Shown: positions 1 through 39,249 of the stretch, piece by piece | Layout of the letters: each line of letters begins with the position of its first letter | How positions within the stretch are numbered: the stretch's first letter is position 1 | Virus record (IMG/VR): IMGVR_UViG_2861079508_000003 | Coordinates: 1-39,249 of that record | Source of the DNA: a virus | Taxonomy: Duplodnaviria > Heunggongvirae > Uroviricota > Caudoviricetes | Length of the DNA stretch: 39,249 bases | Direction: 5' to 3' (one strand) | Translations under genes and position numbers: made by a program | Notes under the pieces: model-generated | Database searches by the model: none | What the model was told of the DNA's origin: nothing | Seen by the model: the letters and a program-made list of their open reading frames with translations, nothing else

Positions 1-192
1 TCAGGAGCATTTCTGATTAACGCCACCGTTAAGAATCCATCCTTCAACAGCTTCACGAAGGTATGATTTTGGGTGGGTTCTGACTGGCTTCGGAAATCCG
101 TGCCGTTTGGTATAGTTCCAGATTGTCTGACGTGATGAAACACCGAGCTTGTTCATCACTTCTTTCTCAGGAATCAGGCTGGTATCGGTCAT
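1..192 (-). CDS. xis: Excisionase / AlpA-family DNA-binding protein (63 aa)
   Basis: Small basic protein with the AlpA/Xis-type pattern (..GVSSRQTIWNYTKRHGFPKP..); sits at the extreme left, where a lambdoid int-xis pair ends. Family assignment from recalled knowledge. Confidence 0.65.
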   Translation of the reverse strand: MTDTSLIPEKEVMNKLGVSSRQTIWNYTKRHGFPKPVRTHPKSYLREAVEGWILNGGVNQKCS

Positions 193-292
193 CTTAATTC
201 TCCAGGCAAAAAGAAACCGCCATATAGCGGCTCTATCAGATATGTACAGGCCTCATCGAGTGTGAGGCGGTGTGATTTCTTTATTTCCACTC

Positions 293-508
293 TTAATGTT
301 TGTCAGTGAATGGTTTCTCCATCTCCATTAATGCCTTATTCATCTCCTTTCGTAACTCTATAGCCATCCTGACGGCTTCAACCTGAGCAGGATGTCGGTT
401 AATTGCTGGAGAATATCGTCGGGAGCGAAGGATTGAGAAAACAAAGATAATGCAAGCAACTATCTGAATTGCATTGCATGTTATTGATACAATGTGAATT
501 GCAGCCAT
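293..508 (-). CDS. Hypothetical small protein with hydrophobic N-terminal segment (71 aa)
   Basis: ORF-track ORF on the same strand as the leftward early operon; no recognisable family. Confidence 0.3.
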   Translation of the reverse strand: MAAIHIVSITCNAIQIVACIIFVFSILRSRRYSPAINRHPAQVEAVRMAIELRKEMNKALMEMEKPFTDKH

Positions 509-531
509 CTACTGCCCCCAAAAAACCGCCA

Positions 532-699
532 TCAGGCGTCTTGGTGTTCTTTCAGTTCTTCAATTCGAATATTGGTTACGTCTGCATGCGCTATCTGCGC
601 CCATATCATCCAGTGGTTATAGCAGTCGTTGATATCCTCTGCTTCGATAACCCTGTCAAATGGCTCTCCATTCCATTCACCTGTGACTCGGAAGTGCAT
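532..699 (-). CDS. Hypothetical small protein (about 55 aa, MHFRVTGEWNGEPFDRV...), not in ORF track
   Basis: Manual translation of the minus strand gives an ATG-initiated ORF in the correct operon orientation; under the 60-aa track cutoff. Coordinates approximate. Confidence 0.25.
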   Translation of the reverse strand: MHFRVTGEWNGEPFDRVIEAEDINDCYNHWMIWAQIAHADVTNIRIEELKEHQDA

Positions 700-857
700 T
701 TATCATCTCCATAAAACAAAACCCGCCGTAGCGAGTTCAGATAAAAGAAATCCCCGCGAGTGCGAGGATTGTTATTGTCTTTTCTTCGTGCATTTGTCGC
801 ACTTTCGGCACCATCCAGATAGGCACATCCGTCCGCAATTAACACATATAGGCCACA

Positions 858-1139
858 TCATTTTTCCTCTTTTGGTTTATGAATCTGAATGGTCATGCCA
901 CTTTGAGTGGTGACTACAATGACAGAACCAGGCTGAAGGCTGTTAAGATTGAATGCTTCGTAAAACGAATCCAATGCCAGTGCTTTTTTATTCTTTCGGT
1001 TCCACCAACGCCATCCCTTGCTACAGGCTACACTGACAATCCACTGTCCACTCCTGTAAGCCATATAAAACCAGATGAGCAAAACCTGAAGGAATGCTAT
1101 CCAGTCAATAATCGTATATTTCGCGAAGGAGTCCATCAC
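858..1139 (-). CDS. Hypothetical membrane protein (93 aa)
   Basis: Hydrophobic N-terminal stretch; start overlaps the upstream gene stop by 4 nt (1136-1139), typical of a coupled phage operon. Confidence 0.45.
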   Translation of the reverse strand: MMDSFAKYTIIDWIAFLQVLLIWFYMAYRSGQWIVSVACSKGWRWWNRKNKKALALDSFYEAFNLNSLQPGSVIVVTTQSGMTIQIHKPKEEK

Positions 1140-1927
1140 TTCACCTCCTGCGGCGGTTCTGGTAGTGGCATCCAGTGGGTTACACCGCCAATTGGTTCAT
1201 CGTCGTCGTACTCCAATGCGGCTATATAGAACCCGTCACGACGAGAATAAGAAATCCCGGACATTACAATGCCATCCGAAACAACAATAATGTCACCCGT
1301 TTCTTCCGGCATTCGCTCACTACAGCTTATCCAACCATCCGGAGTTACCGGAGTTGGTCCATCGAATTCGGGCATGTCAGGACCTTTTCTGATAGCTTTA
1401 GCCAGCTCCAGCGGGTCATCGTAAAGCCAGTCGCCAGTTTGTGGGTGATTTGCTTCTGCAAGCTGCGCAGCCCATTCAAGACCATCTTTTTGACCTTGGA
1501 GATAATCAAGCGGCAACTCTTCATGATTACTTGCAGGTTCGGCACTATGAAGCATGGCAGCGCGGCAGGCGTTCCAGCCTCTTACCTCTGCAATAGCGGC
1601 AACCGCATCAACCGCGTACATGCTAAGAGGATTAGGAATTGGTTTTTCTTCCGGTACTACTGGCGCTGGAGGGGCGGCGTAAATGCCCTCTATCACTAAA
1701 TGTTTGCGCTCAAAATCATCTGGCTCTCGATGATATACGTAACTCCAGTCACCAAGGTTATCATTGCGCCTGCAACGGAAACCTATCGGCTCTGCTTCCA
1801 GCGATGCCAGCGCAATTCGTGCCAGTTCTTCCGCTTCTTCTGCTGGCAGTACAACGTTGCTACCAGGTCCGTATGTTTCGCGCCACTGCTTGATTGTCAG
1901 CAGTCGCTCTTTGGTTATAGTGGTCAT
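1136..1927 (-). CDS. DUF551-like phage protein (263 aa)
   Basis: C-terminal segment (..DGWISCSERMPEE..THWMPLPEPP) resembles the DUF551 domain common in lambdoid early-left regions; 4-nt overlaps with both neighbours. Confidence 0.6.
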   Translation of the reverse strand: MTTITKERLLTIKQWRETYGPGSNVVLPAEEAEELARIALASLEAEPIGFRCRRNDNLGDWSYVYHREPDDFERKHLVIEGIYAAPPAPVVPEEKPIPNPLSMYAVDAVAAIAEVRGWNACRAAMLHSAEPASNHEELPLDYLQGQKDGLEWAAQLAEANHPQTGDWLYDDPLELAKAIRKGPDMPEFDGPTPVTPDGWISCSERMPEETGDIIVVSDGIVMSGISYSRRDGFYIAALEYDDDEPIGGVTHWMPLPEPPQEVK

Positions 1928-2133
1928 TTGTTAATCCTCAAAACTTTATGCCCGGGCGCAAAAGCACGCGTTTTGTCTTTGCTTATTCGCCAGCCATCCT
2001 TGCGCGCCTCTTTTGCACAGCCAGCCCATGACGTACCTATATACTCACCGAAGTCTGGCGACTTATATTTGCCATCTGTACACTGGAGGCAATCACAATA
2101 GAGATGCATGGTGTAACTTGCAGCGATAGCCAT
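1924..2133 (-). CDS. Small Cys-rich (putative zinc-binding) protein, about 69 aa from internal ATG
   Basis: CDC..C and C..C pairs; the internal Met at 2133 has an AAGGAG-like RBS and abuts the stop of the upstream ORF. The track's longer version (1924..2205) would overlap that ORF. Confidence 0.4.
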   Translation of the reverse strand: MAIAASYTMHLYCDCLQCTDGKYKSPDFGEYIGTSWAGCAKEARKDGWRISKDKTRAFAPGHKVLRINK

Positions 2134-2134
2134 A

Positions 2135-2323
2135 TCACTCTCCTTTAGTGCGCAAGTGGTTTTTCCAGCGGTTTTGCGCCGCGCTGGGCTTTTTGCAAAA
2201 ACCACAATCCATCATCCCGTAATATTTCATCAACCCCATCCGTCGGTTGCTGAGTCTCACCCACTGCCAGACGCCAGGAGCGTTTCTACGAACTAACAGA
2301 ATCTTTGCTTTACGGTTTTTCAT
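2135..2323 (-). CDS. Hypothetical protein (62 aa)
   Basis: ORF-track ORF; its start overlaps the stop of a manually found upstream ORF in an ATGA arrangement. Confidence 0.3.
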   Translation of the reverse strand: MKNRKAKILLVRRNAPGVWQWVRLSNRRMGLMKYYGMMDCGFCKKPSAAQNRWKNHLRTKGE

Positions 2324-2496
2324 CGCTTTGCTCTCCTGCGTCTCTTTGCTGCTCGTCGTGCCGCTGCAATACCGGTATGGCGGCGCTTTGGTGCCGGGAT
2401 GATGTTGTCAGCCATCAGGACATGTGGCTTTGCAATTAGCGCAGAAGCCCAAAAACGAGTCGGGTACGGTAACAAGCCGATACATGCCACACGCAT
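2320..2496 (-). CDS. Hypothetical small protein with Arg/Lys-rich C-terminus (about 58 aa), not in ORF track
   Basis: Manual translation (MRVACIGLLPYPTRFW...RRAAKRRRRAKR); ATG overlaps the stop of the upstream Ea22-like gene (TAATG), and its own stop overlaps the next start. Confidence 0.3.
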   Translation of the reverse strand: MRVACIGLLPYPTRFWASALIAKPHVLMADNIIPAPKRRHTGIAAARRAAKRRRRAKR

Positions 2497-3185
2497 TACT
2501 CACCTCCTTTGATGCGAATGCCAGCGGCACGGGAATCATTCCATCGCTTTACTTCTTCACGAATTACGTCAATGCATTCTTTCGAATCCATTAGGTAATC
2601 TTCATCAAAAAGCCTTTCCTGTTCGTTTTCTATCGCAACAATGATTGCTTCAACTAACTTTTGTGCCTGAGAACCACTTTCTAACTCTGCAATGCGCTTC
2701 TCTGCGGCTTCCAGCTTCTCGCGCATATCGTCAACGTACTCGACCAGAGAACCGCCAGCAGGAATTTCGCACTCCTCGACCAGTTGGAAGTAGATATCAG
2801 CTGCGGCCCGTGTGTTGCTATACCTAGCGTCGCCCATCTCACCTTCACGAAGAGCATCGCGTTCGGCGGTAAGATTGGCTATTTTGCTGTCTTTGCCTTC
2901 CAGCTCAACGCGCAGCTTCCAAACCGTAAGCGCAATCTCCTCGTTCTCCTGATCGCGGCTTTTGATGTATTGCAGGTTTCTTTCCCGTTCATCCAGCAGT
3001 GCCAGCACGGTTTCTGGTCCGGTCAGAAATTTGAAGGCGTTGAGCGCATCAATATCCACACCGTAATCTTTAAGTTCCTGTTCACTTAACAAGTCATCAT
3101 CAGCTGGCAACATTAACAGGCGTTCCATTGCTGGAATTGCACGTTCCGCCGCCTCACGCAGCGCCTGATAGTCAATCTTGCTCAC
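2496..3185 (-). CDS. Ead/Ea22-like coiled-coil protein (229 aa)
   Basis: Acidic, coiled-coil-rich protein in the int-proximal accessory region; resembles recalled Ea22 family proteins. 4-nt overlap with upstream gene. Confidence 0.5.
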   Translation of the reverse strand: MSKIDYQALREAAERAIPAMERLLMLPADDDLLSEQELKDYGVDIDALNAFKFLTGPETVLALLDERERNLQYIKSRDQENEEIALTVWKLRVELEGKDSKIANLTAERDALREGEMGDARYSNTRAAADIYFQLVEECEIPAGGSLVEYVDDMREKLEAAEKRIAELESGSQAQKLVEAIIVAIENEQERLFDEDYLMDSKECIDVIREEVKRWNDSRAAGIRIKGGE

Positions 3186-3733
3186 TGGTTGCCTCCTTTG
3201 CGAAGCTGGTCGGCGAACAAACGTACACCAGACGCTTCACTGCGTAGAAACTTAACGGCATAATCAAAACCACCTCGTTCTGCGTCGTCTGCTCCGTTGT
3301 CGAGGTTATCTGCGTACATCTCTACCCCCTGCGCCCGTACTTCAGCCAGGAAAGCATCGGTGGCTGGGGTTTCGATATCGTTAATTTCAGGAAGAATCTC
3401 TTCCCATGTGGCGATATCGCCATTCAAATGCCATCCGGCAATTCCACTGGAGTTATCCGCAACACTGCGAACGGCTTCAATAGTTTCGAGCATTACCGCA
3501 TTCTCCGCCGCAAGCGCCGAAAACTTCTCGTGTGCCAACTTAACAGCCGCATCAGCCTGCTTAATTGACTCAATCGCTTTCTGGTGGTCTTCGGACAGAG
3601 CCGAAATCTTGGCCTCCGCTTCAGCAAATTTACGCACCAGATATTCAGCGTTTGTTTCGTTAACCTTTAAATCTCGTGGGATGCATTTACCTTTCAGAAA
3701 ACCATCTATCTCAATTAGTGACATTTGTTTCAT
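3182..3733 (-). CDS. Ead/Ea22-like protein (183 aa)
   Basis: Similar composition and position to the neighbouring Ea22-like gene; coupled start/stop overlaps. Confidence 0.5.
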
Positions 3734-3894
3734 TTCTTCCCACTCCGCAACATCGCATTCAGATATTTGTTTTGATTCACTGATGGAAAAGAATTTCTCT
3801 TAAGCAATTCCTCTCTCGATGGCATTGGCTTTACGCGTTGGCGAATAATCATTTCTGCCGGAAGAATGCCGGGATTGTATGCAAGTCCTCTCAT
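3730..3894 (-). CDS. Hypothetical small protein (about 54 aa), not in ORF track
   Basis: ATG overlaps the stop of the 96-aa gene and its stop overlaps the start of the next gene (ATGA at both ends). Confidence 0.3.
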
Positions 3895-4181
3895 GATTTA
3901 CTCTCCACGAACTGGTCAACGGCCATGCTAAGTGACACACCTAAAGTCTCGATATGCTGCTGAATATCCTGTAGCGTCTGCGCCTGAGATAACAGGATTT
4001 CACGGTTGCATAATTCTTTAACCAGATGCTCAAACTTGCTGTAATAACCGATACGGCTTAGTGTTTCTTTCCCTGCATTCTCGCCTTCTTTGATAATTCC
4101 TCTTTCGCTAAGAATCAGATCGTGTTTGGTTCCGGTAATAACGTATTTGCCTAGGTCGATGTTTAGCTTCATTGTTTTCAT
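3891..4181 (-). CDS. Hypothetical protein (96 aa)
   Basis: ORF-track ORF in operon orientation immediately downstream of abc2; no family recognised. Confidence 0.45.
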
Positions 4182-4191
4182 TGTTAATTAC

Positions 4192-4485
4192 TCAGTCATT
4201 ACTGATAGCGCCATAGCGTGAGCGGTAATTACGCAGGCGCGGGTCAATTTCAGGGAAGTGGGTATATGTGGCTTTGCGGAATGGTCGGATTGATGTCTGG
4301 TAAATTCGCTCTCGTTCTTCTTTCTCTGCAAGCCATATACAGTGGCGAAATTCCTTTTCCTCTTTCGTTTCCTGCGGTAGCGACATTATCCGATCGTAGT
4401 TTCTTCTGAATTTATCCAGCACCTCCGATACGGAATTGCCGGAACAGCGGCGCGGGTCATCCGCACCATACAGAGGCGCTGGCAT
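4192..4485 (-). CDS. abc2: Anti-RecBCD protein Abc2 (97 aa)
   Basis: Near-identical over its length to the P22 Abc2 sequence as I recall it (MPAPLYGADDPRRCSGNSVSEVLDKFRRNYD...); expected position next to erf. Confidence 0.8.
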   Translation of the reverse strand: MPAPLYGADDPRRCSGNSVSEVLDKFRRNYDRIMSLPQETKEEKEFRHCIWLAEKEERERIYQTSIRPFRKATYTHFPEIDPRLRNYRSRYGAISND

Positions 4486-4508
4486 AATGGAATCCTTATT
4501 TTGCTAAT

Positions 4509-4892
4509 CTAGAATGGAATTGAATCGTCGTATTCAGGATGATTTTGATGATTGCTACTTTGCTGCTGTTGGCTGTTTCCTGAAGCTGCAAATCCAATCT
4601 TCGCATTCAGTAATTCAAGAGTGATTGATTGACCATTTTGCCCCTGATAAACATCAACCCTGATGTTTTCTCCGGTAATTTCTACAATGCCACCTTCAAC
4701 AAGAACACTACGGTAGTAATCCGCTTGCGCTCCCGGCTTGGCAAATACAACGGCGCTGTAGTTTGTCCATTCTTTCTTTTTTGTCTGGCGATCGTAATAC
4801 TGAACGCCAGCACGGATGTTGAATCCGATATTTTCCCCGGCCTGAAACTCTCTTGCGGGTTTGTTTAGTCTTACAGTAATCGAATGTGCCAT
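4509..4892 (-). CDS. ssb: Phage single-stranded DNA-binding protein (127 aa from internal ATG)
   Basis: C-terminal acidic tip ..PEYDDSIPF matches the SSB DDDIPF tail, preceded by a Gly/Gln-rich linker; ATG overlaps the erf stop (TAATG). Confidence 0.7.
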   Translation of the reverse strand: MAHSITVRLNKPAREFQAGENIGFNIRAGVQYYDRQTKKKEWTNYSAVVFAKPGAQADYYRSVLVEGGIVEITGENIRVDVYQGQNGQSITLELLNAKIGFAASGNSQQQQSSNHQNHPEYDDSIPF

Positions 4893-5497
4893 TAAGCAGC
4901 CGCTCCTTCTAATTCGTCTCGTCTGATGTTGTAAACGTCCTGCGCTTTGTGCTGCTCCGGTGTGCCTTCGAGCATCTTCCACGCTTTGGCGAACGCCTGT
5001 TTAAGCTCTTCTACGGTGTTTTTCTGCAATGCTGCGTCAGTGAATGCTTTTAGAACCTGTTCAGGTGTAGGTGATGGTTTTGATTGCTTTGCTGCTGCGT
5101 TCTGCTGATGTTTATGCTCGTCGGTATCTGCATCTTTCGCATCATCAATGCCGAACAAACCATTGAGGCAATACTTGCGTGCATAAGAGCTTGTAGCTCC
5201 AGTAACTTGTGCAGAATCCATTCCTTTCTTGCTTTCTTCCTCTCGTGCAAGAGCGGTTGCCGTATGACTGTTTTCGCCATCGGTAATAGTTGCCGTGGCT
5301 TTCACATAATACCGATCACCAATCAACACAACTTCATCGCTGATTGATAAAAACAGGCCATTCAGTAACGGCTTAACGCCTTCAAGAATGTCTTCGCAGC
5401 TTCTGTATTTATATTTACCGAATGAGTTGTACTGATTTTTTGGCGCATTCAGATTCTCCTGAATGGCTGCCAGTCTTGCGTAAAATTCTTTGCTCAT
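4892..5497 (-). CDS. erf: Essential recombination function protein Erf (single-strand annealing protein)
   Basis: From ATG at 5497 the N-terminus MSKEFYARLAAIQENLNAPKNQYNSFGKYKYRSCEDILEGVKPLL.. closely matches recalled P22 Erf; the track's longer form starts at an upstream alternative codon. Confidence 0.85.
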   Translation of the reverse strand: MSKEFYARLAAIQENLNAPKNQYNSFGKYKYRSCEDILEGVKPLLNGLFLSISDEVVLIGDRYYVKATATITDGENSHTATALAREEESKKGMDSAQVTGATSSYARKYCLNGLFGIDDAKDADTDEHKHQQNAAAKQSKPSPTPEQVLKAFTDAALQKNTVEELKQAFAKAWKMLEGTPEQHKAQDVYNIRRDELEGAAA

Positions 5498-5598
5498 ATG
5501 TTTGTTCTCAGAATGGACATTCCCCAAGGAAATAACGCTGATTTAATACTTCGACTCGGGACAAATTAAGGCATACCAGCATTCCTTCGCGGTCGCCA

Positions 5599-5757
5599 TT
5601 ATGGCGATACCAGAGAGCTTTCTGCGTGTACATGCGTCTCTGTAACTTGCTCTCCTTCACTGTGGTTGCAAGTGACATGAATATCTCCTTCGTTACCGAT
5701 TAATTCTTTCATCTGACGAATGAATTCTTCGTCTGACCAGTTATCTGTAAAACTCAT
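5599..5757 (-). CDS. Hypothetical small protein at the kil position (about 52 aa)
   Basis: Internal ATG overlaps the cIII stop (ATGA); in lambdoid phages the gene after cIII is kil. Function inferred from position only. Confidence 0.35.
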   Translation of the reverse strand: MSFTDNWSDEEFIRQMKELIGNEGDIHVTCNHSEGEQVTETHVHAESSLVSP

Positions 5758-5924
5758 GGACGGCCTTGTTGTTTCAAAATATCCCAAAGCTTTTCGAGCA
5801 AACTTTTCATTCTTGGTTGTTTAAAGTCTGCTCCGGTTAAAATATTTTTTCGTGAATGCTGCACCGATAAAATCGGGTTGAAAGGGCGAACCGATGCCGC
5901 CCCTGCAATAGCGAACTGTTGCAT
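5754..5924 (-). CDS. cIII: CIII-like protein (FtsH inhibitor; 56 aa from internal ATG)
   Basis: MQQFAIAG...SLLEKLWDILKQQG parallels lambda CIII (MQYAIAG...SLLERI..LIDILNQPG); AGGAG RBS upstream; correct place in the PL operon. Confidence 0.65.
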   Translation of the reverse strand: MQQFAIAGAASVRPFNPILSVQHSRKNILTGADFKQPRMKSLLEKLWDILKQQGRP

Positions 5925-5988
5925 AGGATGCTCCTTCTGTTTGATTGCATAACGAAAACGCCTCAAGTGAAGCGTTATTGGTATGCAT

Positions 5989-6014
5989 ATAAAAAAGCCC
6001 TCGCACTGGAGGGC
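5989..6014 (-). terminator. Putative rho-independent terminator in the PL operon (tL-like)
   Basis: Hairpin GCCCTC-GCACTG-GAGGGC followed on the minus strand by a T-run; lies upstream of cIII, presumably read through under N antitermination. Confidence 0.5.
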
Positions 6015-6150
6015 AAAGAAGATTTCCAATAATCAGAACAAGTCGACTCCTGTTTAGTTACGAGCGACATTGCTCCGTGTATTCACTCGCTGGAATGAAT
6101 ACACAGTGCAGTGTTTATTCTGTTATTTATGCCAAAAATAAAGGCCACCA

Positions 6151-6402
6151 TCAGGCAGCCTTGTTGTAAATGTTGCAGGTATCAAGTAAGTAATTAGATG
6201 GAGCGCCATAAATTATGAATTCATCGTTTGTCGGGTCCATCTCCATCTCTTGGCCTATTGCCATTCTTGCGTCAGTGTCATCAGCGGCGAAGCATAAAAC
6301 AGCCCACGCACCCATTGTTTTAAAAAGAACTGCAATTGGCTGTGGTTTTACTGAATTTGCGTTAGCGCGAAAATCACAAATCGCACTTTCATGAAATTCC
6401 AT
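6151..6402 (-). CDS. Hypothetical protein (83 aa); C-terminus ..NKAA faintly reminiscent of Ral
   Basis: ORF in the N-to-cIII interval where ral/sieB-type accessory genes lie in lambdoid phages; similarity to Ral is weak and limited to the C-terminal end. Confidence 0.45.
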   Translation of the reverse strand: MEFHESAICDFRANANSVKPQPIAVLFKTMGAWAVLCFAADDTDARMAIGQEMEMDPTNDEFIIYGAPSNYLLDTCNIYNKAA

Positions 6403-6464
6403 ATATCACCTCAAATAAGTGGTTTGCTGCCAAAACAATGAACCATCCGGAAATTCCAGATAGT

Positions 6465-6692
6465 TCATAATTCACTCTTCAATACTTCCAACTTACTAAT
6501 CGCCGATAGATATCCGCGCTGATAGGGCATCATCATTCCTTCGAGCTTGCCACTTCTTAACTCCTCCCTGAGCAATTGTATTGCTTGATCAATAACCTCT
6601 GCCTTAGCGTCCTTTATGGCTTGCTTGCGGGGCTTTGCTTTCTGCTTTGGCAGATTTCTCAAGCATGATGGAATGTATGTCTGATTCATCAC
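6465..6692 (-). CDS. Hypothetical protein (75 aa)
   Basis: ORF immediately downstream of N in the same orientation. Confidence 0.45.
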   Translation of the reverse strand: MMNQTYIPSCLRNLPKQKAKPRKQAIKDAKAEVIDQAIQLLREELRSGKLEGMMMPYQRGYLSAISKLEVLKSEL

Positions 6693-7001
6693 TTACCTCG
6701 CTGTAACCTGCTTACTTGTACGATGACCAGCTGCGAAAAGCGCAACTTCTGGCAAACAAACGCTTCCGCTATTCGCATCTGTATTTGATTTGCTAATGAT
6801 GCCGAGTGATATTGCTTTTTCAGAAATGCTTAAACGCTTTCTCGGGGCTTCCTGAACAGGTTCCTCACTGTCTGTGCCGAAGATCGAATCGATGATGTTG
6901 CATATAGCATCACGCTCGATAGCCAGCTTTCTGCGCCGCTCATGACGGCGAGTTTTGGCATTTCCTGCAAATGTTGATTTTCCGTACACGATTACCGTCA
7001 T
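6693..7001 (-). CDS. N: Antitermination protein N, P22 gene 24 type (102 aa)
   Basis: From ATG at 7001: MTVIVYGKSTFAGNAKTRRHERRRKLAIERD.. carries the Arg-rich motif and closely matches recalled P22 gp24; nutL lies upstream. Confidence 0.8.
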   Translation of the reverse strand: MTVIVYGKSTFAGNAKTRRHERRRKLAIERDAICNIIDSIFGTDSEEPVQEAPRKRLSISEKAISLGIISKSNTDANSGSVCLPEVALFAAGHRTSKQVTAR

Positions 7002-7120
7002 GATATTTTCCTCATGTGAAATGGCTTTGGTGGTGATGCGCCAGGTGCTGATCTTCTGGTTGCTGTCGTTGCAGCTGCAATTCACATCACCGCCAAACCC
7101 ATCTCGTTTGGTATCTGTTT

Positions 7121-7154
7121 GCGCTTTGTCAGCGCCCCATCGAAGTTAAAGAGC
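7121..7154 (-). promoter_or_regulatory. nutL (boxA GCTCTTTAAC plus boxB hairpin GCGCT-GACAA-AGCGC)
   Basis: Read on the minus strand, a boxA-like sequence is followed 9 nt later by a 5-bp stem with a GACAA loop, between PL and N; matches P22-type nut sites from memory. Confidence 0.6.
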
Positions 7155-7200
7155 CTGCCAATCTGTTCCGTTTGGCTTCCAGCTTCCTGCTGATGGCTAA

Positions 7201-7229
7201 ATAGTACGATGTGTACTTTATTGAGTCAA
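7201..7229 (-). promoter_or_regulatory. Putative PL promoter (-35 TTGACT, 17-bp spacer, -10 TACTAT on minus strand)
   Basis: Sigma70-like hexamers upstream of nutL/N, overlapping an operator dyad. Confidence 0.5.
7203..7217. promoter_or_regulatory. Operator-like dyad in OL (AGTAC-GATGT-GTACT)
   Basis: Perfect 5-bp inverted half-sites with 5-bp spacer, overlapping the PL -10; near-identical copies occur in OR. Weaker related sites near 7228-7242 and 7262-7276. Confidence 0.5.
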
Positions 7230-7302
7230 TACAAAATGTTCTAAATGTGGTTGGTTTTTTATAACACTTTGTATTTTATTGATTTATATTTTGGAAAAAG
7301 AA

Positions 7303-7324
7303 AACCCGACGCTAAGGTCGGGTT
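7303..7324 (-). terminator. Rho-independent terminator downstream of the repressor gene
   Basis: 8-bp stem AACCCGAC/GTCGGGTT with 6-nt loop, followed on the minus strand by TCTTTTTCC; about 30 bp past the cI stop. Confidence 0.55.
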
Positions 7325-7354
7325 ATTGTTGTGTGTTTTAGAGTGGTGAGGCTG

Positions 7355-8014
7355 TTAACTAAATGTCTCTTCAGGCCACTGGCTGGCGATAACTTTCCCT
7401 ACTACGGAACAGCTATCATTGCATGGGATCATTGGATATTGCGGGTTTAGTGGTTGTAGGAACACCTGACCGCTATCCCTGATCAGTTTCTTGAAGGTAA
7501 ACTCGTCACCGCCAAGTCTGGCTATGCAGAAATCTCCTGGCTCAACAGCCTGCTCAGGGTCAACGAGAATTAACATTCCGTCAGGAAAGCTTGGCTTGGA
7601 TCCTGTTGGTGCGGTCATGGAATTACCTTCAACTTCAAGCCAAAACGCACAATCACTGGCTTTTTTGGTTGTGCTGACCCATCTCTCCGCATCACCTTTG
7701 GTAAAGGTTCTAAGCTCAGGTGAGAACATCCCGGCCTGAACATGAGAAAAAACAGGGTACTCATATTGTTTTTTAACGGGGGCAGATGAGTATTCGCCAG
7801 CAGGTGAAAATGTACCGTCGTGGTTGAATGAGACGTTATCAATACCAAGGTATTTAAACACCACACCAATCTCGTCAAGAGATGGATGACGAGATCCGCG
7901 CAACCAGTGACCAATTCCACCCTGCGTCATACCAAGCTCTTCAGCTAACTTCTCTTGAGTTATGCCGAGCTCTTTCATTCTGGATCTAGCCAGTTCATAC
8001 CATTTCATTTTCAT
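7355..8014 (-). CDS. cI: CI-type prophage repressor (HTH N-domain, LexA/S24-like autocleavage C-domain; 219 aa)
   Basis: N-terminal HTH (..[21 protein letters not shown]..) and C-terminal domain with ..[22 protein letters not shown].. as in P22 C2 / lambda CI; divergent from cro across an operator region. Confidence 0.85.
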
Positions 8015-8023
8015 ATCCTTATT

Positions 8024-8038
8024 ATTACGCTATGTACT
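8024..8038. promoter_or_regulatory. Operator-like dyad in OR (ATTAC-GCTAT-GTACT)
   Basis: Matches the OL site at 12 of 15 positions; close to the repressor start, consistent with a PRM-proximal operator. Confidence 0.4.
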
Positions 8039-8070
8039 AAAACCATCCATGCACAAGATGTATTTTTTGT

Positions 8071-8099
8071 TTGCATTCCAAAAGTACATATCGTATTAT
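8071..8099 (+). promoter_or_regulatory. Putative PR promoter (-35 TTGCAT, 17-bp spacer, -10 TATTAT)
   Basis: Sigma70-like hexamers about 30 bp upstream of cro (RBS GGAG at 8117); spacer and -10 overlap an operator dyad. Confidence 0.5.
8083..8097. promoter_or_regulatory. Operator-like dyad in OR (reverse complement AATAC-GATAT-GTACT)
   Basis: 13 of 15 identical to the OL site, in inverted orientation, overlapping PR. Confidence 0.5.
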
Positions 8100-8125
8100 T
8101 GTTTCATGGTTACTATGGAGGGCAT

Positions 8126-8341
8126 ATGAGCAACCTACGAAAATATCGAGAGTCACTGAATATCTCTCAAACAACACTTGCTAAGGCAGTTGGATGCACA
8201 CAGGGAGCTATCGGACATTGGGAATCTGGTCGTCGCTTCCCAGACCTTAAAACATGCCGTGCTCTTGTTGCGTGCCTAAACAAGTTAGGCGCAAAAGTCA
8301 GTCTTGATGACGTGTTCCCGCCGGAACACAAAGCCGCTTAA
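8126..8341 (+). CDS. cro: Cro-like HTH regulator (71 aa from ATG at 8126)
   Basis: Short XRE-type HTH protein (..LNISQTTLAKAVGCTQGAIGHWESG..) divergent from the repressor, with RBS; the track's longer form has an implausible N-terminal extension. Confidence 0.8.
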   Translation: MSNLRKYRESLNISQTTLAKAVGCTQGAIGHWESGRRFPDLKTCRALVACLNKLGAKVSLDDVFPPEHKAA

Positions 8342-8352
8342 TAAGCGGATCC

Positions 8353-8386
8353 GCTCTTTATCAATCTGCACCGCCGACAACGCGGT
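8353..8386 (+). promoter_or_regulatory. nutR (boxA CGCTCTTTA plus boxB-like hairpin with GACAA loop)
   Basis: boxA-like sequence just downstream of cro followed by ACCGC-CGACAAC-GCGGT; same loop motif as nutL. Confidence 0.55.
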
Positions 8387-8450
8387 AACTAATTAATCGC
8401 TCATCGAAAGATGAGTATTAGTGATTATTTACCTATGGAAATAGTAAGAA

Positions 8451-8747
8451 ATGGAACAAACAAGTTACAGCAAACTATCACAGCGCGACGTTGATCGCGC
8501 AGAAACAGATTTACTCATCAACCTGTCAACGCTTACCCAGCGCGGTCTGGCAAAGATGATTGGCTGTCATGAATCGAAGATAAGCAGAACGGACTGGAGA
8601 TTTATTGCTTCGGTCTTGTGTGCTTTTGGAATGGCATCAGACATCAGTCCGATTAGCAGGGCTTTTAAGTATGCGCTTGATGGACTCACCAATAAAAAAC
8701 GCCCGGCGGATATTTTCGCTGAGAATCAGTTAACCATGAATTTTTAA
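8451..8747 (+). CDS. cII: CII-like transcriptional activator (98 aa)
   Basis: ..CHESKISRTDWRFI.. and ..GLTNKKRPA.. parallel lambda CII (..DKSQISRWKRDWI.., ..ILTNKKRPA..); position after cro/nutR. Confidence 0.8.
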   Translation: MEQTSYSKLSQRDVDRAETDLLINLSTLTQRGLAKMIGCHESKISRTDWRFIASVLCAFGMASDISPISRAFKYALDGLTNKKRPADIFAENQLTMNF

Positions 8748-8757
8748 GGATGGTCTT

Positions 8758-9186
8758 ATGACTCCGTGTTTGGAATTTGGCGGTTTAAAGGACAGCAAGG
8801 GTTATGGAAGGGTTTGGATTAATGGGAAAAAAGTATTTGCTCATAGATTTGCTTATTGTGTGGCAAAAGGGATCCAGCTTGAAGATATAGATGGCTTAGT
8901 AATTCGTCACGCATGTGACAATCCTTCTTGTATTTTACCTTCTCATTTATGTGCTGGGACAAGTCAGCAAAACGCAAATGACATGGTGGAGAGAAAAAGG
9001 CAGGCATTTGGAAGCAGGAATGGTAGGGCAAAATTAACTGAAGATGATGTAAGAAACATCATTAGTGAATATATACCAAGACACCCCTTATTCAACACAA
9101 GGGCATTATCAAAAAAATATGGAGTAACGCCAAATTATATAGCTGCTATTTGCAGAGGTGAAAAATGGAAGCACATAAAAAAATAA
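8758..9186 (+). CDS. HNH homing-endonuclease-like protein (HNH_3-type core plus C-terminal HTH; 142 aa)
   Basis: ..SKGYGRVWINGKKVFAHRFAY..VIRHACDNPSCILPSHLCAGTSQQNANDM.. fits the HNH_3 pattern; inserted between cII and the replication genes. Confidence 0.7.
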   Translation: MTPCLEFGGLKDSKGYGRVWINGKKVFAHRFAYCVAKGIQLEDIDGLVIRHACDNPSCILPSHLCAGTSQQNANDMVERKRQAFGSRNGRAKLTEDDVRNIISEYIPRHPLFNTRALSKKYGVTPNYIAAICRGEKWKHIKK

Positions 9187-9261
9187 AACGCCCGGTGTGC
9201 AAGACCGAGCGTTCTGATCAAATACAAATGGAATTTTAACAACATCCAACGAGATAATTAT

Positions 9262-9534
9262 ATGCGAAACAAAGGCTTTAATCCACCTGATACACACAAA
9301 GAAGTTAAGCGTTTGCGCTTCCTTCGTTCCATTGATGAAAGAACTCAAATCTCTTTTGTGAAAGTTGCCAGAACTGAGCTTCTGAAGGCTGAGGCAAGGG
9401 CGTTGCTCCCGTCTCTACCAAAAGAGGAGGGATATACGTTCATTCCAAACGCATTTCTGGAAAAGCTTCTCAAAGAAGACATATCCGTAAGTCAGTTTAA
9501 CGATGTTCTTAAGGTCTTTCGTCAAGGCAGGTAG
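9262..9534 (+). CDS. Hypothetical protein (90 aa)
   Basis: ORF directly upstream of the replication initiator; no family recognised. Confidence 0.45.
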   Translation: MRNKGFNPPDTHKEVKRLRFLRSIDERTQISFVKVARTELLKAEARALLPSLPKEEGYTFIPNAFLEKLLKEDISVSQFNDVLKVFRQGR

Positions 9535-9536
9535 TT

Positions 9537-10484
9537 ATGAGCAATACAGCAAAAATCTACGATTTCAGCGCCGCACACGAGCGCAGGAGCAACAGGATGG
9601 AGAACCAGAAAACTGGTTACATTCCGTTGTACCGGAGCATTCTGAAACAGTCATGGGCGAAAGATGTTTATCTTCGCACCCTGTGGGAAAACCTTCTCCT
9701 GAATGCCGCCAGAAAGCCATACAAAGCGAATTTCAAAGGTCATGAATGGCATCTGCAACCCGGTCAACTGGTTGTGACAGCAGCTGATTTAGGTCTTCAG
9801 TTATGCGACAGGCATGGCAAGCCGGCAAGCCGTGATCAGGTTGAGCGGATGCTTCAGGTTTTTGTGAAAGAGGGGATGATCTCCATTGATGGAGAGAAGC
9901 AAAAAGGTCGTGTGATCACCATCACAAATTACCATGAATACGCTCAAAAAATGGACAATTCACCCGCACATGAAGCCGCACAAACAACCGCACATGATGC
10001 CGCACATGATGAAACCAGTAATGGCGCGGCATTCAGCGCACATGCCGCACATGAAAGCGCACATGAAGCCGCACAAACAACCGCACATCATGAACAAGAA
10101 GGTATTAACAAGAATATAAATAATACCCCCCTACCCCCCAATGGGGGAGGCGATGGGCAGGTTAAACCTGAACGTCGCAAGGCAGAACGAATCGACTATG
10201 AATCCTTCCTGAACGCCTACAACACCGAAGTCGGTGACAGACTGCCACACGCTGTTGCGGTCAACGAGAAACGCAAACGCCGCCTGAAGAAAATCATCCC
10301 GCAACTGAAAACGCCAAACGTGGACGGTTTCAGAGCGTATGTCAGGGCGTTTGTACATCAGGCCAAGCCGTTTTACTTCGGAGACAACGACACGGGCTGG
10401 ACAGCTGATTTTGATTACCTGTTGAGGGAAGATTCGTTAACTGGAGTACGGGAAGGGAAGTTTGCAGACAGGGGGATTGCATGA
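9537..10484 (+). CDS. O: Replication initiation protein (lambda O / P22 gene 18 type; 315 aa)
   Basis: N-terminus [10 protein letters not shown].. parallels lambda O (MTNTAKILNF..); contains an internal iteron array and AT-rich block as in lambdoid ori; followed by a coupled helicase gene. Confidence 0.75.
9964..10092. repeat. Replication-origin iterons: about 9 copies of a 12-bp unit (CCGCACATGAAG and variants), then AT-rich block and GC-rich palindrome (about 10093-10150)
   Basis: Tandem 12-bp periodicity visible in the DNA, encoding the [10 protein letters not shown].. repeats; iterons, AT-rich stretch and palindrome are the lambdoid ori arrangement. Confidence 0.6.
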
Positions 10485-11857
10485 GACAGGATATCGAAGC
10501 GAGCGTTATCGGTGGCCTGCTGATTGGTGGATTAACACCAACTGCCAGTGACGTTCTGGCAACGCTGGAGCCGGAAGCGTTTTCAATTCCGCTCTACCGG
10601 AAAGCCTTCGAGGTTATCCGCAAGCAGGCGAGAAACAGAAACCTAATCGATGCGCTGATGGTTGCCGAGGCGTGCGGAGAGGAGCATTTCACGTCAATCC
10701 TGATGACCAGCAAAAACTGCCCGAGTGCCGCAAACCTGAAGGGATATGCCGGAATGGTCGCGGATAACTATCACCGTCGTCTGGTGCTGGAAATCATGGA
10801 TGAAATGCGTGAACCAATTCAGAGCGGAACTATCGACGCATCGAGTCAGGCGATGGATGAACTTGTAAAGCGTCTTTCAGCCATCAGAAAGCCCCGTGAC
10901 GAGGTAAAACCTGTACGGTTAGGGGAAATCATTACTGACTACACTGACACGCTTGACAGGCGTCTGAGGAACGGAGAAGAGTCAGATACCCTGAAGACCG
11001 GAATCGAAGAACTTGACGCCATCACCGGAGGGATGAACGCAGAAGACCTGGTGATAATCGCTGCTCGTCCTGGTATGGGGAAAACCGAACTGGCTCTGAA
11101 GATTGCCGAAGGCGTTGCAAGCCGCGTTATTCCTGGTTCTGACGTCCGGCGCGGGGTATTGATTTTCTCGATGGAAATGAGCGCATTGCAGATTGCAGAG
11201 CGAAGCATTGCCAACGCCGGGAGGATGTCGGTTAGCGTACTGCGAAATCCTGCATCGATGGATGACGAGGGCTGGGCACGTGTTGCTAACGGCATGAGTC
11301 AGCTTGCAGATTTGGATGTATGGGTAGTCGATGCTTCGCGGTTATCGGTCGAAGAAATACGCTCAATCGCAGAACGGCATAAGCAGGAAAATCCAAACCT
11401 GTCACTCATCATGGTGGATTATCTTGGCCTGATTGAGAAGCCGAAAGCAGATCGCAACGACCTCGCAATTGCTCACATCTCCGGAAGCCTGAAGGCGATG
11501 GCGAAAGACCTGAAAACACCGGTTATCTCCCTGAGTCAGCTTTCGCGCGATGTTGAGAAGCGACCAAACAAACGCCCGACAAACGCAGATTTGCGTGATT
11601 CAGGAAGCATTGAACAGGACGCAGACTCAATCATCATGCTCTATCGGGAAGCGGTATATGACGAGAACAGTAGCGCCGCGCCATTTGCTGAAATCATCGT
11701 GACGAAAAACCGTTTTGGCTCACTTGGTACGGTTTACCAGCGGTTCTGCAACGGACACTTTGTTGCATGTGACCAGGATGAAGCCAGACAGATTTGCACA
11801 GCATCAAATGCACCTGCTGCGCGTGGCAGACGATATGCACAAGGGGCGGACGTATGA
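10481..11857 (+). CDS. Replicative DNA helicase, DnaB family (P22 gene 12 type; 458 aa)
   Basis: N-terminal DnaB domain and C-terminal RecA-like domain with Walker A ([12 protein letters not shown]) and DnaB motifs (..[10 protein letters not shown].., ..[12 protein letters not shown]..); start overlaps the O stop. Confidence 0.9.
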
Positions 11858-11882
11858 CCATCTACATCACTGAGCTTGTAAC

Positions 11883-11914
11883 AGGCCTGCTGGTAATCGC
11901 AGGCCTTTTTATTT
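11883..11914 (+). terminator. Rho-independent terminator after the helicase gene (tR2-like)
   Basis: Perfect 8-bp stem AGGCCTGC/GCAGGCCT with 8-nt loop followed by TTTTATTT. Confidence 0.55.
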
Positions 11915-11942
11915 GGGGGAGAGTAATTGGAGGCTTTAAGAA

Positions 11943-12170
11943 ATGAGTTCGATGACTGAGCTTGTCCGCGCCGACTTTCAGGAGAACATTGGTCGTGCAA
12001 AGCGGTACTGGTCTGCTTCCAGACTTCCGACTGGCGAGAGACAGAAAAACGCCCCTAAGCCACGTATCTATCCGCGTGACCGCGTTCTTCGCCGGTTGGT
12101 TAAAATCGATAATGATTTTCAGTGTGACAGAATTATCCAGCAATTAGATTTGATGACTGATGATGAATGA
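11943..12170 (+). CDS. Hypothetical protein (75 aa)
   Basis: ORF between helicase and ninB in operon orientation; overlaps the ninB start. Confidence 0.4.
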   Translation: MSSMTELVRADFQENIGRAKRYWSASRLPTGERQKNAPKPRIYPRDRVLRRLVKIDNDFQCDRIIQQLDLMTDDE

Positions 12171-12585
12171 TTTCATTCTGCACGAAACCAATAAATCACA
12201 ATTCTGGTTAGTTCTGAAACAAATCCTCTCTACTGGCAAACGCTGGCGAATCAAAATATCTGAGTACCGTGAGAAGCGTACATTGTCACAAAACAATCTG
12301 CTGTGGATGTGGAATGCAGAAATAGCCGCACAGTTATCTGCTGCTTCTGCTGAAAACTTCACGCCTGAAGAGGTTCATGAGTGGCTGAAAGATATATTTT
12401 GTCCGGCTAAAAGGGTGACGATTTTTAATATTACACGATGCGTTAAATCAACACGTCAGCTTGATATTGGAGATATGCACAAATATCTGACCGATATTGA
12501 CCAGTGGGCGCATCAGAAGGGATTACGACTAACCATTCCTGATAATTGCGAGTACCGGGATCTAAAGGAGAGGCAAGTAGAGTGA
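12160..12585 (+). CDS. ninB: NinB-like recombination protein (141 aa)
   Basis: ..RTLSQNNLLWMWNAEIA.. resembles the NinB/Orf motif (lambda ..RSLDQNRKLWACL..); first gene of the nin region. Confidence 0.7.
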   Translation: MMNDFILHETNKSQFWLVLKQILSTGKRWRIKISEYREKRTLSQNNLLWMWNAEIAAQLSAASAENFTPEEVHEWLKDIFCPAKRVTIFNITRCVKSTRQLDIGDMHKYLTDIDQWAHQKGLRLTIPDNCEYRDLKERQVE

Positions 12586-13109
12586 CTATCAAATCAAATA
12601 CGCCAGCGTCAGATAGGTATCGGCTTATTGAGGATTATCTGTATTTAGACGGAGATACAGTCAGATACAAAAAGGACTCGCTAAAACACCCCAACCACAG
12701 CCACCGGGCAGGAGATGAAATTAAAACATCGATAAATGGATCTGGGTATAGACAGGTGTGTTTTGCAGGCATTCAGATGTTTGTTCACGTAGTTGTTTTT
12801 GCGCTGCACAACAAAAGAATGCCATTGAAAAATATTGACCATATTAACGGAAACAGGCTGGACAATTCCCCAAAAAATCTTAGGGAGGCAGGCCGGATAG
12901 CAAACAGCCGAAATCAGAAAACTAAGTGCAATAGCCGTTCTGGAATAAAAAATGTTTTATGGAACAAGCAAAAAAATAAATGGGCCGTTCAAGTGCGCAC
13001 AGATTTTGGCCGGTTGTATTTTGGGCTCTATGAAGATCTTGAACTTGCTTGTTTGGTTGCCAGTGAGGCTATCAACAAATATCACGGACAATATGCGAAG
13101 GTTGTATGA
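12546..13109 (+). CDS. HNH homing-endonuclease-like protein with AP2-type DNA-binding domain (187 aa; may start at in-frame GTG 12582)
   Basis: ..KNIDHINGNRLDNSPKNLREA.. (HNH_3) followed by ..NKWAVQVRTDFGRLYFGLYEDLELA.. (AP2-like); GTG at 12582 has an AAGGAG RBS and overlaps the ninB stop. Confidence 0.7.
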   Translation: MRVPGSKGEASRVTIKSNTPASDRYRLIEDYLYLDGDTVRYKKDSLKHPNHSHRAGDEIKTSINGSGYRQVCFAGIQMFVHVVVFALHNKRMPLKNIDHINGNRLDNSPKNLREAGRIANSRNQKTKCNSRSGIKNVLWNKQKNKWAVQVRTDFGRLYFGLYEDLELACLVASEAINKYHGQYAKVV

Positions 13110-13636
13110 TTAAGCATAAATCAGAAACACCAAAAGAAGTTAGAGACTGCTGGCAAACGCCGCTTTGGCTTTTTGATGCACTGGATATTGAGTTTGGATT
13201 CTGGCTGGATTCGGCAGCGAGCGACAAAAATGCTCTGTGTGCTCACTGGCTAACTGAGGCCGACGATGCGCTCAATTCTGAGTGGGTAAGCCACGGTGCA
13301 ATCTGGAATAACCCACCGTACAGCAATATCAGGCCGTGGGTGGAAAAAGCCGCTGAGCAGTGCATACAACAGCGACAGACGGTAGTTATGCTTGTGCCAG
13401 AGGATATGTCAGTCGGATGGTTCAGCAAGGCTCTGGAGAGTGTCGACGAAGTTCGCATTATCACTGATGGACGGATTAATTTTATCGAACCATCGACAGG
13501 GCTGGAGAAGAAGGGAAACAGCAAAGGCTCCATGCTGCTGATTTGGCGACCGTTCATCAGTCCTCGACGGATGTTTACTACCGTATCCAAAGCGGCATTG
13601 ATGGCGATCGGGCAGGGCGTCAGGAGGGCGGCATGA
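13106..13636 (+). CDS. dam: Phage DNA N6-adenine methyltransferase (Dam-type; 176 aa)
   Basis: NPPY catalytic motif (..[10 protein letters not shown]..) and overall resemblance to phage N-6-adenine methyltransferases; coupled to neighbours by ATGA overlaps. Confidence 0.75.
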
Positions 13637-13815
13637 GGCGACAGCGACGAAGTTTCACCGATATCATCTGCGAAAACTGCAAATACCTTCCAACGAAACG
13701 CTCCAGAAATAAACGCAAGCCAATCCCAAAAGAATCTGACGTAAAAACCTTCAACTACACGGCTCACCTGTGGGATATCCGGTGGCTTAGAGAACGTGCG
13801 AGGAAAACAAGGTGA
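13633..13815 (+). CDS. ninE: NinE protein (60 aa from ATG at 13633)
   Basis: [60 protein letters not shown] is near-identical to recalled lambda NinE. Confidence 0.8.
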
Positions 13816-13982
13816 TTGACCCAAATCGAAGTTACGAACAAGAAAGCGTCGAGCGAGCTTTAACGTGCGCTAACTGCGGTCAGAAGCTGCATGTGCTGGA
13901 AGTTCACGTGTGCTCCGATTGCTGCGCAGAACTGATGAGCGATCCGAATAGCTCAATGTACGAGGAAGAAGACGATGAATGA
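13812..13982 (+). CDS. ninF: NinF protein (56 aa, GTG start), not in ORF track
   Basis: Manual translation [56 protein letters not shown] closely matches recalled lambda NinF; GTG overlaps the ninE stop. Confidence 0.7.
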
Positions 13983-14697
13983 GTTAATAAATGGCAATGC
14001 CATCAAAATGACAAGCATTGAAATCGCTGAGTTGGTTGGTAAGCGTCATGACAATGTGAAACGTACCATCGAAACGCTGGCTAAAAATGGTGTTATCCGG
14101 CTTCCTCAAATTGAGGATTGTGGAAGAATCAATGGGTTAGGCTTAAATCAAAGTTTTTGTGTGTATGTGTTCGAAGGCGAACAAGGTAAGCGAGATAGTA
14201 TTGTTGTTGTTGCCCAGTTGTCGCCAGAGTTCACCGCTCGTCTTGTTGACCGTTGGCGAGAGCTTGAAGAAACTGCGGTTAATATCCCCAAAACGTTACC
14301 GGAAGCGTTGCGCCTTGCTGCTGATCTTGCTGAGCAGAAAATGCAACTGGAAAACCAGCTCGCAATTGCCGCACCTAAAGTTGAGTTTGCCGATCGAGTT
14401 GGCGAGGCCAGCGGAATTTTGATTGGAAACTATGCAAAGGTTGTTGGAATTGGTCCAAACAAACTGTTTGCGTGGATGCGCGATCACAAAATCCTTATTG
14501 CTTCAGGTTCCCGGCGCAATGTGCCAATGCAGGAATATATGGATCGCGGCTATTTCACAGTGAAAGAAACAGCGGTCAACACAAATCACGGAATACAGAT
14601 ATCGTTCACCACAAAAATCACCGGGCGTGGTCAACAGTGGCTGACCAGAAAGCTGCTCGATAACGGAATGCTGAAAGTAACAGGGGAGGCTGCTTAA
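13975..14697 (+). CDS. Rha-family / KilA-C-type phage regulatory protein (putative antirepressor; 240 aa)
   Basis: N-terminus ([35 protein letters not shown]..) fits the Rha pattern; C-terminal half resembles KilA-C antirepressor domains. Family from memory. Confidence 0.6.
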   Translation: MNELINGNAIKMTSIEIAELVGKRHDNVKRTIETLAKNGVIRLPQIEDCGRINGLGLNQSFCVYVFEGEQGKRDSIVVVAQLSPEFTARLVDRWRELEETAVNIPKTLPEALRLAADLAEQKMQLENQLAIAAPKVEFADRVGEASGILIGNYAKVVGIGPNKLFAWMRDHKILIASGSRRNVPMQEYMDRGYFTVKETAVNTNHGIQISFTTKITGRGQQWLTRKLLDNGMLKVTGEAA

Positions 14698-14987
14698 TGG
14701 CTAACCTACGCAAAGAAGCGCGCGGAAGAGAATGCCAGGTACGTATTTACGGCGTATGCAATGGCAATCCTGAAACCACAGTTCTGGCACATTACCGGAT
14801 GGCTGGAATTTGCGGAACGGGAATGAAGCCTGACGACCTGATCGGCGCATGGGCTTGTAGCGCGTGTCACGATGAAATCGACCGACGCACCCATAACCTC
14901 GACAACAAAGACGCCAGACTTTACCACCTCGAAGGCGTAATCAGGACGCAGGCGATACTGCTGAAGGAGGGGAAGATTAAGCCATGA
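14697..14987 (+). CDS. Zinc-binding nin-region protein (DUF1364-like; 96 aa)
   Basis: Four-cysteine arrangement (CQVRIYGVC..., CSACHDE) and position between the Rha-like gene and rusA. Confidence 0.5.
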   Translation: MANLRKEARGRECQVRIYGVCNGNPETTVLAHYRMAGICGTGMKPDDLIGAWACSACHDEIDRRTHNLDNKDARLYHLEGVIRTQAILLKEGKIKP

Positions 14988-15346
14988 ACGAATATCAGTT
15001 TGTACTTCCATACCCGCCGTCGGTGAATACCTACTGGCGAAGACGGGGAAGCCAATACTACATCAGCGATAAAGGCCAGAAATACCGAAAAGACGTTCAG
15101 CAAATCATCCGCCAACTTAAGTTAGACATTTTCACCAAATCACGACTCCGCATCAAAGTCATCGCAGACGTTCCAGACTCCCGCCGCCGCGACCTCGACA
15201 ACATCCTGAAAGGTTTACTCGACTCCCTTATCCACGCCGGATTTGCGGAAGACGACGAGCAATTCGATGACATTCGCGTAATTCGTGGCGTGAAAGTACC
15301 AGGCGGAAGGCTTGGAATAAAAATCACCGAACTGGAGAACGCATGA
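14984..15346 (+). CDS. rusA: Holliday junction resolvase RusA (120 aa)
   Basis: MNEYQFVLPYPPSVNTYWRRRG...DLDNILKGLLDSL... matches the RusA family in size and motifs. Confidence 0.85.
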   Translation: MNEYQFVLPYPPSVNTYWRRRGSQYYISDKGQKYRKDVQQIIRQLKLDIFTKSRLRIKVIADVPDSRRRDLDNILKGLLDSLIHAGFAEDDEQFDDIRVIRGVKVPGGRLGIKITELENA

Positions 15347-15531
15347 ACGCCACAATTCAAACGATACCAGAGCTTCTTATCCAGACACGAGGCAATCAGA
15401 CCGAAGTGGCAAGGATGCTTTCCTGCGCAAGAGGAACAGTGCTCAAGTACAACCGAGACAGCAAAGGCGAGCGTCACGTAATAGTTAACGGCGTCCTGAT
15501 GGTCAAACAGGGCAAGAGGGGAAGACGATGA
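15343..15531 (+). CDS. ninH: NinH protein (62 aa)
   Basis: ..GNQTEVARMLSCARGTVLKYNRD..VIVNGVLMV.. parallels lambda NinH (..GNQTEVARRLKCSRGTVRKYVDD..AIVNDVLMV..). Confidence 0.7.
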   Translation: MNATIQTIPELLIQTRGNQTEVARMLSCARGTVLKYNRDSKGERHVIVNGVLMVKQGKRGRR

Positions 15532-16046
15532 GCATAAGAGAACTAAACCTCACCAAAGAACAGCACGATTGGCTGAATGGCTGGCTTGAACTGTGGGGAG
15601 CATGGGTTTATTCAGGTCGTCTGGAAAAGCGCATGAGCAGCGTAATAGCTAAGTTCATGGAGAGCGTAGAGCCGGGAAGAGTTATGACAAGGCCAATGTG
15701 TAATGATGATGATGGAATGTTGATTTCTCAGGTCGTCGATTCCGTCATGTACATTGACAAGAAAGCCTTTGGCATCCTCCTCAGCTACTACGCTCATGGT
15801 TCATCTAAGCGAGCAATTGCATCCTACTATCACGCGACTGCAAAGCCACGCAAGATGTGTGGACGTGGTGGCGAGGGATGGAGAAAACCTTCACTGGCAA
15901 CCTGTAGAAACGAAATTGACGACATCCTGAAAGCGTCATTATTTGTTTTATACCAGCCAATGCAAAATGCTTTCAAAATGCGTAAACGTGTTGAGAAAGT
16001 TAAGCATGTTGCCGTTAAAAGCCTTGACATGCAATTAGCCATTTAG
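15528..16046 (+). CDS. Q: Late-gene antitermination protein Q (non-lambda Q family; 172 aa)
   Basis: Last gene before the late promoter and lysis genes; resembles antiterminator Q proteins of the phage-82 type from memory; a promoter and close terminator follow. Confidence 0.65.
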   Translation: MSIRELNLTKEQHDWLNGWLELWGAWVYSGRLEKRMSSVIAKFMESVEPGRVMTRPMCNDDDGMLISQVVDSVMYIDKKAFGILLSYYAHGSSKRAIASYYHATAKPRKMCGRGGEGWRKPSLATCRNEIDDILKASLFVLYQPMQNAFKMRKRVEKVKHVAVKSLDMQLAI

Positions 16047-16053
16047 CCATAAT
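16024..16053 (+). promoter_or_regulatory. Putative late promoter PR' (-35 TTGACA, about 18-bp spacer, -10 CATAAT)
   Basis: Consensus -35 hexamer overlapping the last codons of Q, with a good -10, as for lambdoid PR'. Confidence 0.5.
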
Positions 16054-16096
16054 ATTCACATATGCTGCTGCTTTTGCATTCAGCAACCATCACAAG

Positions 16097-16118
16097 CCCA
16101 CCTCCTGTGGGTTTTTTT
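16097..16118 (+). terminator. Putative tR' terminator downstream of PR'
   Basis: Hairpin CCCAC-CTCCT-GTGGG followed by TTTTTTT about 50 nt downstream of the predicted start. Confidence 0.55.
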
Positions 16119-16240
16119 GCATTCGCGTGCAATCAAAACAAGAGTCTTAGTGATATGGGCCTGAGATATGGTGGTGGAAACATCGCTCCGCTCTTGGCTG
16201 TCATATCTACGCGAACAGGCTCTATCCCTAAGGTAAAGCG

Positions 16241-16753
16241 ATGAAAGAAATAAAATTAACGCCAGAAATGGTGCTTTCTGTTGTTGATTACAATCCATCA
16301 TCAGGCGACTTTCACTGGAGATGGAGGCAGGGGAGAGAGAGGACCACTTTGACATGGAACTCTCGTTTTGCTTTCAAGAAATGCTCATCAATAAATTCTG
16401 ATGGGTATTTAATGATTATGATTAATGGTAAAGCATACCCTGCTCACAGACTGGCATGGTTGATTGTTTATGGCACCATGCCCGATGGTTTTATTGATCA
16501 CATCAACAGGGTAAGAACAGATAACCGGATATCAAATCTTCGTCTTGTCACTCATTCCGAAAATATGCAAAACAGGAAAATTCAGAAGAATAATAAATCT
16601 GGATACCGTGGCGTGTCTTGGGATGCTAAGTACGGGAAATGGAGAGCAAGAATTAATGCGTCTGGAAAGTGTATTAACCTTGGATACCATGACACTGCCG
16701 AACTTGCCGCTGCGGCTTTTGAGGCAGCCAGAATGAAATATCATACCGTTTAA
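16241..16753 (+). CDS. HNH homing-endonuclease-like protein with AP2-type domain (170 aa)
   Basis: ..AHRLAWLIVYGTMPDGFIDHINRVRTDNRISNLRLVTHSENMQNR.. (HNH_3) plus ..SGYRGVSWDAKYGKWRARI..GYHDTAELAAAAFEAA.. (AP2-like); inserted in the late-operon leader. Confidence 0.75.
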   Translation: MKEIKLTPEMVLSVVDYNPSSGDFHWRWRQGRERTTLTWNSRFAFKKCSSINSDGYLMIMINGKAYPAHRLAWLIVYGTMPDGFIDHINRVRTDNRISNLRLVTHSENMQNRKIQKNNKSGYRGVSWDAKYGKWRARINASGKCINLGYHDTAELAAAAFEAARMKYHTV

Positions 16754-16807
16754 AGATGTAAGCTGCCGTTAGTGACTCTTAAGTTGCAACGGTGGCTTTT
16801 TTTATTT

Positions 16808-16882
16808 GGGTCAGTCGTATAAAGGTCATTACGGAAGGCTGTTAACCTTCTTATCGTGGTTCGAGTCCACGCTGTCCCGCCA
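16808..16882 (+). tRNA. tRNA-Asn (anticodon GTT), putative
   Basis: Hand-folded cloverleaf: 7-bp acceptor stem (one U-U mismatch), D-arm with GG, anticodon loop CTGTTAA, T-arm CGTGG-TTCGAGT-CCACG, discriminator G and encoded CCA. Confidence 0.5.
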
Positions 16883-16887
16883 AATAT

Positions 16888-16963
16888 GCTGGTTTAGCTC
16901 CAATGGTAGAGCAGTCGCCTTGTAAGCGAATGGGTAGCGGTTCAAGTCCGTTAACCAGCACCA
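16888..16963 (+). tRNA. tRNA-Thr (anticodon TGT), putative
   Basis: Hand-folded cloverleaf: acceptor GCTGGTT/AACCAGC, D-stem GCTC/GAGC, anticodon loop CTTGTAA, T-arm AGCGG-TTCAAGT-CCGTT, discriminator A and encoded CCA; 76 nt. Confidence 0.6.
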
Positions 16964-17050
16964 TAACTGAGCCGTAGCCACTGGCTATCCTGAATTCATC
17001 AGTGATAGTTACGCTGCGGCCTTCTACACATGACCTTCGTGAAAGCGGGT

Positions 17051-17085
17051 GGCAAGAGGTTGCGCTAACAACCTCCTGCCGTTTT
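17051..17085 (+). other. Conserved stem-loop in the late-mRNA leader upstream of S
   Basis: 12-bp stem with one mismatch (GGCAAGAGGTTG...CAACCTCCTGCC) followed by GTTTTGCCC; region 16966-17205 matches what I recall of the lambda sequence preceding S. Confidence 0.4.
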
Positions 17086-17205
17086 GCCCGTGCATATCGG
17101 TCACGAACAAATCTGATTACTAAACACAGTAGCCTGGATTTGTTCTATCAGTAATCGACCTTATTCCTAATTAAATAGAGCAAATCCCCTTATTGGGGGT
17201 AAGAC

Positions 17206-17529
17206 ATGAAGATGCCAGAAAAACATGACCTGTTAGCCGCCATTCTCGCGGCAAAGGAACAAGGCATCGGAGCAATCCTTGCGTTTGCAATGGCGTACCT
17301 TCGCGGCAGATATAATGGCGGTGCGTTTACAAAAACAGTAATCGACGCAACGATGTGCGCCATTATCGCCTGGTTCATTCGTGACCTTCTCGACTTCGCC
17401 GGACTAAGTAGCAATCTCGCTTATATAACGAGCGTGTTCATCGGCTACATCGGTACTGACTCGATTGGTTCGCTTATCAAACGCTTCGCTGCTAAAAAAG
17501 CCGGAGTAGAAGATGGTGGAAATCAATAA
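17206..17529 (+). CDS. S: Holin, lambda S type (107 aa, dual-start Met1/Met3)
   Basis: [62 protein letters not shown].. is essentially identical to recalled lambda S. Confidence 0.95.
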
Positions 17530-17989
17530 TCAACGTAAGGCGTTCCTCGATATGCTGGCGTGGTCAGAGGGAACAGATAACGGACGACAGAAAACCAGAA
17601 ATCATGGTTATGACGTCATTGTAGGCGGAGAGCTATTTACTGATTACTCCGATCACCCTCGCAAACTTGTCACGCTAAACCCAAAACTCAAATCAACAGC
17701 AGCCGGGCGCTACCAGCTTCTTTCCCGTTGGTGGGATTCCTATCGTAAGCAGCTTGGCCTGAAAGACTTCTCTCCGAAAAGCCAGGATGCTGTGGCATTG
17801 CAGCAGATTAAGGAGCGTGGCGCTTTACCGATGATTGATCGCGGTGATATTCGTCAGGCTATCGACCGTTGCAGCAATATCTGGGCTTCACTGCCGGGTG
17901 CTGGTTATGGTCAGTTCGAGCATAAGGCTGACAGCCTGATTGCAAAATTCAAAGAAGCGGGCGGAACGGTCAGAGAGATTGAGGTATGA
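17513..17989 (+). CDS. R: Endolysin, lambda R type (lytic transglycosylase; 158 aa)
   Basis: [75 protein letters not shown].. matches recalled lambda R. Confidence 0.95.
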
Positions 17990-18423
17990 GCAGAGTAACC
18001 GCGATTATCTCCGCTCTGGTTATCTGCATCATCGTCTGCCTGTCATGGGCTGTTAATCATTACCGAGATAACGCCATCGCCTACAAAGAGCAGCGCGATA
18101 AAGCCACAACCATCATCGCTGACATGCAGAAGCGTCAACGTGATGTAGCAGAACTAGACGCCAGATACACAAAGGAGCTTGCTGATGCTAACGCGACTAT
18201 CGAAAGTCTCCGTGCTGATGTTTCTGCTGGGCGTAAGCGCCTGCAAGTCGCCGCCACCTGTGCAAAGTCAACGACCGGAGCCAGCAGCATGGGCGATGGA
18301 GAAAGTCCAAGACTTACAGCAGATGCTGAACTCAATTATTACCGTCTCCGAAGTGGAATCGACAGGATAACCGCGCAGGTTAACTACCTGCAGGAATACA
18401 TAAGGACGCAATGCCTTCGATGA
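17986..18423 (+). CDS. Rz: Spanin inner-membrane subunit Rz (145 aa)
   Basis: N-terminus [31 protein letters not shown].. matches lambda Rz; coiled-coil remainder; follows R. Confidence 0.85.
18185..18370 (+). CDS. Rz1: Spanin outer-membrane lipoprotein subunit Rz1 (embedded in Rz, +1 frame; 61 aa from ATG)
   Basis: Embedded ORF with lipobox (..LLGVSAC..), Pro-rich segment and AAGGAG RBS 7 nt upstream of the ATG; classic Rz/Rz1 arrangement. Confidence 0.75.
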
Positions 18424-18563
18424 TAGCGATAATTTTACTCATCATCCTTCACATCTGGCTCTGTAGACAGGGTGGTGATCACTTCTGGAGTGAATCCAGA
18501 TTAAACATCTCATTGCTGATGCTTGAAGTTGAGCATCTGGCGCGCGGTAAGGGGCTGCGTTGA
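18420..18563 (+). CDS. Possible small hydrophobic protein (47 aa), not in ORF track
   Basis: ATG overlaps the Rz stop (ATGA); N-terminus [15 protein letters not shown].. is hydrophobic. Only coupling and hydrophobicity support it. Confidence 0.25.
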
Positions 18564-18928
18564 GATAAGAGCCAGTTCATTACAAAGCCTATCTACGGGT
18601 GGGCTTGATAATGAAACCGTGATTTACATCCCCACAATCCGGGTATGTAAAAGATAGTTCAGGCGAGAACAGATTTAACTAAATCTGTGCACCACCAGTT
18701 ACGGCAGTACCGCGAAACAACCCAAGCCAGTAAGTGGGGAAATAACACTGGCAGCCACTGAAAGATGAACCTCCTGCCTTATGGCAAAAAAGATTCTTTG
18801 TGGTGGCGGACTGATGGAAAAACATCGGTTATTGCAGAGACCATTCAGTGAGTGGTCTCGACAATGGCTTATACCCTACACGGGATAACTTAACTGATAT
18901 CCCTTTTAACGGATAAACGGAGCCAACA

Positions 18929-19171
18929 ATGGCAGAGATTATTCCCATGACTGAAGAACAGAAATTCCAGTTAGAGATTTACAAACTGGTCATGAACCAG
19001 AACGCAGCCGCAGAAGAAGCATTTCAATTCATTGGCACTGACGAACTGAAGCTTGAGCTATTCAAAATTCACTTCCAGTCAGGCGGCGCTAATTCAGATA
19101 TCACGATCCGCACATTTGAAGCGGTGCGTAAATCGAAGGAAGCGTTAGACCTGTTCACCACCGGAGCATGA
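18929..19171 (+). CDS. Hypothetical protein (80 aa)
   Basis: ORF with RBS (ACGGAG) between lysis and packaging genes, in late-operon orientation. Confidence 0.45.
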   Translation: MAEIIPMTEEQKFQLEIYKLVMNQNAAAEEAFQFIGTDELKLELFKIHFQSGGANSDITIRTFEAVRKSKEALDLFTTGA

Positions 19172-19172
19172 T

Positions 19173-19352
19173 GTGAGCCGCGTAATCAATTTGGGTAAGG
19201 AGAAGAAATTCCCAATTACTCAAGAGCTATACGAGCGGCTTGAAAGCGTTATTCATGATTACGATGGTGAAATCAGTTTGTGTGAGGCGATTGGCACACT
19301 CGAATTGCTGAAGCAGTCACTGATTGAAAGCGCGAAAGAGTCATCAGCCTGA
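19173..19352 (+). CDS. Hypothetical protein (59 aa, GTG start), not in ORF track
   Basis: Manual translation VSRVINLGKEKKFPITQELYERLESVIHDYDGEISLCEAIGTLELLKQSLIESAKESSA; starts 2 nt after the preceding stop. Confidence 0.3.
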   Translation: MSRVINLGKEKKFPITQELYERLESVIHDYDGEISLCEAIGTLELLKQSLIESAKESSA

Positions 19353-19369
19353 AATAACAAATAAGTGAG

Positions 19370-19864
19370 ATGAATATGGCGGCACCAAAGGGCAACCGAT
19401 TTTGGGAGGCCCGCAGTAGTCATGGGCGAAACCCGAAATTCGAATCGCCTGAGGCGCTGTGGGCTGCTTGTTGTGAATACTTCGAGTGGGTAGAAGCTAA
19501 CCCGCTATGGGAGATGAAGGCGTTCTCGTATCAGGGTGAAGTGATACAAGAGCCTATCGCCAAGATGCGAGCGATGACTATTACCGGACTCACTCTGTTC
19601 ATTGATGTGACGCTTGAAACATGGCGCACATATCGCCTGCGAGAAGATTTATCTGAAGTCGTTACGCGAGCAGAGCAGGTCATCTACGACCAGAAATTCT
19701 CTGGCGCAGCCGCTGACCTTCTCAACGCTAACATCATCGCCCGTGATTTGGGCCTCAAAGAGCAGTCGCAAGTTGAAGACGTGACACCTGATAAGGGAGA
19801 TCGCGATAAGCGGCGCTCTCGTATCAAGGAGCTATTCAACCGTGGAACTGGACGCGATTCTTGA
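19370..19864 (+). CDS. Terminase small subunit (P22 gp3 position; 164 aa)
   Basis: Immediately precedes and overlaps the large terminase gene; size and synteny as for P22 gene 3. Family assignment by position and size. Confidence 0.65.
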
Positions 19865-21341
19865 TAACCTGAGCGACGAAGAGCAAATCGAGTTGCTCGA
19901 GCTACTCGAAGAAGAAGAGAACTACCGGAACACACACCTGCTATATGAATTTACGCCATACAGCAAACAGCGTGAGTTCATCGACGCCGGGCATGACTAT
20001 CCAGAACGCTGTTTTATGGCTGGTAACCAGCTTGGTAAGTCATTTACCGGTGCTGCCGAAGTCGCGTTTCACCTTACAGGGCGTTATCCGGGCACAAAAG
20101 GCTATCCTGCTGATGGTAAATATGGCGGTGAGTGGAAAGGTAAGCGTTTCTATGAGCCTGTTGTCTTCTGGATTGGCGGCGAGACAAACGAGACGGTAAC
20201 CAAAACGACTCAACGCATCCTGTGCGGTCGTATCGAAGAGAATGACGAGCCAGGCTACGGTTCCATACCGAAAGAAGACATCATTAGCTGGAAGAAGTCT
20301 CCTTTCTTTCCGAACCTTGTTGATCATCTTCTGGTTAAGCATCACACGGCTGATGGCGTTGAAGATGGCATTTCAATCTGCTACTTCAAACCATACTCGC
20401 AAGGCCGCGCTCGCTGGCAGGGTGACACAATCCACGGCGTGTGGTTTGACGAAGAGCCACCATACAGCATTTATGGTGAAGGCCTTACCCGTACCAACAA
20501 ATACGGGCAATTCTCAATTCTGACGTTTACCCCGCTGATGGGGATGTCTGACGTTGTTACCAAGTTCCTGAAGAATCCCAGCAAGTCGCAGAAAGTCGTC
20601 AACATGACCATCTATGACGCCGAGCACTACACAGACGAGCAGAAAGAGCAAATCATCGCATCCTATCCTGAGCATGAGAGAGAGGCGCGTGCTCGCGGTA
20701 TTCCTACGATGGGTAGCGGGCGAATCTTCCAGATACCGGAAGAGACGATTAAGTGTCAGCCGTTCGAGTGTCCTGATCACTTCTACGTAATTGGCGGGAT
20801 GGATTTCGGATGGGATCACCCGCAGGCGCAGGTTCAGCTTTGGTGGGATAAGGACGCAGACACAATCTACGTTTCACGCGTGTGGAAGGCGAAAGAAAAA
20901 ACAGCCGTTCAGGCATGGGGAGCTGTTAAATCATGGGCGCATAAAGTGCCAACAGCATGGCCTCATGACGGAAACCAGCATGAGAAGGGCGGCGGTGAGC
21001 AGCTCAAAGGGCAGTATGCAGACGCTGGTTTTATGATGTTGCAGGAGCATGCGACATGGCCTGATGGCGGTAATGCCGTGGAGCCTGGCATCACTGAATT
21101 GCGCGACATGATGCTCGATGGTCGCTTCAAAGTATTCAACACCTGTGAGCCATTCTTTGAGGAGTTCCGCCTCTATCACCGTGATGAAAACGGGAAGATC
21201 GTCAAGCTTAACGACGACGTGCTATCAGCCGTTCGCTATGCATACATGATGCGCCGCTTCGCCAAAATGATGCGCGACATCAAAAAACCAAAAGAGAAAA
21301 AGATACCAGCCCCAATCAGGCCCATCGCACGGAGAACTTAA
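19842..21341 (+). CDS. Terminase large subunit (P22 gp2 type; 499 aa)
   Basis: Same length as P22 gp2; contains an ATPase-like segment (..[14 protein letters not shown]..) and a nuclease domain; followed by portal. Confidence 0.85.
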
Positions 21342-23507
21342 ATGGCCGACGAAAACAGACTCAATTCCATTCTGTGTAAGTTTGACGCAGACTGGATGGC
21401 GAGCGATGAAGCCAGAACCGAGGCGACAAATGACCTGTATTTTAGCCGAGTGTCGCAATGGGATGACTGGCTATCAAACTACACGACCCTGCAATATCGC
21501 GGACAATTCGATGTTGTTCGCCCGGTGGTCAGGAAGCTGGTCGCAGAGATGCGCCGTAACCCTATCGACGTTCTCTTCAGACCAAAAGACGGCGCTAATC
21601 CTGATGCTGCCGATGTGTTGATGGGAATGTATCGTACTGATATGCGCCATAACACGGCAAAGATTGCCGTTAACGTTGGAGTTCGTGAGCAGATAGAGTC
21701 CGGCGTTGGTGCATGGCGTCTGGTCACCCAGTACGAAGACAACGACCCAACAAGCAACAATCAGGTAATCCGACGCCTTCCAATCCATGAAGCCTGCTCA
21801 CACGTCATATGGGACGCCAACAGCAAGCAGATGGATAAGAGCGACGCTAAGCACTGCACGGTGATTAACGCTTTGTCACGCAATGGCTGGAAAGAGTTCG
21901 CAGAGGATTACGGTATTGATCCTGACACGCTGCCATCTTTCCAGAATCCAAACGATACATGGCTGTTTCCGTGGGTATCGAATGATGTCGTCTACGTCGC
22001 TGAGTATTACGAGGTCGAAGAGAAGAAAGAGAAAGTCTTCATCTACCGCGATCCGCTGACAGGTGAGCCGGTCAGCTATTACCAGCAGGATATTAAAGAC
22101 GTTATCGACGACCTGGCTAATCGTGGATTCATTAAGGTAGCAGAGCGCAAGGTGAAGCGTCGGCGTGTGTATAAGTCGATCATCACCTGCACGCAGATAC
22201 TGAAAGACCGCGAGAAGATAGCCGGAGAGCATATCCCAATAGTTCCTGTGTACGGCGAATGGTCATTCGCTGGTGACAAGGAGTGCTACGAAGGAGTGGT
22301 AAGGCTGACGAAAGACGGTCAGCGCCTTCGTAACATGATCATGTCGTTCAACGCCGATATTGTTGCTCGTTCACCGAAGAAGAAACCTACCTTCTTCCCT
22401 GAGCAAATCGAAGGCTACGAATACATGTACGGTGGAAATGATGACTATCCGTACTATCTCCAGAACAGGACTGATGAAAACGGTAACGACCTGCCGATTG
22501 GTCCAATCTCCTACATGGAAAACCCTGAAGTGCCGCAAGCCAACGCTTACATGCTTGAGGCTGCCACCAACGCAGTGAAAGAGGTGGCTAGTCTTGGCGT
22601 GGATGCGCAGGCAGCAAACTCTCAGGTCGCTTTCGATACTGTCAATCAACTGAACATGCGGGCAGACCTTGAGACATATGTGTTTCAGGATAACCTGGCT
22701 ACCGCAATGCGACGTGATGGCGAGATTTATGCCTCAATGGTCAACGATATTTATGACGTTCCTCGTCATGTGACGCTGACACTTGAAGATGGAAGCGAGA
22801 AAGACGTTCAACTCTATGCGCAAGTTGTCGATTATCAGTCCGGCAATGTGGTCACACTCAACGACATTCGCGGTCGCTATGAGTGCTATACGGACGTTGG
22901 GCCATCCTTCCAGAGCATGAAGGAACAGAATCGCGCAGAGATTCAGGAGTTGCTAACCAAGGTTCCGCAAGGTACTCCAGAGTTCCAGATGCTGATGCTG
23001 CAATACTTCACGCTGCTTGACGGTAAAGGCGTCGAGATGATGCGAGAGTACGCGAACAAGCAACTGGTGATGATGGGGCTGAAGAAACCAGAAACACCTG
23101 AAGAGATGGAGATGGTACAACAGGCGCAACAGCAGCCGCAGCAGCCATCAGCAGAGCAAATTCAGGCGCAGGGTATCCTTCTGCAAGGTCAGGCTGAATT
23201 GCTCAAGGCAGAGAACCAACAGGCGCAGATTCAGGTTGAAGCCGCCAAGGTTGAAGCTCAAAACCAACTCAACGCCGCGAAGATTGCAGAAATCTTCAAC
23301 AATATGGACCTCGACAAGCAGGCAGAACTGCGTGAGTACCTCAAGCTCGTAGGTCAATTCCAGCAACAGCGCAGCAAAGATGCTCGTGCTAACGCTGAGC
23401 TGCTTCTTAAAGATGCAGACCAGGCTCATTCACAACGCATGTATTTCGCGAATCTTATGCGTCAAGTTCAAATCCCCTCCGGCGGAGTAGCCGAGACACC
23501 TCAATAA
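21342..23507 (+). CDS. Portal protein (P22 gp1 type; 721 aa)
   Basis: Size and position match P22 portal (about 725 aa); Gln-rich C-terminal coiled coil as in the P22 portal barrel. Confidence 0.85.
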
Positions 23508-23520
23508 GAGAGAGTTAATC

Positions 23521-24432
23521 ATGGACCAAACCACCGACATTCAGGCTTCTGAAGAATTAACCCTGCCCGGCAATCATGCAGCGGCATCTGCTGATGGCTT
23601 AGTTGTCGATAATGCCAACGACAACGCAGGTCAGGAAGAAGGCTTCGAGATTGTCCTGAAAGACGATGAGAAACCAAAACAAGACCCGGCAACTAATGCT
23701 GAATTTGCCCGTCGCCGCATCGAACGCAAACGCCAGCGTGAGCTTGAGCAACAGATGGAAGCGGTTAAGCGTGGAGAGTTGCCGGAGCACCTGCGGGTGA
23801 ACCCTGAGTTACCAAAACAACCAGACCCTAACGATTATCTTTCCGAAGATGCACTGGCTAAGTACGACTATGACCAGAGCCGCGCACTGGCTGCCTTCCA
23901 GCAGGCAAATAGTGAATGGCAGATCAAGGCTATGGACGCACGAAGCCAGGCTGTCGCCGAGCAGGGTCGCAAAACTCAGGAGTTCACCCAGCAATCAGCG
24001 CAATACGTCGAGGCAGCCCGTAAGCACTACGACGCAGCGGAAAAGCTCAATATCCCTGACTATCAGGAGAAAGAGGATGCATTCATGCAACTGGTGCCGC
24101 CAGCAGTCGGTGCCGACATCATGCGCCTCTTCCCGGAGAAATCCGCTGCTCTCATGTATCACCTTGGTGCTAATCCTGAGAAAACACGCCAGTTGCTGGC
24201 GATGGACGGGCAATCCGCGCTGATTGAACTCACTCGACTGTCAGAACGTTTAACTCTCAAGCCTCGAGCCAAACCTGTTTCAGAAGCCCCGCTACCTGAT
24301 GAACCCATTCAGGGACACGCTGTTGCTGCAAATATATCTGCGATTGAAAAGCAGATGGAAGCGGCAGCAAACAAAGGGGATGTAGAGACATACCGCAAGC
24401 TCAAGGCGCAACTGAATAAAGGAATTCGATAA
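23521..24432 (+). CDS. Scaffolding protein (P22 gp8 type; 303 aa)
   Basis: Same length as P22 gp8, highly charged helical composition, between portal and coat. Confidence 0.8.
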
Positions 24433-25727
24433 TGGCATTAAATGAAGGTCAACTGGTCACGTATGCTCTGGATGAAATCATCGAAACCGTCCAGAACCTG
24501 ACGCCAATGGCGTCCAAAGTGACAAAATACACCCCTCCGGCAGAATCCATGCAGCGTTCAAGCAACACCGTGTGGATGCCTGTTGAGCAGGAAGCGCCAA
24601 CCCAGACTGGCTGGGATTTAACTGGCAACGCAACCGGGATTCTGGAACTCTCCGTGAAATGCAACATGGGCGATCCGGATAACGATTTCTTCGAGCTTCG
24701 TGCAGATGACCTGCGTGATGAGCGTTCTTACCGTCGCCGAATCCAGGCATCCGCCAAAAAACTGGCAAATAACATTGAGTCAGCGATTGCCAAACAGGCA
24801 ACTGAAATGGGATCGCTTGTTGTTCACGATACCCGCGCAATTGGTCCATCTACTGGCCTGTCTGGCTGGGATTTTGTGTCTGATGCAGAGCGCCTGATGT
24901 TCTCCCGTGAGCTAAACCGCGATATGGGCATCAGTTACTTCCTGAACCCTGACGATTACCGCAAAGCAGGCCGCAACCTGGTAGATGGTGACATCTTTGG
25001 GCGCGTTCCTGAAGACGCGTATCGCAACGGTACTATTCAGCGTCAGATTGCTGGCTTTGATGAAATTCTTCGCTCACCGAAACTTCCGGCAGTTACCAAG
25101 TCAACCGCTACTGGTGTAACTGTTTCTGGTGCGCAGAAGTTTAAGCCGCAGGCATACACCCTTGATACCGATGGTAACAAAGAGAACGTCGACAACCGTG
25201 TTGCAACGGTGACCGTATCCTCCACCACCGGATTTAAGCGCGGCGACAAAATCAGCTTCACTGGTGTGAAGTTCCTGTCTCAGATGGCGAAGAATGTGCT
25301 GACTGATGACGCGACTTTCTCAATCACCCGTGTGATCGATAGTACTCACATCGAAATCACGCCGAAGCCGATTGCGCTGGATGACGCGTCACTGACAAAA
25401 GAAGAGAAGGCTTACGCGAATGTAAACACCTCTCTTGCTGATACCACACCGGTAAACGTTCTGAACGTGGCAACAACCACCGCTAACGTGTTCTGGGCTG
25501 ATGACTCAATCCGTCTACTGTCTCAGCCTATCCCGGTAACCCATGAGCTGTTTGCTGGCATGAAAACGTCTTCCTTCAGCATTCCTGGTATTGGTGTTAA
25601 CGGCATCTTCGCTACACAGGGTGATATCAACACTCTGTCTGGCAAGTGCCGTATTGCTGTGTGGTATTCAGCATGTGCTGTACGACCAGAGGCAATTGGT
25701 GTTGGTCTGCCTAACCAGACTGCGTGA
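24432..25727 (+). CDS. Major coat protein (P22 gp5 type; 431 aa)
   Basis: N-terminus [54 protein letters not shown].. aligns closely with recalled P22 coat protein across its length. Confidence 0.95.
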
Positions 25728-25735
25728 TAACCAGA

Positions 25736-25757
25736 GGGGGCTTCGGCTCCCTTTTTT
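25736..25757 (+). terminator. Rho-independent terminator after the coat gene (UUCG tetraloop hairpin plus T6)
   Basis: GGGGGC-TTCG-GCTCCC followed by TTTTTT, 9 bp after the coat stop. Confidence 0.55.
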
Positions 25758-25771
25758 ATCTGGAGACAAAC

Positions 25772-26032
25772 ATGACACACATGATCTTTCGTCATGGCGA
25801 CATGAAGAAATGGAAAGGCGTTGGATACGACTTTGAAATCGTGAAAGCCGAAGAGCTTCAGGAATATCTGGATGCTGGCTGGTTTGCACATCCTGATGAT
25901 CTTCTGAAGGATGTTGCAGAGACAGAGCCAGAGCCAGAACCAGAGCCAGAGCCAGAGCCAGAAGAAAAACAGCGTAAAAAGCCTGGTAGAAAACCTAAGG
26001 CGGCAGCAGATGAACCTGACAACGAAGGGTGA
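25772..26032 (+). CDS. Hypothetical protein with (Glu-Pro)n linker and basic C-terminal tail (86 aa)
   Basis: ATG with GGAG RBS just after the coat terminator; contains [13 protein letters not shown] encoded by a hexanucleotide tandem repeat, then KKPGRKPK; overlaps the gp4 start. Confidence 0.45.
25925..25960 (+). repeat. Tandem hexanucleotide repeat (GAGCCA)x6 with one GAACCA variant
   Basis: Directly visible; in frame within the 25772..26032 ORF, encoding the EP repeats. Confidence 0.9.
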
Positions 26033-26510
26033 TTTAGTTCTTGCGGCATTACGTAAGCTCGGTGTGGCATCAAATGCCACGTTAACAGATGTCGAACCGC
26101 AGTCTATGGAAGACGGCGTCAACGACCTTGAAATGATGATGGCTGAATGGCTTGGCGGTGATGCGTCACCTGGTATCAACGTTGGCTACATTTTTGCTGA
26201 TGCAGATGTTGCTCCGGATCCGGGCGATGAGCACGGTTTATCAAATAACGCTATCAATGCCGTCATTTTCAACCTTGCCTGCCGCATTGCTCCAGATTAT
26301 GCGCTGGAAGCGTCTGCAAAACTTATAACCACTGCCAGATACGGGAAAGAGCGACTCGTCAAACTGTCTGCAATGGACAGAGCAAAAGCCGCTAAATGTA
26401 AGTCCGGTTATCCAAACCGTATGCCTGTTGGTAGCGGTAACCAGTTGGCGAAGTGGAACGGTTGGAATTACTTCCACCGAAAGGAACCTTGCGATAACGG
26501 GAGCGAATAA
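26010..26510 (+). CDS. Tail accessory / head-completion protein (P22 gp4 type; 166 aa)
   Basis: From ATG at 26010: [47 protein letters not shown].. closely matches recalled P22 gp4. Confidence 0.8.
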
Positions 26511-27929
26511 ATGCCGATTCAGCAACTTCCGCTTATGAAAGGTGTCGGCAAAGACTTTCGAAACGCCGACTATATCGACTATCTGCCAGTGAATATGCTG
26601 GCTACACCCAAAGAAATCCTCAACAGCAGCGGATATCTTCGCTCATTCCCGGGCATTGCCAAACGCTCTGACGTGAACGGCGTATCGCGAGGCGTCGAGT
26701 ACAACATGGCGCAGAATGCTGTTTATCGCGTGTGTGGTGGCAAGCTGTACAAAGGAGAAAGTGAAGTCGGTGATGTTGCCGGAAGTGGTCGTGTATCAAT
26801 GGCTCATGGTCGGACATCTCAGGCTGTAGGCGTTAATGGTCAACTGGTCGAGTATCGCTATGATGGCACGGTTAAAACCGTCTCAAACTGGCCTGCAGAC
26901 AGCGGATTCACGCAGTATGAGTTAGGCTCAGTCCGCGACATTACGCGATTACGTGGGCGTTATGCGTGGTCAAAAGACGGCACCGATTCATGGTTTATCA
27001 CTGACCCTGAAGACGAATCGCATCCTGACCGCTACAGCGCACAATATCGGGCAGAATCACAGCCTGACGGAATAATCGGTATCGGAACATGGCGAGACTT
27101 CATTGTCTGCTTTGGTTCATCGACGATTGAATATTTCTCCCTGACTGGTGCAACCACCGTTGGTGCCGCGTTGTATGTCGCACAGCCATCGCTGATGGTG
27201 CAGAAAGGTATTGCCGGGACTTACTGCAAAACGCCGTTTGCTGATTCGTATGCGTTCATCAGCAATCCGGCAACGGGTGCGCCATCTGTATACATCATCG
27301 GCTCCGGTCAGGTGTCACCAATCGCCAGCGCGAGCATTGAGAAAATCCTCCGCTCCTACACTGCTGATGAACTGGCTGATGGTGTGATGGAATCGCTGCG
27401 ATTTGATGCTCATGAGTTGCTGATTATCCACCTTCCGCGCCATGTTCTCGTGTACGACGCATCTTCAAGCGCCAATGGTCCTCAATGGTGTGTGCTGAAA
27501 ACAGGGCTGTATGACGATGTGTACCGCGCTATCGACTTCATTTACGAAGGCAATCAGATAACGTGCGGCGATAAGCTGGAATCGGTTACCGGCAAATTGC
27601 AGTTCGATATCAGCAGCCAGTACGACAAGCAACAGGAACATATTTTATATTCTCCTTTAATAAAGGCAGATAACGTTTTAATAAATGACCTTGAATTAGA
27701 AACATCTGGCGGCGTGTGTGATAGAATAGATAGAATATTTATATCAGCAACTACAGATGGAATTAATTACGGTCGTGAGCAAATGGTCGTATTACAAAAA
27801 CCATTTGTATATGACAATCGCGTTTTATGGCGAAAAGTTGGTCGAGTTAGACGCCTCATCGGATTTAAATTCAGAGTTATTGCAAAAGGTCCTGTTACAT
27901 TATCAGGCCTTTCTATTCGTGTAACATAA
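26511..27929 (+). CDS. Tail accessory / head-completion protein (P22 gp10 type; 472 aa)
   Basis: Same length as P22 gp10 and correct synteny (4-10-26). Confidence 0.8.
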   Translation: MPIQQLPLMKGVGKDFRNADYIDYLPVNMLATPKEILNSSGYLRSFPGIAKRSDVNGVSRGVEYNMAQNAVYRVCGGKLYKGESEVGDVAGSGRVSMAHGRTSQAVGVNGQLVEYRYDGTVKTVSNWPADSGFTQYELGSVRDITRLRGRYAWSKDGTDSWFITDPEDESHPDRYSAQYRAESQPDGIIGIGTWRDFIVCFGSSTIEYFSLTGATTVGAALYVAQPSLMVQKGIAGTYCKTPFADSYAFISNPATGAPSVYIIGSGQVSPIASASIEKILRSYTADELADGVMESLRFDAHELLIIHLPRHVLVYDASSSANGPQWCVLKTGLYDDVYRAIDFIYEGNQITCGDKLESVTGKLQFDISSQYDKQQEHILYSPLIKADNVLINDLELETSGGVCDRIDRIFISATTDGINYGREQMVVLQKPFVYDNRVLWRKVGRVRRLIGFKFRVIAKGPVTLSGLSIRVT

Positions 27930-27958
27930 ATCGAAACTAAAGGAGTAGATATGTTGAG

Positions 27959-27966
27959 TGAAAACG
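27959..27966. repeat. IS1 target-site duplication, left copy (TGAAAACG)
   Basis: Identical 8-mer directly flanks both IS1 ends. Confidence 0.6.
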
Positions 27967-27981
27967 GGTAATGACTCCAAC

Positions 27982-28485
27982 TTATTGATAGTGTTTTATG
28001 TTCAGATAATGCCCGATGACTTTGTCATGCAGCTCCACCGATTTTGAGAACGACAGCGACTTCCGTCCCAGCCGTGCCAGGTGCTGCCTCAGATTCAGGT
28101 TATGCCGCTCAATTCGCTGCGTATATCGCTTGCTGATTACGTGCAGCTTTCCCTTCAGGCGGGATTCATACAGCGGCCAGCCATCCGTCATCCATATCAC
28201 CACGTCAAAGGGTGACAGCAGGCTCATAAGACGCCCCAGCGTCGCCATAGTGCGTTCACCGAATACGTGCGCAACAACCGTCTTCCGGAGCCTGTCATAC
28301 GCGTAAAACAGCCAGCGCTGGCGCGATTTAGCCCCGACATAGCCCCACTGTTCGTCCATTTCCGCGCAGACGATGACGTCACTGCCCGGCTGTATGCGCG
28401 AGGTTACCGACTGCGGCCTGAGTTTTTTAAGTGACGTAAAATCGTGTTGAGGCCAACGCCCATAATGCGGGCTGTTGCCCGGCAT
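27982..28485 (-). CDS. insB: IS1 transposase InsB (expressed as InsAB' by frameshift in canonical IS1)
   Basis: [58 protein letters not shown].. matches IS1 InsB. Confidence 0.9.
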
Positions 28486-28679
28486 CCAACGCCATTCATG
28501 GCCATATCAATGATTTTCTGGTGCGTACCGGGTTGAGAAGCGGTGTAAGTGAACTGCAGTTGCCATGTTTTACGGCAGTGAGAGCAGAGATAGCGCTGAT
28601 GTCCGGCGGTGCTTTTGCCGTTACGCACCACCCCGTCAGTAGCTGAACAGGAGGGACAGCTGATAGAAACAGAAGCCAC
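28404..28679 (-). CDS. insA: IS1 protein InsA
   Basis: [68 protein letters not shown].. matches IS1 InsA. Confidence 0.9.
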
Positions 28680-28734
28680 TGGAGCACCTCAAAAACACCA
28701 TCATACACTAAATCAGTAAGTTGGCAGCATCACC

Positions 28735-28742
28735 TGAAAACG
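28735..28742. repeat. IS1 target-site duplication, right copy (TGAAAACG)
   Basis: Identical 8-mer to 27959-27966. Confidence 0.6.
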
Positions 28743-29264
28743 CAAAAGATATTCCTGGATATGAAGGTTTATATGCCGTAACAGAGGATGGGCGAGTATA
28801 TTCTCACTCACGTGTTGTTAAGGCTGCGCATGGCAGCACGCAACTCAGAAAGGGGCGGTGGCTAAAACAACACGAGAATAATAAAGGTTATCTATATTTG
28901 CCACTTAGTGTTGATGGAGTTAAAGTAAAATGGCTTGTGCATAGGCTTGTCGCTCTTGCTTTCGTCCCCAACCCAGAAGGCAAGCCGTTCATAAATCACA
29001 TAGATAACAACCCAAAAAATAATAATGCTTCTAATTTAGAGTGGTGCACTCAAAAGGAGAATATGAAGTATTGCTCATCTCAAGGCAGGGTGAAGTTCCC
29101 GGCTTTAAAAGGAGAAAATAATCCAATTTCAAAGCTCTCATATGAGCAAGTAATAGAAATAAAGAAATCAAAGGGAGTTAATCAAAGAGAGCTTGCTAAA
29201 AAATACTGTGTCAGTCAGACGGTGATTCACAATATCCAGTCTGGTAAATCGTGGAGGCATGTTA

Positions 29265-30113
29265 ATGGCTGATTCGAATCTCAATACACCTGTTATTGTT
29301 CAGGCGACGCGGCTCGATACATCAGTCCTTCCACGCAATATCTTCTCGCAGTCGTATCTGCTTTACGTTATCGCACAGGGCACTGATGTTGGTAACGTGG
29401 CTAACAAGGCCAACGAGGCCGGACAGGGCGCTTATGACGCACAAGTCAGGAACGATGAGCAGGATGTGATTCTCGCTGACCATGAGCAGCGAATTTCTGC
29501 TGCGGAAGCAACGCTTGTTAATCATGAGGAGCGAATCAGCCAGGCAGAATCAACTCTTCAGGAACATGAAACACGAATAGCTCAGAATGAAAGCGATATT
29601 GCGTCTCTTGATACCAGAGTTCAGTCGCTCGAATCGCAGGTTTCAGACCATGAAACGCGCATCGATGCTCTGGAGTATGCCACTAATCGCAAAAAGTCAG
29701 AGGTTGTTTACTCTGGCGTATCTGTAACCATCCCGACAGCGCCGACCAACCTTGTTAGCCTGCTGAAAACGCTCACTCCGTCATCCGGCACGTTGGCACC
29801 GTTCTTCGACACCGTTAACAACAAGATGGTTGTGTTCAACGAGAACAAAACCTTGTTCTTCAAGCTGTCGATCGTCGGGACGTGGCCCAGCGGAACCGCC
29901 AACAGGTCAATGCAGCTAACATTTTCCGGTTCTGTTCCTGACACACTGGTAAGCAGTCGCAACTCGGCGACAACAACCGACAACATCCTGTTAGCTACGT
30001 TCTTCAGCGTGGATAAAGACGGCTTTCTTGCCACAAATGGCAGTACGTTAACCATTCAGTCGAATGGTGCGGCGTTTACTGCCACAACCATCAAGATAAT
30101 CGCGGAGCAGTGA
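29265..30113 (+). CDS. Tail needle protein (P22 gp26 type N-terminus with a different C-terminal domain)
   Basis: [68 protein letters not shown].. matches recalled P22 gp26 N-terminus, then heptad-rich coiled coil; C-terminal about 130 aa differ from P22. Confidence 0.8.
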
Positions 30114-30568
30114 TGATTCAGTTCAAACCAACGCGAAACATCGACCTGATAGAAGCCGTGGGAAATCACCCCGACATTATCGCCGGGAGCAACAACGGTG
30201 ATGGATACGACTACAAGCCTGAATGCCGTTACTTTGAGGTGAACGTGCACGGGCAGTTCGGCGGAATTGTTTACTATCAGGAGATTCAGCCGCTGACATT
30301 CGATTGCCACGCCATGTACCTGCCAGAGGTTCGTGGATTCAGCAAGGAAATCGGGCTGGCGTTCTGGAGATACATTCTGACTAACACCACTGTTCAGTGT
30401 GTCACATCGTTCGCTGCGCGCAAATTCCGCCACGGGCAGATGTACTGCGCAATGATTGGCCTTAATCGTGTAGGAACCATCAAGAAATACTTCAAAGGCG
30501 TGGATGACGTGACATTTTACAGTGCTACACGCGAAGAACTAATCGAATTCCTGAATCACGGGAGATAG
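30110..30568 (+). CDS. Probable gp14-type ejection/assembly protein (152 aa)
   Basis: Assigned by synteny (26-14-7-20-16 in P22-like phages) and translational coupling; sequence not independently recognised. Confidence 0.5.
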
Positions 30569-30570
30569 CC

Positions 30571-31263
30571 ATGTTATATGCATTTAAGCTGGGCAGAAAA
30601 CTGCGCGGCGAGGAACCTTATTGCCCTGAAAAAGGCGGGAAAGGTGGCAGTTCTGATAAAAGCGCAAAGTATGCCGCAGAAGCTCAGAAGTATGCCGCAG
30701 ACCTGCAAAATCAGCAGTGGCAGACGATCATGAAAAACCTTGCTCCGTTCACGCCGCTTGCGGAGCAGTATGTTAACCAGCTTCAGAATCTTTCCAGTTT
30801 AGAAGGACAGGGGCAGGCACTTAATCAGTATTACAACTCTCAGCAGTATAAAGACCTTGCAGGTCAGGCTCGCTACCAGAATCTTGCTGCTGCGGAGGCG
30901 ACGGGGGGACTTGGTTCGACAGCCACAAGCAATCAACTGGCTACGATCGCGCCGACTCTCGGTCAGTCTTGGTTATCAAACCAGATGAGCAATTACAACA
31001 ATCTGGCAAACGTTGGGCTTGGTGCTCTGCAAGGTCAGGCAAACGCCGGGCAGACGTACGCCAACAACATGAGCAGCATTGCACAGCAAAGCGCAGCACT
31101 TGCCGCTGCTAATGCCAATAAACCATCAAGTCTTCAGACTGCAATTAGCGGTGGCACGTCTGGTGCGATTGCCGGTGCAGGTCTTGCCAGCCTTTTGGGA
31201 ACATCAACGCCTTGGGGCGCTGGCATTGGTGCTGGTATCGGATTGCTTGGCTCGTTGTTTTAA
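30571..31263 (+). CDS. Ejection (injection) protein, P22 gp7 type (230 aa)
   Basis: N-terminus MLYAFKLGRKLRGEE..KGGKGGSS.. resembles recalled P22 gp7; size and synteny. Confidence 0.7.
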   Translation: MLYAFKLGRKLRGEEPYCPEKGGKGGSSDKSAKYAAEAQKYAADLQNQQWQTIMKNLAPFTPLAEQYVNQLQNLSSLEGQGQALNQYYNSQQYKDLAGQARYQNLAAAEATGGLGSTATSNQLATIAPTLGQSWLSNQMSNYNNLANVGLGALQGQANAGQTYANNMSSIAQQSAALAAANANKPSSLQTAISGGTSGAIAGAGLASLLGTSTPWGAGIGAGIGLLGSLF

Positions 31264-31272
31264 GGGGTAATC

Positions 31273-32700
31273 ATGGCTACTTGGCAAGGAACAAACGGCG
31301 GATTGTTGGCTGGTATCGGCGGCGTCAACTCAAACGCTCCGAGCGTAAATGACATCGGCAATACGCTTCAGCTTATCAGGCAGAACAATGATATTGAGCG
31401 TTCAGGCGCTAACAATGTTGGGCTGACTGCTTTGCAAGGCCTTTCAGGTATTGCGGGGGTGTTTCAGCAGGAAAAGCAGGCTCAGCGGCAGAAAGAATTT
31501 CAGCAGGCATACGCTAATGCTTATGCGTCTGGTGATCGCGGTGCTTTGCGTCAGTTGGCTACTCAATATCCAGACCAGATTGAATCCGTTCGTAAAGGCA
31601 TGGGATTCATTGATGAAGAGCAGCGTAATTCTATCGGCACCTTAGCGGCTGGCGCACGCCTTGCGTCATCGTCTCCAGAAGCAATGCAATCATGGCTGCA
31701 AAACAACGCCAAGGAACTGGCGCGCGTCGGTGTTGACCCTAACAACGTTGCTCAGATGTATCAGCAGAATCCTTCAGGGTTTGGTGAGTTTGTTGATCAC
31801 CTTGGGATGGCTGCTCTCGGTCCGATTGACTACTTCAATGTTCAGGACAAGATGGCTGGTCGGGATATTGAGCGTGGCGAGTTGGCAGAGACGATTCGCA
31901 GCAATAAAGCTGGGGAAGGTTTACAGGCGCAAAGCATTGCTGTTAGCCGTGAAAACTCCCTGCGCACTGCTGGAGGTGCTGTTCCTGCATCTGTTAAAGA
32001 ATATCAATATTTCAACAGCCTGTCTCCAGAGCAACAAAAGACATATCTTCGTGTTCGAGGCCGTCCTGATGCTGGCGGGGAGAATGTTGTGCAACTGGCA
32101 GATGGTAGAACGGTAACGGTAGGCGGGAAACTTCACGGCGCTGGGGCTAATGCGTTCTACGAAGGCATCGATAACGAGGGGAATATGGTTCGCGTTCCTG
32201 CCAGTTCAATCGCTGCTCCTGCAACATCGTCTGCATCAGCACAAAACTATGCCATGAAGAAGGATATCGACGCGATCGCAAATGCAGACGCTTCTGCTCT
32301 CGATTTCATGACAGGAATGACCGGCGGCGCAGGTAACCCGGCAATTGGTGCTGATGTTCGCAGCCGATTAACAGGAAAAGAGCAGCGCCAGTTATATAAC
32401 TCAGCACAACGTATTCAGGGCAGAATGCAGAATCAGGGTGTGGCGGCAGCAAGGGACATGGGGGCCAGTGGTATTAACACCGTTGCAGAAGCGAAGATGT
32501 ATTTTCAGGGGATGCCGCAGGTTGACTATTCAAGCCCGGAGGCTATGCAGCAGTCGATTCGTGAGATTCAGGAATACACCAACAATTACAACCAACAATA
32601 TAACGTTAATGTTGGTAAATCTCAGCGGCAGCAATCTCAACCTGCACAGGTATCACAGCCAGCAGCCAGCAGTAACTTTTCTTCACTATGGGGTGATTAA
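31273..32700 (+). CDS. Ejection protein, P22 gp20 type (475 aa)
   Basis: Size (P22 gp20 about 471 aa) and synteny; Gly/Ala/Gln-rich composition typical of E-proteins. Confidence 0.7.
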
Positions 32701-34697
32701 TGGCTAAAGCATGGAAAGATGTTATCGCCTCTCCACAGTATCAGGCGTTAGCACCAGAACAAAAAGCGCAGGCTCAGGAGCAATACTTCAATGAAGTCGT
32801 TGCCCCGCAAGCCGGAGAAAATGCAGAGCAGGCTAAGCAAGCTTTCTATGCTGCCTATCCATTGCCATCTGTGCAGCCAGTGGATACACAGCAACCAGTA
32901 GCACAGCAACAACCGCAGCAAAGTGGATTTATGTCTGATCTTGGTGAAGCAGTGAAAGAGACTGGTCGCGGACTGGTGCAGGCTGGCGTGAACGTGGCAA
33001 ACATACCTGCATCAGTTGCAGATGCTGTAACAAGCGCGGCGGCTTGGGCTGGCGGTAAACTCGGCATTGGCGATGGTACATATCAACCAGCGCCACGAGT
33101 AACAACGCAGGGATTAGAGCAGGACTTTGGCCTTCAGCAAGGCGCGCTTACTCCACAAACGACAGAGGGAAGGGTATTTGCTGAAGCATTGCCTTACCTC
33201 ACTCCTGCTGGCGTTGAGAGAGCGGCAGCGCAGGCACCAACACTTGCTGGTCGAATTGCTCAGGGGGCAACTCGCCTTCTGGCAGAAAACGCAGTTGGAT
33301 CACTTGCTGCAAATAGTGCGAAAGATGATGCGGAAGCACTCGCCACCGATTTAGGCGTTGGTGTACTTACTGGCGGTGCTATTAACGCTGCCGGACGTGG
33401 ATTAGGTGCTGCTTATCGTGGCGTTCGTGGTGCTATCGCGCCAGAAGCGCAGCAGGCTATCAGATTTGCAGAGCGTGAAGGAGTTCCTCTGCACACCACA
33501 GACCTGTTACAACCAACTTCCCGCGTCGGAAAAATGGCGCAGACTACAGCAGAAAATATCCCTCTGGCTGGCACAAGCGGAATGAGAGCAACGCAACAGG
33601 AAGCGAGAAGCCAGTTGGTGCAGAGATTTGCTGATAAATTCGGTGAGTATGATCCAGCGGTTGTTATTGACAGCCTTAAAGCGAAAACATCAGGAATTCG
33701 TCGTGCCGCCGGTAATCGACTGGAGCAGGTTCAGAATGCTATGGCTGGAGTAAACATTCAGCCTGCTCGAGCAATTCAGCAGATTGATACAGAAATATCT
33801 AATCTGCAGAAGCTTGGTAAGGTCGCCGATAACGAGACTATTTCAAAACTTCAGTCCTATCGTGATGAGCTTGTTCGCAATGCTGGTCCTGATGGTCCGG
33901 TAAATCTGGATTTGAAGCAATTAAGCGACCTGCGCAGTCAGTTCAGAATGGACGTGAAGGGTGAGCGACCAGTGTTACCAAACCGTTCCGATGCTGCCAT
34001 TCAGCGCGTTTACAAGGCAATGACTGACGATATCAATGGTGCCATTGGTCAGAATCTTGGCAACGATACTCTCCGTAAATATCAGCAGGCCAATGCCGTC
34101 TATGCTGACGAAGCTGCGAAACTAAAGAATACCAGGCTGAAGAATGTTCTCATGAAAGGCGATCTGACGCCGGAAGTTGTCAACAACATGCTATTCAGCA
34201 AGAACAAATCGGAAATTAAGAATCTGTATAACTCAGTTGGTCGTGTTGGCAGGGCGCAAATGCGCAATGGCATCATTGGAAAGGCGATGGAGAAATCTGG
34301 CGGATCCCCTGACCAGTTCCTTCGACAGCTTAACATCCTGCAAAACCAGACTGGCATCACATTTAAGGGGCAGGACGCTGCTTATCTGAAAGGATTGAAA
34401 AACTACCTGCAATCCACGCAGCAGGCTGCAAAAGCGGCAGTAACAACACCAACAGGGCAGCAAACCATCCCGTTCATTATCGGATATGGGACAGCAATGA
34501 ACCCGGCGACAACTGGCGCAGCAGTAAGCTACGGACTTCTTACTCGCGCATATGAGAGCGAGCCATTCAGAAATGCAATGCTCCGAATGGCAAACACCCC
34601 ACGCGGATCAACAGCCTTTGAGAAAGCAATGCAGCAGGCACAAAAGGCAATTAACGCTCTGACGCAGGGGGCTAAGTCTGATGCGTTGTCAGAATAG
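32700..34697 (+). CDS. Ejection protein, P22 gp16 type (665 aa)
   Basis: Synteny and size (P22 gp16 about 609 aa); last gene of the rightward structural operon before converging minus-strand genes. Confidence 0.7.
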   Translation: MAKAWKDVIASPQYQALAPEQKAQAQEQYFNEVVAPQAGENAEQAKQAFYAAYPLPSVQPVDTQQPVAQQQPQQSGFMSDLGEAVKETGRGLVQAGVNVANIPASVADAVTSAAAWAGGKLGIGDGTYQPAPRVTTQGLEQDFGLQQGALTPQTTEGRVFAEALPYLTPAGVERAAAQAPTLAGRIAQGATRLLAENAVGSLAANSAKDDAEALATDLGVGVLTGGAINAAGRGLGAAYRGVRGAIAPEAQQAIRFAEREGVPLHTTDLLQPTSRVGKMAQTTAENIPLAGTSGMRATQQEARSQLVQRFADKFGEYDPAVVIDSLKAKTSGIRRAAGNRLEQVQNAMAGVNIQPARAIQQIDTEISNLQKLGKVADNETISKLQSYRDELVRNAGPDGPVNLDLKQLSDLRSQFRMDVKGERPVLPNRSDAAIQRVYKAMTDDINGAIGQNLGNDTLRKYQQANAVYADEAAKLKNTRLKNVLMKGDLTPEVVNNMLFSKNKSEIKNLYNSVGRVGRAQMRNGIIGKAMEKSGGSPDQFLRQLNILQNQTGITFKGQDAAYLKGLKNYLQSTQQAAKAAVTTPTGQQTIPFIIGYGTAMNPATTGAAVSYGLLTRAYESEPFRNAMLRMANTPRGSTAFEKAMQQAQKAINALTQGAKSDALSE

Positions 34698-34787
34698 CTT
34701 TTCAAACACCAGGAACGTGCAAAAACCAAATATGTAGAACGCGAGGTTTATCGTACAACTCTGCATAGGAGATACCTTTGCTGATTG

Positions 34788-35273
34788 TTATCTTATGTTA
34801 CTGCTACTGTTGCATGTGACTGTATTTCCAAACCCTGAATTGCAGTTTGTGTAAGTGTCAACGCGTGTTGGATAGGGTTGAGTTATAACAGGCTGTCTCG
34901 CTTTTTGCTCGATCGCTTGCATTGTGTTTACAGCCTGATAATTCAATAAAGCCTGCTGGAATGCTTGGCTTTGTGCTATTTGTTGGGCTTGTTCTTGGCT
35001 TTGTAATTGAACATAAAGATTCTGAAGCTCAAGTCTTGCCTGTGCGTCACTTATCTTGCCTTCATCGACACCTTGCCCGAGCATCTTTGCAGCAAGGACA
35101 TACAGCTTAGGTGTTGGTGCTGATGCCATGCGTGAGTCGTTCTTCACACTGGCATCAAGGCAATTAGCCATATCGCTAAGCTTTTGATAGCGTTGTTCGC
35201 AACTTGCTTGATAGTCACTTACTTTTGCGCATCCAACCAGCAGAAGCGGGATAATTAACAGTGATTTTTTCAT
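34788..35273 (-). CDS. Putative lipoprotein (signal peptide with lipobox LLVGC; about 161 aa from internal ATG)
   Basis: MKKSLLIIPLLLVGCAK.. is a textbook lipoprotein signal peptide; Gln-rich helical middle; lies downstream of mnt on the same strand, where P22 carries sieA. Confidence 0.55.
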   Translation of the reverse strand: MKKSLLIIPLLLVGCAKVSDYQASCEQRYQKLSDMANCLDASVKNDSRMASAPTPKLYVLAAKMLGQGVDEGKISDAQARLELQNLYVQLQSQEQAQQIAQSQAFQQALLNYQAVNTMQAIEQKARQPVITQPYPTRVDTYTNCNSGFGNTVTCNSSSNIR

Positions 35274-35343
35274 ATGGTTAACTCTCCTTAGTTTTTCACA
35301 GGATATCATGAAGGCTATGCCATTTTAGCCGGAAACTAGATTT

Positions 35344-35643
35344 CTATGTTTCCTTTTTATTATTGCTATACATGGTCTTAAGCGTATCAAAGACAATTTT
35401 CTTAACCATCTCAGATTGTTGTTCTGCCATACGCTCTGCATCGTCAATGTAAACAGATGCAGAGCTTTCTTTAGCCAATGATTCTTCAATCGCTGCAATT
35501 ATCTCTGAGTTCAGAGACCTGTTATTCATCTTCGCACGCTGTTTAATCTTCGCGTGGAGTTCATGCGGAAGTCTCAAGTGAAACTGCGCCTCGTCGTATT
35601 TGCTGTACATCCTTGATGCCTCACCAGTTGGGTGGAATGGCAT
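35344..35643 (-). CDS. mnt: Mnt-like ribbon-helix-helix repressor (Arc/MetJ family)
   Basis: ..FHLRLPHELHAKIKQRAKMNNRSLNSEIIAAIEESL.....DDAERMAEQQSEMVKKIVFDTLKTMY.. parallels recalled P22 Mnt; start could be Met1 or Met12 (35610). Confidence 0.7.
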   Translation of the reverse strand: MPFHPTGEASRMYSKYDEAQFHLRLPHELHAKIKQRAKMNNRSLNSEIIAAIEESLAKESSASVYIDDAERMAEQQSEMVKKIVFDTLKTMYSNNKKET

Positions 35644-35741
35644 CGTAACCTACTGGATAAATACTCAATAGTACCATTTCGGTATGCAATCACATCATGG
35701 TTGCATCATATCATTCGTCTGGAGCAATGAAATGTCAGATA

Positions 35742-36281
35742 TCACCTACCATGATTCTCATGATAACCATAGGTCTTTTCAGCCTCACGCCTTACAGCAA
35801 TTGCATCATCGAGACACTTAAAGTATCCGAGATTAATGCGCTTCCCTGCGTCGCTAATATATGCCACCCACTTTTTATGGGTCTTATGCCATGAAACACC
35901 TGCGCACCCAGATGTATTGTTTGTGTATTTAGATTTGTTTTTTAGGTTTTCACCGAGACTAACTAGACGCAGGTTGTCTATTGAATTATTTAACCCATTA
36001 CCATCTTTATGGTCAATTTGCATTCCTGAAGGGATTTCACCATAAAACATTTCCCATATTATCCTATGGGCGGCGTATATTTTATCTTGATACCTGATAA
36101 TTATATAAGATGTTTTCCTGTTCTTGTCCTTGAATATATGTCCTGCAGGCTTTTCTTTAGAGATATTGAACATTTTGGGTCTTGAAAGATATTGGTCACT
36201 CCAGTACAGGAGTCCATCGTCTTTTAATACGAATACTTCGTTCCAGTTCATGTTAACCACCTTTAAATAAAGTTCACTCAT
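35742..36281 (-). CDS. HNH homing-endonuclease-like protein with AP2-type domain (179 aa)
   Basis: ..[47 protein letters not shown].. (HNH_3) plus ..[36 protein letters not shown] (AP2-like); occupies the position of arc/ant in P22. Confidence 0.7.
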
Positions 36282-36338
36282 TATACAAAAAACATGCTAG
36301 CAATGAATATTGCTTGCTTAACATATAGAGAAATTAAA

Positions 36339-38816
36339 ATGACAGATTCAATAAATGCCAATGTTGTAGTCAGCATGCCTTCGCAACTCTTCACTATGGC
36401 TCGTTCTTTTAAAGCCGTAGCTAATGGAAAGATTTATATCGGTAAAATTGACACTGACCCAGTAAATCCTGAAAACCAGATTCAGGTTTATGTGGAGAAT
36501 GAAGACGGTTCTCACGTTCCTGTTTCGCAGCCAATCATCATTAACGCTGCTGGATATCCGGTATATAACGGACAGATTGCCAAGTTCGTAACTGTGCAAG
36601 GCCATTCTATGGCTGTATACGATGCGTATGGTGCGCAGCAGTTCTATTTTCCTAATGTGCTGAAGTATGACCCCGATCAGCTACGGCCGCAATTAGAAGA
36701 TCCAGATGGCGCTAAAAAATATCCTGAGTTGCAGATGGCACGATGGAGAGATTGTGGAGATGTTAGAGGGTGGGGAGCAAAAATAGATGGGGTAACAGAT
36801 GATTCAGATGCTTTTATTAAAGCTTTAAACTCTGGAAGGTCGGTTATAACAATTCCTGAAGGAATATGCATCATCAAGAAGAATATTAACATTCCTGAGG
36901 GGTGTTCACTGGTTGGATCTGGCATTGATTATTGGGATACATATAGACCAGCGCCTGAAAGATTATTAAAAAGTTGGAGCAAAGGAACCCATCTTGTATT
37001 TACTGGTGATGGAGAAAAAAACAAATATTTTTTTAACATCTCTAATGAAAGACCGGTTAAAATTGTTGAAGGGATATCTTGTAAGTTCACTGAGTTTACG
37101 AATGAAGATTCTGTAGGTGTTACTCCTGCTACACCAAAAGCCATGAGCGTAGCTGTTAGTATCAACAGGGCATCACAGTTACGCAATCTGAGAATAATGG
37201 TAAGTAAAAATGGTATTGAAGGATACAATAACCCTGATTCTTATTCATTGGGTGATAACTGGGATATAGGGTTGCATGTATACGATAGCTGTGATTCAGT
37301 TATTGATAACGTACAGATTGTCGGATATTGGAGGGTAAAAGGACTACTACTGACAGAAAATGACGGGAGCCTTTCAATGAAGGGAAATCCTGAAAAAACG
37401 CACTTTAATAACGTTTATGTCCAGTCAGGAATCGCGATAAGGAATAGCCCTCAGATTGATCTTGTAAGTAATACTGAAAGCTCAGTGACATTTAAACATA
37501 AAAAGTCGATGAGAATAACTTCAGTTAAACAGTTTAAAATTGCTGGCAGTGAATCAGTATATACGTATTCAGATGCATCATTTGATGGAACTAACATCAC
37601 ACTATCTGGTATTTCTCCTGAAATACAAGGTACAATAAGTGTAATAAGGTTTCCGTCAATTGGTAATAATTTTAGCGGGACTGTTTTTGAGAATACAGTA
37701 GCCACTACTCTTGATCATACATCAGGTAAGCCATCAGAATACTTTGGCCTTCCTGCATCCTTTGCATTAGAGGTTGATGGTTTCCCTGTTCGTAATTTAA
37801 GGTTTGATAAATTCAAAGCTCAAACAACATTTGATAAAGGAAATTGCATTTTTGGTGATTGCCGTGATGTTAAAATAACATCATCTGAGTTTGAAAATGG
37901 AATTATGATTGCGTATAACCTGACCGAGACTCAGGGTTATACAGGAAATCTTAGATTTTTTGCTTCTGATCTTCAGAGCAGCGTTAACACAAGTGAGTTT
38001 AAACCAAGAGACGCATTTGTAGACAATAGACAAATAAAAACGGAGTTTACTGATGGTTCGTTCATCATAAAGAACTGGAGGCCTACAGATACAAAAATAC
38101 AATGGTCGTCTGGAGTAGATGCTATTGTTCTTAGAGAGTCACCTGACGAACAATCAAACGGAAATATTTCCGGGCATCACATTGATGGTAAAAGATGGAT
38201 TTATGTTAGTGGATATAACAAAGATATAAATATTTCATCAAGAAACTTAAGCGTAAAAAACCATGGTGATGACTCTGCAGTTATTAATATATTCGGCGAC
38301 TCTGGAAATATTGCCATTAAAGGTAATTTTTCACCAATTATTGATAACAGCAAATCTCTTGGTGCACCATCATTTAGATGGGCTCAGATTTATTCTGCAT
38401 CCGGGACTATAAGCACATCAGATGAAACACTTAAAACAATATATGACATTACTCAGGCAGAGCGTGATGCTGCGCTGGAAATAAAGGGAATTATATGCAA
38501 GTTCAGGTTTAATGAGTCGATTAATTTTAAAGGATTGGAGTTATCAAGGTATCATTTTGGAGTTGGCGCTCAAACCGTAGGAGATATTCTTAGAAAGCAT
38601 GGTTTAAATCCTGAGCAATATGCTTTTTGGTGTTACGATGAATGGCCAGACGTATGGGATGAAGAGGTGATAACTGAAGAGAGCACAGATCCTGATACAG
38701 GTGAGAAAATTTATTCTCAATATAAAACAGGAAATATGATTCTTGTAAAAAAAGCAGGTGGACGCTACGGAATTCGTTATGACGAATTGGCTATGTTTAT
38801 ATTAATGGCAATGTAG
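36339..38816 (+). CDS. Tailspike protein: P22-type N-terminal head-binding domain, divergent receptor-binding domain, C-terminal intramolecular-chaperone-like domain
   Basis: From ATG at 36339: [60 protein letters not shown].. matches recalled P22 gp9 for about 115 aa; the rest differs; C-terminus (..[29 protein letters not shown]..) resembles auto-cleaving chaperone domains. Confidence 0.8.
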
Positions 38817-38834
38817 TTGCAATAAATGCAGTAT

Positions 38835-38864
38835 ATCCCGCATGAAAACTGCGGGATTGTTTTT
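38835..38864 (+). terminator. Rho-independent terminator after the tailspike gene
   Basis: 7-bp stem ATCCCGC/GCGGGAT with 9-nt loop followed by TGTTTTT, about 20 bp after the stop. Confidence 0.55.
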
Positions 38865-39249
38865 ATCTAGTGTATTTGTGAGTTTTAAATAAAATTTGGT
38901 ATGGATTCTTGCATCGTAGTGAACGCATGATTACCTATGAAACAAAACTGAGACACACAAAGCTTTGCACTGGATTGCAAGGCTTTGTGCTCTTCGATGG
39001 TGGTTAAGGTGGATCACTCCACCTTTTCATCAAGCCAGTCCGCCCACCACTGCATCATTTCTCTGCGCTTAACGTAGTTGATGCATCACTATCACCCTGT
39101 AATGGCTTATTACTGGTTTGCAGACAGGTAGGCATGAACATATGCCTGCGCATGAAGATGGAACTAGTCCGGATGCGATATTTTTGGTGATCACGTACAT
39201 CATCAACGAAGTGCGTTATGGTGAGTTTGATGACTACCCGCTGAAGTGA

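Follow-up and report, generated by a model that had tools for sequence, protein, structure and literature searches.

A chain of nine closely packed genes probably forms the accessory end of the PL early-left operon in a P22-like temperate coliphage

We analysed a window of 39,249 nucleotides (IMG/VR record IMGVR_UViG_2861079508_000003, positions 1–39,249), which carries a chain of nine back-to-back genes on the minus strand, running from position 4181 down to 858. All nine, including three lost to a 60-codon cutoff, look like real protein genes, and the segment very probably makes up the accessory end of the PL early-left operon in a temperate, P22-like coliphage. The chain genes are ordinary, non-essential accessory genes in a region of a type already known, and the chain is a new mosaic combination of known families. 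Every chain product matched a Pfam or PHROG family. The first-pass annotation had described the genes as unknown, which holds for their function but not for their families, because all belong to existing DUF, Ead/Ea22, or PHROG families. The features are summarized in Table 1.

Table 1. Chain genes and flanking features in the window.
Feature	Position	Strand	Assignment
PL-like promoter	7229–7201	minus	TTGACT-17-TACTAT
Repressor-like ORF	7355–8014		
N antiterminator	6693–7001	minus	Pfam N_peptide, E = 2.9e-38
ERF	4892–5497	minus	
abc2 (anti-RecBCD)	4192–4485	minus	Pfam PF11043, E = 2.1e-63; adjoins chain upstream
DUF5405 gene, 96 aa	3891–4181	minus	Pfam PF17399, 25.4 bits (cut-off 21.6); phrog_154
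DUF2737 gene, 54 aa	3730–3894	minus	Pfam PF10930, E = 3.4e-32, full length, 110.5 bits (cut-off 25)
183-aa acidic protein, P22 EaE/HK97 gp37/HK446 gp27 (Oad2) family	3182–3733	minus	phrog_614
Ead/Ea22-like protein, 229 aa	2496–3185	minus	Pfam PF13935, E = 1.3e-26, 94.3 bits (cut-off 27)
58-aa microprotein, pI 12.0	2320–2496	minus	phrog_13831, full length
62-aa basic ‘MKNRKAK’ microprotein, pI 11.3	2135–2323	minus	phrog_1380; RefSeq WP_000797276/9 in relatives
69-aa protein, CxCxxC...H pattern	1924–2133	minus	RefSeq WP_000951706, exactly equal length
263-aa acidic protein, C-terminal DUF551, P22 EaA-like	1136–1927	minus	Pfam PF04448, E = 4.7e-15; phrog_60
DUF4752 protein, 92 aa	858–1136	minus	Pfam PF15944, E = 2.5e-36, 124 bits (cut-off 27)
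Two terminator-like hairpins	770–749, 738–719	minus	consensus scan; just 3' of chain
xis-like HTH gene	1–192	minus	downstream of chain

The chain lies on the leftward early strand downstream of N and occupies the interval from the recombination module to xis/int. This agrees with the int-proximal early-left placement in the first-pass annotation, with N, ERF, and Abc2 upstream and the xis-like gene downstream. The PL-like promoter at 7229–7201 would drive transcription of the operon. The DUF5405 gene opens the chain 10 nt past the abc2 stop, and a gap of 158 nt follows beyond position 858. Consensus scans detected no promoter-like site on the minus strand within 858–4181, and the sole terminator-like hairpin on that strand of the interval was a weak one at 1245–1232. 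No Rfam covariance model matched positions 1–6500 at E ≤ 1. Partial matches to the region were found in 589 phage records and 4008 E. coli records, none of which covered at least 80% of it.

Regions at a like position, from the Erf/Abc2 module to xis, are P22 ‘ea’ and HK620 hkaD–hkaI, HK97 gp37–gp38, and HK446 gp27–gp29. The P22/HK97-like regions share the DUF5405, DUF2737, EaE-like, Ead/Ea22-like, and DUF551/EaA-like families with the window. The −4 overlap at the DUF2737/EaE-like junction is common to HK620, HK97, HK446, and the window, and HK446 also has that at the DUF5405/DUF2737 junction. Unlike the window, HK620, HK97, and HK446 lack the trio of 58-, 62-, and 69-aa genes at the corresponding position. 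[quoted passage not shown] The recombination module is Exo/Bet/Gam in lambda and Stx phages, whereas it is Erf/Abc2 in the window. Only the ea22-like and orf4 proteins of VT2-Sakai matched the window by tblastn (the 229-aa and 263-aa proteins, respectively), and its orf60a-, orf63-, and orf61-like proteins gave no match at E ≤ 1e-3. Assignment to the conserved lambda-type exo–xis block was rejected on the absence of orf60a–orf63–orf61. Both P22 ‘ea’ and lambda exo–xis are known mosaic accessory regions (PMC8614690, PMC7093339, PMC10834534), and linker-mediated exchange has been described in lambdoid phages (PMC2327257).

The eight junctions of the chain have gaps of −4, −4, −4, −1, −4, +1, −4, and −1 nt in chain order (five of −4, two of −1, and one of +1). 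Seven overlaps had been read earlier as ATGA or TAATG, and all seven were found at their coordinates on the minus strand. Four are ATGA (3891–3894, 3730–3733, 2320–2323, and 1924–1927) and one is TAATG (2494–2498), whereas those at 3182–3185 and 1136–1139 proved to be GTGA, that is, GTG starts. At 1136–1139, an alternative ATG at 1134–1136 overlaps the stop by a single base (TGATG) and agrees with the 1-nt overlap annotated by RefSeq in the homologue of the DUF4752 gene. The additional junction, between the 62-aa and 69-aa genes, is TGAtATG with a gap of 1 nt. Shine-Dalgarno-like matches of 4–7 nt precede every chain start except that of the DUF5405 gene and fall within the final codons of the gene before it. 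This geometry, with the stop and start overlapping or abutting at all eight junctions, suggests that the chain genes are translationally coupled.

It is alternatively conceivable, though rather improbable, that the overlaps reflect genome compaction only and that each gene initiates independently, with no functional coupling. The curated HK620 genome has 51 same-strand junctions, of which 17 are −4 or −1, and 51% of them are ≤ +1; because −4/−1 overlaps thus make up a third of the junctions, they are generic. Against this baseline, eight tight junctions in a row have a probability of about 0.005 under independence, so that the chain is denser than average but the same in kind. Most of the genes have a Shine-Dalgarno match of their own, and independent initiation is therefore possible. 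On the other hand, these matches are situated inside the preceding genes, so that ribosomes translating those genes would expose them, and the DUF5405 gene has none. Moreover, the overlap geometry is kept across divergent cassettes. The 58-aa gene is entered through a one-base stop/start overlap (TAATG or TAGTG) in a conserved Shine-Dalgarno junction in 91 of 104 contexts, and an ATGA junction leads into a gene starting with MKNRKAK, and divergent thereafter, in 100 of the 104.

In regard to coding status, the three ORFs said to be missing from the ORF track (54, 58, and 69 aa, the last from an internal ATG at 2133) do exist. The in-frame dN/dS values of the six small genes were 0.05–0.39, whereas those of the two other forward frames were mostly about 1.0 (range 0.54–1.6); the loci were collected through protein-level matches, which biases these values toward intact ORFs. 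The first-pass annotation had proposed to judge the sub-60-aa ORFs by synonymous-biased substitution in related phages, and such substitution was found in the proposed frames only. The chain peptides were not found in the supplements of an E. coli Sakai Ribo-seq study or of phage accessory-gene screens.

The DUF5405 product is 99% identical to HK446 gp29, and its gene gave the lowest dN/dS value (0.05), which is based on three variants only. The DUF2737 gene, which is shorter than the 60-aa cutoff, encodes a product with a pI of 11.0 and is flanked by ATGA overlaps on either side. It is annotated by RefSeq in relatives, its position is common to HK97, HK446, and HK620, and its dN/dS was 0.39 in frame versus 1.2–1.6 off frame.

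The 58-aa microprotein was noted earlier as strongly basic; its N-terminal half contains proline and is variable, and its Arg-rich tail (TGIAAARRAAKRRRRAKR) is conserved. It forms 85 clusters with identities of 58–98%. Among 5426 complete E. coli genomes, 453 carry its gene. We take the tail to be compositionally like the Arg-rich RNA-binding motif of the lambda/P22 N proteins, as a resemblance only: the motif is N-terminal in N and C-terminal in the 58-aa protein, the two show no sequence homology, and a genuine N is encoded separately in the window.

It seems very improbable that the 58-aa ORF, perhaps along with others below 60 aa, is no gene but a fortuitous open frame in a recombination linker or spacer that separates the Ea22-like gene from the MKNRKAK genes, with conservation of the DNA alone. 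The interval does lack a RefSeq annotation in both close relatives, and no CDS is annotated there in 29 of the 40 E. coli records sampled. The ORF has no Pfam family, many of its variants carry amino-acid replacements, and its 3' end lies inside the conserved junction. Frameshifted forms are also frequent, occurring on many contigs (95 contigs for P0070), and the gene is therefore dispensable in prophages. However, dN/dS was about 0.29 in frame versus 0.98–1.05 in the other forward frames, and one of the clade-level tests gave an Sd of 17 versus an Nd of 6 (p = 2e-6). The synonymous excess extends even to the tail (pN/pS 0.07–0.10; 5–6 synonymous versus 1 non-synonymous). An ATG or GTG start with an ORF of 56–60 codons is kept in 81 of 82 unique DNA variants, the exception having ACG at the start and an ATG downstream, and the indels (one of 3 nt and one deletion of 21 nt) are in frame. 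A strong AGGAGGT stands 5 nt before the start. The interval has no Rfam match, and the predicted RNA structure over 2310–2510 showed no excess (fold z = +0.43).

The 62-aa protein is conserved at both termini and variable in the middle (60 clusters); the dN/dS of its gene was 0.37 overall and 0.13, 0.56, and 0.46 in the N-terminal, middle, and C-terminal segments, respectively. Its AF2 model was of low confidence. The 69-aa protein, with four Cys residues, is the Cys-rich small protein of the first-pass annotation. Its start is the internal ATG at 2133 and not the GTG at 2205; homologues begin with M-(A/I)-I-A-A, and the gene is annotated by RefSeq in two relatives. It has 394 cluster representatives at E ≤ 1e-3 and a dN/dS of 0.19. 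The AF2 model of the 69-aa protein (pLDDT 78, pTM 0.61) gave no fold match in the PDB, and its matches in BFVD were uncharacterised phage proteins only.

In other phages, one or two tandem ‘MKNRKAK’ paralogues follow the 58-aa gene, so that the 58-aa gene and one or two such genes constitute a conserved cassette that is usually unannotated. The genes preceding it mostly end in ...GIRI(K/N)GGE though their bodies vary, and the gene architectures downstream vary among phages. The 229-aa protein of the window ends in ...AAGIRIKGGE, the codons of which hold the Shine-Dalgarno sequence of the next gene. Carriers of the cassette amount to about 8% of complete E. coli genomes and include lambdoid prophages, Stx phages, and P1-like plasmids.

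Two Ea22-like proteins had been proposed in the chain. The 229-aa protein is one, as its Pfam Ead_Ea22 match indicates, whereas the 183-aa protein is EaE/HK97 gp37-like; the latter had no Pfam match, PF13935 included, and the two proteins showed no BLASTP similarity to each other. The GTG start of the 229-aa gene, inside the GTGA overlap, is common to its homologues in VT2-Sakai and a P1-like record. The DUF551 protein predicted earlier is the 263-aa product, with the domain at residues 198–260 (56.6 bits; cut-off 22). The predicted membrane protein corresponds to the DUF4752 product, which has a single hydrophobic segment (Kyte-Doolittle 19-residue maximum of 1.78, from residue 8). The DUF4752 gene closes the chain, encodes 92 aa from the ATG at 1136 or 93 aa from the GTG at 1139, and has a dN/dS of 0.36.

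The 183-aa protein is 81% identical to HK97 gp37 and 40% identical to HK446 gp27 (Oad2) over its full length (E = 7e-39, residues 1–183 versus 1–175). Its first ~36 residues are near-identical to those of Oad2, a 15-residue motif and DQLRKGGNQ are identical, and the gene order abc2, DUF5405, DUF2737, oad2-type gene is that of the HK446 locus. From the middle to the C-terminus, by contrast, it follows the HK97 gp37 type and not Oad2, giving a mosaic alignment. Oad2 has been shown by experiment to bind and block P2 OLD, an abortive-infection tRNase; HK97 is reported to be OLD-sensitive, and a 54% identical homologue in HK75 does not inhibit OLD (bioRxiv 10.64898/2026.07.10.737580). In view of the sensitivity of HK97 and the inactive HK75 homologue, activity of the 183-aa protein on P2 OLD is doubtful, and its target specificity, if any, probably differs from that of Oad2. 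It may inhibit an OLD-family or related defence nuclease other than P2 OLD.

The first-pass annotation had remarked that regions of this kind commonly hide host-takeover or anti-defence genes, and the literature backs this remark, given Abc2 upstream, the Oad2 homologue, and the Ea22-type gene (PMC7093339). One reading, to which we give a rather low probability, is that the chain is chiefly an anti-defence island, in which most of the small proteins would be inhibitors of, or decoys for, host immunity that senses phage recombination or RecBCD inhibition. Abc2 adjoins the chain, the gene content is strongly mosaic, and the 183-aa gene belongs to the Oad2 family and is placed as in HK446, in a locus that has been termed an anti-defence gene hotspot (bioRxiv 10.64898/2026.07.10.737580). 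However, that gene alone is linked to a known anti-defence protein, and HK97, which bears its closest homologue, is OLD-sensitive. A PADLOC scan, the library of which comprises defence and not anti-defence genes, was negative, and the small genes are under purifying or relaxed, not positive, selection (even the 62-aa middle has a pN/pS of 0.56). The anti-defence reading overlaps with the explanation that we favour.

A possible reading, though one at less than even probability, is that the chain mainly tunes phage development (lysis–lysogeny, induction timing) and host physiology, and not immunity. Ea22-type genes skew the lysis–lysogeny decision (PMC7093339); Ea22 is reported to be pro-lysogenic, and exo–xis genes of lambda and Phi24B are reported to affect lysogenisation and induction (PMC7093339, PMC3824215, PMC10789677). 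The chain has an Ead/Ea22 gene, followed by the trio as in the Stx phage VT2-Sakai, and DUF551 also occurs in YfdS, which is tied to oxidative-stress tolerance. Against this stand the missing orf60a–orf63–orf61 block and the functional data, which among the exact families of the chain concern Ea22-type proteins only.

The explanation that we favour is that the chain is the distal accessory part of an N-antiterminated PL operon, comparable to P22 ‘ea’ and the variable part of lambda exo–xis. Terminating ribosomes would reinitiate at the following start, and the chain products would therefore be made together, early after infection or induction. Lying next to the gene for anti-RecBCD Abc2 and including an Oad2-family member, the chain genes would supply dispensable accessory functions acting on the host. 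Nucleic acid or an acidic partner is the most plausible ligand of the very basic 54-, 58-, and 62-aa microproteins, the 69-aa protein is putatively zinc-binding, the DUF4752 product would be a small membrane protein, and the 229-aa protein an Ea22-type coiled-coil protein that may bias lysis versus lysogeny. More speculatively, and with a probability that we set low, the cassette after Ea22-type genes is an uncharacterised host-directed module and, separately, the 183-aa protein hits another OLD-family or related nuclease. The cassette might act by binding nucleic acid or ribosomes, or it might serve anti-defence in a new way. Because the final codons of an upstream gene usually hold the Shine-Dalgarno sequence of the next one, C-termini such as ...KGGE, ...KGGNQ, and ...TKGE arise. 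As relatives suggest, the conserved junctions would act as short homologous ‘linkers’ for the exchange of cassettes between lambdoid prophages and P1-like plasmids.

We analyzed the chain of nine minus-strand ORFs that runs from 4181 down to 858. The first-pass annotation had described seven of its gene junctions as ATGA or TAATG overlaps; all seven were found where it placed them, but two read GTGA and use GTG starts. At the one at 1136–1139, an alternative ATG at 1134–1136 has one base in common with the stop codon. The gene-to-gene distances along the chain are −4, −4, −4, −1, −4, +1, −4, and −1 nt, and a 158-nt gap lies beyond 858. Every chain start except that of the first gene has a Shine-Dalgarno-like match (4–7 nt) in the last codons of the preceding gene, and C-termini such as IKGGE, RKGGNQ, and RTKGE occur because the Shine-Dalgarno of the next gene sits in those codons. 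The 3′ ends within 2496–3185, 3182–3733, 2135–2323, and 1136–1927 encode K-G-G-E/N, T-K-G-E, or Q-E-V-K, since AAGGAGG of the next gene is read in frame. The curated HK620 genome has distances of −4 or −1 at 17 of its 51 same-strand junctions, and 51% of the distances are ≤ +1. Such overlaps are common in these phages; eight tight junctions in a row are denser than average, yet the same kind of thing.

Features of the chain and its surroundings
Feature	Position	Strand	Remark
Repressor-like gene	7355–8014		upstream of chain
PL-like promoter	7229–7201	minus	upstream of chain
N antiterminator	6693–7001	minus	Pfam N_peptide
ERF	4892–5497	minus	upstream of chain
Abc2, anti-RecBCD	4192–4485	minus	adjoins chain upstream
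54-aa protein	3730–3894	minus	DUF2737
183-aa protein	3182–3733	minus	P22 EaE/HK97 gp37 type
229-aa protein	2496–3185	minus	Ead/Ea22 family
58-aa protein	2320–2496	minus	phrog_13831
62-aa protein	2135–2323	minus	phrog_1380
69-aa protein	1924–2133	minus	phrog_926
EaA-like protein	1136–1927	minus	C-terminal DUF551 domain
DUF4752 protein	ends 858	minus	last chain gene; one hydrophobic segment
ATGA junctions	3891–3894, 3730–3733, 2320–2323, 1924–1927	minus	read from sequence
TAATG junction	2494–2498	minus	read from sequence
GTGA junctions, GTG starts	3182–3185, 1136–1139	minus	read from sequence
Two terminator-like hairpins	770–749, 738–719	minus	downstream of 858
xis-like gene	1–192		downstream of chain

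The region is the early-left operon of a P22-like (Lederbergvirus-type) coliphage. Several terminator-like hairpins lie upstream of the chain on the same strand, and a 127-aa gene stands between ERF and Abc2. Downstream of 858, the hairpins are followed by two small genes and then the xis-like gene. A consensus scan of the minus strand within 858–4181 gave no promoter-like site and a single weak terminator-like hairpin (1245–1232). The best DNA matches of the region were to HF4s, HK620, HK106, and others; pieces of it occur in 589 phage records and 4008 E. coli records, none of which covers 80%, and the region is strongly mosaic. Because Pfam identifies an Ea22-like protein only once and the lambda orf60a/orf63/orf61 block is absent, the region belongs with the P22/HK97 'ea' type and not with lambda exo-xis. 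In the early-right operon, an HNH_3 endonuclease ORF (8758–9186, plus strand; Pfam E = 9e-7) separates the cII-like gene from the replication genes, an unusual position that suggests a homing-endonuclease insertion.

All chain products fall in existing families. The DUF5405 protein is 99% identical to HK446 gp29. Two Ea22-like proteins had been reported in the chain; the 229-aa protein is one by Pfam, but a BLASTP comparison of the 183-aa protein with it, made to see whether the two are related, gave no similarity. NCBIfam and PADLOC gave no match for ten proteins (the nine chain products and Abc2), and PDB sequence and profile searches with eight proteins or families gave nothing significant; the best match (E = 0.04), in which a 'GWRI' motif aligned with a plant ZF-HD homeodomain, was judged spurious. 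HK620 hkaF and hkaD were rejected as equivalents of the small genes, the sequences being unrelated.

Three ORFs absent from the gene track had been proposed as genes. The 54-aa ORF is a gene, with a full-length Pfam DUF2737 match (E = 3e-32) and RefSeq annotation in relatives. The 69-aa ORF begins, as proposed, at an internal ATG (2133), where RefSeq has a 210-nt gene and homologues open with M-(A/I)-I-A-A. The 58-aa ORF was less certain, as it lacks a Pfam family and RefSeq leaves its interval without a gene in both close relatives and in 29 of the 40 E. coli records sampled. We therefore collected its relatives from IMG/VR and the protein database (clusters down to 58% identity, mostly 51–61 aa long). 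Pairwise Nei-Gojobori dN/dS over 57 unique DNA variants was 0.29 in the proposed frame versus 1.05 and 0.98 when the two remaining forward frames were read, for loci fetched via protein-level matches. The neighboring genes gave comparable in-frame values (62 aa, 0.37; 69 aa, 0.19; DUF2737, 0.39; DUF4752, 0.36; DUF5405, 0.05) and mostly about 1.0 off frame (range 0.54–1.6). The synonymous excess was significant among clade representatives of the 58-aa ORF, e.g. 17 synonymous versus 6 non-synonymous changes (p = 2e-6). Its Arg-rich tail (codons 37–58) had a pN/pS of 0.07–0.10, and the N-terminal half was looser (0.3–0.6). A search with a DNA profile returned 82 unique segments; all but one of these, 81, have an ATG (63) or GTG (18) start and a 56–60-codon ORF; the odd one has ACG at the start position and an ATG downstream. 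Its indels are in frame, namely one of 3 nt and, in the Stx-phage clade, a loss of 21 nt that leaves 51 aa, and variants of the gene with a frameshift are present on many contigs. An Rfam scan of 1–6500 (E ≤ 1) gave no match, and RNA folding at the locus gave no structure signal (z = +0.43). A non-coding 58-aa ORF is thus unlikely. The small ORFs, with synonymous-biased substitution in frame, are conserved as the first-pass annotation expected of genes, and they behave as coding sequence. Three N-terminal peptides of the small genes were absent from the supplements of an E. coli Sakai Ribo-seq paper, and six from those of two accessory-gene screen papers.

The 58-aa gene belongs to a conserved cassette. 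Across 104 distinct contexts, its upstream neighbors have varied bodies, most ending in ...GIRI(K/N)GGE; in 91 contexts the upstream stop and the 58-aa start share one base (TAATG or TAGTG), with a conserved Shine-Dalgarno junction in front, and a gene starting with MKNRKAK follows via ATGA in 100. In other phages, too, the C-terminal tag ...GIRIKGGE recurs among upstream genes whose bodies are unrelated. These conserved boundaries agree with module exchange mediated by short conserved flanking sequences in lambdoid phages, a published idea that a passage of PMC2327257 cites from Clark et al. 2001. The MKNRKAK gene diverges after its start into several types and often occurs as two tandem paralogues; tandem copies of 58 and then 62 aa with ATGA overlaps were seen in loci L038, L057, L025, and L253 (MH445380.1, 2666–3027). 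The paralogues have conserved N- and C-termini and a variable middle (pN/pS 0.13, 0.56, and 0.46 by segment); positive selection was considered for the middle, where 0.56 points instead to relaxed constraint. The cassette is present in 453 of 5426 complete E. coli genomes, and plasmids of ~90–100 kb, including at least one P1-like record, account for 220 of its 516 places in E. coli. Stx phages, including 933W and VT2-Sakai, carry it directly after an ea22 homologue. In the Stx2 phage VT2-Sakai (AP000363, 2330–3050), the long ORFs orf8 and orf7 are both mis-extended and mask the 51-aa gene (the 58-aa gene with a 7-codon in-frame deletion) together with the 62-aa MKNRKAK and 69-aa genes. Over the 51-aa interval, 933W records have no annotation. 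The P1-like MH445380.1 carries, at 620–3541, EaE-like, Ea22-like, 58-aa, two MKNRKAK, and 171-aa genes, then EaA/DUF551, a 2.9-kb stretch devoid of annotation. The pI values of the 58-, 62-, and 54-aa proteins are 12.0, 11.3, and 11.0, respectively, and the most economical guess is therefore that they bind nucleic acid or an acidic partner.

In regards to the 69-aa protein, the family is larger than word-based searching suggested: at E ≤ 1e-3 there were 394 cluster representatives (50% identity), and almost all of them are proteins of 60–80 aa that stand alone. They follow the pattern L-Y-C-D-C-x-x-C ... A-R-x-x-G-W ... (C)-x-(A/C)-P-x-(H/C) (alignment A6) and have no Pfam family. The AF2 model (pLDDT 78) had no significant match among PDB folds, and its BFVD matches were uncharacterized phage proteins only. 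C13, C15, C18, and H62 could plausibly make up a candidate zinc site.

HK446 gp27 (Oad2) is reported to bind P2 OLD, an abortive-infection tRNase, and to keep it from being activated; the authors of that report relate it to P22 EaE (July 2026 preprint, 10.64898/2026.07.10.737580). The HK446 gene order (Erf, gp31, Abc2, gp29 (DUF5405), gp28 (DUF2737), gp27) is identical to that in the window. Full-length alignment of the 183-aa protein with Oad2 gave 40% identity (E = 7e-39), with near identity at the N-terminus and in two motifs. Because it is 81% identical to HK97 gp37, HK97 is listed as OLD-sensitive, and a 54%-identical HK75 homologue is inactive (10.64898/2026.07.10.737580), the protein is classed by homology and position only, as an Oad2/EaE family member with putative activity and target and uncertain specificity. 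The protein is itself mosaic: residues 1–36 are common to HK97, HK446, and HK620, residues 37–70 are unlike all three, and residues 71–183 are of the HK97 gp37 type. A 56-aa ORF directly upstream of erf (5508–5678, minus strand; no Pfam match) matches HK446 gp33, which is reported to be the OLD trigger, in position and length; a comparison made to see whether it is that trigger showed no detectable similarity to gp33.

The sequence and its comparison with relatives show nine back-to-back genes under purifying selection, an N-type antitermination operon upstream, and conserved Shine-Dalgarno-plus-overlap junctions at which the mosaic is apparently reassorted. The chain would be co-transcribed from PL, with reinitiation-type translational coupling along it; compaction without coupling is a rival account of the tight junctions. 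The products may manipulate the host early after infection or induction: those next to Abc2 would serve counter-defence, the Ea22-type protein may tune lysis-lysogeny (PMC7093339, PMC10834534), and the basic microproteins would bind nucleic acid. Rival readings take the chain for a possible anti-defence island or for a means of developmental tuning. The anti-defence, developmental-tuning, and compaction readings are compatible with one another.

Both the phenomenon and the region are familiar, every gene family is already in public resources, and the exact gene combination in the window is new. The result is chiefly one of annotation and prioritization and does not alter present understanding of these regions. 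A 60-aa ORF cutoff, and often the RefSeq pipeline too, overlooks a conserved 58-aa gene that is under selection and occurs widely among E. coli prophages, Stx phages and P1-like plasmids included. A homologue of a newly described anti-OLD protein is now placed in this phage, and the mosaic is seen to keep its joints, a Shine-Dalgarno with an overlap at each gene boundary, conserved. Along with the 58-aa gene and the Oad2-family homologue, the sizeable 69-aa Cys-containing phage family is a point to retain. Should host immunity or gene expression prove to be the target of the basic small proteins or of the Oad2-like protein, they would be additions to the catalogue of phage counter-defence and host-takeover factors.

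Follow-up and report, generated by a model that had tools for sequence, protein, structure and literature searches.

Within the window, by which we mean the whole 39,249-nt stretch of viral DNA analyzed here, positions 4192-5497 hold three genes, all on the minus strand, and run exactly from the stop codon of abc2 to the ATG of erf. The first of these genes, erf (4892..5497), encodes a 201-aa Erf single-strand annealing protein, the second, ssb (4509..4892), a 127-aa divergent phage SSB of the HK97 gp40 type ("SSB-1b"), and the third, abc2 (4192..4485), the 97-aa anti-RecBCD protein 2. The preliminary description of this region had left their strand unstated. At the erf/ssb junction the minus strand reads ...GCTGCT-TAATG-GCA, and within the TAATG (4890..4894, minus strand) the erf TAA (4894-4892) and the ssb ATG (4892-4890) have one base, 4892, in common, as had been reported. 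An AAGGAG Shine-Dalgarno sequence for ssb (4903..4908, minus strand) can be read inside the final erf codons (..ELEGAAA) at a spacing of 10 nt from the ssb ATG and, with the TAATG, it indicates that ssb is translationally linked to erf. The heading of the preliminary description had extended overlapping start and stop codons to the whole module. Because ssb and abc2 are separated by a 23-nt spacer, in which an AAGGA Shine-Dalgarno sequence for abc2 can be read (4493..4497, minus strand), the overlap is limited to the erf/ssb pair, and this is consistent with the body of that description. The same 1-nt overlap with erf occurs in HK97, HF4s and vB_EcoP-720R6, at P22 erf/abc1, and after erf in several prophage loci (L006, L007, L009, L012, L014 and L017).

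Upstream of erf, in the position that arf has in P22, lies a small ORF of 52 aa (5599..5757, minus strand) that is 92% identical to HK75 gp33 over 52 aa (tblastn). A 56-aa ORF at 5508-5678 had been considered as the gp33 homolog and was rejected, as BLASTP gave no similarity and the true homolog is the overlapping ORF in another frame. Neither Pfam nor PHROGs gave a nuclease family match in the flanking ORFs (3182-4181 and 5508-5757). Three contiguous functions in the order erf-ssb-abc2, with a nuclease gene absent, fit the "HK75" functional type of a recent survey (PMC12315714), which assigned 27 of 325 lambdoid phages to the anti-RecBCD, SSB and annealase type (2025 Genome Research survey, PMC12315714). 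The module is common: its DNA matches 229 phage records by megablast, and the three-gene block is present at a coverage of at least 80% in 555 of 5,426 complete E. coli genomes; its middle gene is still a "hypothetical protein" in RefSeq across hundreds of E. coli genomes. This spread, together with the Pfam and PHROG matches given below, argues that the three are not chance ORFs, and we regard their identities as Erf, SSB and Abc2, which the preliminary description had proposed, as nearly certain.

For the two outer genes the matches are strong. Erf matches the Pfam ERF family (PF04404) at 2.1e-44 (151.6 bits against a cut-off of 25) over residues 5-143 and PHROG 155 at 1.6e-57. It is 75% identical to P22 Erf over its full length (E 9e-111) and about 93% identical over the first 150 residues; the Erf proteins of HK542, HK544 and H-19B are 99-100% identical to it. 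The extent of the Pfam match places the N-terminal annealing (ERF/Rad52-like) domain at 5069..5485 (minus strand), and similarity to P22 is retained in the DNA at 5037-5497 (79% nt identity), an interval that covers this domain. Given the 93% N-terminal identity, the window Erf would be expected to form ring oligomers and to anneal ssDNA as its P22 counterpart does. Abc2 matches Anti-RecBCD_p2 (PF11043) at 2.1e-63 (211 bits, model positions 1-97 of 97) as well as PHROG 656, and is 93% identical to P22 Abc2. P22 Abc2 binds RecC and modifies both the response to Chi and the loading of the recombinase; its structure on RecC has been solved and it has been proposed to load Erf (PMC9836394). At this level of identity the window Abc2 probably does the same to RecC, Chi response and recombinase loading.

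The identity of the 127-aa protein had to be established by profile and fold methods, because direct BLASTP against E. coli SSB aligned the tail alone and phmmer against PDB sequences gave E=0.042 at best (the E. coli SSB query is 73-79% identical to the four PF00436-matching Enterobacterales prophage SSBs in our alignment). The protein matches PHROG 44, "single strand DNA binding protein", at 2.3e-28. A Pfam search gave no match even at E<=10, PF00436 SSB included, and TIGR00621 scored 16.4 bits (E 0.0088) against a cut-off of 53.95 bits; with these family thresholds missed, it is filed as a divergent relative ("SSB-1b") and not as a canonical PF00436 member. When the gp40 family was compared with canonical SSBs by hhalign, the two aligned over 73 columns with a probability of 94.5% (E 7.4e-8). 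The preliminary description had set beforehand, as a test of the SSB reading, whether structure prediction yields an OB fold. The AF2 model (mean pLDDT 84.7) has an OB-fold domain at residues 1-104 (4581..4892, minus strand) with the topology strand-strand-strand-helix-strand-strand, and pLDDT exceeds 90 across most of its first 100 residues, with one 10-residue block at 83. The best 50 Foldseek matches in the PDB are all SSB, mitochondrial SSB or PriB (probability 1.00), with moderate TM-scores of 0.40-0.55 and 10-19% identity to solved SSBs. In E. coli SSB, W40, W54, F60 and W88 are the aromatic residues that stack on ssDNA, and hhalign aligns Y32, W42, F50 and Y82 of the window protein with them. 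Among 34 aligned homologs F50 is invariant, Y32 and W42 are nearly so, and at position 82 most rows, though not all, have Y or F. On the evidence of profiles and models, the 127-aa protein belongs to the bacterial SSB lineage as a strongly diverged member.

The remainder of the protein also resembles an SSB. The OB fold is followed by a short Q/S/N-rich linker predicted to be disordered (residues 105-120; 4533..4580, minus strand; pLDDT is below 50 over residues 107-123) and by an acidic C-terminal tip, YDDSIPF (residues 121-127; 4512..4532, minus strand), with the translation ending in ...HPEYDDSIPF, as had been noted at the outset. The 34 homologs have this domain-linker-tip architecture in common; their linkers vary in composition and in length, from about 15 to about 100 residues, and most of them keep the tip pattern D-D/E-x-I/P-P-F. 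The window tip aligns with the ..DFDDDIPF of E. coli SSB, DDSIPF and DDDIPF being one residue apart. The two proteins thus have in common the OB fold, the four aromatic positions, the disordered linker and the terminal D-D-x-I-P-F tip, but the linker is about 16 residues here as opposed to about 60 in E. coli SSB and the whole protein is 127 aa as opposed to 178 aa.

Is the protein in this slot a counterpart of P22 Abc1? P22 does carry abc1 between erf and abc2, as the preliminary description stated, and the translation, profile and fold matches bear out its claim that an SSB ending in ..DDSIPF occupies that place here. The position and the 1-nt overlap after erf are those of abc1, and the 127-aa OB protein might on that account stand in functionally for Abc1 as an accessory anti-RecBCD factor, with RecBCD and not ssDNA as its target. 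We consider this highly improbable. The second check set beforehand was alignment with Abc1, and BLASTP found no similarity between the 127-aa protein and P22 Abc1 at E<=100. Abc1 (94 aa) is an HTH protein that matches the Sigma70_r4_2 model and PHROG 323, whereas the 127-aa protein matches neither and shows every element of the SSB signature, among them aromatic residues where E. coli SSB stacks on DNA. Furthermore, canonical SSBs fill the equivalent slot in related prophages: Enterobacterales prophages also place ssb right after erf, and in three loci (L007, L009 and L013) the ORF that overlaps the erf stop codon is a canonical PF00436 SSB. In Firmicutes phages, ssb lies directly 3' of about 80% of erf genes (PMC8093625). 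Since ssb after erf is therefore the usual arrangement, it is P22, with abc1, that is the exception. The preliminary description had taken the SSB to imply that the annealing protein has another accessory partner here; the presence of an SSB in the slot stands, but the contrast with Abc1 was overstated, both because this arrangement is the usual one and because Abc1 is not known as an Erf partner, its role being described as unknown (PMC9836394). We also tested the idea that P22 Abc1 is left over from the HTH-HNH endonuclease lying between erf and ssb in a Pantoea locus (L010), and rejected it, as there was no meaningful similarity.

The arrangement itself is not new. It is that of HK97 erf-gp40-abc2 (NC_002167), which is 96-97% identical to the window module at the nucleotide level with the same gene order and 1-nt overlap, and whose gp40 has been published as the SSB-like "SSB-1b" from its predicted fold (PMC12315714). 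Modules of the HK97 type also occur in HK446, HK542, HK106, Sf101, CUS-3, H-19B and Stx phages. Unlike HK97, the window has a DUF5405 ORF (3891-4181) following abc2, a feature also of HK446 and vB_EcoP-720R6; upstream of erf it carries a frameshift relative to HK97 gp42, and its virion genes are P22-like and not HK97-like. With P22 arf-erf-abc1-abc2 the window has in common the Erf annealing domain (about 93%), Abc2 (93%), the 1-nt overlap after erf, and the lack of a nuclease gene, both systems relying on hijacked RecBCD, but P22 has Abc1 in the SSB slot and arf where the window has the gp33-like ORF.

Two further phages have the window's three functions in the same order. In HK75, the prototype of the functional type, these are gp32 (Rad52-like), gp31 (canonical SSB) and Abc2, and its "Rec locus" has been described as gp33-Erf-gp31-Abc2 (bioRxiv 10.64898/2026.07.10.737580). 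The annealase core there is PF04098 rather than PF04404, and gp31, of 168 aa, is a canonical PF00436 SSB in which further residues follow DDDIPF, so that this motif does not form the extreme C-terminus. In HK620 the order is Sak4, SSB (HkaK) and Abc2, and the SSB tip is an acidic ..PPF, but the annealase is a RecA-fold Sak4, not an Erf, and the SSB is of another sequence type ("SSB-2"). The HK620 system has been characterized biochemically: the last six residues of its SSB are needed for stimulation of the annealase and for its loading on SSB-coated ssDNA (Hutinet et al., 2018; PMC5928155). The gp40 type, in contrast, is known here from sequence and predicted structure, and for its members we infer ssDNA binding, oligomeric state and any contact with Erf; our literature search found no published experiments on gp40-type proteins.

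A candidate for the part of Erf that contacts an SSB is its C-terminal domain (residues about 145-201; 4895..5065, minus strand), a predicted three-helix bundle that may be a portable module. Its AF2 model (pLDDT 89.5) has helices at model residues 7-20, 24-37 and 43-61, model residue 1 being Erf residue 139. This domain is only 41% identical in amino acid sequence to its P22 counterpart, and no DNA similarity to P22 was found across 4489-5036, which covers the 3' end of erf and ssb. Homologous C-terminal domains are carried by Rad52_Rad22, RecT and AAA_24/Sak4-like annealases as well as by ERF proteins; the carriers are ERF in the window and P22, Rad52/22 in HK75 (gp32), RecT in EC.W1-9 and phiEt88, and a Sak4-like AAA_24 protein in Erwinia phage 59. 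The other cores were uncovered by tblastn with the C-terminal domain against phage genomes. Single-sequence searches of large protein sets with the 63-aa domain returned Erf fragments and a few weak matches only, and in a fold search it was indistinguishable from thousands of other three-helix bundles. A possible co-variation of the C-terminal subtype (..ELEGxxA or ..ELKQxA) with the downstream gene was rejected, as there was no clean sorting: the P22-type domain is found with Abc1 (P22), with a canonical SSB (HK75 and a Yersinia prophage, L013) or with neither (an Erwinia prophage, L008). The lambda Redbeta protein offers a functional analogy for docking of Erf on an SSB tip. Its C-terminal three-helix bundle, like lambda Orf, binds the SSB C-tail (PMC6393309). 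As in the window Erf, about 60 residues at the annealase C-terminus form a bundle of helices apart from the annealing core, but the Redbeta bundle has no sequence similarity to the Erf domain and also binds lambda Exo, whereas the window module has no nuclease.

Taken together, we read the region as a recombination (Rec) module located in the leftward early operon of a lambdoid phage or prophage of E. coli. By sequence it belongs to the HK97 type, and by function to the type that combines anti-RecBCD, SSB and annealase without a nuclease; we give this reading, with the following mechanism, a probability of about 0.6. Upon infection or induction, Abc2 would bind RecC, and as a result RecBCD, instead of destroying linear phage DNA, would supply 3' single strands. 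These would be covered by the phage SSB, produced in step with Erf. The exposed tip of this SSB, which nearly copies the host DDDIPF, would recruit Erf, most plausibly via the C-terminal helical domain, and possibly host SSB-client proteins as well. Erf would then displace the SSB and anneal complementary strands, leading to end-joining, circularization and recombination-dependent replication. Precedents for this mechanism are the tip dependence of the HK620 system, the Redbeta bundle on the SSB C-tail and the proposal that Abc2 loads Erf. The step in which the SSB tip directly loads Erf we place at slightly under even odds. We are more tentative about a wider proposal, which appears possible though doubtful, that the domain of about 55 residues is a portable docking module fused by lambdoid phages to four annealase cores, that its partner is the acidic SSB tip, whether host DDDIPF or phage DDSIPF, and that a gp40-type SSB serves any annealase carrying the module as its own loading platform, translated together with it.

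Does the phage SSB act on Erf, or mainly on the host? Its tip could recruit or titrate the SSB interactome (RecO, RecQ, ExoI, PriA and the Pol III chi subunit), steering repair and replication factors to or from phage ssDNA while Erf uses whichever SSB is present. The single residue that separates DDSIPF from DDDIPF favors this, as does the presence of the Erf C-terminal domain in many modules that carry no phage SSB, so that for Erf-type proteins host SSB can evidently suffice; the published survey, too, describes annealases of one type that work both in the presence and in the absence of an SSB from the phage (PMC12315714). Against it, phages of both E. coli and Vibrio keep ssb in tight translational linkage with erf, those of Vibrio having an Erf (56% identical) beside a gp40-type SSB (50% identical), and the HK620 annealase depends directly on the SSB tip (PMC5928155). 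An action mainly on host proteins is thus unlikely in our judgment, though far from negligible, and the two ideas are not mutually exclusive.

It could also be argued that the SSB is primarily a replication or anti-defense factor that merely travels with the Rec module, shielding phage ssDNA or replacing host SSB to escape, or be sensed by, defenses that monitor SSB or ssDNA. Retron/OLD-type systems have been reported to sense phage SSB proteins, and the Rec locus interacts with P2 OLD via the neighboring gp33 (bioRxiv 10.64898/2026.07.10.737580); accessory genes are, moreover, abundant in lambdoid early-left regions. However, HK75 gp33 alone triggered OLD as strongly as the whole locus, with no OLD effect reported for the HK75 SSB gene, gp31 (bioRxiv 10.64898/2026.07.10.737580), and the gene always lies between the annealase and abc2, never in a replication module. 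We hold this to be improbable.

We conclude that the Erf-SSB-Abc2 module is real, correctly read, common and already described as the HK97-type recombination set, and it leaves current understanding unchanged. Its significance is mostly one of annotation: a "hypothetical protein" is a divergent SSB in a recognized type of recombination module. The module is also a naturally occurring recombination system of three genes, none of them a nuclease, that operates together with RecBCD of the host. Cognate annealase-SSB pairs of this kind are a target of recombineering developers because compatibility between annealase and SSB tail limits portability (PMC5928155; PMC13490951). The C-terminal domain shared by these annealases offers a concrete and testable handle on how unrelated annealases engage SSB-coated DNA.

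The module at 4192-5497 consists of three consecutive genes, all on the minus strand: erf (5497 to 4892, 201 aa), a 127-aa ORF, ssb (4892 to 4509), and abc2 (4485 to 4192, 97 aa). Erf has a Pfam ERF match (2.1e-44) and an overall identity of 75% to P22 Erf, which is ~93% over residues 1-150 and drops steeply in the last 50. For Abc2 the match to PF11043 (2.1e-63) is full-length, and identity to the P22 protein is 93%. The erf/ssb junction on the minus strand reads GAA-GGA-GCG-GCT-GCT-TAATG-GCA, so that the erf TAA and the ssb ATG have one base in common, and an AAGGAG Shine-Dalgarno sequence for ssb (4903-4908, minus strand) lies inside the final erf codons, 10 nt 5' of the ATG. This AAGGAG is formed by the codons for Leu-Glu-Gly in the conserved terminal motif of Erf, ..ELEG; conservation of this motif may therefore in part be a nucleotide-level constraint. 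Downstream, ssb and abc2 lie apart, and the 23-nt spacer between them contains a further AAGGA. In P22, by contrast, the slot between erf and abc2 is held by abc1, although its junction with erf also has a 1-nt overlap. The preliminary description had given the TAATG overlap, the gene order and the P22 comparison accurately, leaving out only the strand.

What kind of protein occupies this slot? The 127-aa product matched no Pfam model at any threshold and scored a sub-threshold 16.4 bits against TIGR00621; its best PDB sequence match was an SSB (E=0.042), and it had a match, at 2.3e-28, to PHROG 44 ('single strand DNA binding protein'). The ..DDSIPF acidic tip noticed earlier is indeed there, the C-terminus being HPEYDDSIPF, and an alignment of 34 homologues has a conserved ~100-residue domain followed by a Q/P/G-rich linker whose length differs greatly between them and, in most of them, a terminal D-D/E-x-I/P-P-F tip. 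The AlphaFold2 model based on this alignment (mean pLDDT 84.7, mostly >90 over residues 1-100) has a beta-beta-beta-alpha-beta-beta OB topology with residues 107-123 disordered, and its top 50 Foldseek matches in the PDB are exclusively bacterial SSB, mitochondrial SSB or PriB (probability 1.00, E 4e-5 to 1e-3, TM 0.40-0.55, 10-19% identity). When the profile of the family was compared with one of canonical SSBs (E. coli SSB and eleven prophage SSB ORFs with a tip, of which six are confirmed PF00436 matches), the probability was 94.5% and E 7.4e-8. In that alignment Y32, W42, F50 and Y82 of the protein fall on the columns of E. coli SSB W40, W54, F60 and W88, which stack on ssDNA. The position of abc1 in P22 raises the alternative that the protein is an Abc1-like RecBCD accessory, but it has no detectable similarity to P22 Abc1 and we regard this as very improbable. 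The SSB assignment had been tied beforehand to an OB fold and to the lack of an alignment with Abc1; since the predicted fold is present and no such alignment was detected, it stands, and profiles and model together identify the protein as a divergent SSB relative, not as a canonical member of PF00436. P22 Abc1 itself (L004:26970-27254, P22 genome) is a small HTH protein that scores 27.0 bits against the Pfam HTH model Sigma70_r4_2 (cut-off 25.7) and matches PHROG 323 'transcriptional regulator', which suggests that it is a DNA-binding protein; its role has been given as unknown (PMC9836394).

With one genome taken per species, a neighbourhood scan yielded 69 Erf loci; ORFs were called 3' of erf in 61 of these, with at least one ORF in 60 of the 61. 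Taking "immediately after erf" to mean an ORF that overlaps the erf stop codon or starts at the next base, four Enterobacterales loci (L006, L012, L014, L017) have a gp40-type SSB, that is, one of the HK97 gp40 type, in this position and three (L007, L009, L013) a canonical PF00436 SSB. In a Pantoea piersonii prophage erf and a canonical ssb are separated by an inserted HTH-HNH endonuclease gene (L010:3604-4131). In 22 of all 60 loci with a 3' ORF, at least one of the two genes after erf ends in an SSB-type acidic ..PF tip, which is a proxy for SSB only. The pairing extends to Vibrio phages, where an Erf 56% identical to ours adjoins a gp40-type SSB (50% identical), and nearly 80% of the erf genes of Firmicutes phages have ssb as a neighbour (PMC8093625). 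From the neighbourhoods and the Vibrio pairing we conclude that the erf-ssb pair is old and widespread and that P22 abc1 is the exception.

DNA similarity to P22 covers abc2 (4178-4488, 90%) and erf codons 1-153 (5037-5497, 79%), and nothing in 4489-5036 matches P22 DNA; the exchanged unit is therefore the Erf C-terminal domain together with the SSB. Modelled alone, Erf residues 139-201 form a confident predicted three-helix bundle (pLDDT 89.5). By tblastn, 156 phage records have this domain, where it forms the C-terminus of annealases with four kinds of core (window 4895-5065, minus strand; in other genomes L075:5417-6124, L005:2305-3168, L076:1736-2677 and L077:1808-2686): ERF in the window, HK97, HK022 and P22; Rad52_Rad22 in HK75 gp32, with similarity confined to the last 55 residues; RecT in EC.W1-9 and phiEt88, both beside a PDDEXK exonuclease; and a Sak4-like AAA_24 core in Erwinia phage vB_EhrS_59 (51% identity across 55 residues).

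To which families the three proteins belong, how the SSB is built, that erf and ssb are translationally linked and that the pair is conserved are shown by the analysis, and characterised relatives indicate how the module would work. [quoted passage not shown] By analogy, Abc2 would turn RecBCD into a provider of ssDNA, which the phage SSB, produced in step with Erf, would cover; the host-like SSB tip would then recruit Erf, probably via the Erf C-terminal domain, and possibly host SSB clients too, after which Erf would anneal. That the tip acts mainly on the host SSB interactome is rather unlikely, if compatible with the recruitment of Erf, and a chief role of the SSB in replication or anti-defence seems improbable. 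The homologous HK75 locus has been cloned (gp33, Erf, gp31, Abc2), with gp31 and gp33 called uncharacterised (bioRxiv 10.64898/2026.07.10.737580); contrary to that label, gp31 is a canonical PF00436 SSB.

The window as a whole is a typical lambdoid mosaic of P22-type virion genes (portal, terminase, coat and tailspike closest to IME10, HZ41 and APC_JM3.2) and an HK97/HF4s/CUS-3-type early-left region. In IME10, which matches the virion half best, an HK75-type Rad52-like annealase stands in place of Erf. HK97 gp42 is a single 83-aa ORF, whereas the window is frameshifted there into two overlapping ORFs: one of 52 aa directly upstream of erf (5599-5757, minus strand), 92% identical to HK75 gp33, and one of 56 aa (5508-5678, minus strand), with the C-terminal part of gp42 and a match to PHROG 1723, labelled 'recombinase'. 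The same 2026 preprint reports HK75 gp33 to be sufficient to trigger P2 OLD toxicity, and phages to be rescued from the OLD tRNase by the Thr(UGU) tRNA of HK446 (bioRxiv 10.64898/2026.07.10.737580); in light of that rescue, the tRNA-Thr(TGT) of the window (16888-16963, plus strand), in tandem with tRNA-Asn(GTT) (16808-16882, plus strand), may be a counter-defence. Immediately 3' of abc2 is a 96-aa DUF5405/PHROG 154 ORF (3891-4181, minus strand; label 'replication initiation protein'), which HK446 and vB_EcoP-720R6 share, whereas HK97, HK106 and Sf101 lack it and match in two separate pieces.

The module is an ordinary, abundant and already published HK97-type Rec module. A 2-kb segment is 96-97% identical to HK97, HK446, HK542, Sf101, HK106, vB_EcoP-720R6, the PhiR12 phages and many Stx phages; altogether 229 phage records match. 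The HK97 genes carry the annotations erf, Gp40 and abc2, and the first two share a base at their junction, as here. A 2025 survey covering 325 lambdoid phages defined a Rec module by its combination of genes for SSB, nuclease, annealase and anti-RecBCD functions, named HK97 gp40 'SSB-1b', with a predicted structure resembling bacterial SSBs, and assigned 27 of the 325 to an 'anti-RecBCD + SSB + annealase, no nuclease' type with HK75 as prototype (PMC12315714). The HF4s record already names the gene 'ssb protein', and in records of Vibrio and Yersinia phages its homologues go by 'single strand DNA binding protein' or 'nucleic acid-binding OB-fold protein'. In HF4s (L002:1910-2305) the gene is annotated as two ORFs, of 94 aa and 36 aa, so that the acidic tail would be detached. 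The erf-ssb-abc2 block is present at ≥80% coverage in 555 of 5,426 complete E. coli genomes, and the PGAP labels of its genes there are 'ERF family protein | hypothetical protein | phage anti-RecBCD protein'; in the complete E. coli genomes listed (hits H192-H195) RefSeq/PGAP likewise has the gp40-type SSB as 'hypothetical protein', and no Pfam or NCBIfam model covers this subfamily. What our analysis mainly offers is a corrected annotation of a gene that still bears the name hypothetical, together with a modest lead in the form of a portable annealase C-terminal domain.

Follow-up and report, generated by a model that had tools for sequence, protein, structure and literature searches.

An RNA hairpin adjoins a PreS/LPR1 homologue in the N-to-cIII interval of a lambdoid phage and may bound the sRNA precursor

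DicF, an Hfq-dependent sRNA encoded in the dicB operon of the Qin prophage, is cut from a polycistronic transcript and represses ftsZ, and its processing is reportedly carried out by RNase E and RNase III, as ascribed to Faubladier et al. in 1990. DicF resembles the RNA considered here in residing inside a lambdoid prophage early operon and in targeting a host cell-cycle gene, but its sequence is unrelated and it represses ftsZ, whereas the sRNA PreS activates dnaN. Lambda LPR1/PreS (Phage replication enhancer sRNA), described by Silverman et al. in a 2024 preprint, boosts the host DNA-replication machinery (bioRxiv 10.1101/2024.10.31.621285). It is an Hfq-dependent sRNA encoded in the region separating ral from ea10 and terminating at tL2a, is detected as an ∼88 nt form and a processed ∼68 nt form, is expressed in the lytic cycle only and activates dnaN; its seed pairs with the dnaA-dnaN junction, the lpr1-delta-seed allele having 18 nt removed and the M1 allele a mutated CTG (bioRxiv 10.1101/2024.10.31.621285). 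No promoter, RNase or hairpin is mentioned for the PreS 5' end in the text or supplements of the preprint (bioRxiv 10.1101/2024.10.31.621285). RalA, the antitoxin sRNA of the rac prophage, is likewise Hfq-dependent and located beside a ral-like gene in a lambdoid prophage; however, it is encoded within ydaC in antisense orientation, targets ralR mRNA via a 16-nt repeat, and was set aside as a model since locus, sequence and mechanism all differ (PMC4041452). The AgvB/AsxR anti-sRNAs and the Pas sRNAs were also rejected, being unrelated and derived from the late (PR') region.

We have analyzed the interval between the N and cIII genes in IMG/VR virus record IMGVR_UViG_2861079508_000003, the complete 39,249-nt stretch being referred to here as the window. 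All features described are on the minus strand unless otherwise indicated. The phage is a mosaic lambdoid (P22-like) one, and the interval, which is transcribed from the minus strand, constitutes a variable slot for accessory genes in its leftward early (pL) operon. The upstream limit of the interval is the N antiterminator gene (6693..7001; P22 gp24-like; PF25694 N_peptide, E 3.3e-38; phrog_271), the true start of which, read from the sequence, is ATG 7001, and its downstream limit is cIII (5754..5924; phrog_550, E 1e-22), confirming the flanking genes as originally named. Following N, the order is a gene for a 74-aa helical protein, a 20-codon relic, a gene for an 83-aa orphan and a non-coding module consisting of a 14-17-bp RNA hairpin and then a near-identical copy of lambda PreS/LPR1 that ends at tL2a. 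The original prediction had placed a 75-aa ORF, an 83-aa ORF and a perfect 9-bp inverted repeat within 6030-6692; all three are found at the coordinates given, each on the minus strand, although the functional unit to which the repeat belongs extends to 5991, outside that range. The expectation that accessory functions reside in this interval also held, as the slot is variable and Ral is among its occupants in other phages.

The PreS (LPR1) homologue occupies 5991..6075 and matches lambda lpr1 at 83/87 positions (95%) with one 2-nt gap, within the homology cut-off of ≥92% identity and ≤3 gaps applied in the preprint (bioRxiv 10.1101/2024.10.31.621285). The lambda reference was the clone of Table S5 in the preprint, in which the primers fix GAGCAATGTCGC...GAGGGCGATTTTTTA together with the 18-nt seed (bioRxiv 10.1101/2024.10.31.621285). 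Relative to lambda, the window copy carries a C-to-U substitution in a bulge at 6046 and a second substitution, at 6003, in the loop of the terminator, and a deletion of 2 nt precedes the U-run. From 5' to 3' it contains a hairpin, designated hairpin 2 (6068-6042), an 18-nt seed identical to that of lambda (TGTTCTGATTATTGGAAA, 6040-6023), the Rho-independent terminator tL2a (6014-5997; GCCCTC-CAGTGC-GAGGGC), detected by the terminator scan and annotated as tL2A in Sf6, and a U6 tail (5996-5991, T6 in the DNA). The 3' end, a tL2a-type terminator with a U-tail on the pL-sense strand, thus has the form of the Hfq proximal-face module. The predicted duplex of the seed with the dnaN leader has an energy of -40.8 kcal/mol compared with -22.4 ± 4.1 for shuffled sequences. 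By homology with lambda, the window copy would pair with the dnaA-dnaN junction and bind Hfq.

Similarity to lambda extends beyond the sRNA itself. Minus-strand positions 6109-5991 are 94–98% identical to the lambda ral-ea10 spacer, and the same range of identity is observed between window 5985-6155 and lambda 33921-34092 as well as 333 other phage records (334 in total); by BLAST, a wider stretch of 170 nt is 95.9% identical to lambda. The original prediction had located the inverted repeat correctly in the N-to-cIII interval but missed that it also lies in the lambda ral-ea10 spacer, adjoining PreS/LPR1. As in lambda, PreS is encoded on the pL-sense strand and, within the portion of the pL operon between N and cIII, is the element that immediately precedes the terminator, and the upstream hairpin is present in lambda with a difference at one loop base. 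The neighbors differ, with ral upstream and ea10 downstream in lambda and the 83-aa orphan and cIII here. The PreS module is present in 2250 of 5426 complete E. coli genomes (∼40%), Stx prophages included. No family, DicF included, was matched in an Rfam scan of 5000-8500 (E ≤ 1), PreS itself being absent from Rfam 15. A scan found no sigma-70-like promoter upstream of 6075, nor was one seen in common among the three types of upstream hairpin described below, which fits with processing from the pL transcript.

Three further readings of the sequence around PreS were examined and rejected. The minimum free energy fold pairs 6127-6115 with the seed region 6041-6028, but this potential anti-seed masking is no better than that of shuffled A+U-rich flanks (z about -0.5) and is absent from the other left flanks. 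A 31-aa ORF at 5975-6070, with an ATG inside PreS and a Shine-Dalgarno sequence only 2 nt upstream, is, on reading of the sequence, not retained in the Enterobacter type of the module and is considered spurious. A 30-aa plus-strand ORF at 6077-6169, starting with GTG and overlapping the hairpin, was also judged spurious.

The inverted repeat is perfect and exactly as first reported, GTGTATTCA-N10-TGAATACAC at 6077-6104. By itself, it is not above chance, with four perfect 9-bp repeats having a 3–20 nt spacer in the window compared with 3.4 ± 2.1 in dinucleotide shuffles. Its significance derives instead from its extension to 14–17 bp in the pL-sense RNA, its conservation and its position adjoining PreS. 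The original prediction had proposed that RNA structure at the repeat be examined; in the pL-sense RNA the repeat (6104-6077) is the core of a predicted hairpin, hairpin 1 (6071..6110), with 14 contiguous pairs (6106-6093 with 6088-6075) closed by a tetraloop (6092-6089) and an outer extension of three pairs across an A-A mismatch, giving 17 pairs in total when G-U pairs are counted. The sense-strand hairpins are more stable than their antisense counterparts (-17.7 versus -13.1 and -14.3 versus -7.5 kcal/mol), and the fold of the whole 181-nt RNA has a z of -6.3 in the sense and -3.8 in the antisense orientation. The 3' arm of the repeat ends at 6077, the PreS +1 is 6075, and G6075 pairs with C6106 at the base of the 14-bp stem, so that the annotated PreS 5' end falls at that pair, a position that may be a few nt off as the lambda 5' end derives from read coverage and northern size. 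The hairpin that has the repeat as its core is located directly before the phage's copy of PreS.

A perfect 9-bp dyad with a 10-bp spacer in an early regulatory operon could alternatively act at the DNA level as an operator, bound by a dimeric protein of phage or host origin. We regard this as very improbable: a dyad of this length is expected by chance in the window, in which the motif occurs only once, and the 14-bp pairing requires G-U pairs, which function in the pL-sense RNA but not in DNA or the antisense strand. In addition, the arms are completely different in the Enterobacter-type and mEp043 modules while dyad pairing is retained, and a binding protein would therefore need to co-vary with them.

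Eight terminator-like hairpins are found by the scan in the interval compared with 1.7 expected, including those at 6468-6438, 6162-6141, 6014-5997 and 5976-5957, the last preceding cIII. This density, together with the location of the repeat 60 nt upstream of tL2a, raises the alternative that the repeat belongs to the tL2 termination cluster as a pause or termination hairpin for RNA polymerase unmodified by N. However, hairpin 1 was not called by the terminator scan, its stem is A+U-rich and followed by GGAGCAAUGUCGC rather than being G+C-rich and followed by a U-tract, the sequence after the stem reading ...ACACGGAGCAAUGUCGC, and the Enterobacter-type and mEp043 hairpins likewise lack U-tracts. 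A role in termination is consequently considered quite unlikely.

The original prediction had staked its reading on conservation of the repeat, and the repeat is indeed kept in relatives. Among 123 IMG/VR copies (82 distinct haplotypes), an invariant block starts at 6109, the base of the hairpin, irrespective of the sequence upstream, and hairpin 1 is nearly invariant, the few substitutions falling mostly in loops or the bulge. Module junctions in these 82 haplotypes never fall between the hairpin and PreS, although several occur just upstream, at 6109-6167. As conservation within the lambda type is very high, this type provides almost no covariation signal of its own. Such a signal is provided by the Enterobacter-type PreS loci (L131, L132, L198 and L210), in which the layout is that of the window, a hairpin, a second hairpin, a 13-nt seed complementary to dnaN, AUCUUC and a terminator. 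In L131, the corresponding RNA spans 3395-3490. Seven of the 14 pairs of hairpin 1 differ in this type, with six changes being compensatory, one one-sided and none broken. In mEp043, PreS is retained exactly from 6075 and is adjoined by an unrelated 11-bp hairpin. Alignment of the types shows that the predicted hairpin has been preserved through compensatory changes, an argument from covariation that draws on one diverged lineage and one replacement. HK022 differs in that the 5' arm is displaced by a ∼10-nt insertion and only a 6-bp hairpin is left, indicating that a strong hairpin is not indispensable. A scan of IMG/VR followed by filtering identified two more Enterobacter-type loci. A search of GTDB representatives for diverged PreS using a seed-plus-terminator pattern returned only lambda-type copies and chance matches, and blastn and nhmmer detected no PreS in the Citrobacter and Klebsiella loci that carry the 83-aa gene. 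Several of the lambda-type GTDB copies have the appearance of lambda contamination.

The conserved block at 6109-5997 coincides with the Sf6 boundary sequence bsq4 plus tL2A (GenBank AF547987) and, as with lambdoid boundary sequences, marks the position where flanking modules switch, its left flank having >10 alternatives and its right flank several. The repeat could accordingly be functionless itself, a passenger in a boundary sequence conserved for lambdoid recombination or a sequence kept only through the adjacent PreS and tL2a. The annotation of this stretch in Sf6 is in keeping with this explanation, as are the exchange of flanks on both sides exactly at the block edges, the about equal conservation of the entire lambda-type block, in which the repeat does not stand out, and the tolerance of a truncated hairpin in HK022. 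Set against these observations, the pairs changed in the Enterobacter type are all still paired, mEp043 has exchanged its hairpin for another hairpin and not for unstructured sequence, and the absence of junctions between hairpin and PreS contrasts with their occurrence immediately upstream. We therefore consider a functionless repeat unlikely. In distinction from bsq4 as annotated, the block here is assigned a concrete product, PreS with its flanking hairpin, in addition to recombination homology.

The explanation that best accommodates these observations, to which we assign a probability of roughly 60%, is that the interval is an accessory slot in which hairpin 1 serves at the RNA level as the 5' boundary of the PreS precursor within the polycistronic pL transcript. 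As the preprint is silent on how the PreS 5' end is made, we infer that the hairpin bounds or processes the precursor. The hairpin would define or assist an endonucleolytic cut that releases an sRNA of roughly 85–88 nt. The leading candidate for the nuclease would be RNase III, acting near the base of the stem, with RNase E cutting beside the stem as an alternative. RNase III accommodates ∼22 bp, about two helical turns, of an intramolecular duplex and its sites have paired positions, usually with at least one G-C, between the staggered cuts (PMC6212723); hairpin 1, with 14 contiguous pairs plus three across the A-A mismatch, falls short of the ∼22 bp. Following the cut, the upstream message would carry a 3'-terminal hairpin and may be shielded from exonucleases by it. 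The released PreS would, by homology with lambda, be bound by Hfq and pair through its seed with the dnaA-dnaN junction, leading to more DnaN translation in lytic growth.

The 83-aa protein (6151..6402; phrog_2471) is an alpha/beta orphan equivalent to VT2-Sakai H0090, Stx2 II ORF c61 and HK106_042. The original prediction had likened it to Ral based on a C-terminal NKAA. This ending is present in both proteins, but the relationship could not be substantiated: there is no BLASTP alignment to Ral, no match to PF11058, which lambda Ral matches with an E of 1.6e-48, and nothing in Pfam at E ≤ 1. The shared NKAA has its origin in the DNA, as in both genes the terminal codons make up the 5' arm of a common terminator-like stop-codon hairpin (6133..6162; 6162-6141 in the scan) of nine pairs, five of them G-C. 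This hairpin, AAGGCUGCC-UGAU-GGUGGCCUU followed by UAUUUUUG, encodes the K-A-A-stop in common with lambda ral, DNA identity with lambda starts in the alignment at ACAACAAGGCTGCCTGA, and versions of the hairpin with changed pairs are found in Sf6 gene 34 as well as in the homologues from Citrobacter, Klebsiella and Enterobacter. The restriction alleviation protein of lambda, Ral (PF11058), and the 83-aa protein hence have in common the genomic slot, the C-terminal KAA and the downstream non-coding module and are similar in size (66 and 83 aa, respectively), whereas sequence similarity is not detectable.

The ORF preceding the 83-aa gene extends over 6465-6692 and encodes 75 aa from GTG 6692; homologues start at the next codon, ATG 6689, at MNQTY, and a 74-aa product starting there (6465..6689) is the more likely on sequence grounds. 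This protein (phrog_5305, E 4.8e-38) has 69 relatives, all from Enterobacterales and all hypothetical, with a dN/dS of 0.17, and its gene is always in pL operons between N and kil/cIII. It is predicted by AlphaFold2 (pLDDT 85) to consist of a basic N-terminal tail and a two-helix hairpin formed by helices 22-46 and 55-74. The 20-codon relic that follows (6406..6468) reads MNYLEFPDGSLFWQQ and then TTYLR and a stop, and is the remnant of another gene, found after the 74-aa gene in prophages of Enterobacter, the translation of L263:2722-2973 also starting MNYLEFPDGSLFWQQ. It contains the 14-bp terminator-like hairpin at 6468-6438 and a mosaic junction at about 6425-6431, homology to Stx phages stopping at about 6431. 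In Enterobacter prophages, the 74-aa gene is followed by an ORF of 83 aa, which was considered as a member of the window's 83-aa family and rejected, as it belongs to another family and the equal length is coincidental.

As originally proposed, neither protein has a named family, only PHROGs of unknown function being matched, and the suggested profile and structure-based searches returned no informative sequence or fold match for either. Searches of Pfam, NCBIfam and PADLOC with both proteins yielded nothing meaningful, PDB sequence profiles nothing below E 0.05, and Foldseek comparison of the 74-aa model with PDB and BFVD no match with E < 1. Judged from sequence comparison, both are genuine early genes under purifying selection and narrowly distributed Enterobacterales prophage orphans, the pL position of the 83-aa gene also being conserved. 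Nothing links the two proteins mechanistically to each other or to Ral. Given the slot that they occupy, they are most likely host-takeover or anti-defence accessories. The more specific proposal, in which the 83-aa protein would be either analogous in function or very distantly related to Ral and exclusion would be mediated by the 74-aa protein, appears distinctly unlikely. The 83-aa gene does lie in exactly the slot of lambda ral, with the hairpin and PreS module following directly in each case. Purifying selection acts on both the 83-aa and the 74-aa gene, which are early genes, and the slot holds anti-defence genes in other prophages, Gad1 being located two genes downstream of the 74-aa gene in one of them. 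However, at least about 12 unrelated genes, Ral included, are found directly upstream of the conserved non-coding module in other phages, and position alone therefore says little. Moreover, reading of the sequences indicates that the Cys-rich N-terminal motif of Ral is absent from the 83-aa protein, PADLOC yields a single match, which is marginal (E 0.015), and the NKAA is accounted for by the stop-codon hairpin.

PreS/LPR1 in lambda is already known; the hairpin flanking its 5' end is not described in the preprint (bioRxiv 10.1101/2024.10.31.621285). The analysis removes a false lead, the supposed Ral-like C-terminus, and provides candidates for anti-defence screens in the form of two small early-gene families, each of narrow distribution and subject to purifying selection. 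An unexplained inverted repeat is converted into a specific, testable statement on how a recently described phage sRNA is made, one that is present in about 40% of complete E. coli genomes and on whose production the preprint, in text and supplements, is silent (bioRxiv 10.1101/2024.10.31.621285). The conserved 5' hairpin with its compensatory changes, the Enterobacter-type PreS and the mEp043 exchange offer a handle for rnc/rne and compensatory-mutation work. Complementarity to dnaN is even longer in the Enterobacter-type PreS, and the sequences suggest that BLAST at ≥92% identity captures only part of the PreS family. More tentatively, it is possible, if doubtful at present, that the hairpin serves specifically in the maturation of a wider family of sRNAs encoded within the pL operon and released from it by processing, in which at least three sequence-divergent versions (lambda, Enterobacter and mEp043 types) have a stable stem positioned exactly at the 5' end of the sRNA and the two seed-bearing lineages are both complementary to the host dnaA-dnaN junction. 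PreS would then be an ancient, structurally constrained module across Enterobacterales prophages, its release would be controlled by a nuclease, and phrog_2471 and/or phrog_5305 could be new anti-defence or host-takeover factors.

The window phage is a lambdoid mosaic in which the minus strand is the transcribed strand of the immunity-left region, encoding in order a cI-like repressor (7355-8014), N (6693-7001; PF25694, E 3e-38), a 75-aa ORF (6465-6692), an 83-aa ORF (6151-6402), approximately 230 nt without a credible ORF, and cIII (5754-5924; phrog_550). The best match for the N-to-cIII stretch is Escherichia phage JEP4 (Lederbergvirus). The perfect inverted repeat reported in the original prediction, GTGTATTCA-N10-TGAATACAC, is present exactly as described at 6077-6104, and that observation is confirmed as a whole. 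On its own, such a 9-bp dyad is unremarkable, as four occur in the window compared with 3.4 ± 2.1 in dinucleotide shuffles; other perfect inverted repeats are found at 7869-7895 within the cI-like repressor gene (9 bp, 9-nt spacer) and at 35433-35465 (10 bp, 13-nt spacer). The repeat is explained as the 5' flanking hairpin of PreS, a known sRNA described in 2024.

The non-coding stretch at 5985-6155 is 94–98% identical to 334 phage records, including the ral-ea10 spacer of phage lambda (33921-34092), and is present in 2250 of 5426 complete E. coli genomes. The equivalent stretch is labelled 'bsq4; boundary sequence' and 'terminator, homology to lambda tL2A' in the Sf6 GenBank record. Silverman et al. 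(bioRxiv 10.1101/2024.10.31.621285) described LPR1, renamed PreS, as an Hfq-dependent sRNA 'between ea10 and ral' which ends at tL2a, occurs as ∼88-nt and ∼68-nt species, is produced only in the lytic cycle and, via its seed, activates dnaN translation and represses alaS. Their Table S5 provides the cloned sequence, GAGCAATGTCGCTCGTAACT ... CCTCCAGTGTGAGGGCGATTTTTTA, an 18-nt seed deletion and the M1 mutation. Mapping the cloned sequence onto the window located a PreS homologue at 6075-5991 (minus strand), of which 83 of 87 positions agree with lambda, including the whole of the seed, TGTTCTGATTATTGGAAA (6040-6023, minus strand). A 2-nt deletion preceding the U-run and changed bases at 6046 (bulge) and 6003 (terminator loop) account for the differences. 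Rfam 15 contains no PreS model. Between tL2a and the cIII start, a further terminator-like hairpin, AACGCTTCACTTGAGGCGTT followed by TTCGTT (5957-5976, minus strand), is common to JEP4 and HK106 and absent from lambda.

Two blocks of the seed region (6023-6040, minus strand), TGTTCTGATTA and AAATCTTCTTTG, are similar to the antisense of the 3' end of E. coli dnaA, a sequence likeness which suggests that the seed may derive from captured host sequence. At 6039-6051 (minus strand), a mini-ORF of two codons lies downstream of AGGAG, at a distance like that of an SD sequence, and overlaps the seed. It reads UUG-UUC-UGA in lambda-type PreS and AUG-UUC-UGA in the Enterobacter type considered below (L131:3418-3440). 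Both lineages keep this arrangement, which may be a mere by-product of the antisense resemblance to the 3' end of dnaA. The exact lambda-type seed-plus-terminator pattern was also detected on tiny, low-coverage contigs of GTDB representatives (L134, L139, L140, L148, L163 and other loci) from unrelated taxa, Pseudoxanthomonas, Lacrimispora, Bradyrhizobium, Arthrobacter and Kitasatospora, and in these assemblies looks like contamination with lambda DNA.

The repeat's 3' arm extends to 6077, and PreS +1 corresponds to 6075. Once G-U pairs are counted, the repeat forms an uninterrupted 14-pair stem in the pL-sense RNA (6106-6093 with 6088-6075), whose final pair, at the foot of the 3' arm, includes the annotated PreS 5' end. 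Three further pairs beyond an A-A mismatch extend this stem, hairpin 1, to 6110-6071. Folding favoured the sense strand, both for the 181-nt RNA (−64.5 kcal/mol, z = −6.3, versus −52.2 kcal/mol, z = −3.8, for the antisense) and for isolated hairpin 1 (−17.7 versus −13.1 kcal/mol). Neither the preprint (bioRxiv 10.1101/2024.10.31.621285) nor its supplements, as consulted, mention hairpin 1, a promoter or an RNase.

Conservation of hairpin 1 was examined across PreS types. The block 6109-5997 hardly varies among 123 lambda-type copies from IMG/VR, of which 82 are distinct. Its left flank is one of more than 10 unrelated sequences and its right flank one of several, and its start always coincides with the hairpin 1 foot. 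The rare substitutions fall mostly in the hairpin 1 tetraloop (6090, 6089), the loop or bulge of hairpin 2 within PreS (6056, 6046) and the terminator loop. These copies are conserved too strongly for covariation. A diverged relative was reached via an 83-aa protein homologue in an Enterobacter cloacae prophage, upstream of cIII (L131:3355-3490), and is also present at three other loci (L132, L198, L210). It consists of a 14-bp hairpin, a hairpin 2 with CUAAAGGAG, the seed AUGUUCUGAUUAA, AUCUUC and a terminator, with hairpin 1, hairpin 2 and the terminator all differing from the lambda type. Its seed has 13 nt complementary to the dnaA-dnaN junction, longer than that of lambda, and the 92%-identity BLAST criterion of the preprint would miss it. 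MAFFT aligned the 5' arms and seed in register and the 3' arm one column off, because the loops differ by 1 nt; pairs were therefore counted by script. Between the two types, 7 of the 14 hairpin 1 pairs are unchanged, one is changed on one side, six are changed on both sides and none is broken, and the Enterobacter-type hairpin again folds better in the sense (−14.3 kcal/mol) than in the antisense (−7.5 kcal/mol). In phage mEp043 (L266:780-830), PreS is retained from exactly 6075 onward and is abutted by an unrelated 11-bp hairpin. HK022 (L267:440-520) is a counter-example, an insertion of ∼10 nt displacing the 5' arm and leaving only a 6-bp hairpin. Overall, compensation or replacement has kept a stable stem on the pL-sense strand where PreS begins, which argues for an RNA-level role of hairpin 1 and against both a DNA operator and conservation of the repeat by pure hitch-hiking.

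No sigma-70-like promoter was found upstream of 6075 and LPR1 is seen only while pL is active (bioRxiv 10.1101/2024.10.31.621285); PreS is thus most simply explained as being cut out of the polycistronic pL transcript. Hairpin 1 would set the position of the releasing cut and, after cleavage, could remain as a protective 3' stem on the upstream mRNA. RNase III is the leading candidate enzyme because the PreS 5' end lies within a duplex, but it stays only a candidate, as the 17 pairs of hairpin 1 fall below the ∼22 bp accommodated by RNase III (PMC6212723). RNase E is the alternative, and would more probably generate the ∼68-nt form, which would begin within the A/U-rich loop of hairpin 2.

The interpretation in the original prediction was supported in part. 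Both proteins remain orphans. The suggested Ral likeness of the 83-aa protein was not upheld: BLASTP did not align it with lambda Ral, and it gave no match to PF11058, a profile which lambda Ral itself matches at 1.6e-48. The shared NKAA ending is real and can be explained at the nucleotide level. Window-lambda DNA identity starts at ACAACAAGGCTGCCTGA, and AAGGCTGCC-TGAT-GGTGGCCTT with its T-rich tail forms a terminator-like hairpin carrying the stop codon in its loop. The same arrangement, with changed pairs, ends 83-aa homologues in Citrobacter (KQAA), Klebsiella (KQAV) and Enterobacter (KAA), and also closes Sf6 gene 34.

Both proteins are products of real early genes. The 83-aa protein (phrog_2471; dN/dS 0.09–0.17) has 19 relatives among 5.8 billion sequences, and a full profile search across 1.84 billion retrieved five cluster representatives; both sets come entirely from Enterobacteriaceae. 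Its gene lies early in the pL operon, following N either immediately or after small ORFs only. The 74-aa protein (phrog_5305; dN/dS 0.17), which is the 75-aa ORF with its start moved from GTG 6692 to ATG 6689, has 69 relatives reaching Pantoea; its predicted model, which is confident (pLDDT 85), comprises a basic tail and helical hairpin, and a fold search with it returned no match with E < 1. Neighbours of the 74-aa gene in pL operons vary. In other prophages, Gad1 (PF25705, Gabija anti-defence) is encoded two genes downstream (L263:3307-4281) or an Nmad5-domain protein (PF18757) directly upstream (L265:1841-2464), underlining that the N-to-cIII slot gathers anti-defence cargo. At least ∼12 unrelated genes, Ral being the commonest, directly precede the PreS module in other phages, and position alone therefore does not predict function.

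A mosaic junction separates the two genes. A 20-codon ORF at 6468-6406 (minus strand; MNYLEFPDGSLFWQQ...; MNYLEFPDGSLFWQQTTYLR*) represents the beginning of the next gene after the 74-aa gene in Enterobacter prophages; it is truncated near 6431, where homology to a Stx-phage module comprising the 83-aa gene, hairpin and PreS begins. This relic overlaps the 74-aa gene stop codon (ATGA), contains a 14-bp hairpin, and its own stop codon overlaps the ribosome-binding site of the 83-aa gene.

The window phage provides a new copy of PreS in a new gene context. The structural conservation of hairpin 1, the Enterobacter-type PreS variant and the hairpin swap in mEp043 are incremental additions to what is known of this sRNA.

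Follow-up and report, generated by a model that had tools for sequence, protein, structure and literature searches.

Putative operator sites of a lambda-type CI/Cro immunity region of VT2-Sakai (Sp5) specificity in a P22-like Escherichia coli phage or prophage

The immunity region examined here lies in a window of 39,249 bp (the whole stretch of DNA that was analysed) and follows the lambda-style order of N, PL/OL, terminator, cI, PRM/OR/PR, cro and cII, with the coordinates of the features collected in Table 1. The cI and cro genes are divergent and enclose the OR intergenic region (8009-8125), and the second operator region, OL (7203-7275), is located at PL, upstream of N. The CI protein harbors the Pfam domains HTH_3 (E 8e-11) and Peptidase_S24 (E 9e-29), the latter corresponding to a LexA-like C-terminal domain, and over residues 82-217 it matches the C-terminal domain of lambda CI at about 98% identity, the VQAGMF cleavage region included. 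The Cro protein was also assigned to HTH_3, and the recognition helices of the two proteins are near-identical (TQGGIGHW in CI and TQGAIGHW in Cro). The features marking a lambda-type CI/Cro switch, namely divergent genes, a repressor combining HTH and S24 domains and three dyads each in OR and OL, are present, with OR2 counted among the three on its conservation only.

Table 1. Features of the immunity region, in window coordinates, with position weight matrix (PWM) scores of the operator sites.
Feature	Position	Strand	PWM score (bits)	Description
N	6693-7001	-		from the ORF list and Pfam
PL promoter	7201-7229	-		-35 TTGACT (7229-7224), 17-bp spacer, -10 TACTAT (7206-7201); drives N
OL1	7203-7217		20.6	AGTAC-GATGT-GTACT; top PWM match of the window; overlaps PL -10 and spacer
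OL2	7228-7242		17.0	AATAC-AAAAT-GTTCT; abuts/overlaps the upstream edge of PL -35
OL3	7261-7275		16.9	ATAAC-ACTTT-GTATT
Intrinsic terminator	7303-7324	-		after cI; 8-bp stem, then T-run
cI	7355-8008	-		217 aa from ATG 8008; 219 aa from in-frame ATG 8014
Inferred PRM	8021-8049	-		-35 TGGATG (reverse complement of 8044-8049), 17 bp, -10 TAATAA (reverse complement of 8021-8026)
OR3	8024-8038		16.2	ATTAC-GCTAT-GTACT; overlaps spacer and -10 of inferred PRM
OR2	8050-8064		10.6	TGCAC-AAGAT-GTATT; intrinsically weak, left half deviant
PR promoter	8071-8099	+		-35 TTGCAT (8071-8076), 17 bp, -10 TATTAT (8094-8099); drives cro and cII
OR1	8083-8097		19.1	AGTAC-ATATC-GTATT; final TATT is the first four bases of PR -10
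cro	8126-8341	+		71 aa, all-helical HTH_3 protein
cII	8451-8747	+		from the ORF list and Pfam

When the pattern AGTAC-N5-GTACT was searched on both strands of the window with at most one mismatch, three matches were observed against 0.53 expected, a number reached in 0 of 100 shuffles, and these comprise the perfect dyad AGTACGATGTGTACT at OL1 and two sites with one mismatch each, ATTACGCTATGTACT at OR3 and AGTACATATCGTATT at OR1. They are exactly the three strongly related 15-bp sites of the original prediction, the dyad it had described as common to OL and OR was recovered by the search in both clusters, and at this threshold the motif is not equally frequent elsewhere in the window. With two mismatches allowed, the whole window exhibited no enrichment (seven found against 8.1 expected), and the pattern by itself is therefore insufficient to call OL2 (AATACAAAATGTTCT), OL3 (ATAACACTTTGTATT) and OR2 (TGCACAAGATGTATT); their position, conservation and homology nonetheless establish them as real, so that the weaker relatives suspected nearby, and the tripartite operators they would form, were confirmed by evidence other than the pattern. 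The resulting set of six sites, of which the three strong ones represent half, is arranged as OL1-OL2-OL3 at 7203-7275 and OR3-OR2-OR1 at 8024-8097. A PWM made from the independently annotated sites of VT2-Sakai returned five of the six as the top five matches of the whole window (16.2-20.6 bits, with the best other match at 11.4), and OR2 scored at background level. OL3 also overlaps a promoter-like match of chance level on the plus strand (7261-7290).

PL showed 9 of 12 matches in a consensus scan and coincides in position with the 'putative major leftward promoter' annotated in AP000422, and PR was given by the same scan as TTTGCA-18-TATTAT. OR1 and OL1 each end with 4 bp that fall inside a -10 hexamer. 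The overlap with the -10 and spacer of PL and PR, which had been claimed for all three strong sites, is thus found for OL1 on PL and for OR1 on PR, whereas the third site, OR3, overlaps PRM. PRM itself was read from the sequence and placed following the annotation of AP005154; the putative promoter is a weak consensus match, is absent from the scan output and would start close to the first cI ATG, and AACCATCCATGCAC in its region is nearly invariant, with one variable column among 37 OR variants. OR2 is centred at about -43 relative to the start of the inferred PRM and at about -49 relative to that of PR. Transcripts from PRM and PRE would stop before OL at the terminator, and the equivalent feature of AP000422 is labelled 'putative rho independent terminator for pRM transcript'.

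As judged from the sequences, the immunity specificity is that of the VT2-Sakai/Sp5 type (reference records AP000422 and AP000363 in GenBank), to which Stx2 phage II and the Stx1 phage of strain Morioka V526 (AP005154, AP005153), Nil2, 2851 and 1717 also belong. The Cro proteins of VT2-Sakai and the window are identical (71/71 residues, 100%), and the CI proteins share 208 of 216 residues (96%), with residues 1-44, including the helix-turn-helix, being identical; together with the identity to lambda CI, this suffices to assign the fold and family of the repressor. The order of the six operators is unchanged in VT2-Sakai, and its half-sites are identical to those of the window in 11 of 12 cases, the exception being located in OL3 (ATAAC here, ACAAC in VT2-Sakai), whereas all six of the 5-bp central spacers differ by 1-2 bases. 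The spacings are held in common (25/33 bp in OL and 26/32-33 bp in OR), and PL, PR, PRM and the post-cI terminator occupy the same places. In VT2-Sakai, by contrast, about 2.29 kb separates OL1 from OR1, against 880 bp here, where cI and OL have no accessory genes between them; the flanking N/nutL module is of the 933W/H-19B type there and of the P22 type here; and the backbone of the window is that of a P22-like podovirus without stx, unlike VT2-Sakai.

Six 17-bp 'putative operators' are already carried at the same sites by AP000422 and AP005154, together with three promoters; the homologue of OL1 is the 'putative operator' at 9894-9910 of AP000422, OL2 is homologous to an annotated VT2-Sakai operator and OL3 to an annotated VT2-Sakai/Stx2-II operator, and the counterparts of OR1, OR2 and OR3 are annotated operators in AP005154/AP000422. 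The six operators are also listed by Yin et al. (2015, Table S5), and the operators, promoters and genes of this immunity type are already known, with an annotation that dates back to the genome papers on VT2-Sakai and Stx2-II and was used again afterwards. The distinct immunity specificity of the original prediction therefore stands in that lambda, 434 and P22 have half-sites other than A(G/A)TAC, and falls in that the type is not new. The literature yielded no experiment on binding by the cognate CI or Cro, and a search of it for the operator sequence strings returned nothing. The only gel-shift assays found on these sequences used lambda CI, which displayed apparent Kd values of 3.7-6.4 uM on the VT2-Sakai operators and 0.2-3 uM on lambda's own sites (Sedhom and Solomon 2023); these say nothing on cognate binding and were not counted as support.

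Differential conservation was observed across the immunity region of close relatives, represented by 37 OR and 30 OL sequence variants flanking the same cro, whose Cro protein is identical in 80 IMG/VR loci. Variable columns account for 9 of 60 in the half-sites, 11 of 30 in the spacers and 68 of 141 in the other intergenic DNA (half-sites against other columns, Fisher p = 7e-6, the counts not being independent samples because the loci are related to one another). The half-sites are kept while the spacers and the DNA between sites drift, in the roughly 80 loci with identical Cro and also in relatives from other genera. None of the 30 distinct OL variants aligned departs from either half-site of OL1, the half-sites of OR2 are likewise constant in the 37 OR variants, and OR1 is conserved across all loci. 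Four further loci had appeared to have no OL within 3.4 kb, an absence that was ruled out by the PWM scan, in which OL was detected with one base changed in OL1 (GTACT to GTGCT). Among distant relatives (Cronobacter, Serratia, Sodalis-like, Citrobacter and metagenomic), Cro is 61-80% identical and the repressor of Cronobacter, the sole distant one aligned at full length, is 43% identical; the columns that stay invariant in the intergenic DNA amount essentially to the half-sites and the PR hexamers, TTGC and TATT.T of PR being invariant across genera, and OR2 is retained as (T/C)G(C/T)AC-N5-GTATT. The spacings OL1-OL2 (25 bp in 70 loci) and OR2-OR3 (26 bp in 84 loci) are fixed, whereas OL2-OL3 (32-34 bp) and OR1-OR2 (31-34 bp) drift, and the OR pattern of 26 / 33-34 bp persists in other genera. 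A relative with the recognition helices SQSRIGNYE and TSSRISNYE carries ATCAC-N5-GTGAT dyads instead. Together, the comparative data represent a clean phylogenetic footprint with the half-site defined as A(G/A)TAC.

The six sites are very probably the operators of a lambda-type bistable CI/Cro switch with the VT2-Sakai (Sp5) specificity in a P22-like E. coli phage or prophage, and the same observations bear on other readings. The blocks might be conserved as elements of PL, PR and PRM (-10, -35 and UP-like A/T tracts), with the dyad being incidental, as OL1, OR1 and OR3 overlap -10 hexamers, OL2 overlaps a -35, and the invariant 25-bp and 26-bp spacings match promoter geometry; this is highly improbable, given that the promoter-distal halves are equally conserved, that the same 5-mer forms the dyad in every site, that OL3 and OR2 contain no PL or PR hexamer and that the half-site changes along with the recognition helix. 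Still more remote is binding by another factor, such as the host regulator LexA, or the keeping or avoidance of restriction-type palindromes (GTAC/AGTACT) for unrelated reasons. The 4-bp palindrome GTAC does lie inside each strong half-site and is rarer than expected in the window (77 against 152), but several sites lack it (AATAC, ATAAC and TGCAC halves), the dyads bear no resemblance to the LexA box, CTGT-N8-ACAG, and the sites travel with the cI/cro module across backbones, P22-like here and Stx phages elsewhere.

Functionality of only some of the sites, for instance a two-site OR with OR2 as a relic, or CI and Cro acting on different subsets, would give a logic different from six-site lambda, and is unlikely, though less so than either of the preceding readings. 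It would fit the background score of OR2 and the departure of other Stx phages from the 3+3 arrangement, 933W having only two OL sites and H-19B four OR sites. Against it, the half-sites of OR2 are invariant in the 37 variants, OR2 is retained across genera at its 26-bp distance from OR3, and its centre occupies the position expected of a site activating PRM.

The arrangement resembles that of lambda, where cI and cro likewise diverge from a tripartite OR, a second tripartite operator, OL, lies at PL, OR1 and OL1 end within the -10, and OR2 is located at about -42/-43 from PRM. The half-site here differs from that of lambda; in the 17-bp framing, A2, A5 and C6 are common to the half-site TAGTAC here and TATCAC in lambda. 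The DNA-binding domain of lambda CI is also different (recognition helix QSGVGALFN, against QGGIGHWLR here), the CI of the window lacks a long N-terminal arm, its Cro is all-helical HTH_3, unlike lambda Cro, and rex genes are absent here. OR1 and OR2 are separated by 33 bp centre to centre, against 24 bp in lambda, and therefore OR2 stands clear of the PR -35 and lambda-style OR1-OR2 cooperativity is not to be assumed. As with P22 C2 and 434, the repressor and Cro are both HTH_3 proteins (434-Cro-like) reading, in those phages, the same dyad operators; the similarity is at the family level only, weak in sequence between the Cro here and the P22 C2 DNA-binding domain (E about 0.009), and the P22 and 434 half-site consensus differ from A(G/A)TAC. 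The switches of 933W and BAA2326 (Koudelka and Friedman laboratories) are also lambdoid Stx-phage CI/operator systems, with repressors and operators different from those here, and have been footprinted, whereas the present system is known here from its sequence; in those phages the relative occupancy of OR2 and OR3 was proposed to set a low repressor level and easy induction.

For the operators of the VT2-Sakai type in the window, CI and Cro binding, the order of affinities, cooperativity and PRM activation are what we infer. In a lysogen, CI dimers would occupy 15-17-bp dyads of the consensus A(G/A)TAC-N5-GTA(C/T)T, blocking PL from OL1 and OL2 and PR from OR1, and CI at the weak OR2 may stimulate PRM through an acidic patch in CI helix 2, which aligns with Glu34 and Asp38 of lambda CI; at high repressor levels, CI at OR3 would turn PRM off. 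The lambda-like C-terminal domain may provide dimerisation, pairwise cooperativity and RecA-stimulated self-cleavage, and OL-OR looping is conceivable, the two sets being only 880 bp apart. Upon induction, Cro expressed from PR would turn down PRM by binding the same sites, as expected from a recognition helix that hardly differs from that of CI. The uneven spacing might, as a rather speculative possibility, indicate that the weak OR2 receives help from OR3 and not from OR1, which would couple PRM activation with auto-repression and hold the repressor low; if true, the wiring would be unlike that of lambda, and the ease with which Stx prophages are reported to be induced could stem in part from it. 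More ordinarily, the constant 25/26-bp spacings would just reflect the geometry of the PL and PRM promoters.

The immunity module of the main Stx2a phage of O157:H7 Sakai is also present in this non-Stx P22-like E. coli phage. Homoimmunity is to be expected between prophages of this kind and Sp5-type Stx phages, and through it such prophages could affect superinfection by those phages as well as their induction and toxin output. As a discovery the finding is correct but ordinary and matters little; its practical value lies in the shared immunity module and in the footprint that defines the half-site. A phi80 origin, suggested by a 99.7% match to an assembly labelled DH5alpha, was ruled out by the annotated context in that assembly, where ninB-ninH, abc-like, Erf/Rad52-type and ssb genes represent a P22-like prophage. 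The VT2-Sakai/Sp5 immunity type is widespread, and the 1.3-kb core was detected at coverage of at least 80% in 184 of 5,426 complete E. coli genomes.

Six predicted CI/Cro operator sites, three at PL (OL1–OL3) and three at PR/PRM (OR1–OR3), make up the complete operator set of the window and are listed with the immunity genes and promoters in the table below. The twelve half-sites, the 5-bp arms of the dyad AGTAC-N5-GTACT, gave the consensus A-(G/A)-T-A-C; positions 4 (A) and 5 (C) do not vary (12/12). OL1, OR3 and OR1, which the original prediction had called as AGTAC/GTACT-type operators, were present exactly where it placed them on reading the sequence from 6400 to 8900, and its weaker relatives, proposed to make the operators tripartite, are represented in the six-site set. 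These three were also the only matches with at most one mismatch in the 39,249 bp on both strands (0.53 expected), and three or more matches were observed in 0 of 100 dinucleotide-preserving shuffles. With two mismatches allowed, the motif was not enriched in the window (7 found vs 8.1 expected), and OL2 was the sole weaker relative among the entries. A position weight matrix derived from the six operators annotated for VT2-Sakai (the Stx2 phage Sp5, AP000422), and not from the window's own sites, placed OL1, OR1, OL2, OL3 and OR3 as the top five scores of the window (20.6 to 16.2 bits), with the highest non-operator position at 11.4 bits and the mononucleotide-shuffle maxima at a mean of 12.8 bits; OR2 scored at background level (10.6 bits), and no credible site was detected by this matrix in the window outside the operator regions. 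The tetranucleotide GTAC was about two-fold under-represented in the window (77 copies vs 152 expected from base composition), with 4 of the 77 in the operators.

Operator sites, genes and transcription signals of the immunity region
Feature	Coordinates	Strand	Sequence or basis
N	6693-7001	-	Pfam N_peptide, E 3e-38
OL1	7203-7217		AGTACGATGTGTACT; perfect dyad AGTAC GATGT GTACT
PL	7229-7201	-	TTGACT 7229-7224, 17 bp, TACTAT 7206-7201; consensus scan
OL2	7228-7242		AATACAAAATGTTCT
OL3	7261-7275		ATAACACTTTGTATT
Intrinsic terminator	7303-7324		just downstream of cI; consensus scan
cI	7355-8008	-	Pfam HTH_3 + Peptidase_S24
OR3	8024-8038		ATTACGCTATGTACT; ATTAC GCTAT GTACT
PRM (inferred)	8049-8021	-	TGGATG, 17 bp, TAATAA
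OR2	8050-8064		TGCACAAGATGTATT
PR	8071-8099	+	TTGCAT 8071-8076, 17 bp, TATTAT 8094-8099; consensus scan (given there as TTTGCA-18-TATTAT)
OR1	8083-8097		AGTACATATCGTATT; AGTAC ATATC GTATT
cro	8126-8341	+	Pfam HTH_3; 71 aa
cII	8451-8747	+	Pfam Phage_CII

Judged from its sequence, the gene set around the sites is a textbook lambdoid immunity region. The last four bases of OL1 and OR1 fall inside the -10 hexamers of PL and PR, respectively, the same overlap as in lambda, while OL2 touches the PL -35, OR3 overlaps the inferred PRM in its spacer and -10, and the midpoint of OR2 falls at about -43 relative to the start of the inferred PRM and at about -49 relative to that of PR. The predicted site-promoter overlap was thus retained for OL1 on PL and OR1 on PR, and the reassignment of OR3 from PR to the inferred PRM is the sole factual correction. 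On the observed sites, promoter overlap, selective conservation, CI/Cro domains and VT2-Sakai identity, the lambda paradigm would have CI dimers at OL1/OL2 repress PL and at OR1 repress PR, with CI activating PRM from OR2 and repressing it from OR3; CI would undergo RecA-stimulated cleavage at the conserved Ala-Gly of its lambda-identical C-terminal domain, and Cro would act at the CI sites after induction. Helix 2 of the window CI (TQEKLAEEL) aligns with lambda SQESVADKM, and the acidic residues corresponding to positions 34 and 38 of lambda, implicated by positive-control mutants, are preserved.

Two in-frame cI ATGs, at 8014 and 8008, were observed on the minus strand (8008-8026), where an AAGGA Shine-Dalgarno has good spacing for 8008 only and the inferred PRM -10 would place the transcription start at about 8014; speculatively, the PRM message may be leaderless as in lambda, with PRE transcripts using the Shine-Dalgarno and 8008. 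A promoter-like ATAACA-18-TATATT at 7261-7290 (+) overlaps OL3 and is directed toward the cI 3' end, and such matches are no more numerous in the region than chance predicts. An HNH_3 endonuclease ORF of 142 aa (8758-9186, +; Pfam E 9e-7), probably a free-standing homing-type endonuclease insertion, separates cII from the O replication gene (9537-10484); at this position a P22-like prophage inspected for comparison carries a small DUF2740 gene.

The operator interpretation was essentially right, and the immunity type is already known, being the one annotated in GenBank for VT2-Sakai/Sp5; the proposed distinct specificity holds relative to lambda, 434 and P22 but belongs to this annotated type. 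By megablast against phage records, cI-cro-cII is about 93–94% identical to many Stx phages, including Stx2 phage II, the Stx1 phage of Morioka V526, Nil2, 2851, 1717 and the PA-series Sakai-type phages, and the OL stretch also matches VT2-Sakai itself. The records AP005154 (Stx2 phage II) and AP000422 both carry six 17-bp 'putative operator' features, which on reading and alignment are homologues of the window's six sites, together with a 'putative major leftward promoter', a 'putative major rightward promoter', a 'putative maintenance promoter for cI' and the post-cI terminator. VT2-Sakai has an identical Cro (71/71), a CI identical at 208/216 residues, including all of residues 1-44 with the helix-turn-helix, and identical half-sites in 11/12; the central spacer of each of the six sites differs by one or two bases. 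The same six 17-mers are tabulated for a Sakai-type Stx2a phage (Yin et al. 2015, PMC4587872, Table S5), a paper that credits the three Sakai OL sites to Fattah et al. 2000. Sedhom and Solomon synthesised the six VT2-Sakai operators and assayed them with lambda CI only, at micromolar apparent affinity (PMC9803871, PMC10742460), and no experiment with the cognate repressor was found in the literature on these operators.

The window carries this immunity type on a P22-like, non-Stx backbone, with Dewey, HZ41, IME10 and CUS-3 as the nearest whole-phage relatives (about 97% identity over 40–50% of the first 25 kb). VT2-Sakai homology starts only near 7180, so the exchanged immunity module has its left boundary between nutL and OL1. 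N contains the P22-type arginine-rich motif GNAKTRRHERRRKLAIER, and an exact GCGCTGACAAAGCGC stem-loop, the boxB of P22 nutL, lies at 7121-7135 (-). A mosaic joint is also present within cI: the lambda CI C-terminal domain (PDB 3bdn, 8gmu) is matched at about 98% identity by residues 82-217, and residues 1-80 form a different helix-turn-helix domain without a long N-terminal arm; the CI of VT2-Sakai is built in the same way. The 1.3-kb immunity core was detected at at least 80% coverage in 184 of 5,426 complete E. coli genomes. NZ_CP026085.1, a 4.83-Mb assembly labelled E. coli DH5alpha, carries an apparently complete P22-like prophage in which this region is 99.7% identical; its presence is unexpected for DH5alpha and suggests that the strain is mislabelled or has newly acquired the prophage.

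An IMG/VR scan with Cro gave 80 loci, all encoding an identical Cro, which with the loci fetched earlier comprise 37 distinct OR and 30 distinct OL sequences. Variable columns amounted to 4/30 (OR) and 5/30 (OL) in the half-sites, 5/15 and 6/15 in the spacers, and 27/66 and 41/75 elsewhere; for half-sites against other columns over these variants, Fisher p = 7e-6 is indicative and no strict probability because the sequences are related. Half-site changes were exchanges between accepted half-sites, such as OR3 GTACT to GTATT. Owing to differing accessory genes between cI and OL, the distance from OL to OR varies between about 0.9 and 2.5 kb, the window being the minimal version (OL1 to OR1 centres 880 bp apart). 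An apparent absence of OL from four loci was ruled out, OL being found with a single OL1 substitution; loci L048, L052, L053 and L055 show the half-site change GTACT to GTGCT, with an OR1 spacer change (ATATC to ATGTC) also in L053 and L055, and may be operator-weakened or decaying prophages.

Uneven spacing was observed among the sites, with OR3-OR2 at 26 bp in 84/84 loci and OL1-OL2 at 25 bp in 70/70, OL2-OL3 at 32–34 bp, and OR2-OR1 at 31–34 bp because of length differences in the T-run that separates OR2 from the PR -35 (related loci L006-L085). In lambda, every pair of neighbouring operator sites is 20–24 bp apart. The fixed distances match the promoter frames of PL and PRM, and the ordinary explanation is that they reflect these frames; alternatively, the weak OR2 may pair with OR3 instead of OR1, which, if true, would alter the logic of repressor autoregulation.

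Cro homologues of 60–82% identity were found in Citrobacter, Enterobacter, Klebsiella, Serratia, Cronobacter, Salmonella, Pantoea and Sodalis, nearly all keeping the recognition helix (T/S)QGAIGH(W/Y). Among six genomic contexts fetched, five keep the repressor helix, as KTQGA(I/V)GHWLNG in four and MTQGGVGHWLRG in the Citrobacter locus. Four of these five have three OR dyads (ATTAC-N5-GTA(T/C)T, (C/T)G(C/T)AC-N5-GTATT and AGTAC-N5-GTATT) at offsets of 26 and 33–34 bp; only two were picked up by the scan at the Citrobacter locus, an effect of its annotated cI start being further upstream. The OL regions of the five hold two or three dyads of the AATAC/GTACT type, with the first two spaced by 25–26 bp, and no comparable dyads were seen 3' of cro in these helix-keeping loci. 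Intergenic columns that are invariant in the six-way alignment amount essentially to the half-sites, TTGC of the PR -35 and TATT.T of the PR -10. In the sixth relative the helices differ (repressor SQSRIGNYE, Cro TSSRISNYE) and the dyads are of the ATCAC-N5-GTGAT type in place of the AGTAC type, indicating that recognition helix and half-site change together, as would be expected if CI and Cro read these sites. For the Cronobacter repressor, identity over the whole protein is only 43% and the C-terminal domain is not of the lambda type, indicating that the operator geometry goes with the DNA-binding module and not with a lambda-type C-terminal domain.

Follow-up and report, generated by a model that had tools for sequence, protein, structure and literature searches.

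The DNA stretch analyzed here (39,249 nucleotides; hereafter the window) is a P22-like prophage of the urinary Escherichia coli strain M160133, with the attachment site between sbcB and dacD, and carries five free-standing genes for putative homing endonucleases of the HNH (beta-beta-alpha-metal) type, unrelated by descent, that have probably been stacked in this prophage by intron-less homing and recombination. Each of these genes (H1 to H5) is an element of a known kind; such a number in one temperate phage is unusual. The five open reading frames pointed out in a first-pass annotation were found at or very near the coordinates given there, and a tblastn search of the window with the five proteins detected exactly five such genes. 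The HNH_3 core claimed for all of them was recovered by a Pfam search, where each protein exceeds the gathering score of 24.8 bits for HNH_3 (PF13392), namely 28.9 bits for H1, 39.2 for H2, 66.1 for H3, 39.7 for H4 and 72.4 for H5; the score of H1 is barely above the threshold, which counts against our interpretation. All five also match PHROG families annotated as HNH endonuclease (E-values from 3e-28 to 3e-73; PHROG_59 and PHROG_6254 in the case of H1), and HNH_3 matches this strong do not arise by chance. The proteins are already named in NCBI records, as HNH endonucleases or, for H4, as a NUMOD4 domain-containing protein. A search for intron families in the window found none, so the genes are free-standing.

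Two domain architectures are represented. H2, H3 and H5 are proteins of the 'HNN-AP2' class of phages, in which an N-terminal domain is followed by the HNH_3 core and by an AP2 domain for DNA binding; in an alignment of the three, the catalytic DH...N...N columns do not vary. The AP2 domain previously assigned to three genes is called by Pfam above the threshold for H3 (35.1 bits) and below it for H5 (23.1 bits, E-value 9e-5); the C-terminus of H3 additionally aligns with the plant AP2 domain of WRI1 (7WQ5; E-value 2e-6). For H2, Pfam makes no such call, and the assignment comes from the alignment of this region with H3 and H5 and from the AlphaFold model, in which a C-terminal domain of three strands and a helix matches the plant AP2 structures 7ET4 and 7WQ5 (probability 1.0, rmsd 1.4-3.0 A), so that the predicted fold of the H2 C-terminus is that of AP2. 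H1 and H4 are I-HmuI-like, with the HNH_3 core preceded in H4 by NUMOD4 (44.6 bits) and followed in both by related C-terminal helix-turn-helix-like tails; of the HTH or NUMOD4 parts that had been proposed for these two genes, NUMOD4 is thus recovered, and the HTH matches fall below the Pfam threshold.

The neighbors of the five genes had been named correctly: cII and replication genes flank H1, a NinB-like gene and dam flank H2, Q and the tRNAs with the holin gene flank H3, gp10 and the tail needle gene flank H4, and an Arc-family (mnt-like) gene and the tailspike gene flank H5. The insertions do not, however, lie exactly between modules as had been claimed, but inside the 3' end of cII, inside the 5' ends of dam and the tailspike gene, at a replaced gp10 3'-end junction and in a late-promoter leader.

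H1 (8758-9186, plus strand) encodes a 142-aa protein, annotated by PGAP as the HNH endonuclease WP_038977196.1. Alignment with the empty allele of TL20 delimits a 478-bp insert (8707-9184, plus strand; 37.7% GC) inside the 3' end of cII, flanked by 11-bp direct repeats AAAACGCCCGG at 8696-8706 and 9185-9195. The new C-terminus of cII (ADIFAENQLTMNF) comes from the left end of the insert, and the original 3' end (9185-9228, plus strand), which encodes VCKTERSDQIQMEF and a stop codon and is nearly identical to the cII 3' end of the empty allele, is left behind as non-coding sequence downstream of H1. This remnant is part of a 551-bp block (8685-9235) common to all H1 contexts.

H2 (12582-13109, plus strand; 175 aa) most likely starts at the GTG codon chosen by PGAP (12582) rather than at the TTG codon at 12546. 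In the empty alleles, as junction analysis shows, dam begins with this same start codon and the same first 9 codons, VTIKSNTPA being common to both proteins. The insert (12608-13144, plus strand; 537 bp, 40.4% GC) replaces 10 bp inside the dam 5' end, and its right end supplies dam with a new N-terminus and a new ATG, which overlaps the H2 stop codon as ATGA.

A late-promoter-like site (16024-16053, plus strand; TTGACA and CATAAT separated by 18 nt, 11 of 12 matches) is present at the end of Q, and the base directly after it is the first base of the H3 insert (16054-16757, plus strand; 704 bp, 42.6% GC), which replaces 6 bp. The insert comprises, in this order, a diverged leader (TATGCT instead of TAAGCT, 7 nt past the -10 element), a terminator-like hairpin (16094-16114 and a T run) and H3 (16241-16753, plus strand; 170 aa); downstream of it, at about 16758-16806, are the original leader and hairpin. 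The arrangement is therefore more complex than the suggested location between Q-tR' and the lysis genes, H3 being flanked by two copies of the leader and the hairpin. The same hairpin is labeled a rho-independent terminator by the annotators of HK629, a lambda-like phage that carries H3 at 100% identity.

H4 (27951-29272, plus strand, as 27951-27966 and 28743-29272) is located between the gp10 3' end and the start of the needle gene and is interrupted after codon 5 by an IS1 element (insA/insB; 27967-28734, minus strand; 768 bp; IS1A family transposase in PGAP) with an 8-bp target duplication, TGAAAACG, at 27959-27966 and 28735-28742. Neither phage HZ41 nor any other filled allele listed contains the IS1, and the uninterrupted HZ41 gene encodes a protein with 98.9% identity to the restored H4 product (181 aa). 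Upstream of H4, the gp10 3' end is a variant of low GC content (27600-27929, plus strand; 36% GC) that is linked to the endonuclease genes of this site: two filled alleles (L011 and L012) share the gp10 region 27300-27966 at 95-97% identity, whereas the empty alleles reach 82-85% identity over 27300-27830 and do not match the last 100 bp.

On the minus strand, H5 extends over 35742-36281 as the longest open reading frame (179 aa) or 35742-36251 in the PGAP annotation (169 aa). The junctions of its insert (35747-36336, minus strand; 590 bp, 36.4% GC), determined from alignments of filled and empty alleles with EC01307 and IME10, place it within the 5' end of the tailspike gene, behind codon 5. 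What remains of the old start, at 35721-35746, is the ribosome-binding site and five codons, the H5 stop codon falls in this remnant, and the insert provides the tailspike gene with a new ribosome-binding site and N-terminus (start at 36339).

That the termini are duplicated and diverged marks the filled alleles as derived. Each cassette supplies a diverged substitute for the piece that it splits off and leaves the original on its other side, so that the phage gene still works, the occupied allele lacks an intact target, and short homology arms are available on either side of the endonuclease gene. The low GC content of the inserts (36-43%, against 47% for the prophage) and the gp10 3' end that travels with the genes of the H4 site are evidence of foreign origin. 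The notion of independent acquisitions held up: pairwise identity among the five proteins does not exceed 42%, their distributions in the population are separate, and each gene has a different constant flank.

Among 5,426 complete E. coli genomes, filled alleles were identified in 6 genomes for H1, 33 for H2, 39 for H3, at least 50 for H4-type genes and 15 for H5, that is, each gene is found in 0.1-1% of the genomes, at one fixed site. Intact empty alleles with the same flanks are common (from tens to probably hundreds; at least 21 for H2 and at least 45 for H5), and most related phages with conserved flanks lack the genes. M160133 is the only one of these genomes with all five; other prophages examined have at most two, and among the matches listed for these sites, no other genome is on more than two lists. 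The nearest prophages, EC11 and MS14385, occupy the same attachment site and have H1 only, and five close relatives contain none or one such gene each, so the density noted in the first pass is indeed unusual. Every gene combines a constant flank with a variable one: H1 is always 10 bp after cII, with at least five different replication modules on the other side; H2 is invariably fused to dam and preceded by one of two NinB types; H3 always follows Q, with varied downstream sequence; and H5 always precedes the head-binding domain of the tailspike, with arc or ant as the left neighbor. The proteins are near-identical across hundreds of contigs from E. coli, Salmonella, Shigella and E. albertii, which fits recent spread and equally purifying selection for a useful function; their closest relatives outside enteric prophages, scattered over many phage groups, are at most 45-54% identical.

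These observations suggest the following scenario. A carrier phage would meet a relative without the gene, through co-infection or superinfection of a lysogen; the nuclease would nick or cut the intact target near the insertion point; and recombinational repair would transfer a copy of the gene, together with part of its flanks, to the damaged genome, in intron-less homing with co-conversion. Successive events of this kind, combined with ordinary lambdoid recombination, would have accumulated the five genes in this lineage, and IS1 would have inactivated H4 later. Homing and its part in shaping the mosaic joints are deduced from distribution and anatomy, and the nuclease activity, target specificity and expression time of the five genes are predicted; H1 and H2 are located in the early-right operon, and H3 and H4 in the Q-dependent late operon. 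Several observations count against this scenario. It implies short left homology arms for H2 (26 bp) and H5 (about 26 bp), no convincing promoter was found for H5, and lambdoid phages without these genes also have mosaic boundaries at the junctions in question, so that the constant and variable flanks could reflect ordinary modular exchange with a passive gene.

It is possible, albeit with considerably lower probability, that the genes are retained because they are helpful, the nucleases cutting competitor phages that lack the insert (interference competition or superinfection exclusion), with their own spread as a by-product. Marker exclusion by the T4 seg and mob genes and interference competition by intron endonucleases are documented and provide precedents. 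The putative targets, in cII, dam, the Q leader, gp10 and the tailspike gene, are conserved in co-circulating lambdoid phages, the near-identity of the proteins over hundreds of contigs fits selection, and each of the five target regions occurs at one place in the M160133 record, with no second copy. However, four of the five genes are in operons expected to be silent in the lysogen and so could not protect it, any benefit would be confined to lytic co-infection, where it is inseparable from homing, and the rarity of each gene is unlike that of a broadly useful defense gene.

Less probable still is passive cargo or decaying relics, each gene having been acquired in a single illegitimate recombination event at a joint between modules and then spread by ordinary homologous exchange, without present nuclease-driven mobility. 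All five sites are classical mosaic joints, and the filled alleles of a given gene have the same junction and remnant, which implies a single founding insertion per gene. Decay does occur, as indicated by the IS1 in H4, the truncated H3 remnant in PhiR12 phages and a 113-aa H3 fragment on 132 contigs, but four of the five genes, and nearly all of the population copies listed, retain an intact reading frame and catalytic residues. Moreover, the replication modules next to which an identical H1 protein is encoded are of at least five unrelated kinds, and the adjacent immunity types are several, which implies very recent movement of the 551-bp block, more easily explained by break-stimulated recombination. 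In other phages, the same slots contain endonuclease genes that are different and divergent (in the gp10/needle slot, genes with 38-54% identity to H4; in the NinB slot of APC_JM3.2 and SEN22, other HNH genes), a pattern that is typical of active homing sites. Domesticated phage functions, either as HNH terminase partners, as in HK97-type cos phages, or as AP2-type regulators of phage gene expression, appear highly improbable. Some HNH proteins encoded next to terminase genes are needed for packaging, and AP2 domains bind DNA sequence-specifically, but none of the five genes adjoins the terminase genes (19370-21341), the Pfam family that they match, HNH_3, takes its name from homing endonucleases, and their nuclease residues are intact. 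Furthermore, each of the genes is missing from most close relatives, as well as from viable phage isolates such as IME10, so none of the five is a core function.

The preferred interpretation, intron-less homing, can be compared with several known systems. T4 seg and mob genes encode free-standing endonucleases that spread by intron-less homing with co-conversion; the segs are GIY-YIG enzymes, only the mobs are HNH, and T4 is lytic. H1 to H5 resemble them in their position between or at the ends of conserved genes, in presence that varies among relatives and in flank polymorphism linked to the gene (compare the gp10 3' variant), and differ in nuclease families and in the lifestyle of the phage. 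I-HmuI of Bacillus phage SPO1 (PDB 1U3E), an intron-encoded HNH nicking homing endonuclease, resembles H4 over NUMOD4 and the HNH core (E-value 1.2e-11), with equivalents of the catalytic His75 and the metal-binding Asn96 conserved. The I-HmuI gene resides in a group I intron, in contrast to the free-standing H1 and H4, and the position of Asp74, adjoining the catalytic His, is occupied by Asn in H4 and Arg in H1, which counts against our interpretation; nuclease activity is predicted for both proteins.

Free-standing 'HNN-AP2' genes are present in lytic phages such as Xp10/Xop411/OP1, T1, T5 and Felix O1-like phages, and H2, H3 and H5 share with them the architecture and the boxes HRLAW, DH, DNR, NLR and EN followed by AP2 (PMC2248197), with up to 45% identity to Xop411 and Xp10 proteins. 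The density of five genes per 39 kb approaches the 6-8 per 44 kb of those phages (PMC2248197), but they are virulent, whereas the M160133 element is a temperate P22-like prophage with two gene architectures. Cluster J mycobacteriophages are temperate and contain many free-standing HNH genes precisely inserted at gene borders, one of which creates a new 3' end for its neighbor, and their authors propose that HNH genes contribute to mosaicism (PMC3706429); they differ in host phylum, HNH subfamilies and genome size (~110 kb, hence a lower density per kb; PMC3706429). A role of nuclease genes as markers of exchange boundaries has already been proposed in the literature, also in a study of ICP1 and other, mostly virulent phages, where endonuclease genes including HNH-AP2 types adjoin essential genes and mark recombination boundaries, and the text of which does not contain the words temperate, prophage or lambda. 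The P22-like phages HZ41, UPF_BP1, N7, ST-35, SEN22 and epsilon34 have one or two such genes each in the same slots, compared with five in M160133. HZ41 carries H4 itself, UPF_BP1, N7 and ST-35 match H4 at 48-54% identity (in UPF_BP1, within the virion-gene block), and the two HNH genes of SEN22 are located after NinB and between the terminase and portal genes.

The stretch is identical to positions 1895481-1934729 of the chromosome of Escherichia coli M160133 (NZ_CP022164.1), an isolate from human urine, and corresponds to a P22-like (Lederbergvirus-type) prophage integrated between sbcB and dacD, for which the closest isolated phages are HZ41, IME10 and APC_JM3.2. The first-pass annotation had reported five ORFs with HNH_3 cores in this prophage, and all five are real genes, namely H1 (8758-9186), H2 (12582-13109), H3 (16241-16753), H4 (27951-29272, split by an IS1 element) and H5 (35742-36281, minus strand). 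Each of the five products exceeds the curated gathering score of the Pfam HNH_3 family, 24.8 bits (28.9 for H1, 39.2 for H2, 66.1 for H3, 39.7 for H4 and 72.4 for H5), and matches PHROG families of HNH endonucleases with E values from 3e-28 to 3e-73. The RefSeq PGAP annotation already names four of them 'HNH endonuclease' or 'HNH endonuclease signature motif containing protein' and the remaining one 'NUMOD4 domain-containing protein'. Using the five proteins as queries for a tblastn search of the window, we detected no additional copies. Their pairwise identity does not exceed 42%, so that the sequences are indeed dissimilar enough for independent acquisition.

Alignments indicate that the predicted catalytic histidine (the general base) and the conserved asparagine of the beta-beta-alpha-metal nucleases are present in all five proteins: D86/H87, N99 and N108 do not vary among H2, H3 and H5, the corresponding His and Asn of H4 align with His75 and Asn96 of I-HmuI, and the nuclease motif of H1 reads RH...N...H...N. 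A domain that would read DNA sequence (AP2, NUMOD or HTH) is predicted in each protein as well, although not always above threshold. The AP2-like domain originally assigned to three of the proteins holds up by different routes: the match is above the Pfam threshold for H3 and below it for H5, and for H2, where Pfam makes no AP2 call, the domain is recognized by its fold. H2 aligns with H3 and H5 through the AP2 region, and in its AlphaFold model (mean pLDDT 76.5) the C-terminal domain consists of three strands and a helix that match the plant AP2 structures 7ET4 and 7WQ5 (Foldseek probability 1.0, rmsd 1.4-3.0 A). The whole-chain Foldseek search with this model matched the AP2 domain alone and gave no significant match for the nuclease core, the assignment of which in H2 therefore rests on Pfam and the alignment. 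As for the HTH or NUMOD4-like parts proposed for the other two proteins, NUMOD4 in H4 is above the threshold, and neither H1 nor H4 has a helix-turn-helix match that reaches it.

With respect to known systems, H2, H3 and H5 share their architecture and sequence boxes with the 'HNN-AP2' endonucleases of the Xanthomonas phages Xp10, Xop411 and OP1, which encode 6-8 such genes per phage (PMC2248197); the best matches to H3 show at most 45% identity. H4, after removal of IS1, is similar to I-HmuI (1U3E, E 1.2e-11), an intron endonuclease of solved structure, and H1, which has the HNH core and the C-terminal tail in common with H4, is likewise I-HmuI-like. A search for introns or inteins around the genes found none, and no intron family was detected in an Rfam scan of the whole window, which yielded two tRNAs; the five genes are thus free-standing. 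The host genes on either side of each insert are complete ORFs, and H2 is a separate ORF even though it has nine codons in common with dam.

The first-pass annotation had located these genes exactly between conserved modules. The inserts are in fact not simply intergenic: four involve cII, dam, the late-promoter leader and the tailspike gene, and H4, located past the gp10 stop and ahead of the needle start, follows a variant gp10 3' end, as becomes apparent from base-level comparison of filled alleles (those with the endonuclease insert) and empty alleles (the same site without it). The H1 insert (478 bp) lies between 11-bp repeats, AAAACGCCCGG, 44 bp from the end of cII; it supplies a new 13-residue C-terminus of cII, and the original 3' end stays behind, unused, beyond H1. 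The site is filled in 6 of the 5,426 complete E. coli genomes and is empty in, for example, TL20 and VTB96933v, the cII flank being present in 1,643 genomes. H1 is invariably located 10 bp downstream of a cII gene, with at least five different replication modules downstream and several repressor/cro types upstream, and all these contexts have just 551 bp in common (window 8685-9235). One lambdoid prophage that carries H1 (GCA_050232415.1) contains a second gene with NUMOD4 and HNH_3 (4050-4544 of that locus), located between an HTH_36 replication gene and a Toprim primase-helicase gene; thus, other prophages stack endonuclease genes as well, at sites absent from the window.

The H2 insert (537 bp) interrupts dam after codon 9, such that the start codon and the first nine codons of H2 (VTIKSNTPA) are those of dam itself, and the right end of the insert provides dam with a new N-terminus and a new ATG, the latter overlapping the stop codon of H2. 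Filled alleles were found in 33 of the 5,426 genomes, and at least 21 empty alleles match in both flanks, with many more matching in dam alone; H2 is fused to dam in every case, and the upstream NinB belongs to either of two types. The NinB slot of APC_JM3.2 (2919-3521 of the compared locus) is occupied by an HNH gene that shares just 43% identity with H3, over 60 residues. SEN22 has in this slot an HNH gene without a tblastn match to any of H1-H5, and another endonuclease gene between terminase and portal (the two genes are at 34750-35331 and 1970-2470 of the SEN22 locus). Several slots seem to have been occupied more than once, by different endonuclease genes.

At the end of Q, the best promoter match reads TTGACA-18-CATAAT, and the H3 insert (704 bp) starts at the base that follows its -10 hexamer. 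The insert consists of a diverged copy of the leader, with TATGCT replacing TAAGCT at an equal distance from the -10 hexamer, a terminator-like hairpin (16094-16114) that the annotators of phage HK629 likewise marked, and H3; the original leader and hairpin follow H3. This arrangement led us to reject constitutive transcription of H3 between the late promoter and the terminator, given that H3 has a leader and hairpin of its own upstream and the old pair behind it; transcription of H3 appears more likely to be Q-dependent. The site is filled in 39 of the 5,426 genomes, with at least 21 empty alleles listed and probably hundreds in existence, and H3 invariably follows this type of Q, with the tRNAs present or absent and the holin of one of two types. 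The tRNA-Asn(GTT) and tRNA-Thr(TGT) genes (16808-16963), which separate the late-promoter leader from the holin gene, are independent of H3 because they are present in some alleles without H3 and missing from some with it. In PhiR12_1 (1273-2068 of the compared locus) and the PhiR12 phages, Q is followed by the H3-type leader and the first 68 bp of H3, after which the sequences diverge; this stub is what remains of a truncated endonuclease gene.

A 768-bp IS1 (insA/insB; 27967-28734, minus strand) splits H4 after codon 5; this element, situated downstream of gp10 and upstream of the tail-needle gene within the late operon, is flanked by an 8-bp target duplication, TGAAAACG. Among the alleles listed, this IS1 is present in M160133 alone, and its removal restores a protein of 181 aa with NUMOD4 and HNH_3. 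A NUMOD4 gene of this type occupies the gp10/needle joint in at least 50 of the 1,233 genomes that, among the 5,426 complete ones, match the gp10/H4/needle query, and at least 10 empty alleles are listed; the slot contains H4 in some phages and genes 38-54% identical to H4 in others. The last ~330 bp of gp10 (27600-27929) have a GC content of 36%, versus 52% in the rest of the gene, and this low-GC 3' variant is common to every filled allele of the H4 site that we examined, L011 and L012 among them; in one such allele the NUMOD4-HNH gene is just 49% identical to H4. The empty alleles are 82-85% identical to the window gp10 over 27300-27830 and have no match in the last 100 bp, so that the variant protein differs markedly from the empty-allele gp10 over the last ~100 residues; the two gp10 types receive different PGAP product names.

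The H5 insert (590 bp) lies on the opposite strand, in the tailspike gene after codon 5; it provides a new tailspike start, and what is left of the old one, the ribosome-binding site and five codons, supplies the stop codon of H5. Filled alleles are found in 15 of the 5,426 genomes and at least 45 empty alleles are listed. In every filled allele the head-binding domain of the tailspike comes after H5, and the gene to the left of H5 is arc or ant. A search for an H5 promoter revealed nothing convincing. The tailspike gene itself (36339-38816) has a GC content of 37.8%, far below the prophage mean of 47%, and matches relatives solely in the first ~350 bp, the head-binding domain, a pattern that fits a swapped receptor-binding part.

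Each gene thus has one fixed site with one constant neighbor and a variable other side, and all five are sporadically present, with intact empty alleles in close relatives. EC11 and MS14385, the two closest prophages, which have the same attachment site as M160133, carry H1 alone of the five, and no insert interrupts their ninB-dam, Q-tRNA and gp10-needle joints. All five are missing from IME10, an intact H4 is the sole one in HZ41, and APC_JM3.2 has just one unrelated HNH gene, after NinB. Hence these are not ancestral core genes: they are missing from most relatives, and empty alleles with the same flanks exist at all five sites. The high density claimed for a lambdoid prophage is also borne out among the relatives examined, no genome other than M160133 being on more than two of the filled-allele lists (among the matches listed). 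Five endonuclease genes in a 39-kb temperate prophage is unusual for this limited panel and these five sites, to which the claim is confined. A DNA search of a phage collection identified close copies of H3 (100% identical, in the lambda-like siphovirus HK629) and H4 (in HZ41), and found none of H1, H2 or H5. The exact proteins are nonetheless widespread: among draft assemblies of E. coli, Salmonella, Shigella and E. albertii, the number of contigs encoding each protein ranges from 163 to at least 1,000, and all of the proteins are named HNH endonuclease.

The duplicated and diverged termini identify the filled alleles as the derived state, and sequence comparison indicates that insertion splits and diverges the putative target. 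Judged from sequence, the pattern is what would be expected of free-standing homing endonuclease genes, given the intact nuclease cores with sequence-reading domains, the fixed sites in conserved targets, the sporadic, low-frequency presence with many empty alleles, the altered occupied target, the foreign composition (36-43% GC in all five inserts, compared with a prophage value of 47%) and at least one gene-linked flank variant. That variant, the low-GC gp10 3' end tied to all H4-site genes, may be an indirect hint of biased inheritance with flank co-conversion. Intron-less homing, as the first-pass annotation had proposed, is the most likely mechanism: in a relative that is co-infecting or already resident, the predicted enzyme would cut the target where it is intact, and repair would copy the endonuclease gene over, with the occupied allele as template. 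The prophage would be accounted for by five independent acquisitions, after which IS1 inactivated H4. The observation is thus confirmed and its interpretation supported, with details corrected.

The main alternatives are that the genes may be kept for the damage they inflict on competitor phages, or that they may be passive cargo moved solely by ordinary modular exchange at joints that were already mosaic; both overlap with homing and do not exclude it. The positions of the genes, and the fact that viable relatives lack them, rule out a packaging or regulatory core function. In particular, none of the five genes is located beside the terminase genes (19370-21341), as would be the case for a terminase-associated HNH packaging factor of the HK97 gp74 type, and they are missing from most relatives. 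We consider homing the best account and, going further, regard as rather unlikely, albeit conceivable, a scheme in which the cassettes are portable with their own homology arms and endonuclease breaks start a large share of the exchanges that yield gene-end mosaic joints. The arms would follow from the cassette bringing a diverged spare end of the target gene, with the original end on the far side. If this were true, such a cassette could enter any allele of its target gene, whichever module lies beyond, these breaks would be a main cause of the long-debated gene-end joints in lambdoid and P22-like mosaics, and a temperate phage could gather endonuclease genes like stacked gene drives.

Discussion of free-standing homing endonuclease genes is usually centered on large virulent phages, and the present case indicates that small temperate lambdoid phages are able to accumulate them at a similar density. 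The prophage is an instance of a known phenomenon rather than a new kind of system, the proteins and the concept both being known already. Temperate Cluster J mycobacteriophages contain many free-standing HNH genes inserted precisely at gene borders, one of which makes a new gene 3' end, and a contribution to mosaicism has been proposed (PMC3706429). Nuclease genes at boundaries of genetic exchange have been described for ICP1 and other phages in a paper whose text makes no mention of temperate or lambdoid phages (PMC10448857), and one or two such genes are present in the P22-like phages SEN22 (PMC5261728) and epsilon34 (PMC2629481), as well as in UPF_BP1 and N7. The anatomy of terminal replacement is a neat, testable detail. 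With five clean filled/empty pairs, at cII, dam, the Q late-promoter leader, gp10/needle and tailspike, in a phage system whose biology is very well understood, homing and break-made mosaic joints at gene boundaries can be tested by standard genetics of E. coli and P22-like phages. For annotation, it follows that the start of H2 is the original start codon of dam, that the termini of three host genes (cII, dam and tailspike) are replaced, and that the late leader and terminator-like hairpin are present in two copies after H3 insertion.

Elsewhere in the prophage, PGAP marks several genes of the early-left region (1793-3724; ead/Ea22-like and small hypotheticals) as partial or frameshifted and reports, at the right end (39065-39249), a truncated S24-peptidase/HumD-like fragment that is also present in related prophages.

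Follow-up and report, generated by a model that had tools for sequence, protein, structure and literature searches.

The textbook plan of a lambdoid replication origin, now decades old, is that of a site within gene O that consists of initiator-specific iterons and of halves that can be exchanged. In lambda, an O-some forms on the iterons, the AT-rich block opens, and the C-terminal domain of the initiator recruits the helicase (PMC7466680). The repeats in gene O of lambda and in gene 18 of P22 and phage L have been described as iterons or likely origins (PMC8022706), and P22 gene 18 carries an annotated rep_origin feature that was assigned by similarity to lambda. Gene 18 of phage L contains six imprecise 11-bp repeats, TGTCCAACGGA, which were proposed to form an origin of distinct specificity (PMC8022706). 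For the lambda-type origins of the Stx phages 933W and P27, which have six iterons in gene O, binding of O was demonstrated by footprinting (PMC7466680).

We compared these systems with the initiator region of a P22-like (Lederbergvirus) coliphage, using the whole stretch of 39,249 nucleotides of IMG/VR record IMGVR_UViG_2861079508_000003 (referred to as the window). A literature search that included papers on HK620, CUS-3 and Eru (the HK620 genome paper being outside its reach) yielded no description of the origin proposed below. The Eru papers, which classify Stx-phage replication regions, contain no mention of repeats or origins, and a literal search of the literature for the repeat unit retrieved unrelated primers only. 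Likewise, a rep_origin feature is absent from the feature tables of all four relatives consulted (CUS-3, Gally, Mulock and the Yersinia phage vB_YenM_210.17).

The initiator gene and its helicase partner

The O-like replication initiator gene of the window, which contains the candidate origin, was identified from the ORF list and Pfam at positions 9537–10484 (+ strand) and encodes a protein of 315 aa. Residues 20–132 of this protein match the Phage_rep_O family (PF04492; E = 3.4e-15) with a score of 56.8 bits against a cut-off of 28.7, and the match covers positions 1–95 of the 95 positions in the profile. The O genes of CUS-3, Gally, HF4s, JEP4 and many Stx2a phages share 98% identity with this gene. 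On its 5′ side lie a cII homologue, an HNH endonuclease gene and a 90-aa ORF, while on its 3′ side it is followed by a gene for a DnaB-type replicative helicase of 458 aa (10481–11857, + strand; Pfam DnaB_C, E = 8.7e-79; DnaB N-terminal domain, E = 4.5e-13), the presumed partner of the initiator. The start of the helicase gene (10481) overlaps the stop codon of the initiator gene (10484), and in P22 (gene 18 followed by the gene 12 helicase) and HK97 (gp54/gp55) a DnaB-type helicase gene likewise follows the initiator gene and overlaps its stop codon. In lambda, by contrast, the partner is a P-type loader.

The two halves of the initiator differ in their affinities. Its C-terminal domain (aa 190–315; 10104–10484, + strand), presumed by homology to recruit the helicase, is of the P22/HK97 type, with 97% identity to HK97 gp54 and 60% identity to P22 gp18 (aa 190–312). 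The window thus has the combination that characterises a P22-type module, i.e., a gp18-like C-terminal domain with a DnaB-type helicase gene directly 3′ of it. Over its whole length, however, the initiator shares just 34% identity with P22 gp18, nearly all of it in the C-terminal half, and the N-terminal domains align poorly. Compared with lambda O, the protein shows marginal similarity (BLASTP, E = 0.004 across 65 aa).

Two clusters of 12-bp units lie in the middle of the gene

The preliminary description of this DNA, made from its sequence alone, had reported about nine tandem copies of a 12-bp unit within the initiator gene. Tandem Repeats Finder indeed returned two arrays of period 12, the first at 9964–10009 (3.8 copies of CCGCACATGAAG) and the second at 10045–10088 (3.7 copies). 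By direct reading, nine copies of the unit could be recognised, eight of which stand in 12-nt phase within 9964–10092, each consisting of an 8-bp core (SCGCRCAT) and a 4-bp A-rich variable part. These eight are arranged as two clusters of four, namely cluster A at 9964–10011 (+ strand; unit starts at 9964, 9976, 9988 and 10000) and cluster B at 10045–10092 (+ strand; unit starts at 10045, 10057, 10069 and 10081). In cluster A, the core positions are almost invariant among 52 haplotypes of close relatives, and in cluster B the last unit, CCGCACATCATG, which runs into the AT-rich block described below, is kept throughout the iteron class of the window.

Between the clusters lies a 33-bp spacer (10012–10044, + strand; AGTAATGGCGCGGC), which encodes the peptide SNGAA and holds the ninth copy. 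The latter, GCGCACATG at 10036–10044, is out of phase, standing 9 nt ahead of the next unit, and is polymorphic. Because it reads GCGTACATG in most of the near-identical relatives, it is probably dispensable, so that the earlier count of nine stands as a reading of the sequence and conservation is limited to the eight units in phase. The jump of 45 nt between the clusters is identical in 30/30 full-length loci with the unit class of the window, and direct reading revealed the same jump in L008 and L007, two loci with other unit types. Across the types checked, the 33-bp spacer is kept regardless of the unit.

The units are a local property of this region. Counting both strands, the 39-kb window contains six exact copies of the 8-mer CGCACATG, all of them within 9965–10065, and we estimate that random sequence would contain about one. 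An internal duplication of roughly 90 bp, claimed earlier, could be placed at 9964–9999 and 10057–10092 (34/36 matches at an offset of 93 bp).

No inverted repeat was found within any unit or between adjacent units. All units have the same orientation, and the only inverted matches are those between a unit junction and the spacer. A GCGGCAT motif in the spacer had been considered as an inverted iteron, but this candidate was dropped, as the spacer is kept in relatives with wholly different units.

As had been proposed, the array is read in frame as part of the O-like protein, in which it spans aa 143–185 of 315 and encodes a repetitive peptide at the junction of the N- and C-terminal domains. 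In another frame, the repeats also create a His/Pro/Met-rich ORF of 61 aa (9934–10119, + strand), which lies outside the origin system. Since this frame is interrupted by stop codons in many relatives, the ORF was ruled out as a gene and is a by-product of the repeats, in agreement with the preliminary description, which had called it spurious.

An AT-rich block and a palindrome adjoin the array

Cluster B is directly followed by an AT-rich and purine-rich block (10093–10125, + strand), a predicted unwinding element that contains two copies of AACAAGAA. With about 80% A+T, this block holds the least stable 30-mer of the initiator gene (z = 3.2 relative to the window), and when the distinct sites of the window are ranked by instability it comes fourth, behind three other sites. 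The AT-rich stretch had previously been drawn as far as 10133; although it is present, its truly AT-rich part ends at 10125, and 10093–10133 as a whole reaches 71% owing to a C-run. Within the block, GAACAAGAA is kept in relatives of all unit types.

Directly after the AT block comes an element of the form CCCCCC-TA-CCCCCC-AAT-GGGGG (10126–10147, + strand). It includes the palindrome CCCCCA-A-TGGGGG, which we confirmed at 10135–10147 (arms at 10135–10140 and 10142–10147, with 1 nt between them). The AT blocks of P22, HK97, Citrobacter phage Omnitron and Pasteurella phage Pmp10 are likewise succeeded by an element of the CCCCC-N-GGGGG type, and the initiator gene of a Stenotrophomonas phage also contains one with GGGGG. 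The palindrome region at the same time encodes a conserved peptide, TPLPPxGG. In four loci (L007, L035, L039 and L043), roughly 150–200 nt past the ITITNY motif, CCCCC-N-GGGGG adjoins the AT block even though the C-terminal continuation of the protein differs, being TPQGEK, PPMGDK or SPEGD by translation and SPKGE in L043, a frame-shifted gene that was read by eye. Because the element is kept where the encoded continuation differs, these loci hint at a DNA-level role that is independent of the peptide.

By analogy with the lambdoid plan, the repeats, the AT block and the palindrome together very probably constitute a phage replication origin embedded in the initiator gene. We infer the function of this particular origin from lambda and P22, on which binding, unwinding, helicase loading and origin activity are modelled here. 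Another reading is that the repeats are initiator sites that serve mainly for control, through autoregulation of the O/helicase operon, titration or handcuffing, and that replication starts elsewhere. Iteron arrays in plasmids and lambda can indeed titrate or handcuff initiators (PMC3349717), and three other sites in the window are less stable than this AT block. Nevertheless, the array runs straight into the family-wide conserved AT block and the palindrome of P22/HK97 origins, the layout matches ori-lambda position by position, and no second array of these units exists anywhere in the window, which makes a mainly regulatory role improbable.

Substitution patterns in the unit cores

An alternative view takes the array to be no more than an Ala/His-rich protein linker of low complexity that slippage produced and that has no function as DNA. 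The in-frame array does encode a repetitive and presumably flexible linker between two domains. We examined how its codons vary among relatives of the N-terminal domain. These comprised 36 prophage loci from bacterial genomes (47–88% identity), with host genera ranging from Escherichia to Xenorhabdus and Sodalis, together with 80 near-identical viral contigs and several phage records. Unit statistics were taken from 191 units in 31 loci of the window's unit type, the N-domains of which extend down to 59% identity (pairwise range from 30 loci).

The profile of these 191 units reads n-[C/G]-C-G-C-[A/G]-C-A-T with a tail of four variable, A-rich bases, and is translated in the frame [nSC][GCR][CAT][nnn]. 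In 191/191 units, the codon that precedes the core ends in a wobble C, while its first base is free, so that the residue may be P, A, T, S or G. Alanine codons within the array were GCA or GCG without exception (178/178), compared with 57% of Ala codons ending in C or T outside the array, and histidine was encoded by CAT in 166/168 cases, compared with 58% outside. As a control, in conserved four-fold codons of the N-domain of the same loci the frequency of the major wobble base averaged 0.54 and in no codon reached 0.97.

The same pattern emerged at short evolutionary distance. Among 64 near-identical relatives (52 haplotypes), the length of the array is constant, and diversity amounts to 0–0.005 at core positions 4–7, compared with 0.03–0.12 at unit positions 9–12 and 0.06 in the spacer. 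Synonymous positions in the core are thus fixed, whereas the residues differ, and diversity is lowest in the core. Selection therefore acts on the unit cores as DNA, with the peptide as a by-product. A mere linker is further contradicted by the contrast within the very same codons, in which core bases are the least diverse and variable bases the most diverse, and by the other unit types, which encode unrelated peptides (SPDEPCDKPSD and VEGSDEPPVE) while keeping the 12-nt period and the geometry. We thus regard the slippage explanation as hardly credible, and continue to read the array as the iterons of an origin.

Some copies of the gene were incomplete. In L011 (Xenorhabdus ehlersii; locus ~2190–2330), the initiator gene ends prematurely after 174 aa, just past cluster A and the spacer, and looks like a decayed prophage copy. 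Moreover, the protein homology search, which served as the alignment for structure prediction, returned mostly partial proteins. Since the database proteins of the initiator family (P0001–P0072) are mostly short (79–250 aa), with many labelled ‘partial’ and many originating from short contigs, assemblies or gene calls seem often to break at or near the repeat array.

The unit sequence varies with the N-terminal winged-helix domain

The N-terminal domain of the initiator (9537–9950, + strand) is the predicted reader of the iterons. An AlphaFold2 model of aa 1–142 (mean pLDDT 73.8, with values of 81–91 over aa 71–130) consists of H1, a beta hairpin and strand, H2 (aa 82–88), the recognition helix H3 (aa 99–112) and a beta-hairpin wing (aa 115–129), corresponding to a winged-helix fold. 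Helix 2 of this model begins with A82, and D100 occupies the second position of the recognition helix. A Foldseek search with the model recovered generic winged-helix regulators only, as weak matches (E of 6e-3 or higher), and a sequence search of the PDB with the initiator gave no match.

N-domains at about 50% identity to that of the window carry four other 12-bp unit types (CCGATGAACCAT, GAGGTAACAAAS, CCGRTACACC and GTCGAAGGTAGT) in an unchanged geometry. In L008 and L007, for example, direct reading revealed three units, the 45-nt jump, three further units and the AT block. Comparison of the iterons among relatives, as had been suggested in the preliminary description, thereby distinguished five unit types (six when the A/G split described below is counted), and these track the clades of the N-domain. 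The associated claim that the iterons imply an initiator specificity of their own is borne out to the extent that the repeat sequence covaries with the N-terminal domain across some 40 relatives.

A finer correspondence was found within the unit class of the window, where core position 5 is A in 21 loci and G in 9 (30 loci). The state of this position is uniform across all units in 28/30 loci, L005 and L027 each having a single exception, and is perfectly associated with the substitutions A82S and D100H across the 30 loci. A tree of codons 76–132 places the G-class loci in about two clades, and split trees indicate that the winged-helix segment and the units were inherited together. Our first reading of the G class as several independent origins was dropped after these split trees: with about two clades, the A/G events are few. 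Part of the association between winged helix and iterons could consequently be due to physical linkage.

An especially informative pair is formed by L005 and L022, two Yersinia elements whose differences are concentrated in the winged helix and the repeats. Specifically, these loci are 97–100% identical over codons 11–70 and mostly 90–100% identical from codon 181 to the end, but only 63–83% identical over codons 71–120 (winged helix) and 67–80% identical over codons 141–180 (array). This looks like a natural cassette swap in which the reader and its sites were replaced together.

These data also bear on whether another factor, be it a host or a phage protein, binds the repeats instead of the surrounding initiator. 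Such a factor might have its site in the spacer, given that this is conserved regardless of unit type. The units themselves, however, change with the winged helix, both in the association of two residues with one base and in the cassette swap, and the host genera extend from Escherichia to Xenorhabdus and Sodalis. The genes upstream and downstream, moreover, vary among relatives that keep the same units (such as Mulock and the Yersinia phage vB_YenM_210.17), so that the N-domain alone accompanies the units throughout. Taken together, these comparisons support the view that the unit sequence follows the N-terminal winged-helix domain of the initiator, and binding by another factor is accordingly very unlikely.

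During this comparison, L008 (OR850084.1; 2692 bp) was found to be labelled ‘Staphylococcus phage SA 1298 Kay’ (UNVERIFIED_ORG). It nevertheless carries an initiator of the enterobacterial type, the same origin geometry with unit CCGATGAACCAT, and a C-terminal domain as in the window. Its organism label is probably wrong.

The right half of the probable origin is exchanged separately

Along the initiator gene, identity to HK97 gp54 rises from about 0.4 to 0.9 or more at approximately 10107–10137, and identity to Klebsiella phage Mulock drops there, placing a mosaic junction at about 10125–10137. Mulock and the Yersinia phage vB_YenM_210.17 have the units of the window, but combine these with a lambda palindrome and a lambda-P-type downstream partner. 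In these two phages and in many prophages with the units of the window, the sequence at this position reads TTCGTC(C/A)GAGAATTCT(G/A)(A/G)CGAATCC, i.e., the palindrome of lambda. Judging from these sequences, the origin is modular, in that the N-domain is accompanied by the iterons and by an AT block of the GAACAAGAA type, and the palindrome mostly accompanies the C-domain and the helicase-delivery system.

Comparison with described origins and proposed mechanism

The preliminary description had attributed the architecture of ori-lambda to this region. The order of elements does match lambda and P22, but the units are without dyad symmetry and the right half is of the P22/HK97 rather than the lambda type. 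As in lambda, the site lies in the middle of an initiator gene of the Phage_rep_O family, where the DNA-binding domain adjoins the partner-binding domain, and iterons are followed by an AT-rich and purine-rich block and then a palindrome. In common with origins of the lambda/P22 type, it is intragenic and has at least four iterons, an AT block, a palindrome and covariation with the N-domain. Nevertheless, whereas lambda, as read from NC_001416, has four iterons of about 19 bp with dyad symmetry, the window has eight 12-bp head-to-tail units without it, in two clusters separated by the 33-bp spacer. Dyads of about 19 bp are also found as iterons in P22, Pmp10 and Omnitron, and iterons of this form are lacking in the array of the window.

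With P22 and HK97, the window shares the right half, an AT block that is followed by ACCCCC-TTA-CCCCC-N-GGGGG in these phages. However, their N-terminal domains and iterons are unrelated in sequence to those of the window, P22 having four repeats of about 20 bp around TCGGTAAA and HK97 having repeats of the AGCTAA type, so that the window does not share the origin specificity of P22. The AT block differs as well, being of the GAACAAGAA type of its own N-domain family in the window and of the ACAAAAGACA type in P22, HK97 and lambda.

Phage L, compared here by description, resembles the window in being P22-like and in having short (11–12 bp) direct repeats in an O-like gene, and its origin was proposed by the same reasoning. 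Its repeat sequence and initiator are different, and a bipartite geometry is not described for it (PMC8022706). The iterons of 933W and P27 are of lambda sequence and belong to an O/P system, unlike those of the window, whose module is also found in many Stx2a phages.

In its layout of an 8-bp core and a 4-bp A-rich part, the unit presumably resembles the tandem direct-repeat sites of winged helices of the OmpR/PhoB type. This analogy suggests that one N-domain may occupy each unit in a one-directional array, and because the units are without dyad symmetry, the picture of one O dimer per iteron in lambda is not simply transferable. Along the lines of lambda and P22, the N-terminal winged-helix domain would bind the eight 12-bp units in their two clusters of four, and the resulting nucleoprotein complex would destabilise the adjacent AT-rich block (10093–10125). 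The C-terminal domain of the P22/HK97 type would then bring the phage DnaB-type helicase onto the opened DNA, with the CCCCC-N-GGGGG element marking the right edge of the origin. Direct support from the sequence comparisons extends to the anatomy, to selection on the core DNA, to the covariation of unit and winged helix and to the modular exchange of the left and right halves.

A bolder proposal is that the locus represents a distinct sub-architecture of O-type origins, in which a one-directional array of winged helices on 12-bp head-to-tail units takes the place of dimers on dyads. Such a class would be defined by a fixed geometry of n × 12, 33 and n × 12 bp shared by five or more specificity classes among Enterobacterales prophages, by a rule linking D100H with the A-to-G change at core position 5, and by natural swaps of winged helix and iterons as a cassette. 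We put this forward tentatively and consider it rather less probable than its opposite. If true, it would provide a simple and readable recognition rule, in which D100 changes to H when core position 5 changes from A to G.

As a kind of element, the origin is ordinary, and it confirms the long-established modular picture of lambdoid origins. It has a recognition sequence of its own, and its variant features are the short units without dyad symmetry and the fixed bipartite geometry. A likely origin can now be placed for a widespread replication module, which is found in the P22-like coliphages CUS-3, Gally, HF4s and JEP4 and also in at least 48 records of Stx2a-converting phages. In practical terms, this provides a defined target for work on replication compatibility and plasmid derivatives of these phages. 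For research on DNA reading by O-type proteins, the relatives form a compact natural series comprising at least five unit types, one clean cassette swap, and a switch between A and G that is linked to two residues.

Other features of the window

An Rfam scan of the origin region gave no match, and a promoter and terminator scan of 8300–10600 revealed no enrichment and nothing usable for the origin. Further upstream, the HNH endonuclease ORF between cII and the 90-aa ORF (8758–9186, + strand; 142 aa; Pfam HNH_3) looks like an inserted gene of the homing-endonuclease type, because the closest relatives match just 57% of 8440–9540, as two pieces. Between the HNH gene and the 90-aa ORF lies a strong terminator-like hairpin on the minus strand (9215–9185; 12-bp stem and T-run), which by analogy with lambda and P22 could belong to an oop-like antisense RNA. 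Elsewhere in the window, tandem repeats were found at 25917–25962 (CAGAGC × 7.7, with 92% matches) and 30660–30701 (two copies of a 21-bp unit), and Rfam identified two adjoining tRNA genes at 16808–16879 and 16888–16960 (+ strand).

Follow-up and report, generated by a model that had tools for sequence, protein, structure and literature searches.

The gene at positions 13106–13636 of the analysed DNA (a stretch of 39,249 bp, hereafter the window) very probably encodes a small, single-domain orphan GATC methylase of the HP1-Dam, T1-Dam and M.EcoVT2Dam family, located in the nin region of a P22-like lambdoid phage or prophage. It would be made as a delayed-early product and keep the phage DNA GATC-methylated, and the HNH endonuclease gene beside it would be a separate selfish element. 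An earlier note on this DNA had described an orphan Dam-type adenine methyltransferase in the nin region, and this reading is supported. The type of gene is already known, with curated models, characterised members and routine annotation, and the remodelling of its start by the HNH gene is a minor new observation on a known kind of selfish element. The genes and motifs of the region are as follows:

11883–11906 (+), terminator-like hairpin and T run that separate the helicase gene from the nin genes (consensus scan)
12160–12585 (+), ninB/orf-family recombination mediator (phrog_72, E 3e-34; Pfam NinB weak; 99.8% identical to phage Dewey)
12582–13109 (+), HNH_3 endonuclease gene, homing type, 175 aa; its first nine codons are the original dam start
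13106–13636 (+), dam, phage N6-adenine DNA methyltransferase, 176 aa, ATG start (PF05869/TIGR01712)
13199–13222 (+), motif I-like FWLDSAAS, presumed S-adenosylmethionine-binding loop, dam residues 32–39
13310–13321 (+), motif IV NPPY, catalytic adenine-binding motif, dam residues 69–72
13633–13815 (+), ninE (NinE PF05322, 143 bits), with an ATGA overlap with the dam stop

The methylase and its target

The dam protein matches methyltransferase models over their full length, as expected for the Dam-type enzyme that had been proposed. The match to Pfam PF05869 ("DNA N-6-adenine-methyltransferase (Dam)") covers profile positions 1–167 of 169 with 221.3 bits (E 8e-66; curated cut-off, 28.1 bits), and that to the NCBIfam equivalog TIGR01712 (phage N-6-adenine-methyltransferase) covers positions 2–165 of 165 with 263.9 bits (E 4e-79; cut-off, 97.05 bits). 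It also matches phrog_111 (E 6e-87), and the best PADLOC models are of the 'orphan methyltransferase' type. The NPPY motif that the earlier note had picked out is encoded by aac cca ccg tac, and an alignment of 38 homologues (57–94% identity) shows no variation at P70, P71 and Y72 and a conservation of at least 90% at N69. In the same alignment, F32, D35 and A37 of the FWLDSAAS motif are invariant, and the order of motifs in N6-adenine methyltransferases suggests that this is the cofactor loop. Near the N-terminus, S6 and T8 are invariant in the family and D14 nearly so, and the other positions of residues 1–13 vary.

An AlphaFold model built from the 38-sequence alignment is of medium confidence (pLDDT 72, pTM 0.75) and consists of a single alpha/beta domain, with low confidence at residues 33–43 and a pLDDT below 50 for residues 1–7. 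A single domain of about 170 aa, without a separate target-recognition domain, agrees with the class I S-adenosylmethionine methyltransferase fold. A PDB search with the Dam protein gave no solved relative by sequence, only chance-level matches (E 0.24 or worse). On the opposite strand, a 193-aa ORF (13243–13824) runs across the greater part of dam and ninE; it matches no family credibly and is probably spurious.

Target specificity can be approached through close relatives. The window protein is identical to orf32 of the Stx2 phage VT2-Sakai at 167 of 172 positions and to the 933W gene product at 166 of 172; all five differences from orf32 fall within residues 7–13, so that residues 14–176 are identical. 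The VT2-Sakai record annotates no methyltransferase other than orf32, and on that annotation we take orf32 to be M.EcoVT2Dam. The 933W record likens its own copy to the methylases of bacteriophages HP1 and T1. In a passage of PMC6602927 that cites Radlinska and Bujnicki 2001, M.EcoVT2Dam of prophage VT2-Sa is stated to target 5'-GATC-3', and PMC7556043 lists the VT-2 and HP1 phage Dam enzymes with primary references. Because of this statement and the identity of residues 14–176 to orf32, we strongly infer that the window enzyme methylates the adenine of GATC at N6, in an S-adenosylmethionine-dependent reaction.

The gene of VT2-Sakai occupies the same nin position, between ninB and ninE, and the same gene is present in 933W, Sf6 (gene 52) and HK97 (gp62). 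Compared with orf32, the first 13 residues of the window protein have been replaced, and in the window ninB and dam are separated by an HNH gene; the ninB stop directly overlaps the dam start in VT2-Sakai, 933W, HK140 and Dewey. HP1 Dam (orf13, 173 aa), the only annotated methyltransferase of Haemophilus phage HP1, shares PF05869 (251 bits), the size, the NPPY motif and the lack of a separate target-recognition domain, but it is distant in sequence (37% identity), comes from another type of phage and lies at the end of the HP1 early operon. The Dam enzymes of T1-like phages are similarly distant (about 33–35% identity) and differ in phage type and genomic context. E. coli Dam and T4 Dam, alpha-class GATC methyltransferases, carry out the same reaction at the same target motif.

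Genes of this kind are widespread. At 95% identity or more, the dam sequence from position 13146 onward matches 2192 places in complete E. coli genomes, distributed over 1565 of the 5426 (about 29%). Dam is also present in 244 phage records, among them 933W, Sf6, HK97, HK140 and many Stx phages. A tBLASTn search finds 2001 phage records with a relative of dam. In hundreds of phages this gene stands alone. Scans of approximately 45 ORFs across the 39 kb window with Pfam and/or PADLOC revealed no restriction-enzyme family, so the claim that dam has no restriction partner nearby, and with it the term orphan, holds.

One inconsistency in public annotation concerns the start codon. In the HNH-bearing allele, the automatic annotation of NCBI (PGAP) places the dam start at an ATT that lies 3 nt 3' of the ATG (528 nt instead of 531 nt), as in the E. 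coli prophage copies at 2027–2554 of L006 and 2050–2577 of L007, and the ATT and ATG calls look like a start-site inconsistency.

The nin region and expression of dam

The lambdoid nin region is confirmed by genes for NinB, NinE, NinF, Roi/Ant, YbcO, RusA, NinH and Q in the window. The other ORFs are standard for a lambdoid, P22-like phage and include Erf, Abc2, N, CI, CII, O, a DnaB-type helicase, terminase, tail and ejection proteins, a tailspike, several HNH_3 genes and IS1. The first 25 kb are closest to the P22-like coliphages Dewey, CurroJimenez, IME10 and CUS-3 (about 96–97% identity over 40–50%). Immediately around dam, the flanking genes are those that the earlier note had named, with HNH_3 upstream (E 5.9e-10) and NinE downstream. 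Both of the ATGA overlaps that it had claimed are present: the stop codon of the HNH ORF (TGA, 13107–13109) overlaps the dam ATG at 13106, and the dam stop (TGA, 13634–13636) overlaps the ninE ATG at 13633. Translation of dam is expected to be coupled to that of the neighbouring genes.

The hairpin at 11883–11906 sits at the position of lambda tR2 and, by analogy, probably functions as a terminator. A scan of 11800–14100 detected no promoter-like site upstream of or within dam, and the single such site in this region is just 3' of the dam stop. Since dam lies downstream of the terminator-like hairpin, it would be expected, with moderate confidence, to be a delayed-early product that appears after infection or induction and depends on N antitermination. 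The nin genes have been reported to be non-essential in the laboratory (PMC5630979).

GATC is under-represented in the window as a whole, with 74 sites where base composition predicts 152 and a Markov model 197, and a GATC-free gap of 3.65 kb extends from 26217 to 29870. Other short motifs are also scarce (CTAG, 11 sites; CCWGG, 32 sites). Three GATC sites are clustered at 9834, 9878 and 9914, within the O-like replication gene.

An HNH gene within the dam 5' end

The earlier note had listed the HNH gene as a flanking gene. The adjacency is correct, but this is not an incidental neighbour: the gene is inserted inside the 5' end of dam, and the start of dam has been rebuilt. The encoded protein matches Pfam HNH_3 (E 5e-10) and the HNH endonucleases of phrog_99 (E 3e-42), and has no match in PADLOC. 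Its likely start is the GTG at 12582, which overlaps the ninB stop, rather than the TTG at 12546 given in the ORF list, and the same GTG is chosen by PGAP for identical prophage copies in E. coli (WP_064638127.1). The parts of the rearranged locus are:

12582–12607 (+), what is left of the uninterrupted dam start, which now opens the HNH ORF (GTG ACT ATC AAA TCA AAT ACG CCA GC)
12586–12592 (+), 7 bp direct repeat CTATCAA, left copy, used in one natural HNH deletion
12608–13144 (+), inserted cassette of 537 bp in place of 10 bp of the uninterrupted allele (break points from BLAST comparison with Dewey and HK140)
13069–13075 (+), 7 bp direct repeat CTATCAA, right copy
13106–13144 (+), replacement dam 5' end, codons 1–13, which travels with the HNH cassette

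The break points, 12607/12608 and 13144/13145, are flanked by sequences that are 97–99.8% identical to HNH-free phages. In the comparison with Dewey, identity is 99.8% up to 12607, where the remnant is the same as the Dewey dam start (VTIKSNTPA...) and homology breaks off, and it resumes at 97% from 13145. The stop codon of the window's ninB shares GTGA with the original dam start, and the N-terminus of the HNH-free protein reads VTIKSNTPAHDKD... The replacement 5' end is diverged, yet keeps S6, T8 and D14. All 244 phage matches to dam begin at nt 39–40 of the query, which corresponds to 13144–13145 of the window, and the first 39 nt of the window gene are shared by none of these 244 records. 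The most direct account is that an HNH element entered dam at codon 9/10 and took the old dam start for itself; since the cassette carries a diverged replacement start, the methylase would have stayed intact.

The cassette is rare. Of the 5426 E. coli genomes, 33 carry it, and it is absent from all 415 phage records that match this stretch of the window; the E. coli copies adjoin two different ninB types and several downstream contexts. A dam ORF is annotated beside the HNH gene in all 33 genomes. Presence or absence at one precise site among near-identical genes, with the target altered in the carrier, is the kind of polymorphism expected of a homing gene, and we read it as the signature of a free-standing, homing-type endonuclease gene, which would not be a restriction partner.

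A count over the 5426 E. coli genomes gives 39 with the substitute dam 5' end, of which 33 also have the HNH gene and six lack it. Three of the six HNH-free cases were read, and they are deletion scars with different end points; the HNH gene has been lost at least three times independently, with an intact dam left behind, and in the three translated scar alleles dam reads through. The scar of strain E2 joins the two CTATCAA copies, with the junction ATGACTATCAA|CAAATATCACGG in L010, and keeps 37 nt of the HNH 3' end. That of FDAARGOS_944 keeps about 22–26 nt of the HNH 3' end, and that of E308 only about 9 nt, so that the ninB stop again overlaps the dam ATG. In H222 the match starts at nt 462 of the cassette, which is position 13069 of the window. 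In the E2 scar (approximately 1198–1242 of L010) the old dam start opens a mini-ORF of 14 codons (MTINKYHGQYVRVE), the stop codon of which overlaps the replacement dam ATG, and translational coupling may in this way be preserved.

The gene resembles the free-standing HNH genes of phages (HNH_3/AP2) for which 'intronless homing' has been described, in being a small HNH_3 ORF between or within conserved genes, patchy in its occurrence among near-identical genomes, with an altered target in the carrier and with deletion scars. Unlike them, the window cassette reuses the start codon of its target gene and supplies a substitute start, an arrangement for which no description was found in the literature searched. 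Among relatives of the HNH protein, a search with one genome per species gave only one fragment, 36% identical, from Enterobacter. No donor phage was identified by tBLASTn of the protein against phages, where full-length matches were about 35–38% identical and the highest value among the matches listed was 46%, over part of the protein.

A tentative reading, to which we give slightly less than an even chance, is that the protein is an active homing endonuclease with its site in the lambdoid dam 5' end, that a start-capturing cassette evolved to be harmless to the host phage, that the diverged but functional substitute start makes the carrier uncuttable, and that the six HNH-free genomes represent the loss phase of a cycle of gain and loss. 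Speculatively, the enzyme would cut the uninterrupted dam 5' end and spread by repair, and the putative cut region in the empty ninB-dam allele could lie near AAATACGCCAGCA^CACGACAAGGAC. The insertion provides a natural example of a selfish nuclease gene that enters a coding sequence without destroying it and later decays, and it could serve as a marker of recombination among lambdoid prophages.

The window carries four further HNH_3 genes, at 8758–9186 (+), 16241–16753 (+), 28721–29272 (+) and 35742–36281 (-), of which two have AP2 domains and one has NUMOD4. The three without NUMOD4 were aligned with the dam-associated HNH protein and are only 15–28% identical to it. In the latter, Pfam at a relaxed threshold does not report an AP2 domain; its C-terminal part aligns with the two AP2-containing HNH proteins of the window. 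Five HNH_3-family genes in one 39 kb phage genome is an unusually heavy homing-type load for a lambdoid phage.

Role of the methylase and competing explanations

An adjacent HNH gene and dam, on the same strand and translationally overlapped, could be taken for a two-gene restriction-modification pair, with an HNH-type restriction enzyme and its protecting methylase, and some type II restriction enzymes do use an HNH active site. We consider this extremely unlikely. The HNH gene is an insertion inside dam, and the joint inheritance of a type II pair is not seen, with dam in 1565 genomes and HNH in 33 of 5426; none of the 244 phage records with this dam has the HNH gene, and three alleles have deleted it and retained dam. 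Its membership of HNH_3 and phrog_99, together with the C-terminal alignment to AP2 HNH proteins, points to a homing-endonuclease architecture; four more HNH_3 genes lie at unrelated positions of the window, and PADLOC offers no restriction-enzyme match. It is also very unlikely, if a little less so, that replacement of the N-terminus by the cassette has left the methylase inactive or changed its specificity. Residues 1–13 do differ from those of every HNH-free allele, and confidence in the modelled N-terminus is poor (residues 1–7, pLDDT below 50), but the replaced segment keeps S6, T8 and D14, its remaining positions are variable in the family, and from residue 14 on the protein is identical to that of VT2-Sakai. 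The 176-aa version is, moreover, a protein cluster with 528 member sequences (P0001), and the annotation of dam in all 33 HNH-bearing genomes and its intact frame in the three translated scar alleles argue in the same direction.

The remaining alternative concerns function: the main role could lie in the lysogen, where the enzyme would regulate host or prophage genes epigenetically, and not in modifying phage DNA during lytic growth. The Phi24B homologue has been detected as expressed in lysogen cultures (PMC3342100), and the same paper, in a passage citing another report, mentions that host Dam is needed for stable lysogeny of 933W. Detection in lysogen cultures can, however, stem from spontaneously induced cells; the host already methylates GATC, so that the phage enzyme adds no new motif, and dam lies behind the terminator-like hairpin in the early rightward operon, with no promoter-like site upstream of or within it in the 11800–14100 scan. 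We regard such a main role as unlikely. It is likewise unlikely that the prophage gene broadly reprogrammes host expression, given host methylation of GATC and the location of dam downstream of the hairpin, and topping up the GATC methylation of replicating phage DNA is more plausible.

The preferred role, held with moderate confidence, is therefore that of a phage-encoded methylase that would maintain complete GATC methylation on rapidly replicating phage DNA in cells where host Dam is missing or in short supply. When lambda grows lytically, its DNA is only partially methylated by Dam. Full methylation may identify the progeny DNA as 'self' to MutH and to methylation-sensitive nucleases directed at GATC. 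The methylase itself matters little, as a copy adds no new motif to a Dam-positive host, and the main use of the result is correct annotation of the gene as GATC-specific, orphan and outside any defence system.

Two features elsewhere in the window were also noted. A complete IS1 (768 bp, 27967–28734) has 23-nt terminal inverted repeats, InsA and InsB ORFs on the minus strand and a flanking 8 bp direct repeat, TGAAAACG (27959–27966 and 28735–28742). The element interrupts a gene after the fifth codon; this gene begins with the ATG at 27952 and continues as the NUMOD4-HNH ORF, and the insertion suggests that the window represents a resident prophage rather than a freely propagating phage. The tailspike (36294–38816) has a P22-type head-binding domain and weak, sub-threshold endosialidase-type matches (End_tail_spike; Peptidase_S74 intramolecular chaperone), a domain make-up that resembles that of CUS-3, a K1-capsule-specific prophage and one of the closest relatives of the window.

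Follow-up and report, generated by a model that had tools for sequence, protein, structure and literature searches.

A Rha/KilAC protein in the nin region of a P22-like coliphage is probably HK022-type Roi, not a relocated antirepressor

Has the antirepressor of a P22-like phage moved to another operon, or does a protein that carries the name of an antirepressor do something else? The question arises from a stretch of 39,249 nucleotides of a tailed phage (IMG/VR record IMGVR_UViG_2861079508_000003; the whole stretch is called the window here), whose genome is that of a P22-like (Lederbergvirus-type) coliphage. A preliminary description of this DNA placed a 240-amino-acid protein with a Rha-like N-terminus and a KilA-C-like C-terminus in the nin region, reported that the immI region lacks ant, and proposed that, if the protein were a real antirepressor, derepression control would have passed from immI to the PR operon. 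The ORF was indeed found exactly where it had been placed, running from ATG to stop at 13975-14697 on the forward strand (240 amino acids plus stop), and the gene order is that of a nin region: ninB, HNH, Dam, ninE-like, ninF, the 240-codon gene, YbcO/HkbD, RusA, NinH and Q. A domain search also recovered both predicted domains above the Pfam cutoffs. ANT/KilAC (PF03374) covers residues 126-228 with an E-value of 1.8e-32 and 112 bits (cutoff 25.3), and Phage_pRha (PF09669) covers residues 12-99 with an E-value of 6.4e-8 and 33.5 bits, a marginal pass given its cutoff of 29.9. On the same protein, the NCBIfam Rha model TIGR02681 scored 17.3 bits, below its cutoff of 45.95. PHROGs assigned the protein to phrog_63, "anti-repressor Ant".

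Comparison with named phage genes gave a more specific identity. The protein is 88% identical to Roi of coliphage HK022 over 240/241 amino acids, and about 98% identical over residues 65-240; identity is 95% to Roi of N7, 95% to Roi of Gally and 81% to Roi of phi24B, and eight IMG/VR contigs encode a protein 100% identical to it. HK022 Roi also has ANT/KilAC above the cutoff, while its Phage_pRha score of 25.2 bits falls below the cutoff, compared with 33.5 bits for the window protein. The HK022-type Roi proteins (also those of HK97, HK620, CUS-3, Gally and the Stx phages) have the same Rha plus KilAC architecture and occupy the same nin slot upstream of Q. When the nin region was compared by megablast, HK629, HK75, CUS-3, HK140, HK97, HK620 and mEpX1 matched at 94-97% identity, and the original GenBank records of HK97, HK620, CUS-3, HK629 and mEpX1 call the gene roi or DNA-binding protein Roi; its name in the RefSeq re-annotation is anti-repressor. 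From these similarities, we consider it very probable that this ORF corresponds to roi, a nin-region gene originally described from HK022, and that it encodes an orthologue of HK022 Roi. This degree of confidence is a single joint one, given to the best explanation as a whole: the identity of the gene, its not being a relocated or substitute ant, and the mechanism proposed below.

The gene is thus an already known one, named since 1996 and very common. Roi-related DNA was found in 1,106 of 5,426 complete E. coli genomes (about 20%), with up to four copies per genome, and roi-related proteins in 1,621 phage records; the wider protein family comprises 7,118 clusters at 50% identity. The ninF-roi-ybcO/ninG slot upstream of Q is also present in HK620, N7, Gally and six metagenomic or genomic contigs, with variants in which roi lies between ninF (or ninE/ant) and ybcO-rusA or ninG. 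An identical Roi (P0003) was seen in three contigs (L013-L015) that have differing replication modules and either P22-type or HK97-type head genes, which indicates that the roi-bearing nin block moves as an independent mosaic unit.

Within the window, roi is tightly embedded in its operon. Its start overlaps by 8 nt the stop of ninF (13812..13982, +, Pfam NinF), and its stop overlaps the start of the YbcO/HkbD-like gene (14697..14987, +, Pfam YbcO with an E-value of 1.8e-44). The nin region begins with a tR2-like intrinsic terminator (11883..11906, +) that corresponds to the annotated tR2 of HK620, and PR transcription on its route to the ORF in the position of the late antiterminator Q (15528..16046, +, by synteny with HK620, N7 and Gally) passes through roi. 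A promoter scan placed a PR'-like promoter at 16024-16053, followed by a terminator at 16094-16114; directly before roi no promoter-like site was found. Since roi lies downstream of tR2 in the PR operon and has no promoter-like site of its own, it should be transcribed only after the repressor has been inactivated, and a protein made only after PR derepression cannot start the induction of its own prophage.

The repressor itself points the same way. The prophage repressor gene (7355..8014, -) encodes HTH_3 and Peptidase_S24 domains by Pfam and is of the self-cleaving cI/LexA type; we take its C-terminal domain to be lambda-cI-like, with the cleavage-site and catalytic motifs kept. With such a repressor, SOS induction needs no antirepressor. 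The window repressor looks like a hybrid: over its C-terminal domain it nearly matches the L013 repressor, presumably lambda cI, whereas its N-terminal HTH domain differs. The same repressor was also observed in both P22-like and HK97-like virion backgrounds (L014 and L015). The first seven loci hinted that the Roi allele might track the repressor type, but this idea was rejected on a sample of 48 loci having both genes, in which the window Roi allele (N1) occurred with five repressor clusters and the HK620-type allele (N4) with at least four.

The absence of ant from immI holds: tblastn searches of the entire window with P22 Ant and P22 Arc returned nothing significant. The immI span (34.7-36.3 kb), flanked by the injection-protein and tailspike genes, contains three genes. 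One encodes an orphan Mnt homologue (35344..35643, -; Arc-like RHH plus Mnt C-terminal domain) with 49% identity to P22 Mnt, another is an ORF of 173 amino acids described below, and the third is an HNH_3 plus AP2 endonuclease gene (35742..36281, -), which stands where P22 and N7 have arc and ant. The immI region (35344-36293) is a remnant in which arc and ant have been replaced by a reverse-oriented HNH plus AP2 endonuclease gene. In Gally, mnt is upregulated 40-fold in macrophages, but its deletion had no phenotype (PMC9928086).

A relocated P22-type ant was considered for the nin-region gene and rejected, because P22 Ant consists of P22_AR_N and P22_AR_C, neither of which Pfam found in the window protein. 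BLASTP of the window Roi against P22 Ant gave only a chance-level match of 37 amino acids. The two have in common only the antirepressor label and a P22-like phage background: P22 Ant is encoded in an immI locus under mnt/arc/sar control and a P22-type Ant would adjoin the tailspike gene, whereas roi lies in the nin region, about 21 kb from immI. Other phages separate the two genes further. The P22-like coliphage N7 (MH717096) has a complete immI, with an Arc-family gene in the mnt position, arc, and an ant whose product is 69.5% identical to P22 Ant, and it also has roi in the same context (ninF-roi-HkbD-rusA-ninH-Q); carrying mnt-arc-ant plus roi, N7 shows that roi is no stand-in for ant. 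In HK620, which carries roi, mnt and ant survive only as remnants. In Gally, roi is present and mnt is directly followed by the tailspike gene with no ant between them, so that these two phages already provide known examples of roi without ant. Gally is SOS-inducible: ciprofloxacin raises its induction 18-fold, and the transcriptional regulators listed for it include roi (PMC9928086). Stx phages and one E. coli contig, for their part, carry a different Ant (ORF6N plus P22_AR_C) immediately upstream of roi. That of phi24B (ORF6N/AntA plus P22_AR_C) likewise belongs to the nin segment of the PR operon; it is another gene, absent from the window, and through it the idea of an antirepressor made from PR has already been published (PMC3064807).

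Roi thus occurs independently of the immI ant. Judged by its sequence and genomic setting, the 240-amino-acid protein appears to be neither a relocated nor a substitute P22-type antirepressor. Of the preliminary description, the Rha and KilAC domains, the nin location and the missing ant all stand, while the shift of derepression control from immI to the PR operon does not, in view of the identity of Roi, its coexistence with ant in N7, the layouts of HK620 and Gally, the S24-type repressor, the free pairing of Roi alleles with repressors and the timing of roi expression. In its original form, the observation matters little, as roi has long been named and its layout is known. The annotation is of wider concern: the label "anti-repressor Ant" used by PHROGs, RefSeq and PGAP derives from the KilAC domain of P1 Ant, and it should not count as evidence of an antirepressor induction route. 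The name is a transferred label and carries no prediction.

What, then, would Roi do? An AlphaFold model built from a diverse alignment of 57 sequences (mean pLDDT 76.6) predicts that a long helix connects two helix-turn-helix domains. The N-terminal Rha-type winged HTH domain (residues 12-99 by Pfam at 33.5 bits, 14008..14271, +; residues 11-101 in the model) comprises a strand, helices at residues 14-21 and 25-38, a β-hairpin at 45-67 and helices at 68-101, with pLDDT of 85-92. A long linker helix (residues 108-144, 14296..14406, +), present in two allelic forms (alignment A2), leads to the ANT/KilAC domain (residues 126-228, 14350..14658, +), which in the model holds the second HTH at residues 150-170, followed by β-hairpins, and which is essentially invariant among Roi alleles. 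Among compact structural matches to the model, MerR-like DNA-binding domains were the best. A PDB sequence search with Roi gave no match, and PADLOC assigned it to no defence system.

Variation among Roi alleles is concentrated in a mosaic block (residues 22-64, gene nucleotides 63-200; 14038..14166, +; alignments A1, A2 and A3). At least five allele classes can be distinguished, with about 60% nucleotide identity between classes and nearly invariant flanks; nucleotides 1-62 of roi are invariant. According to the model, the hypervariable block would encode the turn, the recognition helix and the wing of the N-terminal HTH. The same block contains a perfect 6-1-6 palindrome, CCTCAAATTGAGG, at 14104..14116 (unstranded; gene nucleotides 130-142), a candidate Roi operator that sits 10 bp upstream of a perfect match to the IHF core consensus, WATCAANNNNTTR (AATCAATGGGTTA), at 14127..14139 (+), one of three such matches in 39 kb.

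The palindrome changes with the allele. It reads CCTCAA-A-TTGAGG in the window, HK620 and N7 (6/6 paired positions), CCTGCA-T-TGCAGG in the P0007 class (6/6), CCCCCA-A-TGGGGG in P0078 (6/6), CCTGCA-T-TGCAGC in HK022 (5/6), CCCCCA-A-TGGTGG in the P0010 class (5/6) and CCTTCA-A-TGCAAA in the phi24B class (3/6). At least 5/6 pairing is thus found at the same offset in four of five allele classes, with half-sites CCTCAA, CCTGCA and CCCCCA, and the changes at half-site positions 3-5 are compensatory across alleles. As background, such palindromes occur at 0.5% of window positions and at 0-2 offsets per allele, and no other palindrome offset is common to two allele classes. The window holds no further perfect copy; its two additional matches carry two mismatches each and lie within chance expectation (3 matches found in total, 1.55 expected). 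An RNA hairpin was rejected as an explanation, given that a stem of 6 bp cannot close on a loop of only 1 nt. The IHF motif is kept with identical codons in five of seven alleles, although this conservation is ambiguous, since the motif also encodes the I-N-x-L-G residues of the Rha family.

HK022 Roi was studied by Clerget & Boccard (J Bacteriol 1996). It is reportedly a DNA-binding protein of the helix-turn-helix type whose gene lies between P and Q, and it is said to bind within that gene at a site adjoining an IHF site; the wild-type protein reportedly blocks lytic growth in IHF-deficient hosts, and its C-terminal half is said to resemble P1 Ant1 and KilA. Like roi of the window, the HK022 gene contains both a palindrome and an IHF consensus in the corresponding position, and it differs in carrying another allele for residues 22-64 and hence another palindrome (CCTGCA-T-TGCAGC vs CCTCAA-A-TTGAGG). 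With both the recognition-helix/wing block and the palindrome differing from those of HK022, a different DNA specificity is predicted for the window protein. The pair formed by the palindrome and the IHF consensus fits the reported binding of HK022 Roi inside its own gene beside an IHF site, and makes an obvious candidate for the two sites published for Roi and IHF. The palindrome, apparently allele-specific and adjoining an IHF consensus, is the sole new element at this locus, and it offers a concrete, cheap and direct test of DNA recognition by Roi.

Several observations on this segment stand apart. A copy of the palindrome with two mismatches, CCTAAAGTTGAGT, lies at 14374-14386, 270 bp downstream in the invariant part of roi, and an imperfect inverted repeat of 18 nt was seen at 14216-14264, also in an invariant region. 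The Roi class of Stx phages (phi24B roi at 5287-6015 of L006, and 15 viral contigs) has the recognition helix NVRISIERL and, unlike all other classes, combines a 3/6 palindrome with one mismatch in the IHF motif; in the phages of this class, the additional Ant gene is also found immediately before roi.

We propose a mechanism in which roi would be transcribed only within the N-antiterminated PR operon, after cleavage of the S24-type repressor. Roi would then act as a sequence-specific DNA-binding protein. Its recognition helix, which varies by allele, would probably read the equally allele-specific palindrome within roi (14104-14116) with the help of IHF at 14127-14139, which would place an IHF-dependent self-control on the transcript running on to Q; the invariant KilAC domain would be the effector. 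In its full form, the proposal is that a mosaic unit of about 130 bp would act as a self-contained specificity cassette, bringing together a recognition helix, its own operator and an IHF site and so producing this self-control, while KilAC would act on a conserved host target such as RecA/SOS. We regard this full form as unlikely, although one part of it is more probable: that the palindrome would be the operator of Roi's own recognition helix is a serious, if tentative, possibility suggested by the compensatory half-sites. If the full form were true, the action of KilAC on such a target would set whether co-resident prophages fire.

The KilAC module, very widespread in enterobacterial phages, leaves room for other roles. 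P1 Ant1/Ant2 and P1 KilA are the proteins that founded the KilAC family. Residues 73-234 of Roi, covering the linker helix and KilAC, share 57% identity with P1 Ant1 and 55% with P1 KilA, in alignments that begin at Ant1 residue 178 and KilA residue 81. The N-terminal parts of the P1 proteins differ from that of Roi, KilA having KilA-N, to which Roi has no Pfam match, and Ant1 having no Pfam domain; the P1 genes lie in the immI/kilA-repL region, whereas roi belongs to a lambdoid PR operon. P1 Ant acts on the C1 repressor, and P1 KilA kills the host. The published activities of KilAC-containing proteins differ widely: P1 Ant is cited as a KilAC-containing antirepressor, SOS inhibition by AriS and Gp42, probably via RecA, was mapped to the KilAC domain itself (both PMC9043618), and the KilAC-only toxin CreP is bacteriostatic and arrests cell division, the related protein phi11 Gp07 carrying Bro-N and KilAC (bioRxiv 2024.01.05.574328). 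That Roi is a true antirepressor, whose KilAC domain inactivates cI-type repressors, speeds its own derepression and cross-induces heteroimmune prophages, seems to us quite improbable, notwithstanding its identity to the cited antirepressor P1 Ant1 (PMC9043618), the family name anti-repressor in PHROG 63 and RefSeq, and the case of phi24B, where the nin-region Ant, another gene, was proposed to speed derepression and its knockout reduced a pR' reporter to about 27-56% of wild type (PMC3064807). Roi coexists with a P22-type Ant in N7 and with a P22_AR_C-type Ant in the Stx phages, a single Roi allele is paired with five repressor types, and the sole experimental study known of Roi deals with DNA binding and an IHF phenotype. 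The target of P1 Ant, C1, is unrelated to S24-type cI repressors, and P1 KilA, with the same module, is no antirepressor. The KilAC domain of AriS inhibits SOS instead (PMC9043618). A literature search for anti-immunity exerted by roi-carrying phages (HK022, HK97 and HK620) found no report, and one for functional data on Roi found only mentions in genome comparisons and the Gally transcriptome.

A dual function like that of Listeria AriS, in which the N-terminal domain would regulate phage genes and KilAC would dampen the host SOS response, probably via RecA, appears rather unlikely. It draws on the finding that AriS needs no more than its KilAC domain to block lysis and the transcription of SOS genes, and on the listing of Phage_pRha plus KilAC, the two domains of Roi, among AriS-like architectures (PMC9043618). 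The contrast between an invariant KilAC and a hypervariable N-terminus would also be expected if the target were a conserved host protein. The KilAC domain of Roi is 32% identical to that of A118 Gp42, a protein tested in the same study, but this identity is low and the hosts belong to different phyla, and the SOS effect appeared in Listeria only when the protein was over-expressed, deletion mutants having wild-type SOS levels (PMC9043618). AriS of phi10403S and Gp42 of A118 further differ from Roi in their AntA/AntB N-terminus, their Firmicute host and their demonstrated SOS inhibition (PMC9043618). Were this reading correct, Roi would restrain rather than promote the induction of co-resident prophages. 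We give even less credence to Roi being mainly an inhibitor of host growth or division, with DNA binding merely limiting its own dose. Such a role would place Roi beside CreP, phi11 Gp07 and P1 KilA (KilA-N plus KilAC) as related cases (bioRxiv 2024.01.05.574328), and the block of lytic growth reported for wild-type Roi when IHF is missing (Clerget & Boccard 1996, cited in PMC3430580) would suit it. No toxicity has been reported for Roi, however, intact roi is found in about 20% of complete E. coli genomes, albeit repressed there, and PADLOC gave no defence-system match. We retain, as the preferred explanation, an HK022-type Roi that would recognize DNA inside its own gene.

Rha of phi80 and P22 offers a further comparison for the N-terminal domain. 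It has an N-terminal Phage_pRha winged HTH that includes the I-N-x-L-G motif common with Roi, and Rha is said to inhibit phage growth in IHF-deficient hosts (Henthorn & Friedman 1995), as reported for Roi. P22 Rha differs in having an ORF11CD3 C-terminus instead of KilAC and in being encoded after the lysis genes. The corresponding post-lysis slot of the window (18424-18928), which is the rha site in P22 and Gally, contains no ORF of more than 50 amino acids; Roi is thus the sole Rha-domain protein in this genome.

The immI remnant has minor features of its own. A Pant-like sequence, ATACTCAATAG (P22 counterpart ATTCTCAATAGGTCCACGGTGGACCT), follows mnt at about 35659-35669, and after it, at 35684-35706, comes an imperfect palindrome of ATGCAATCA and TGGTTGCAT separated by 5 nt. 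The ORF of 173 amino acids (34788-35309, -) has a lipoprotein-like N-terminus (LLVGCAK) and no Pfam match; it occupies the position of sieA in P22, has homologues in the same place in VSe13 and Gally, and may be a superinfection-exclusion or moron gene. The endonuclease gene of immI is one of four HNH-type endonuclease ORFs in this 39-kb genome (8758-9186, +; 12546-13109, +; 16241-16753, +; 35742-36281, -), two of which carry an AP2 DNA-binding domain. Each sits between conserved modules: one follows cII, one lies within the nin region, one follows Q and one is in immI. Together the four look like a heavy load of homing-endonuclease-like genes.
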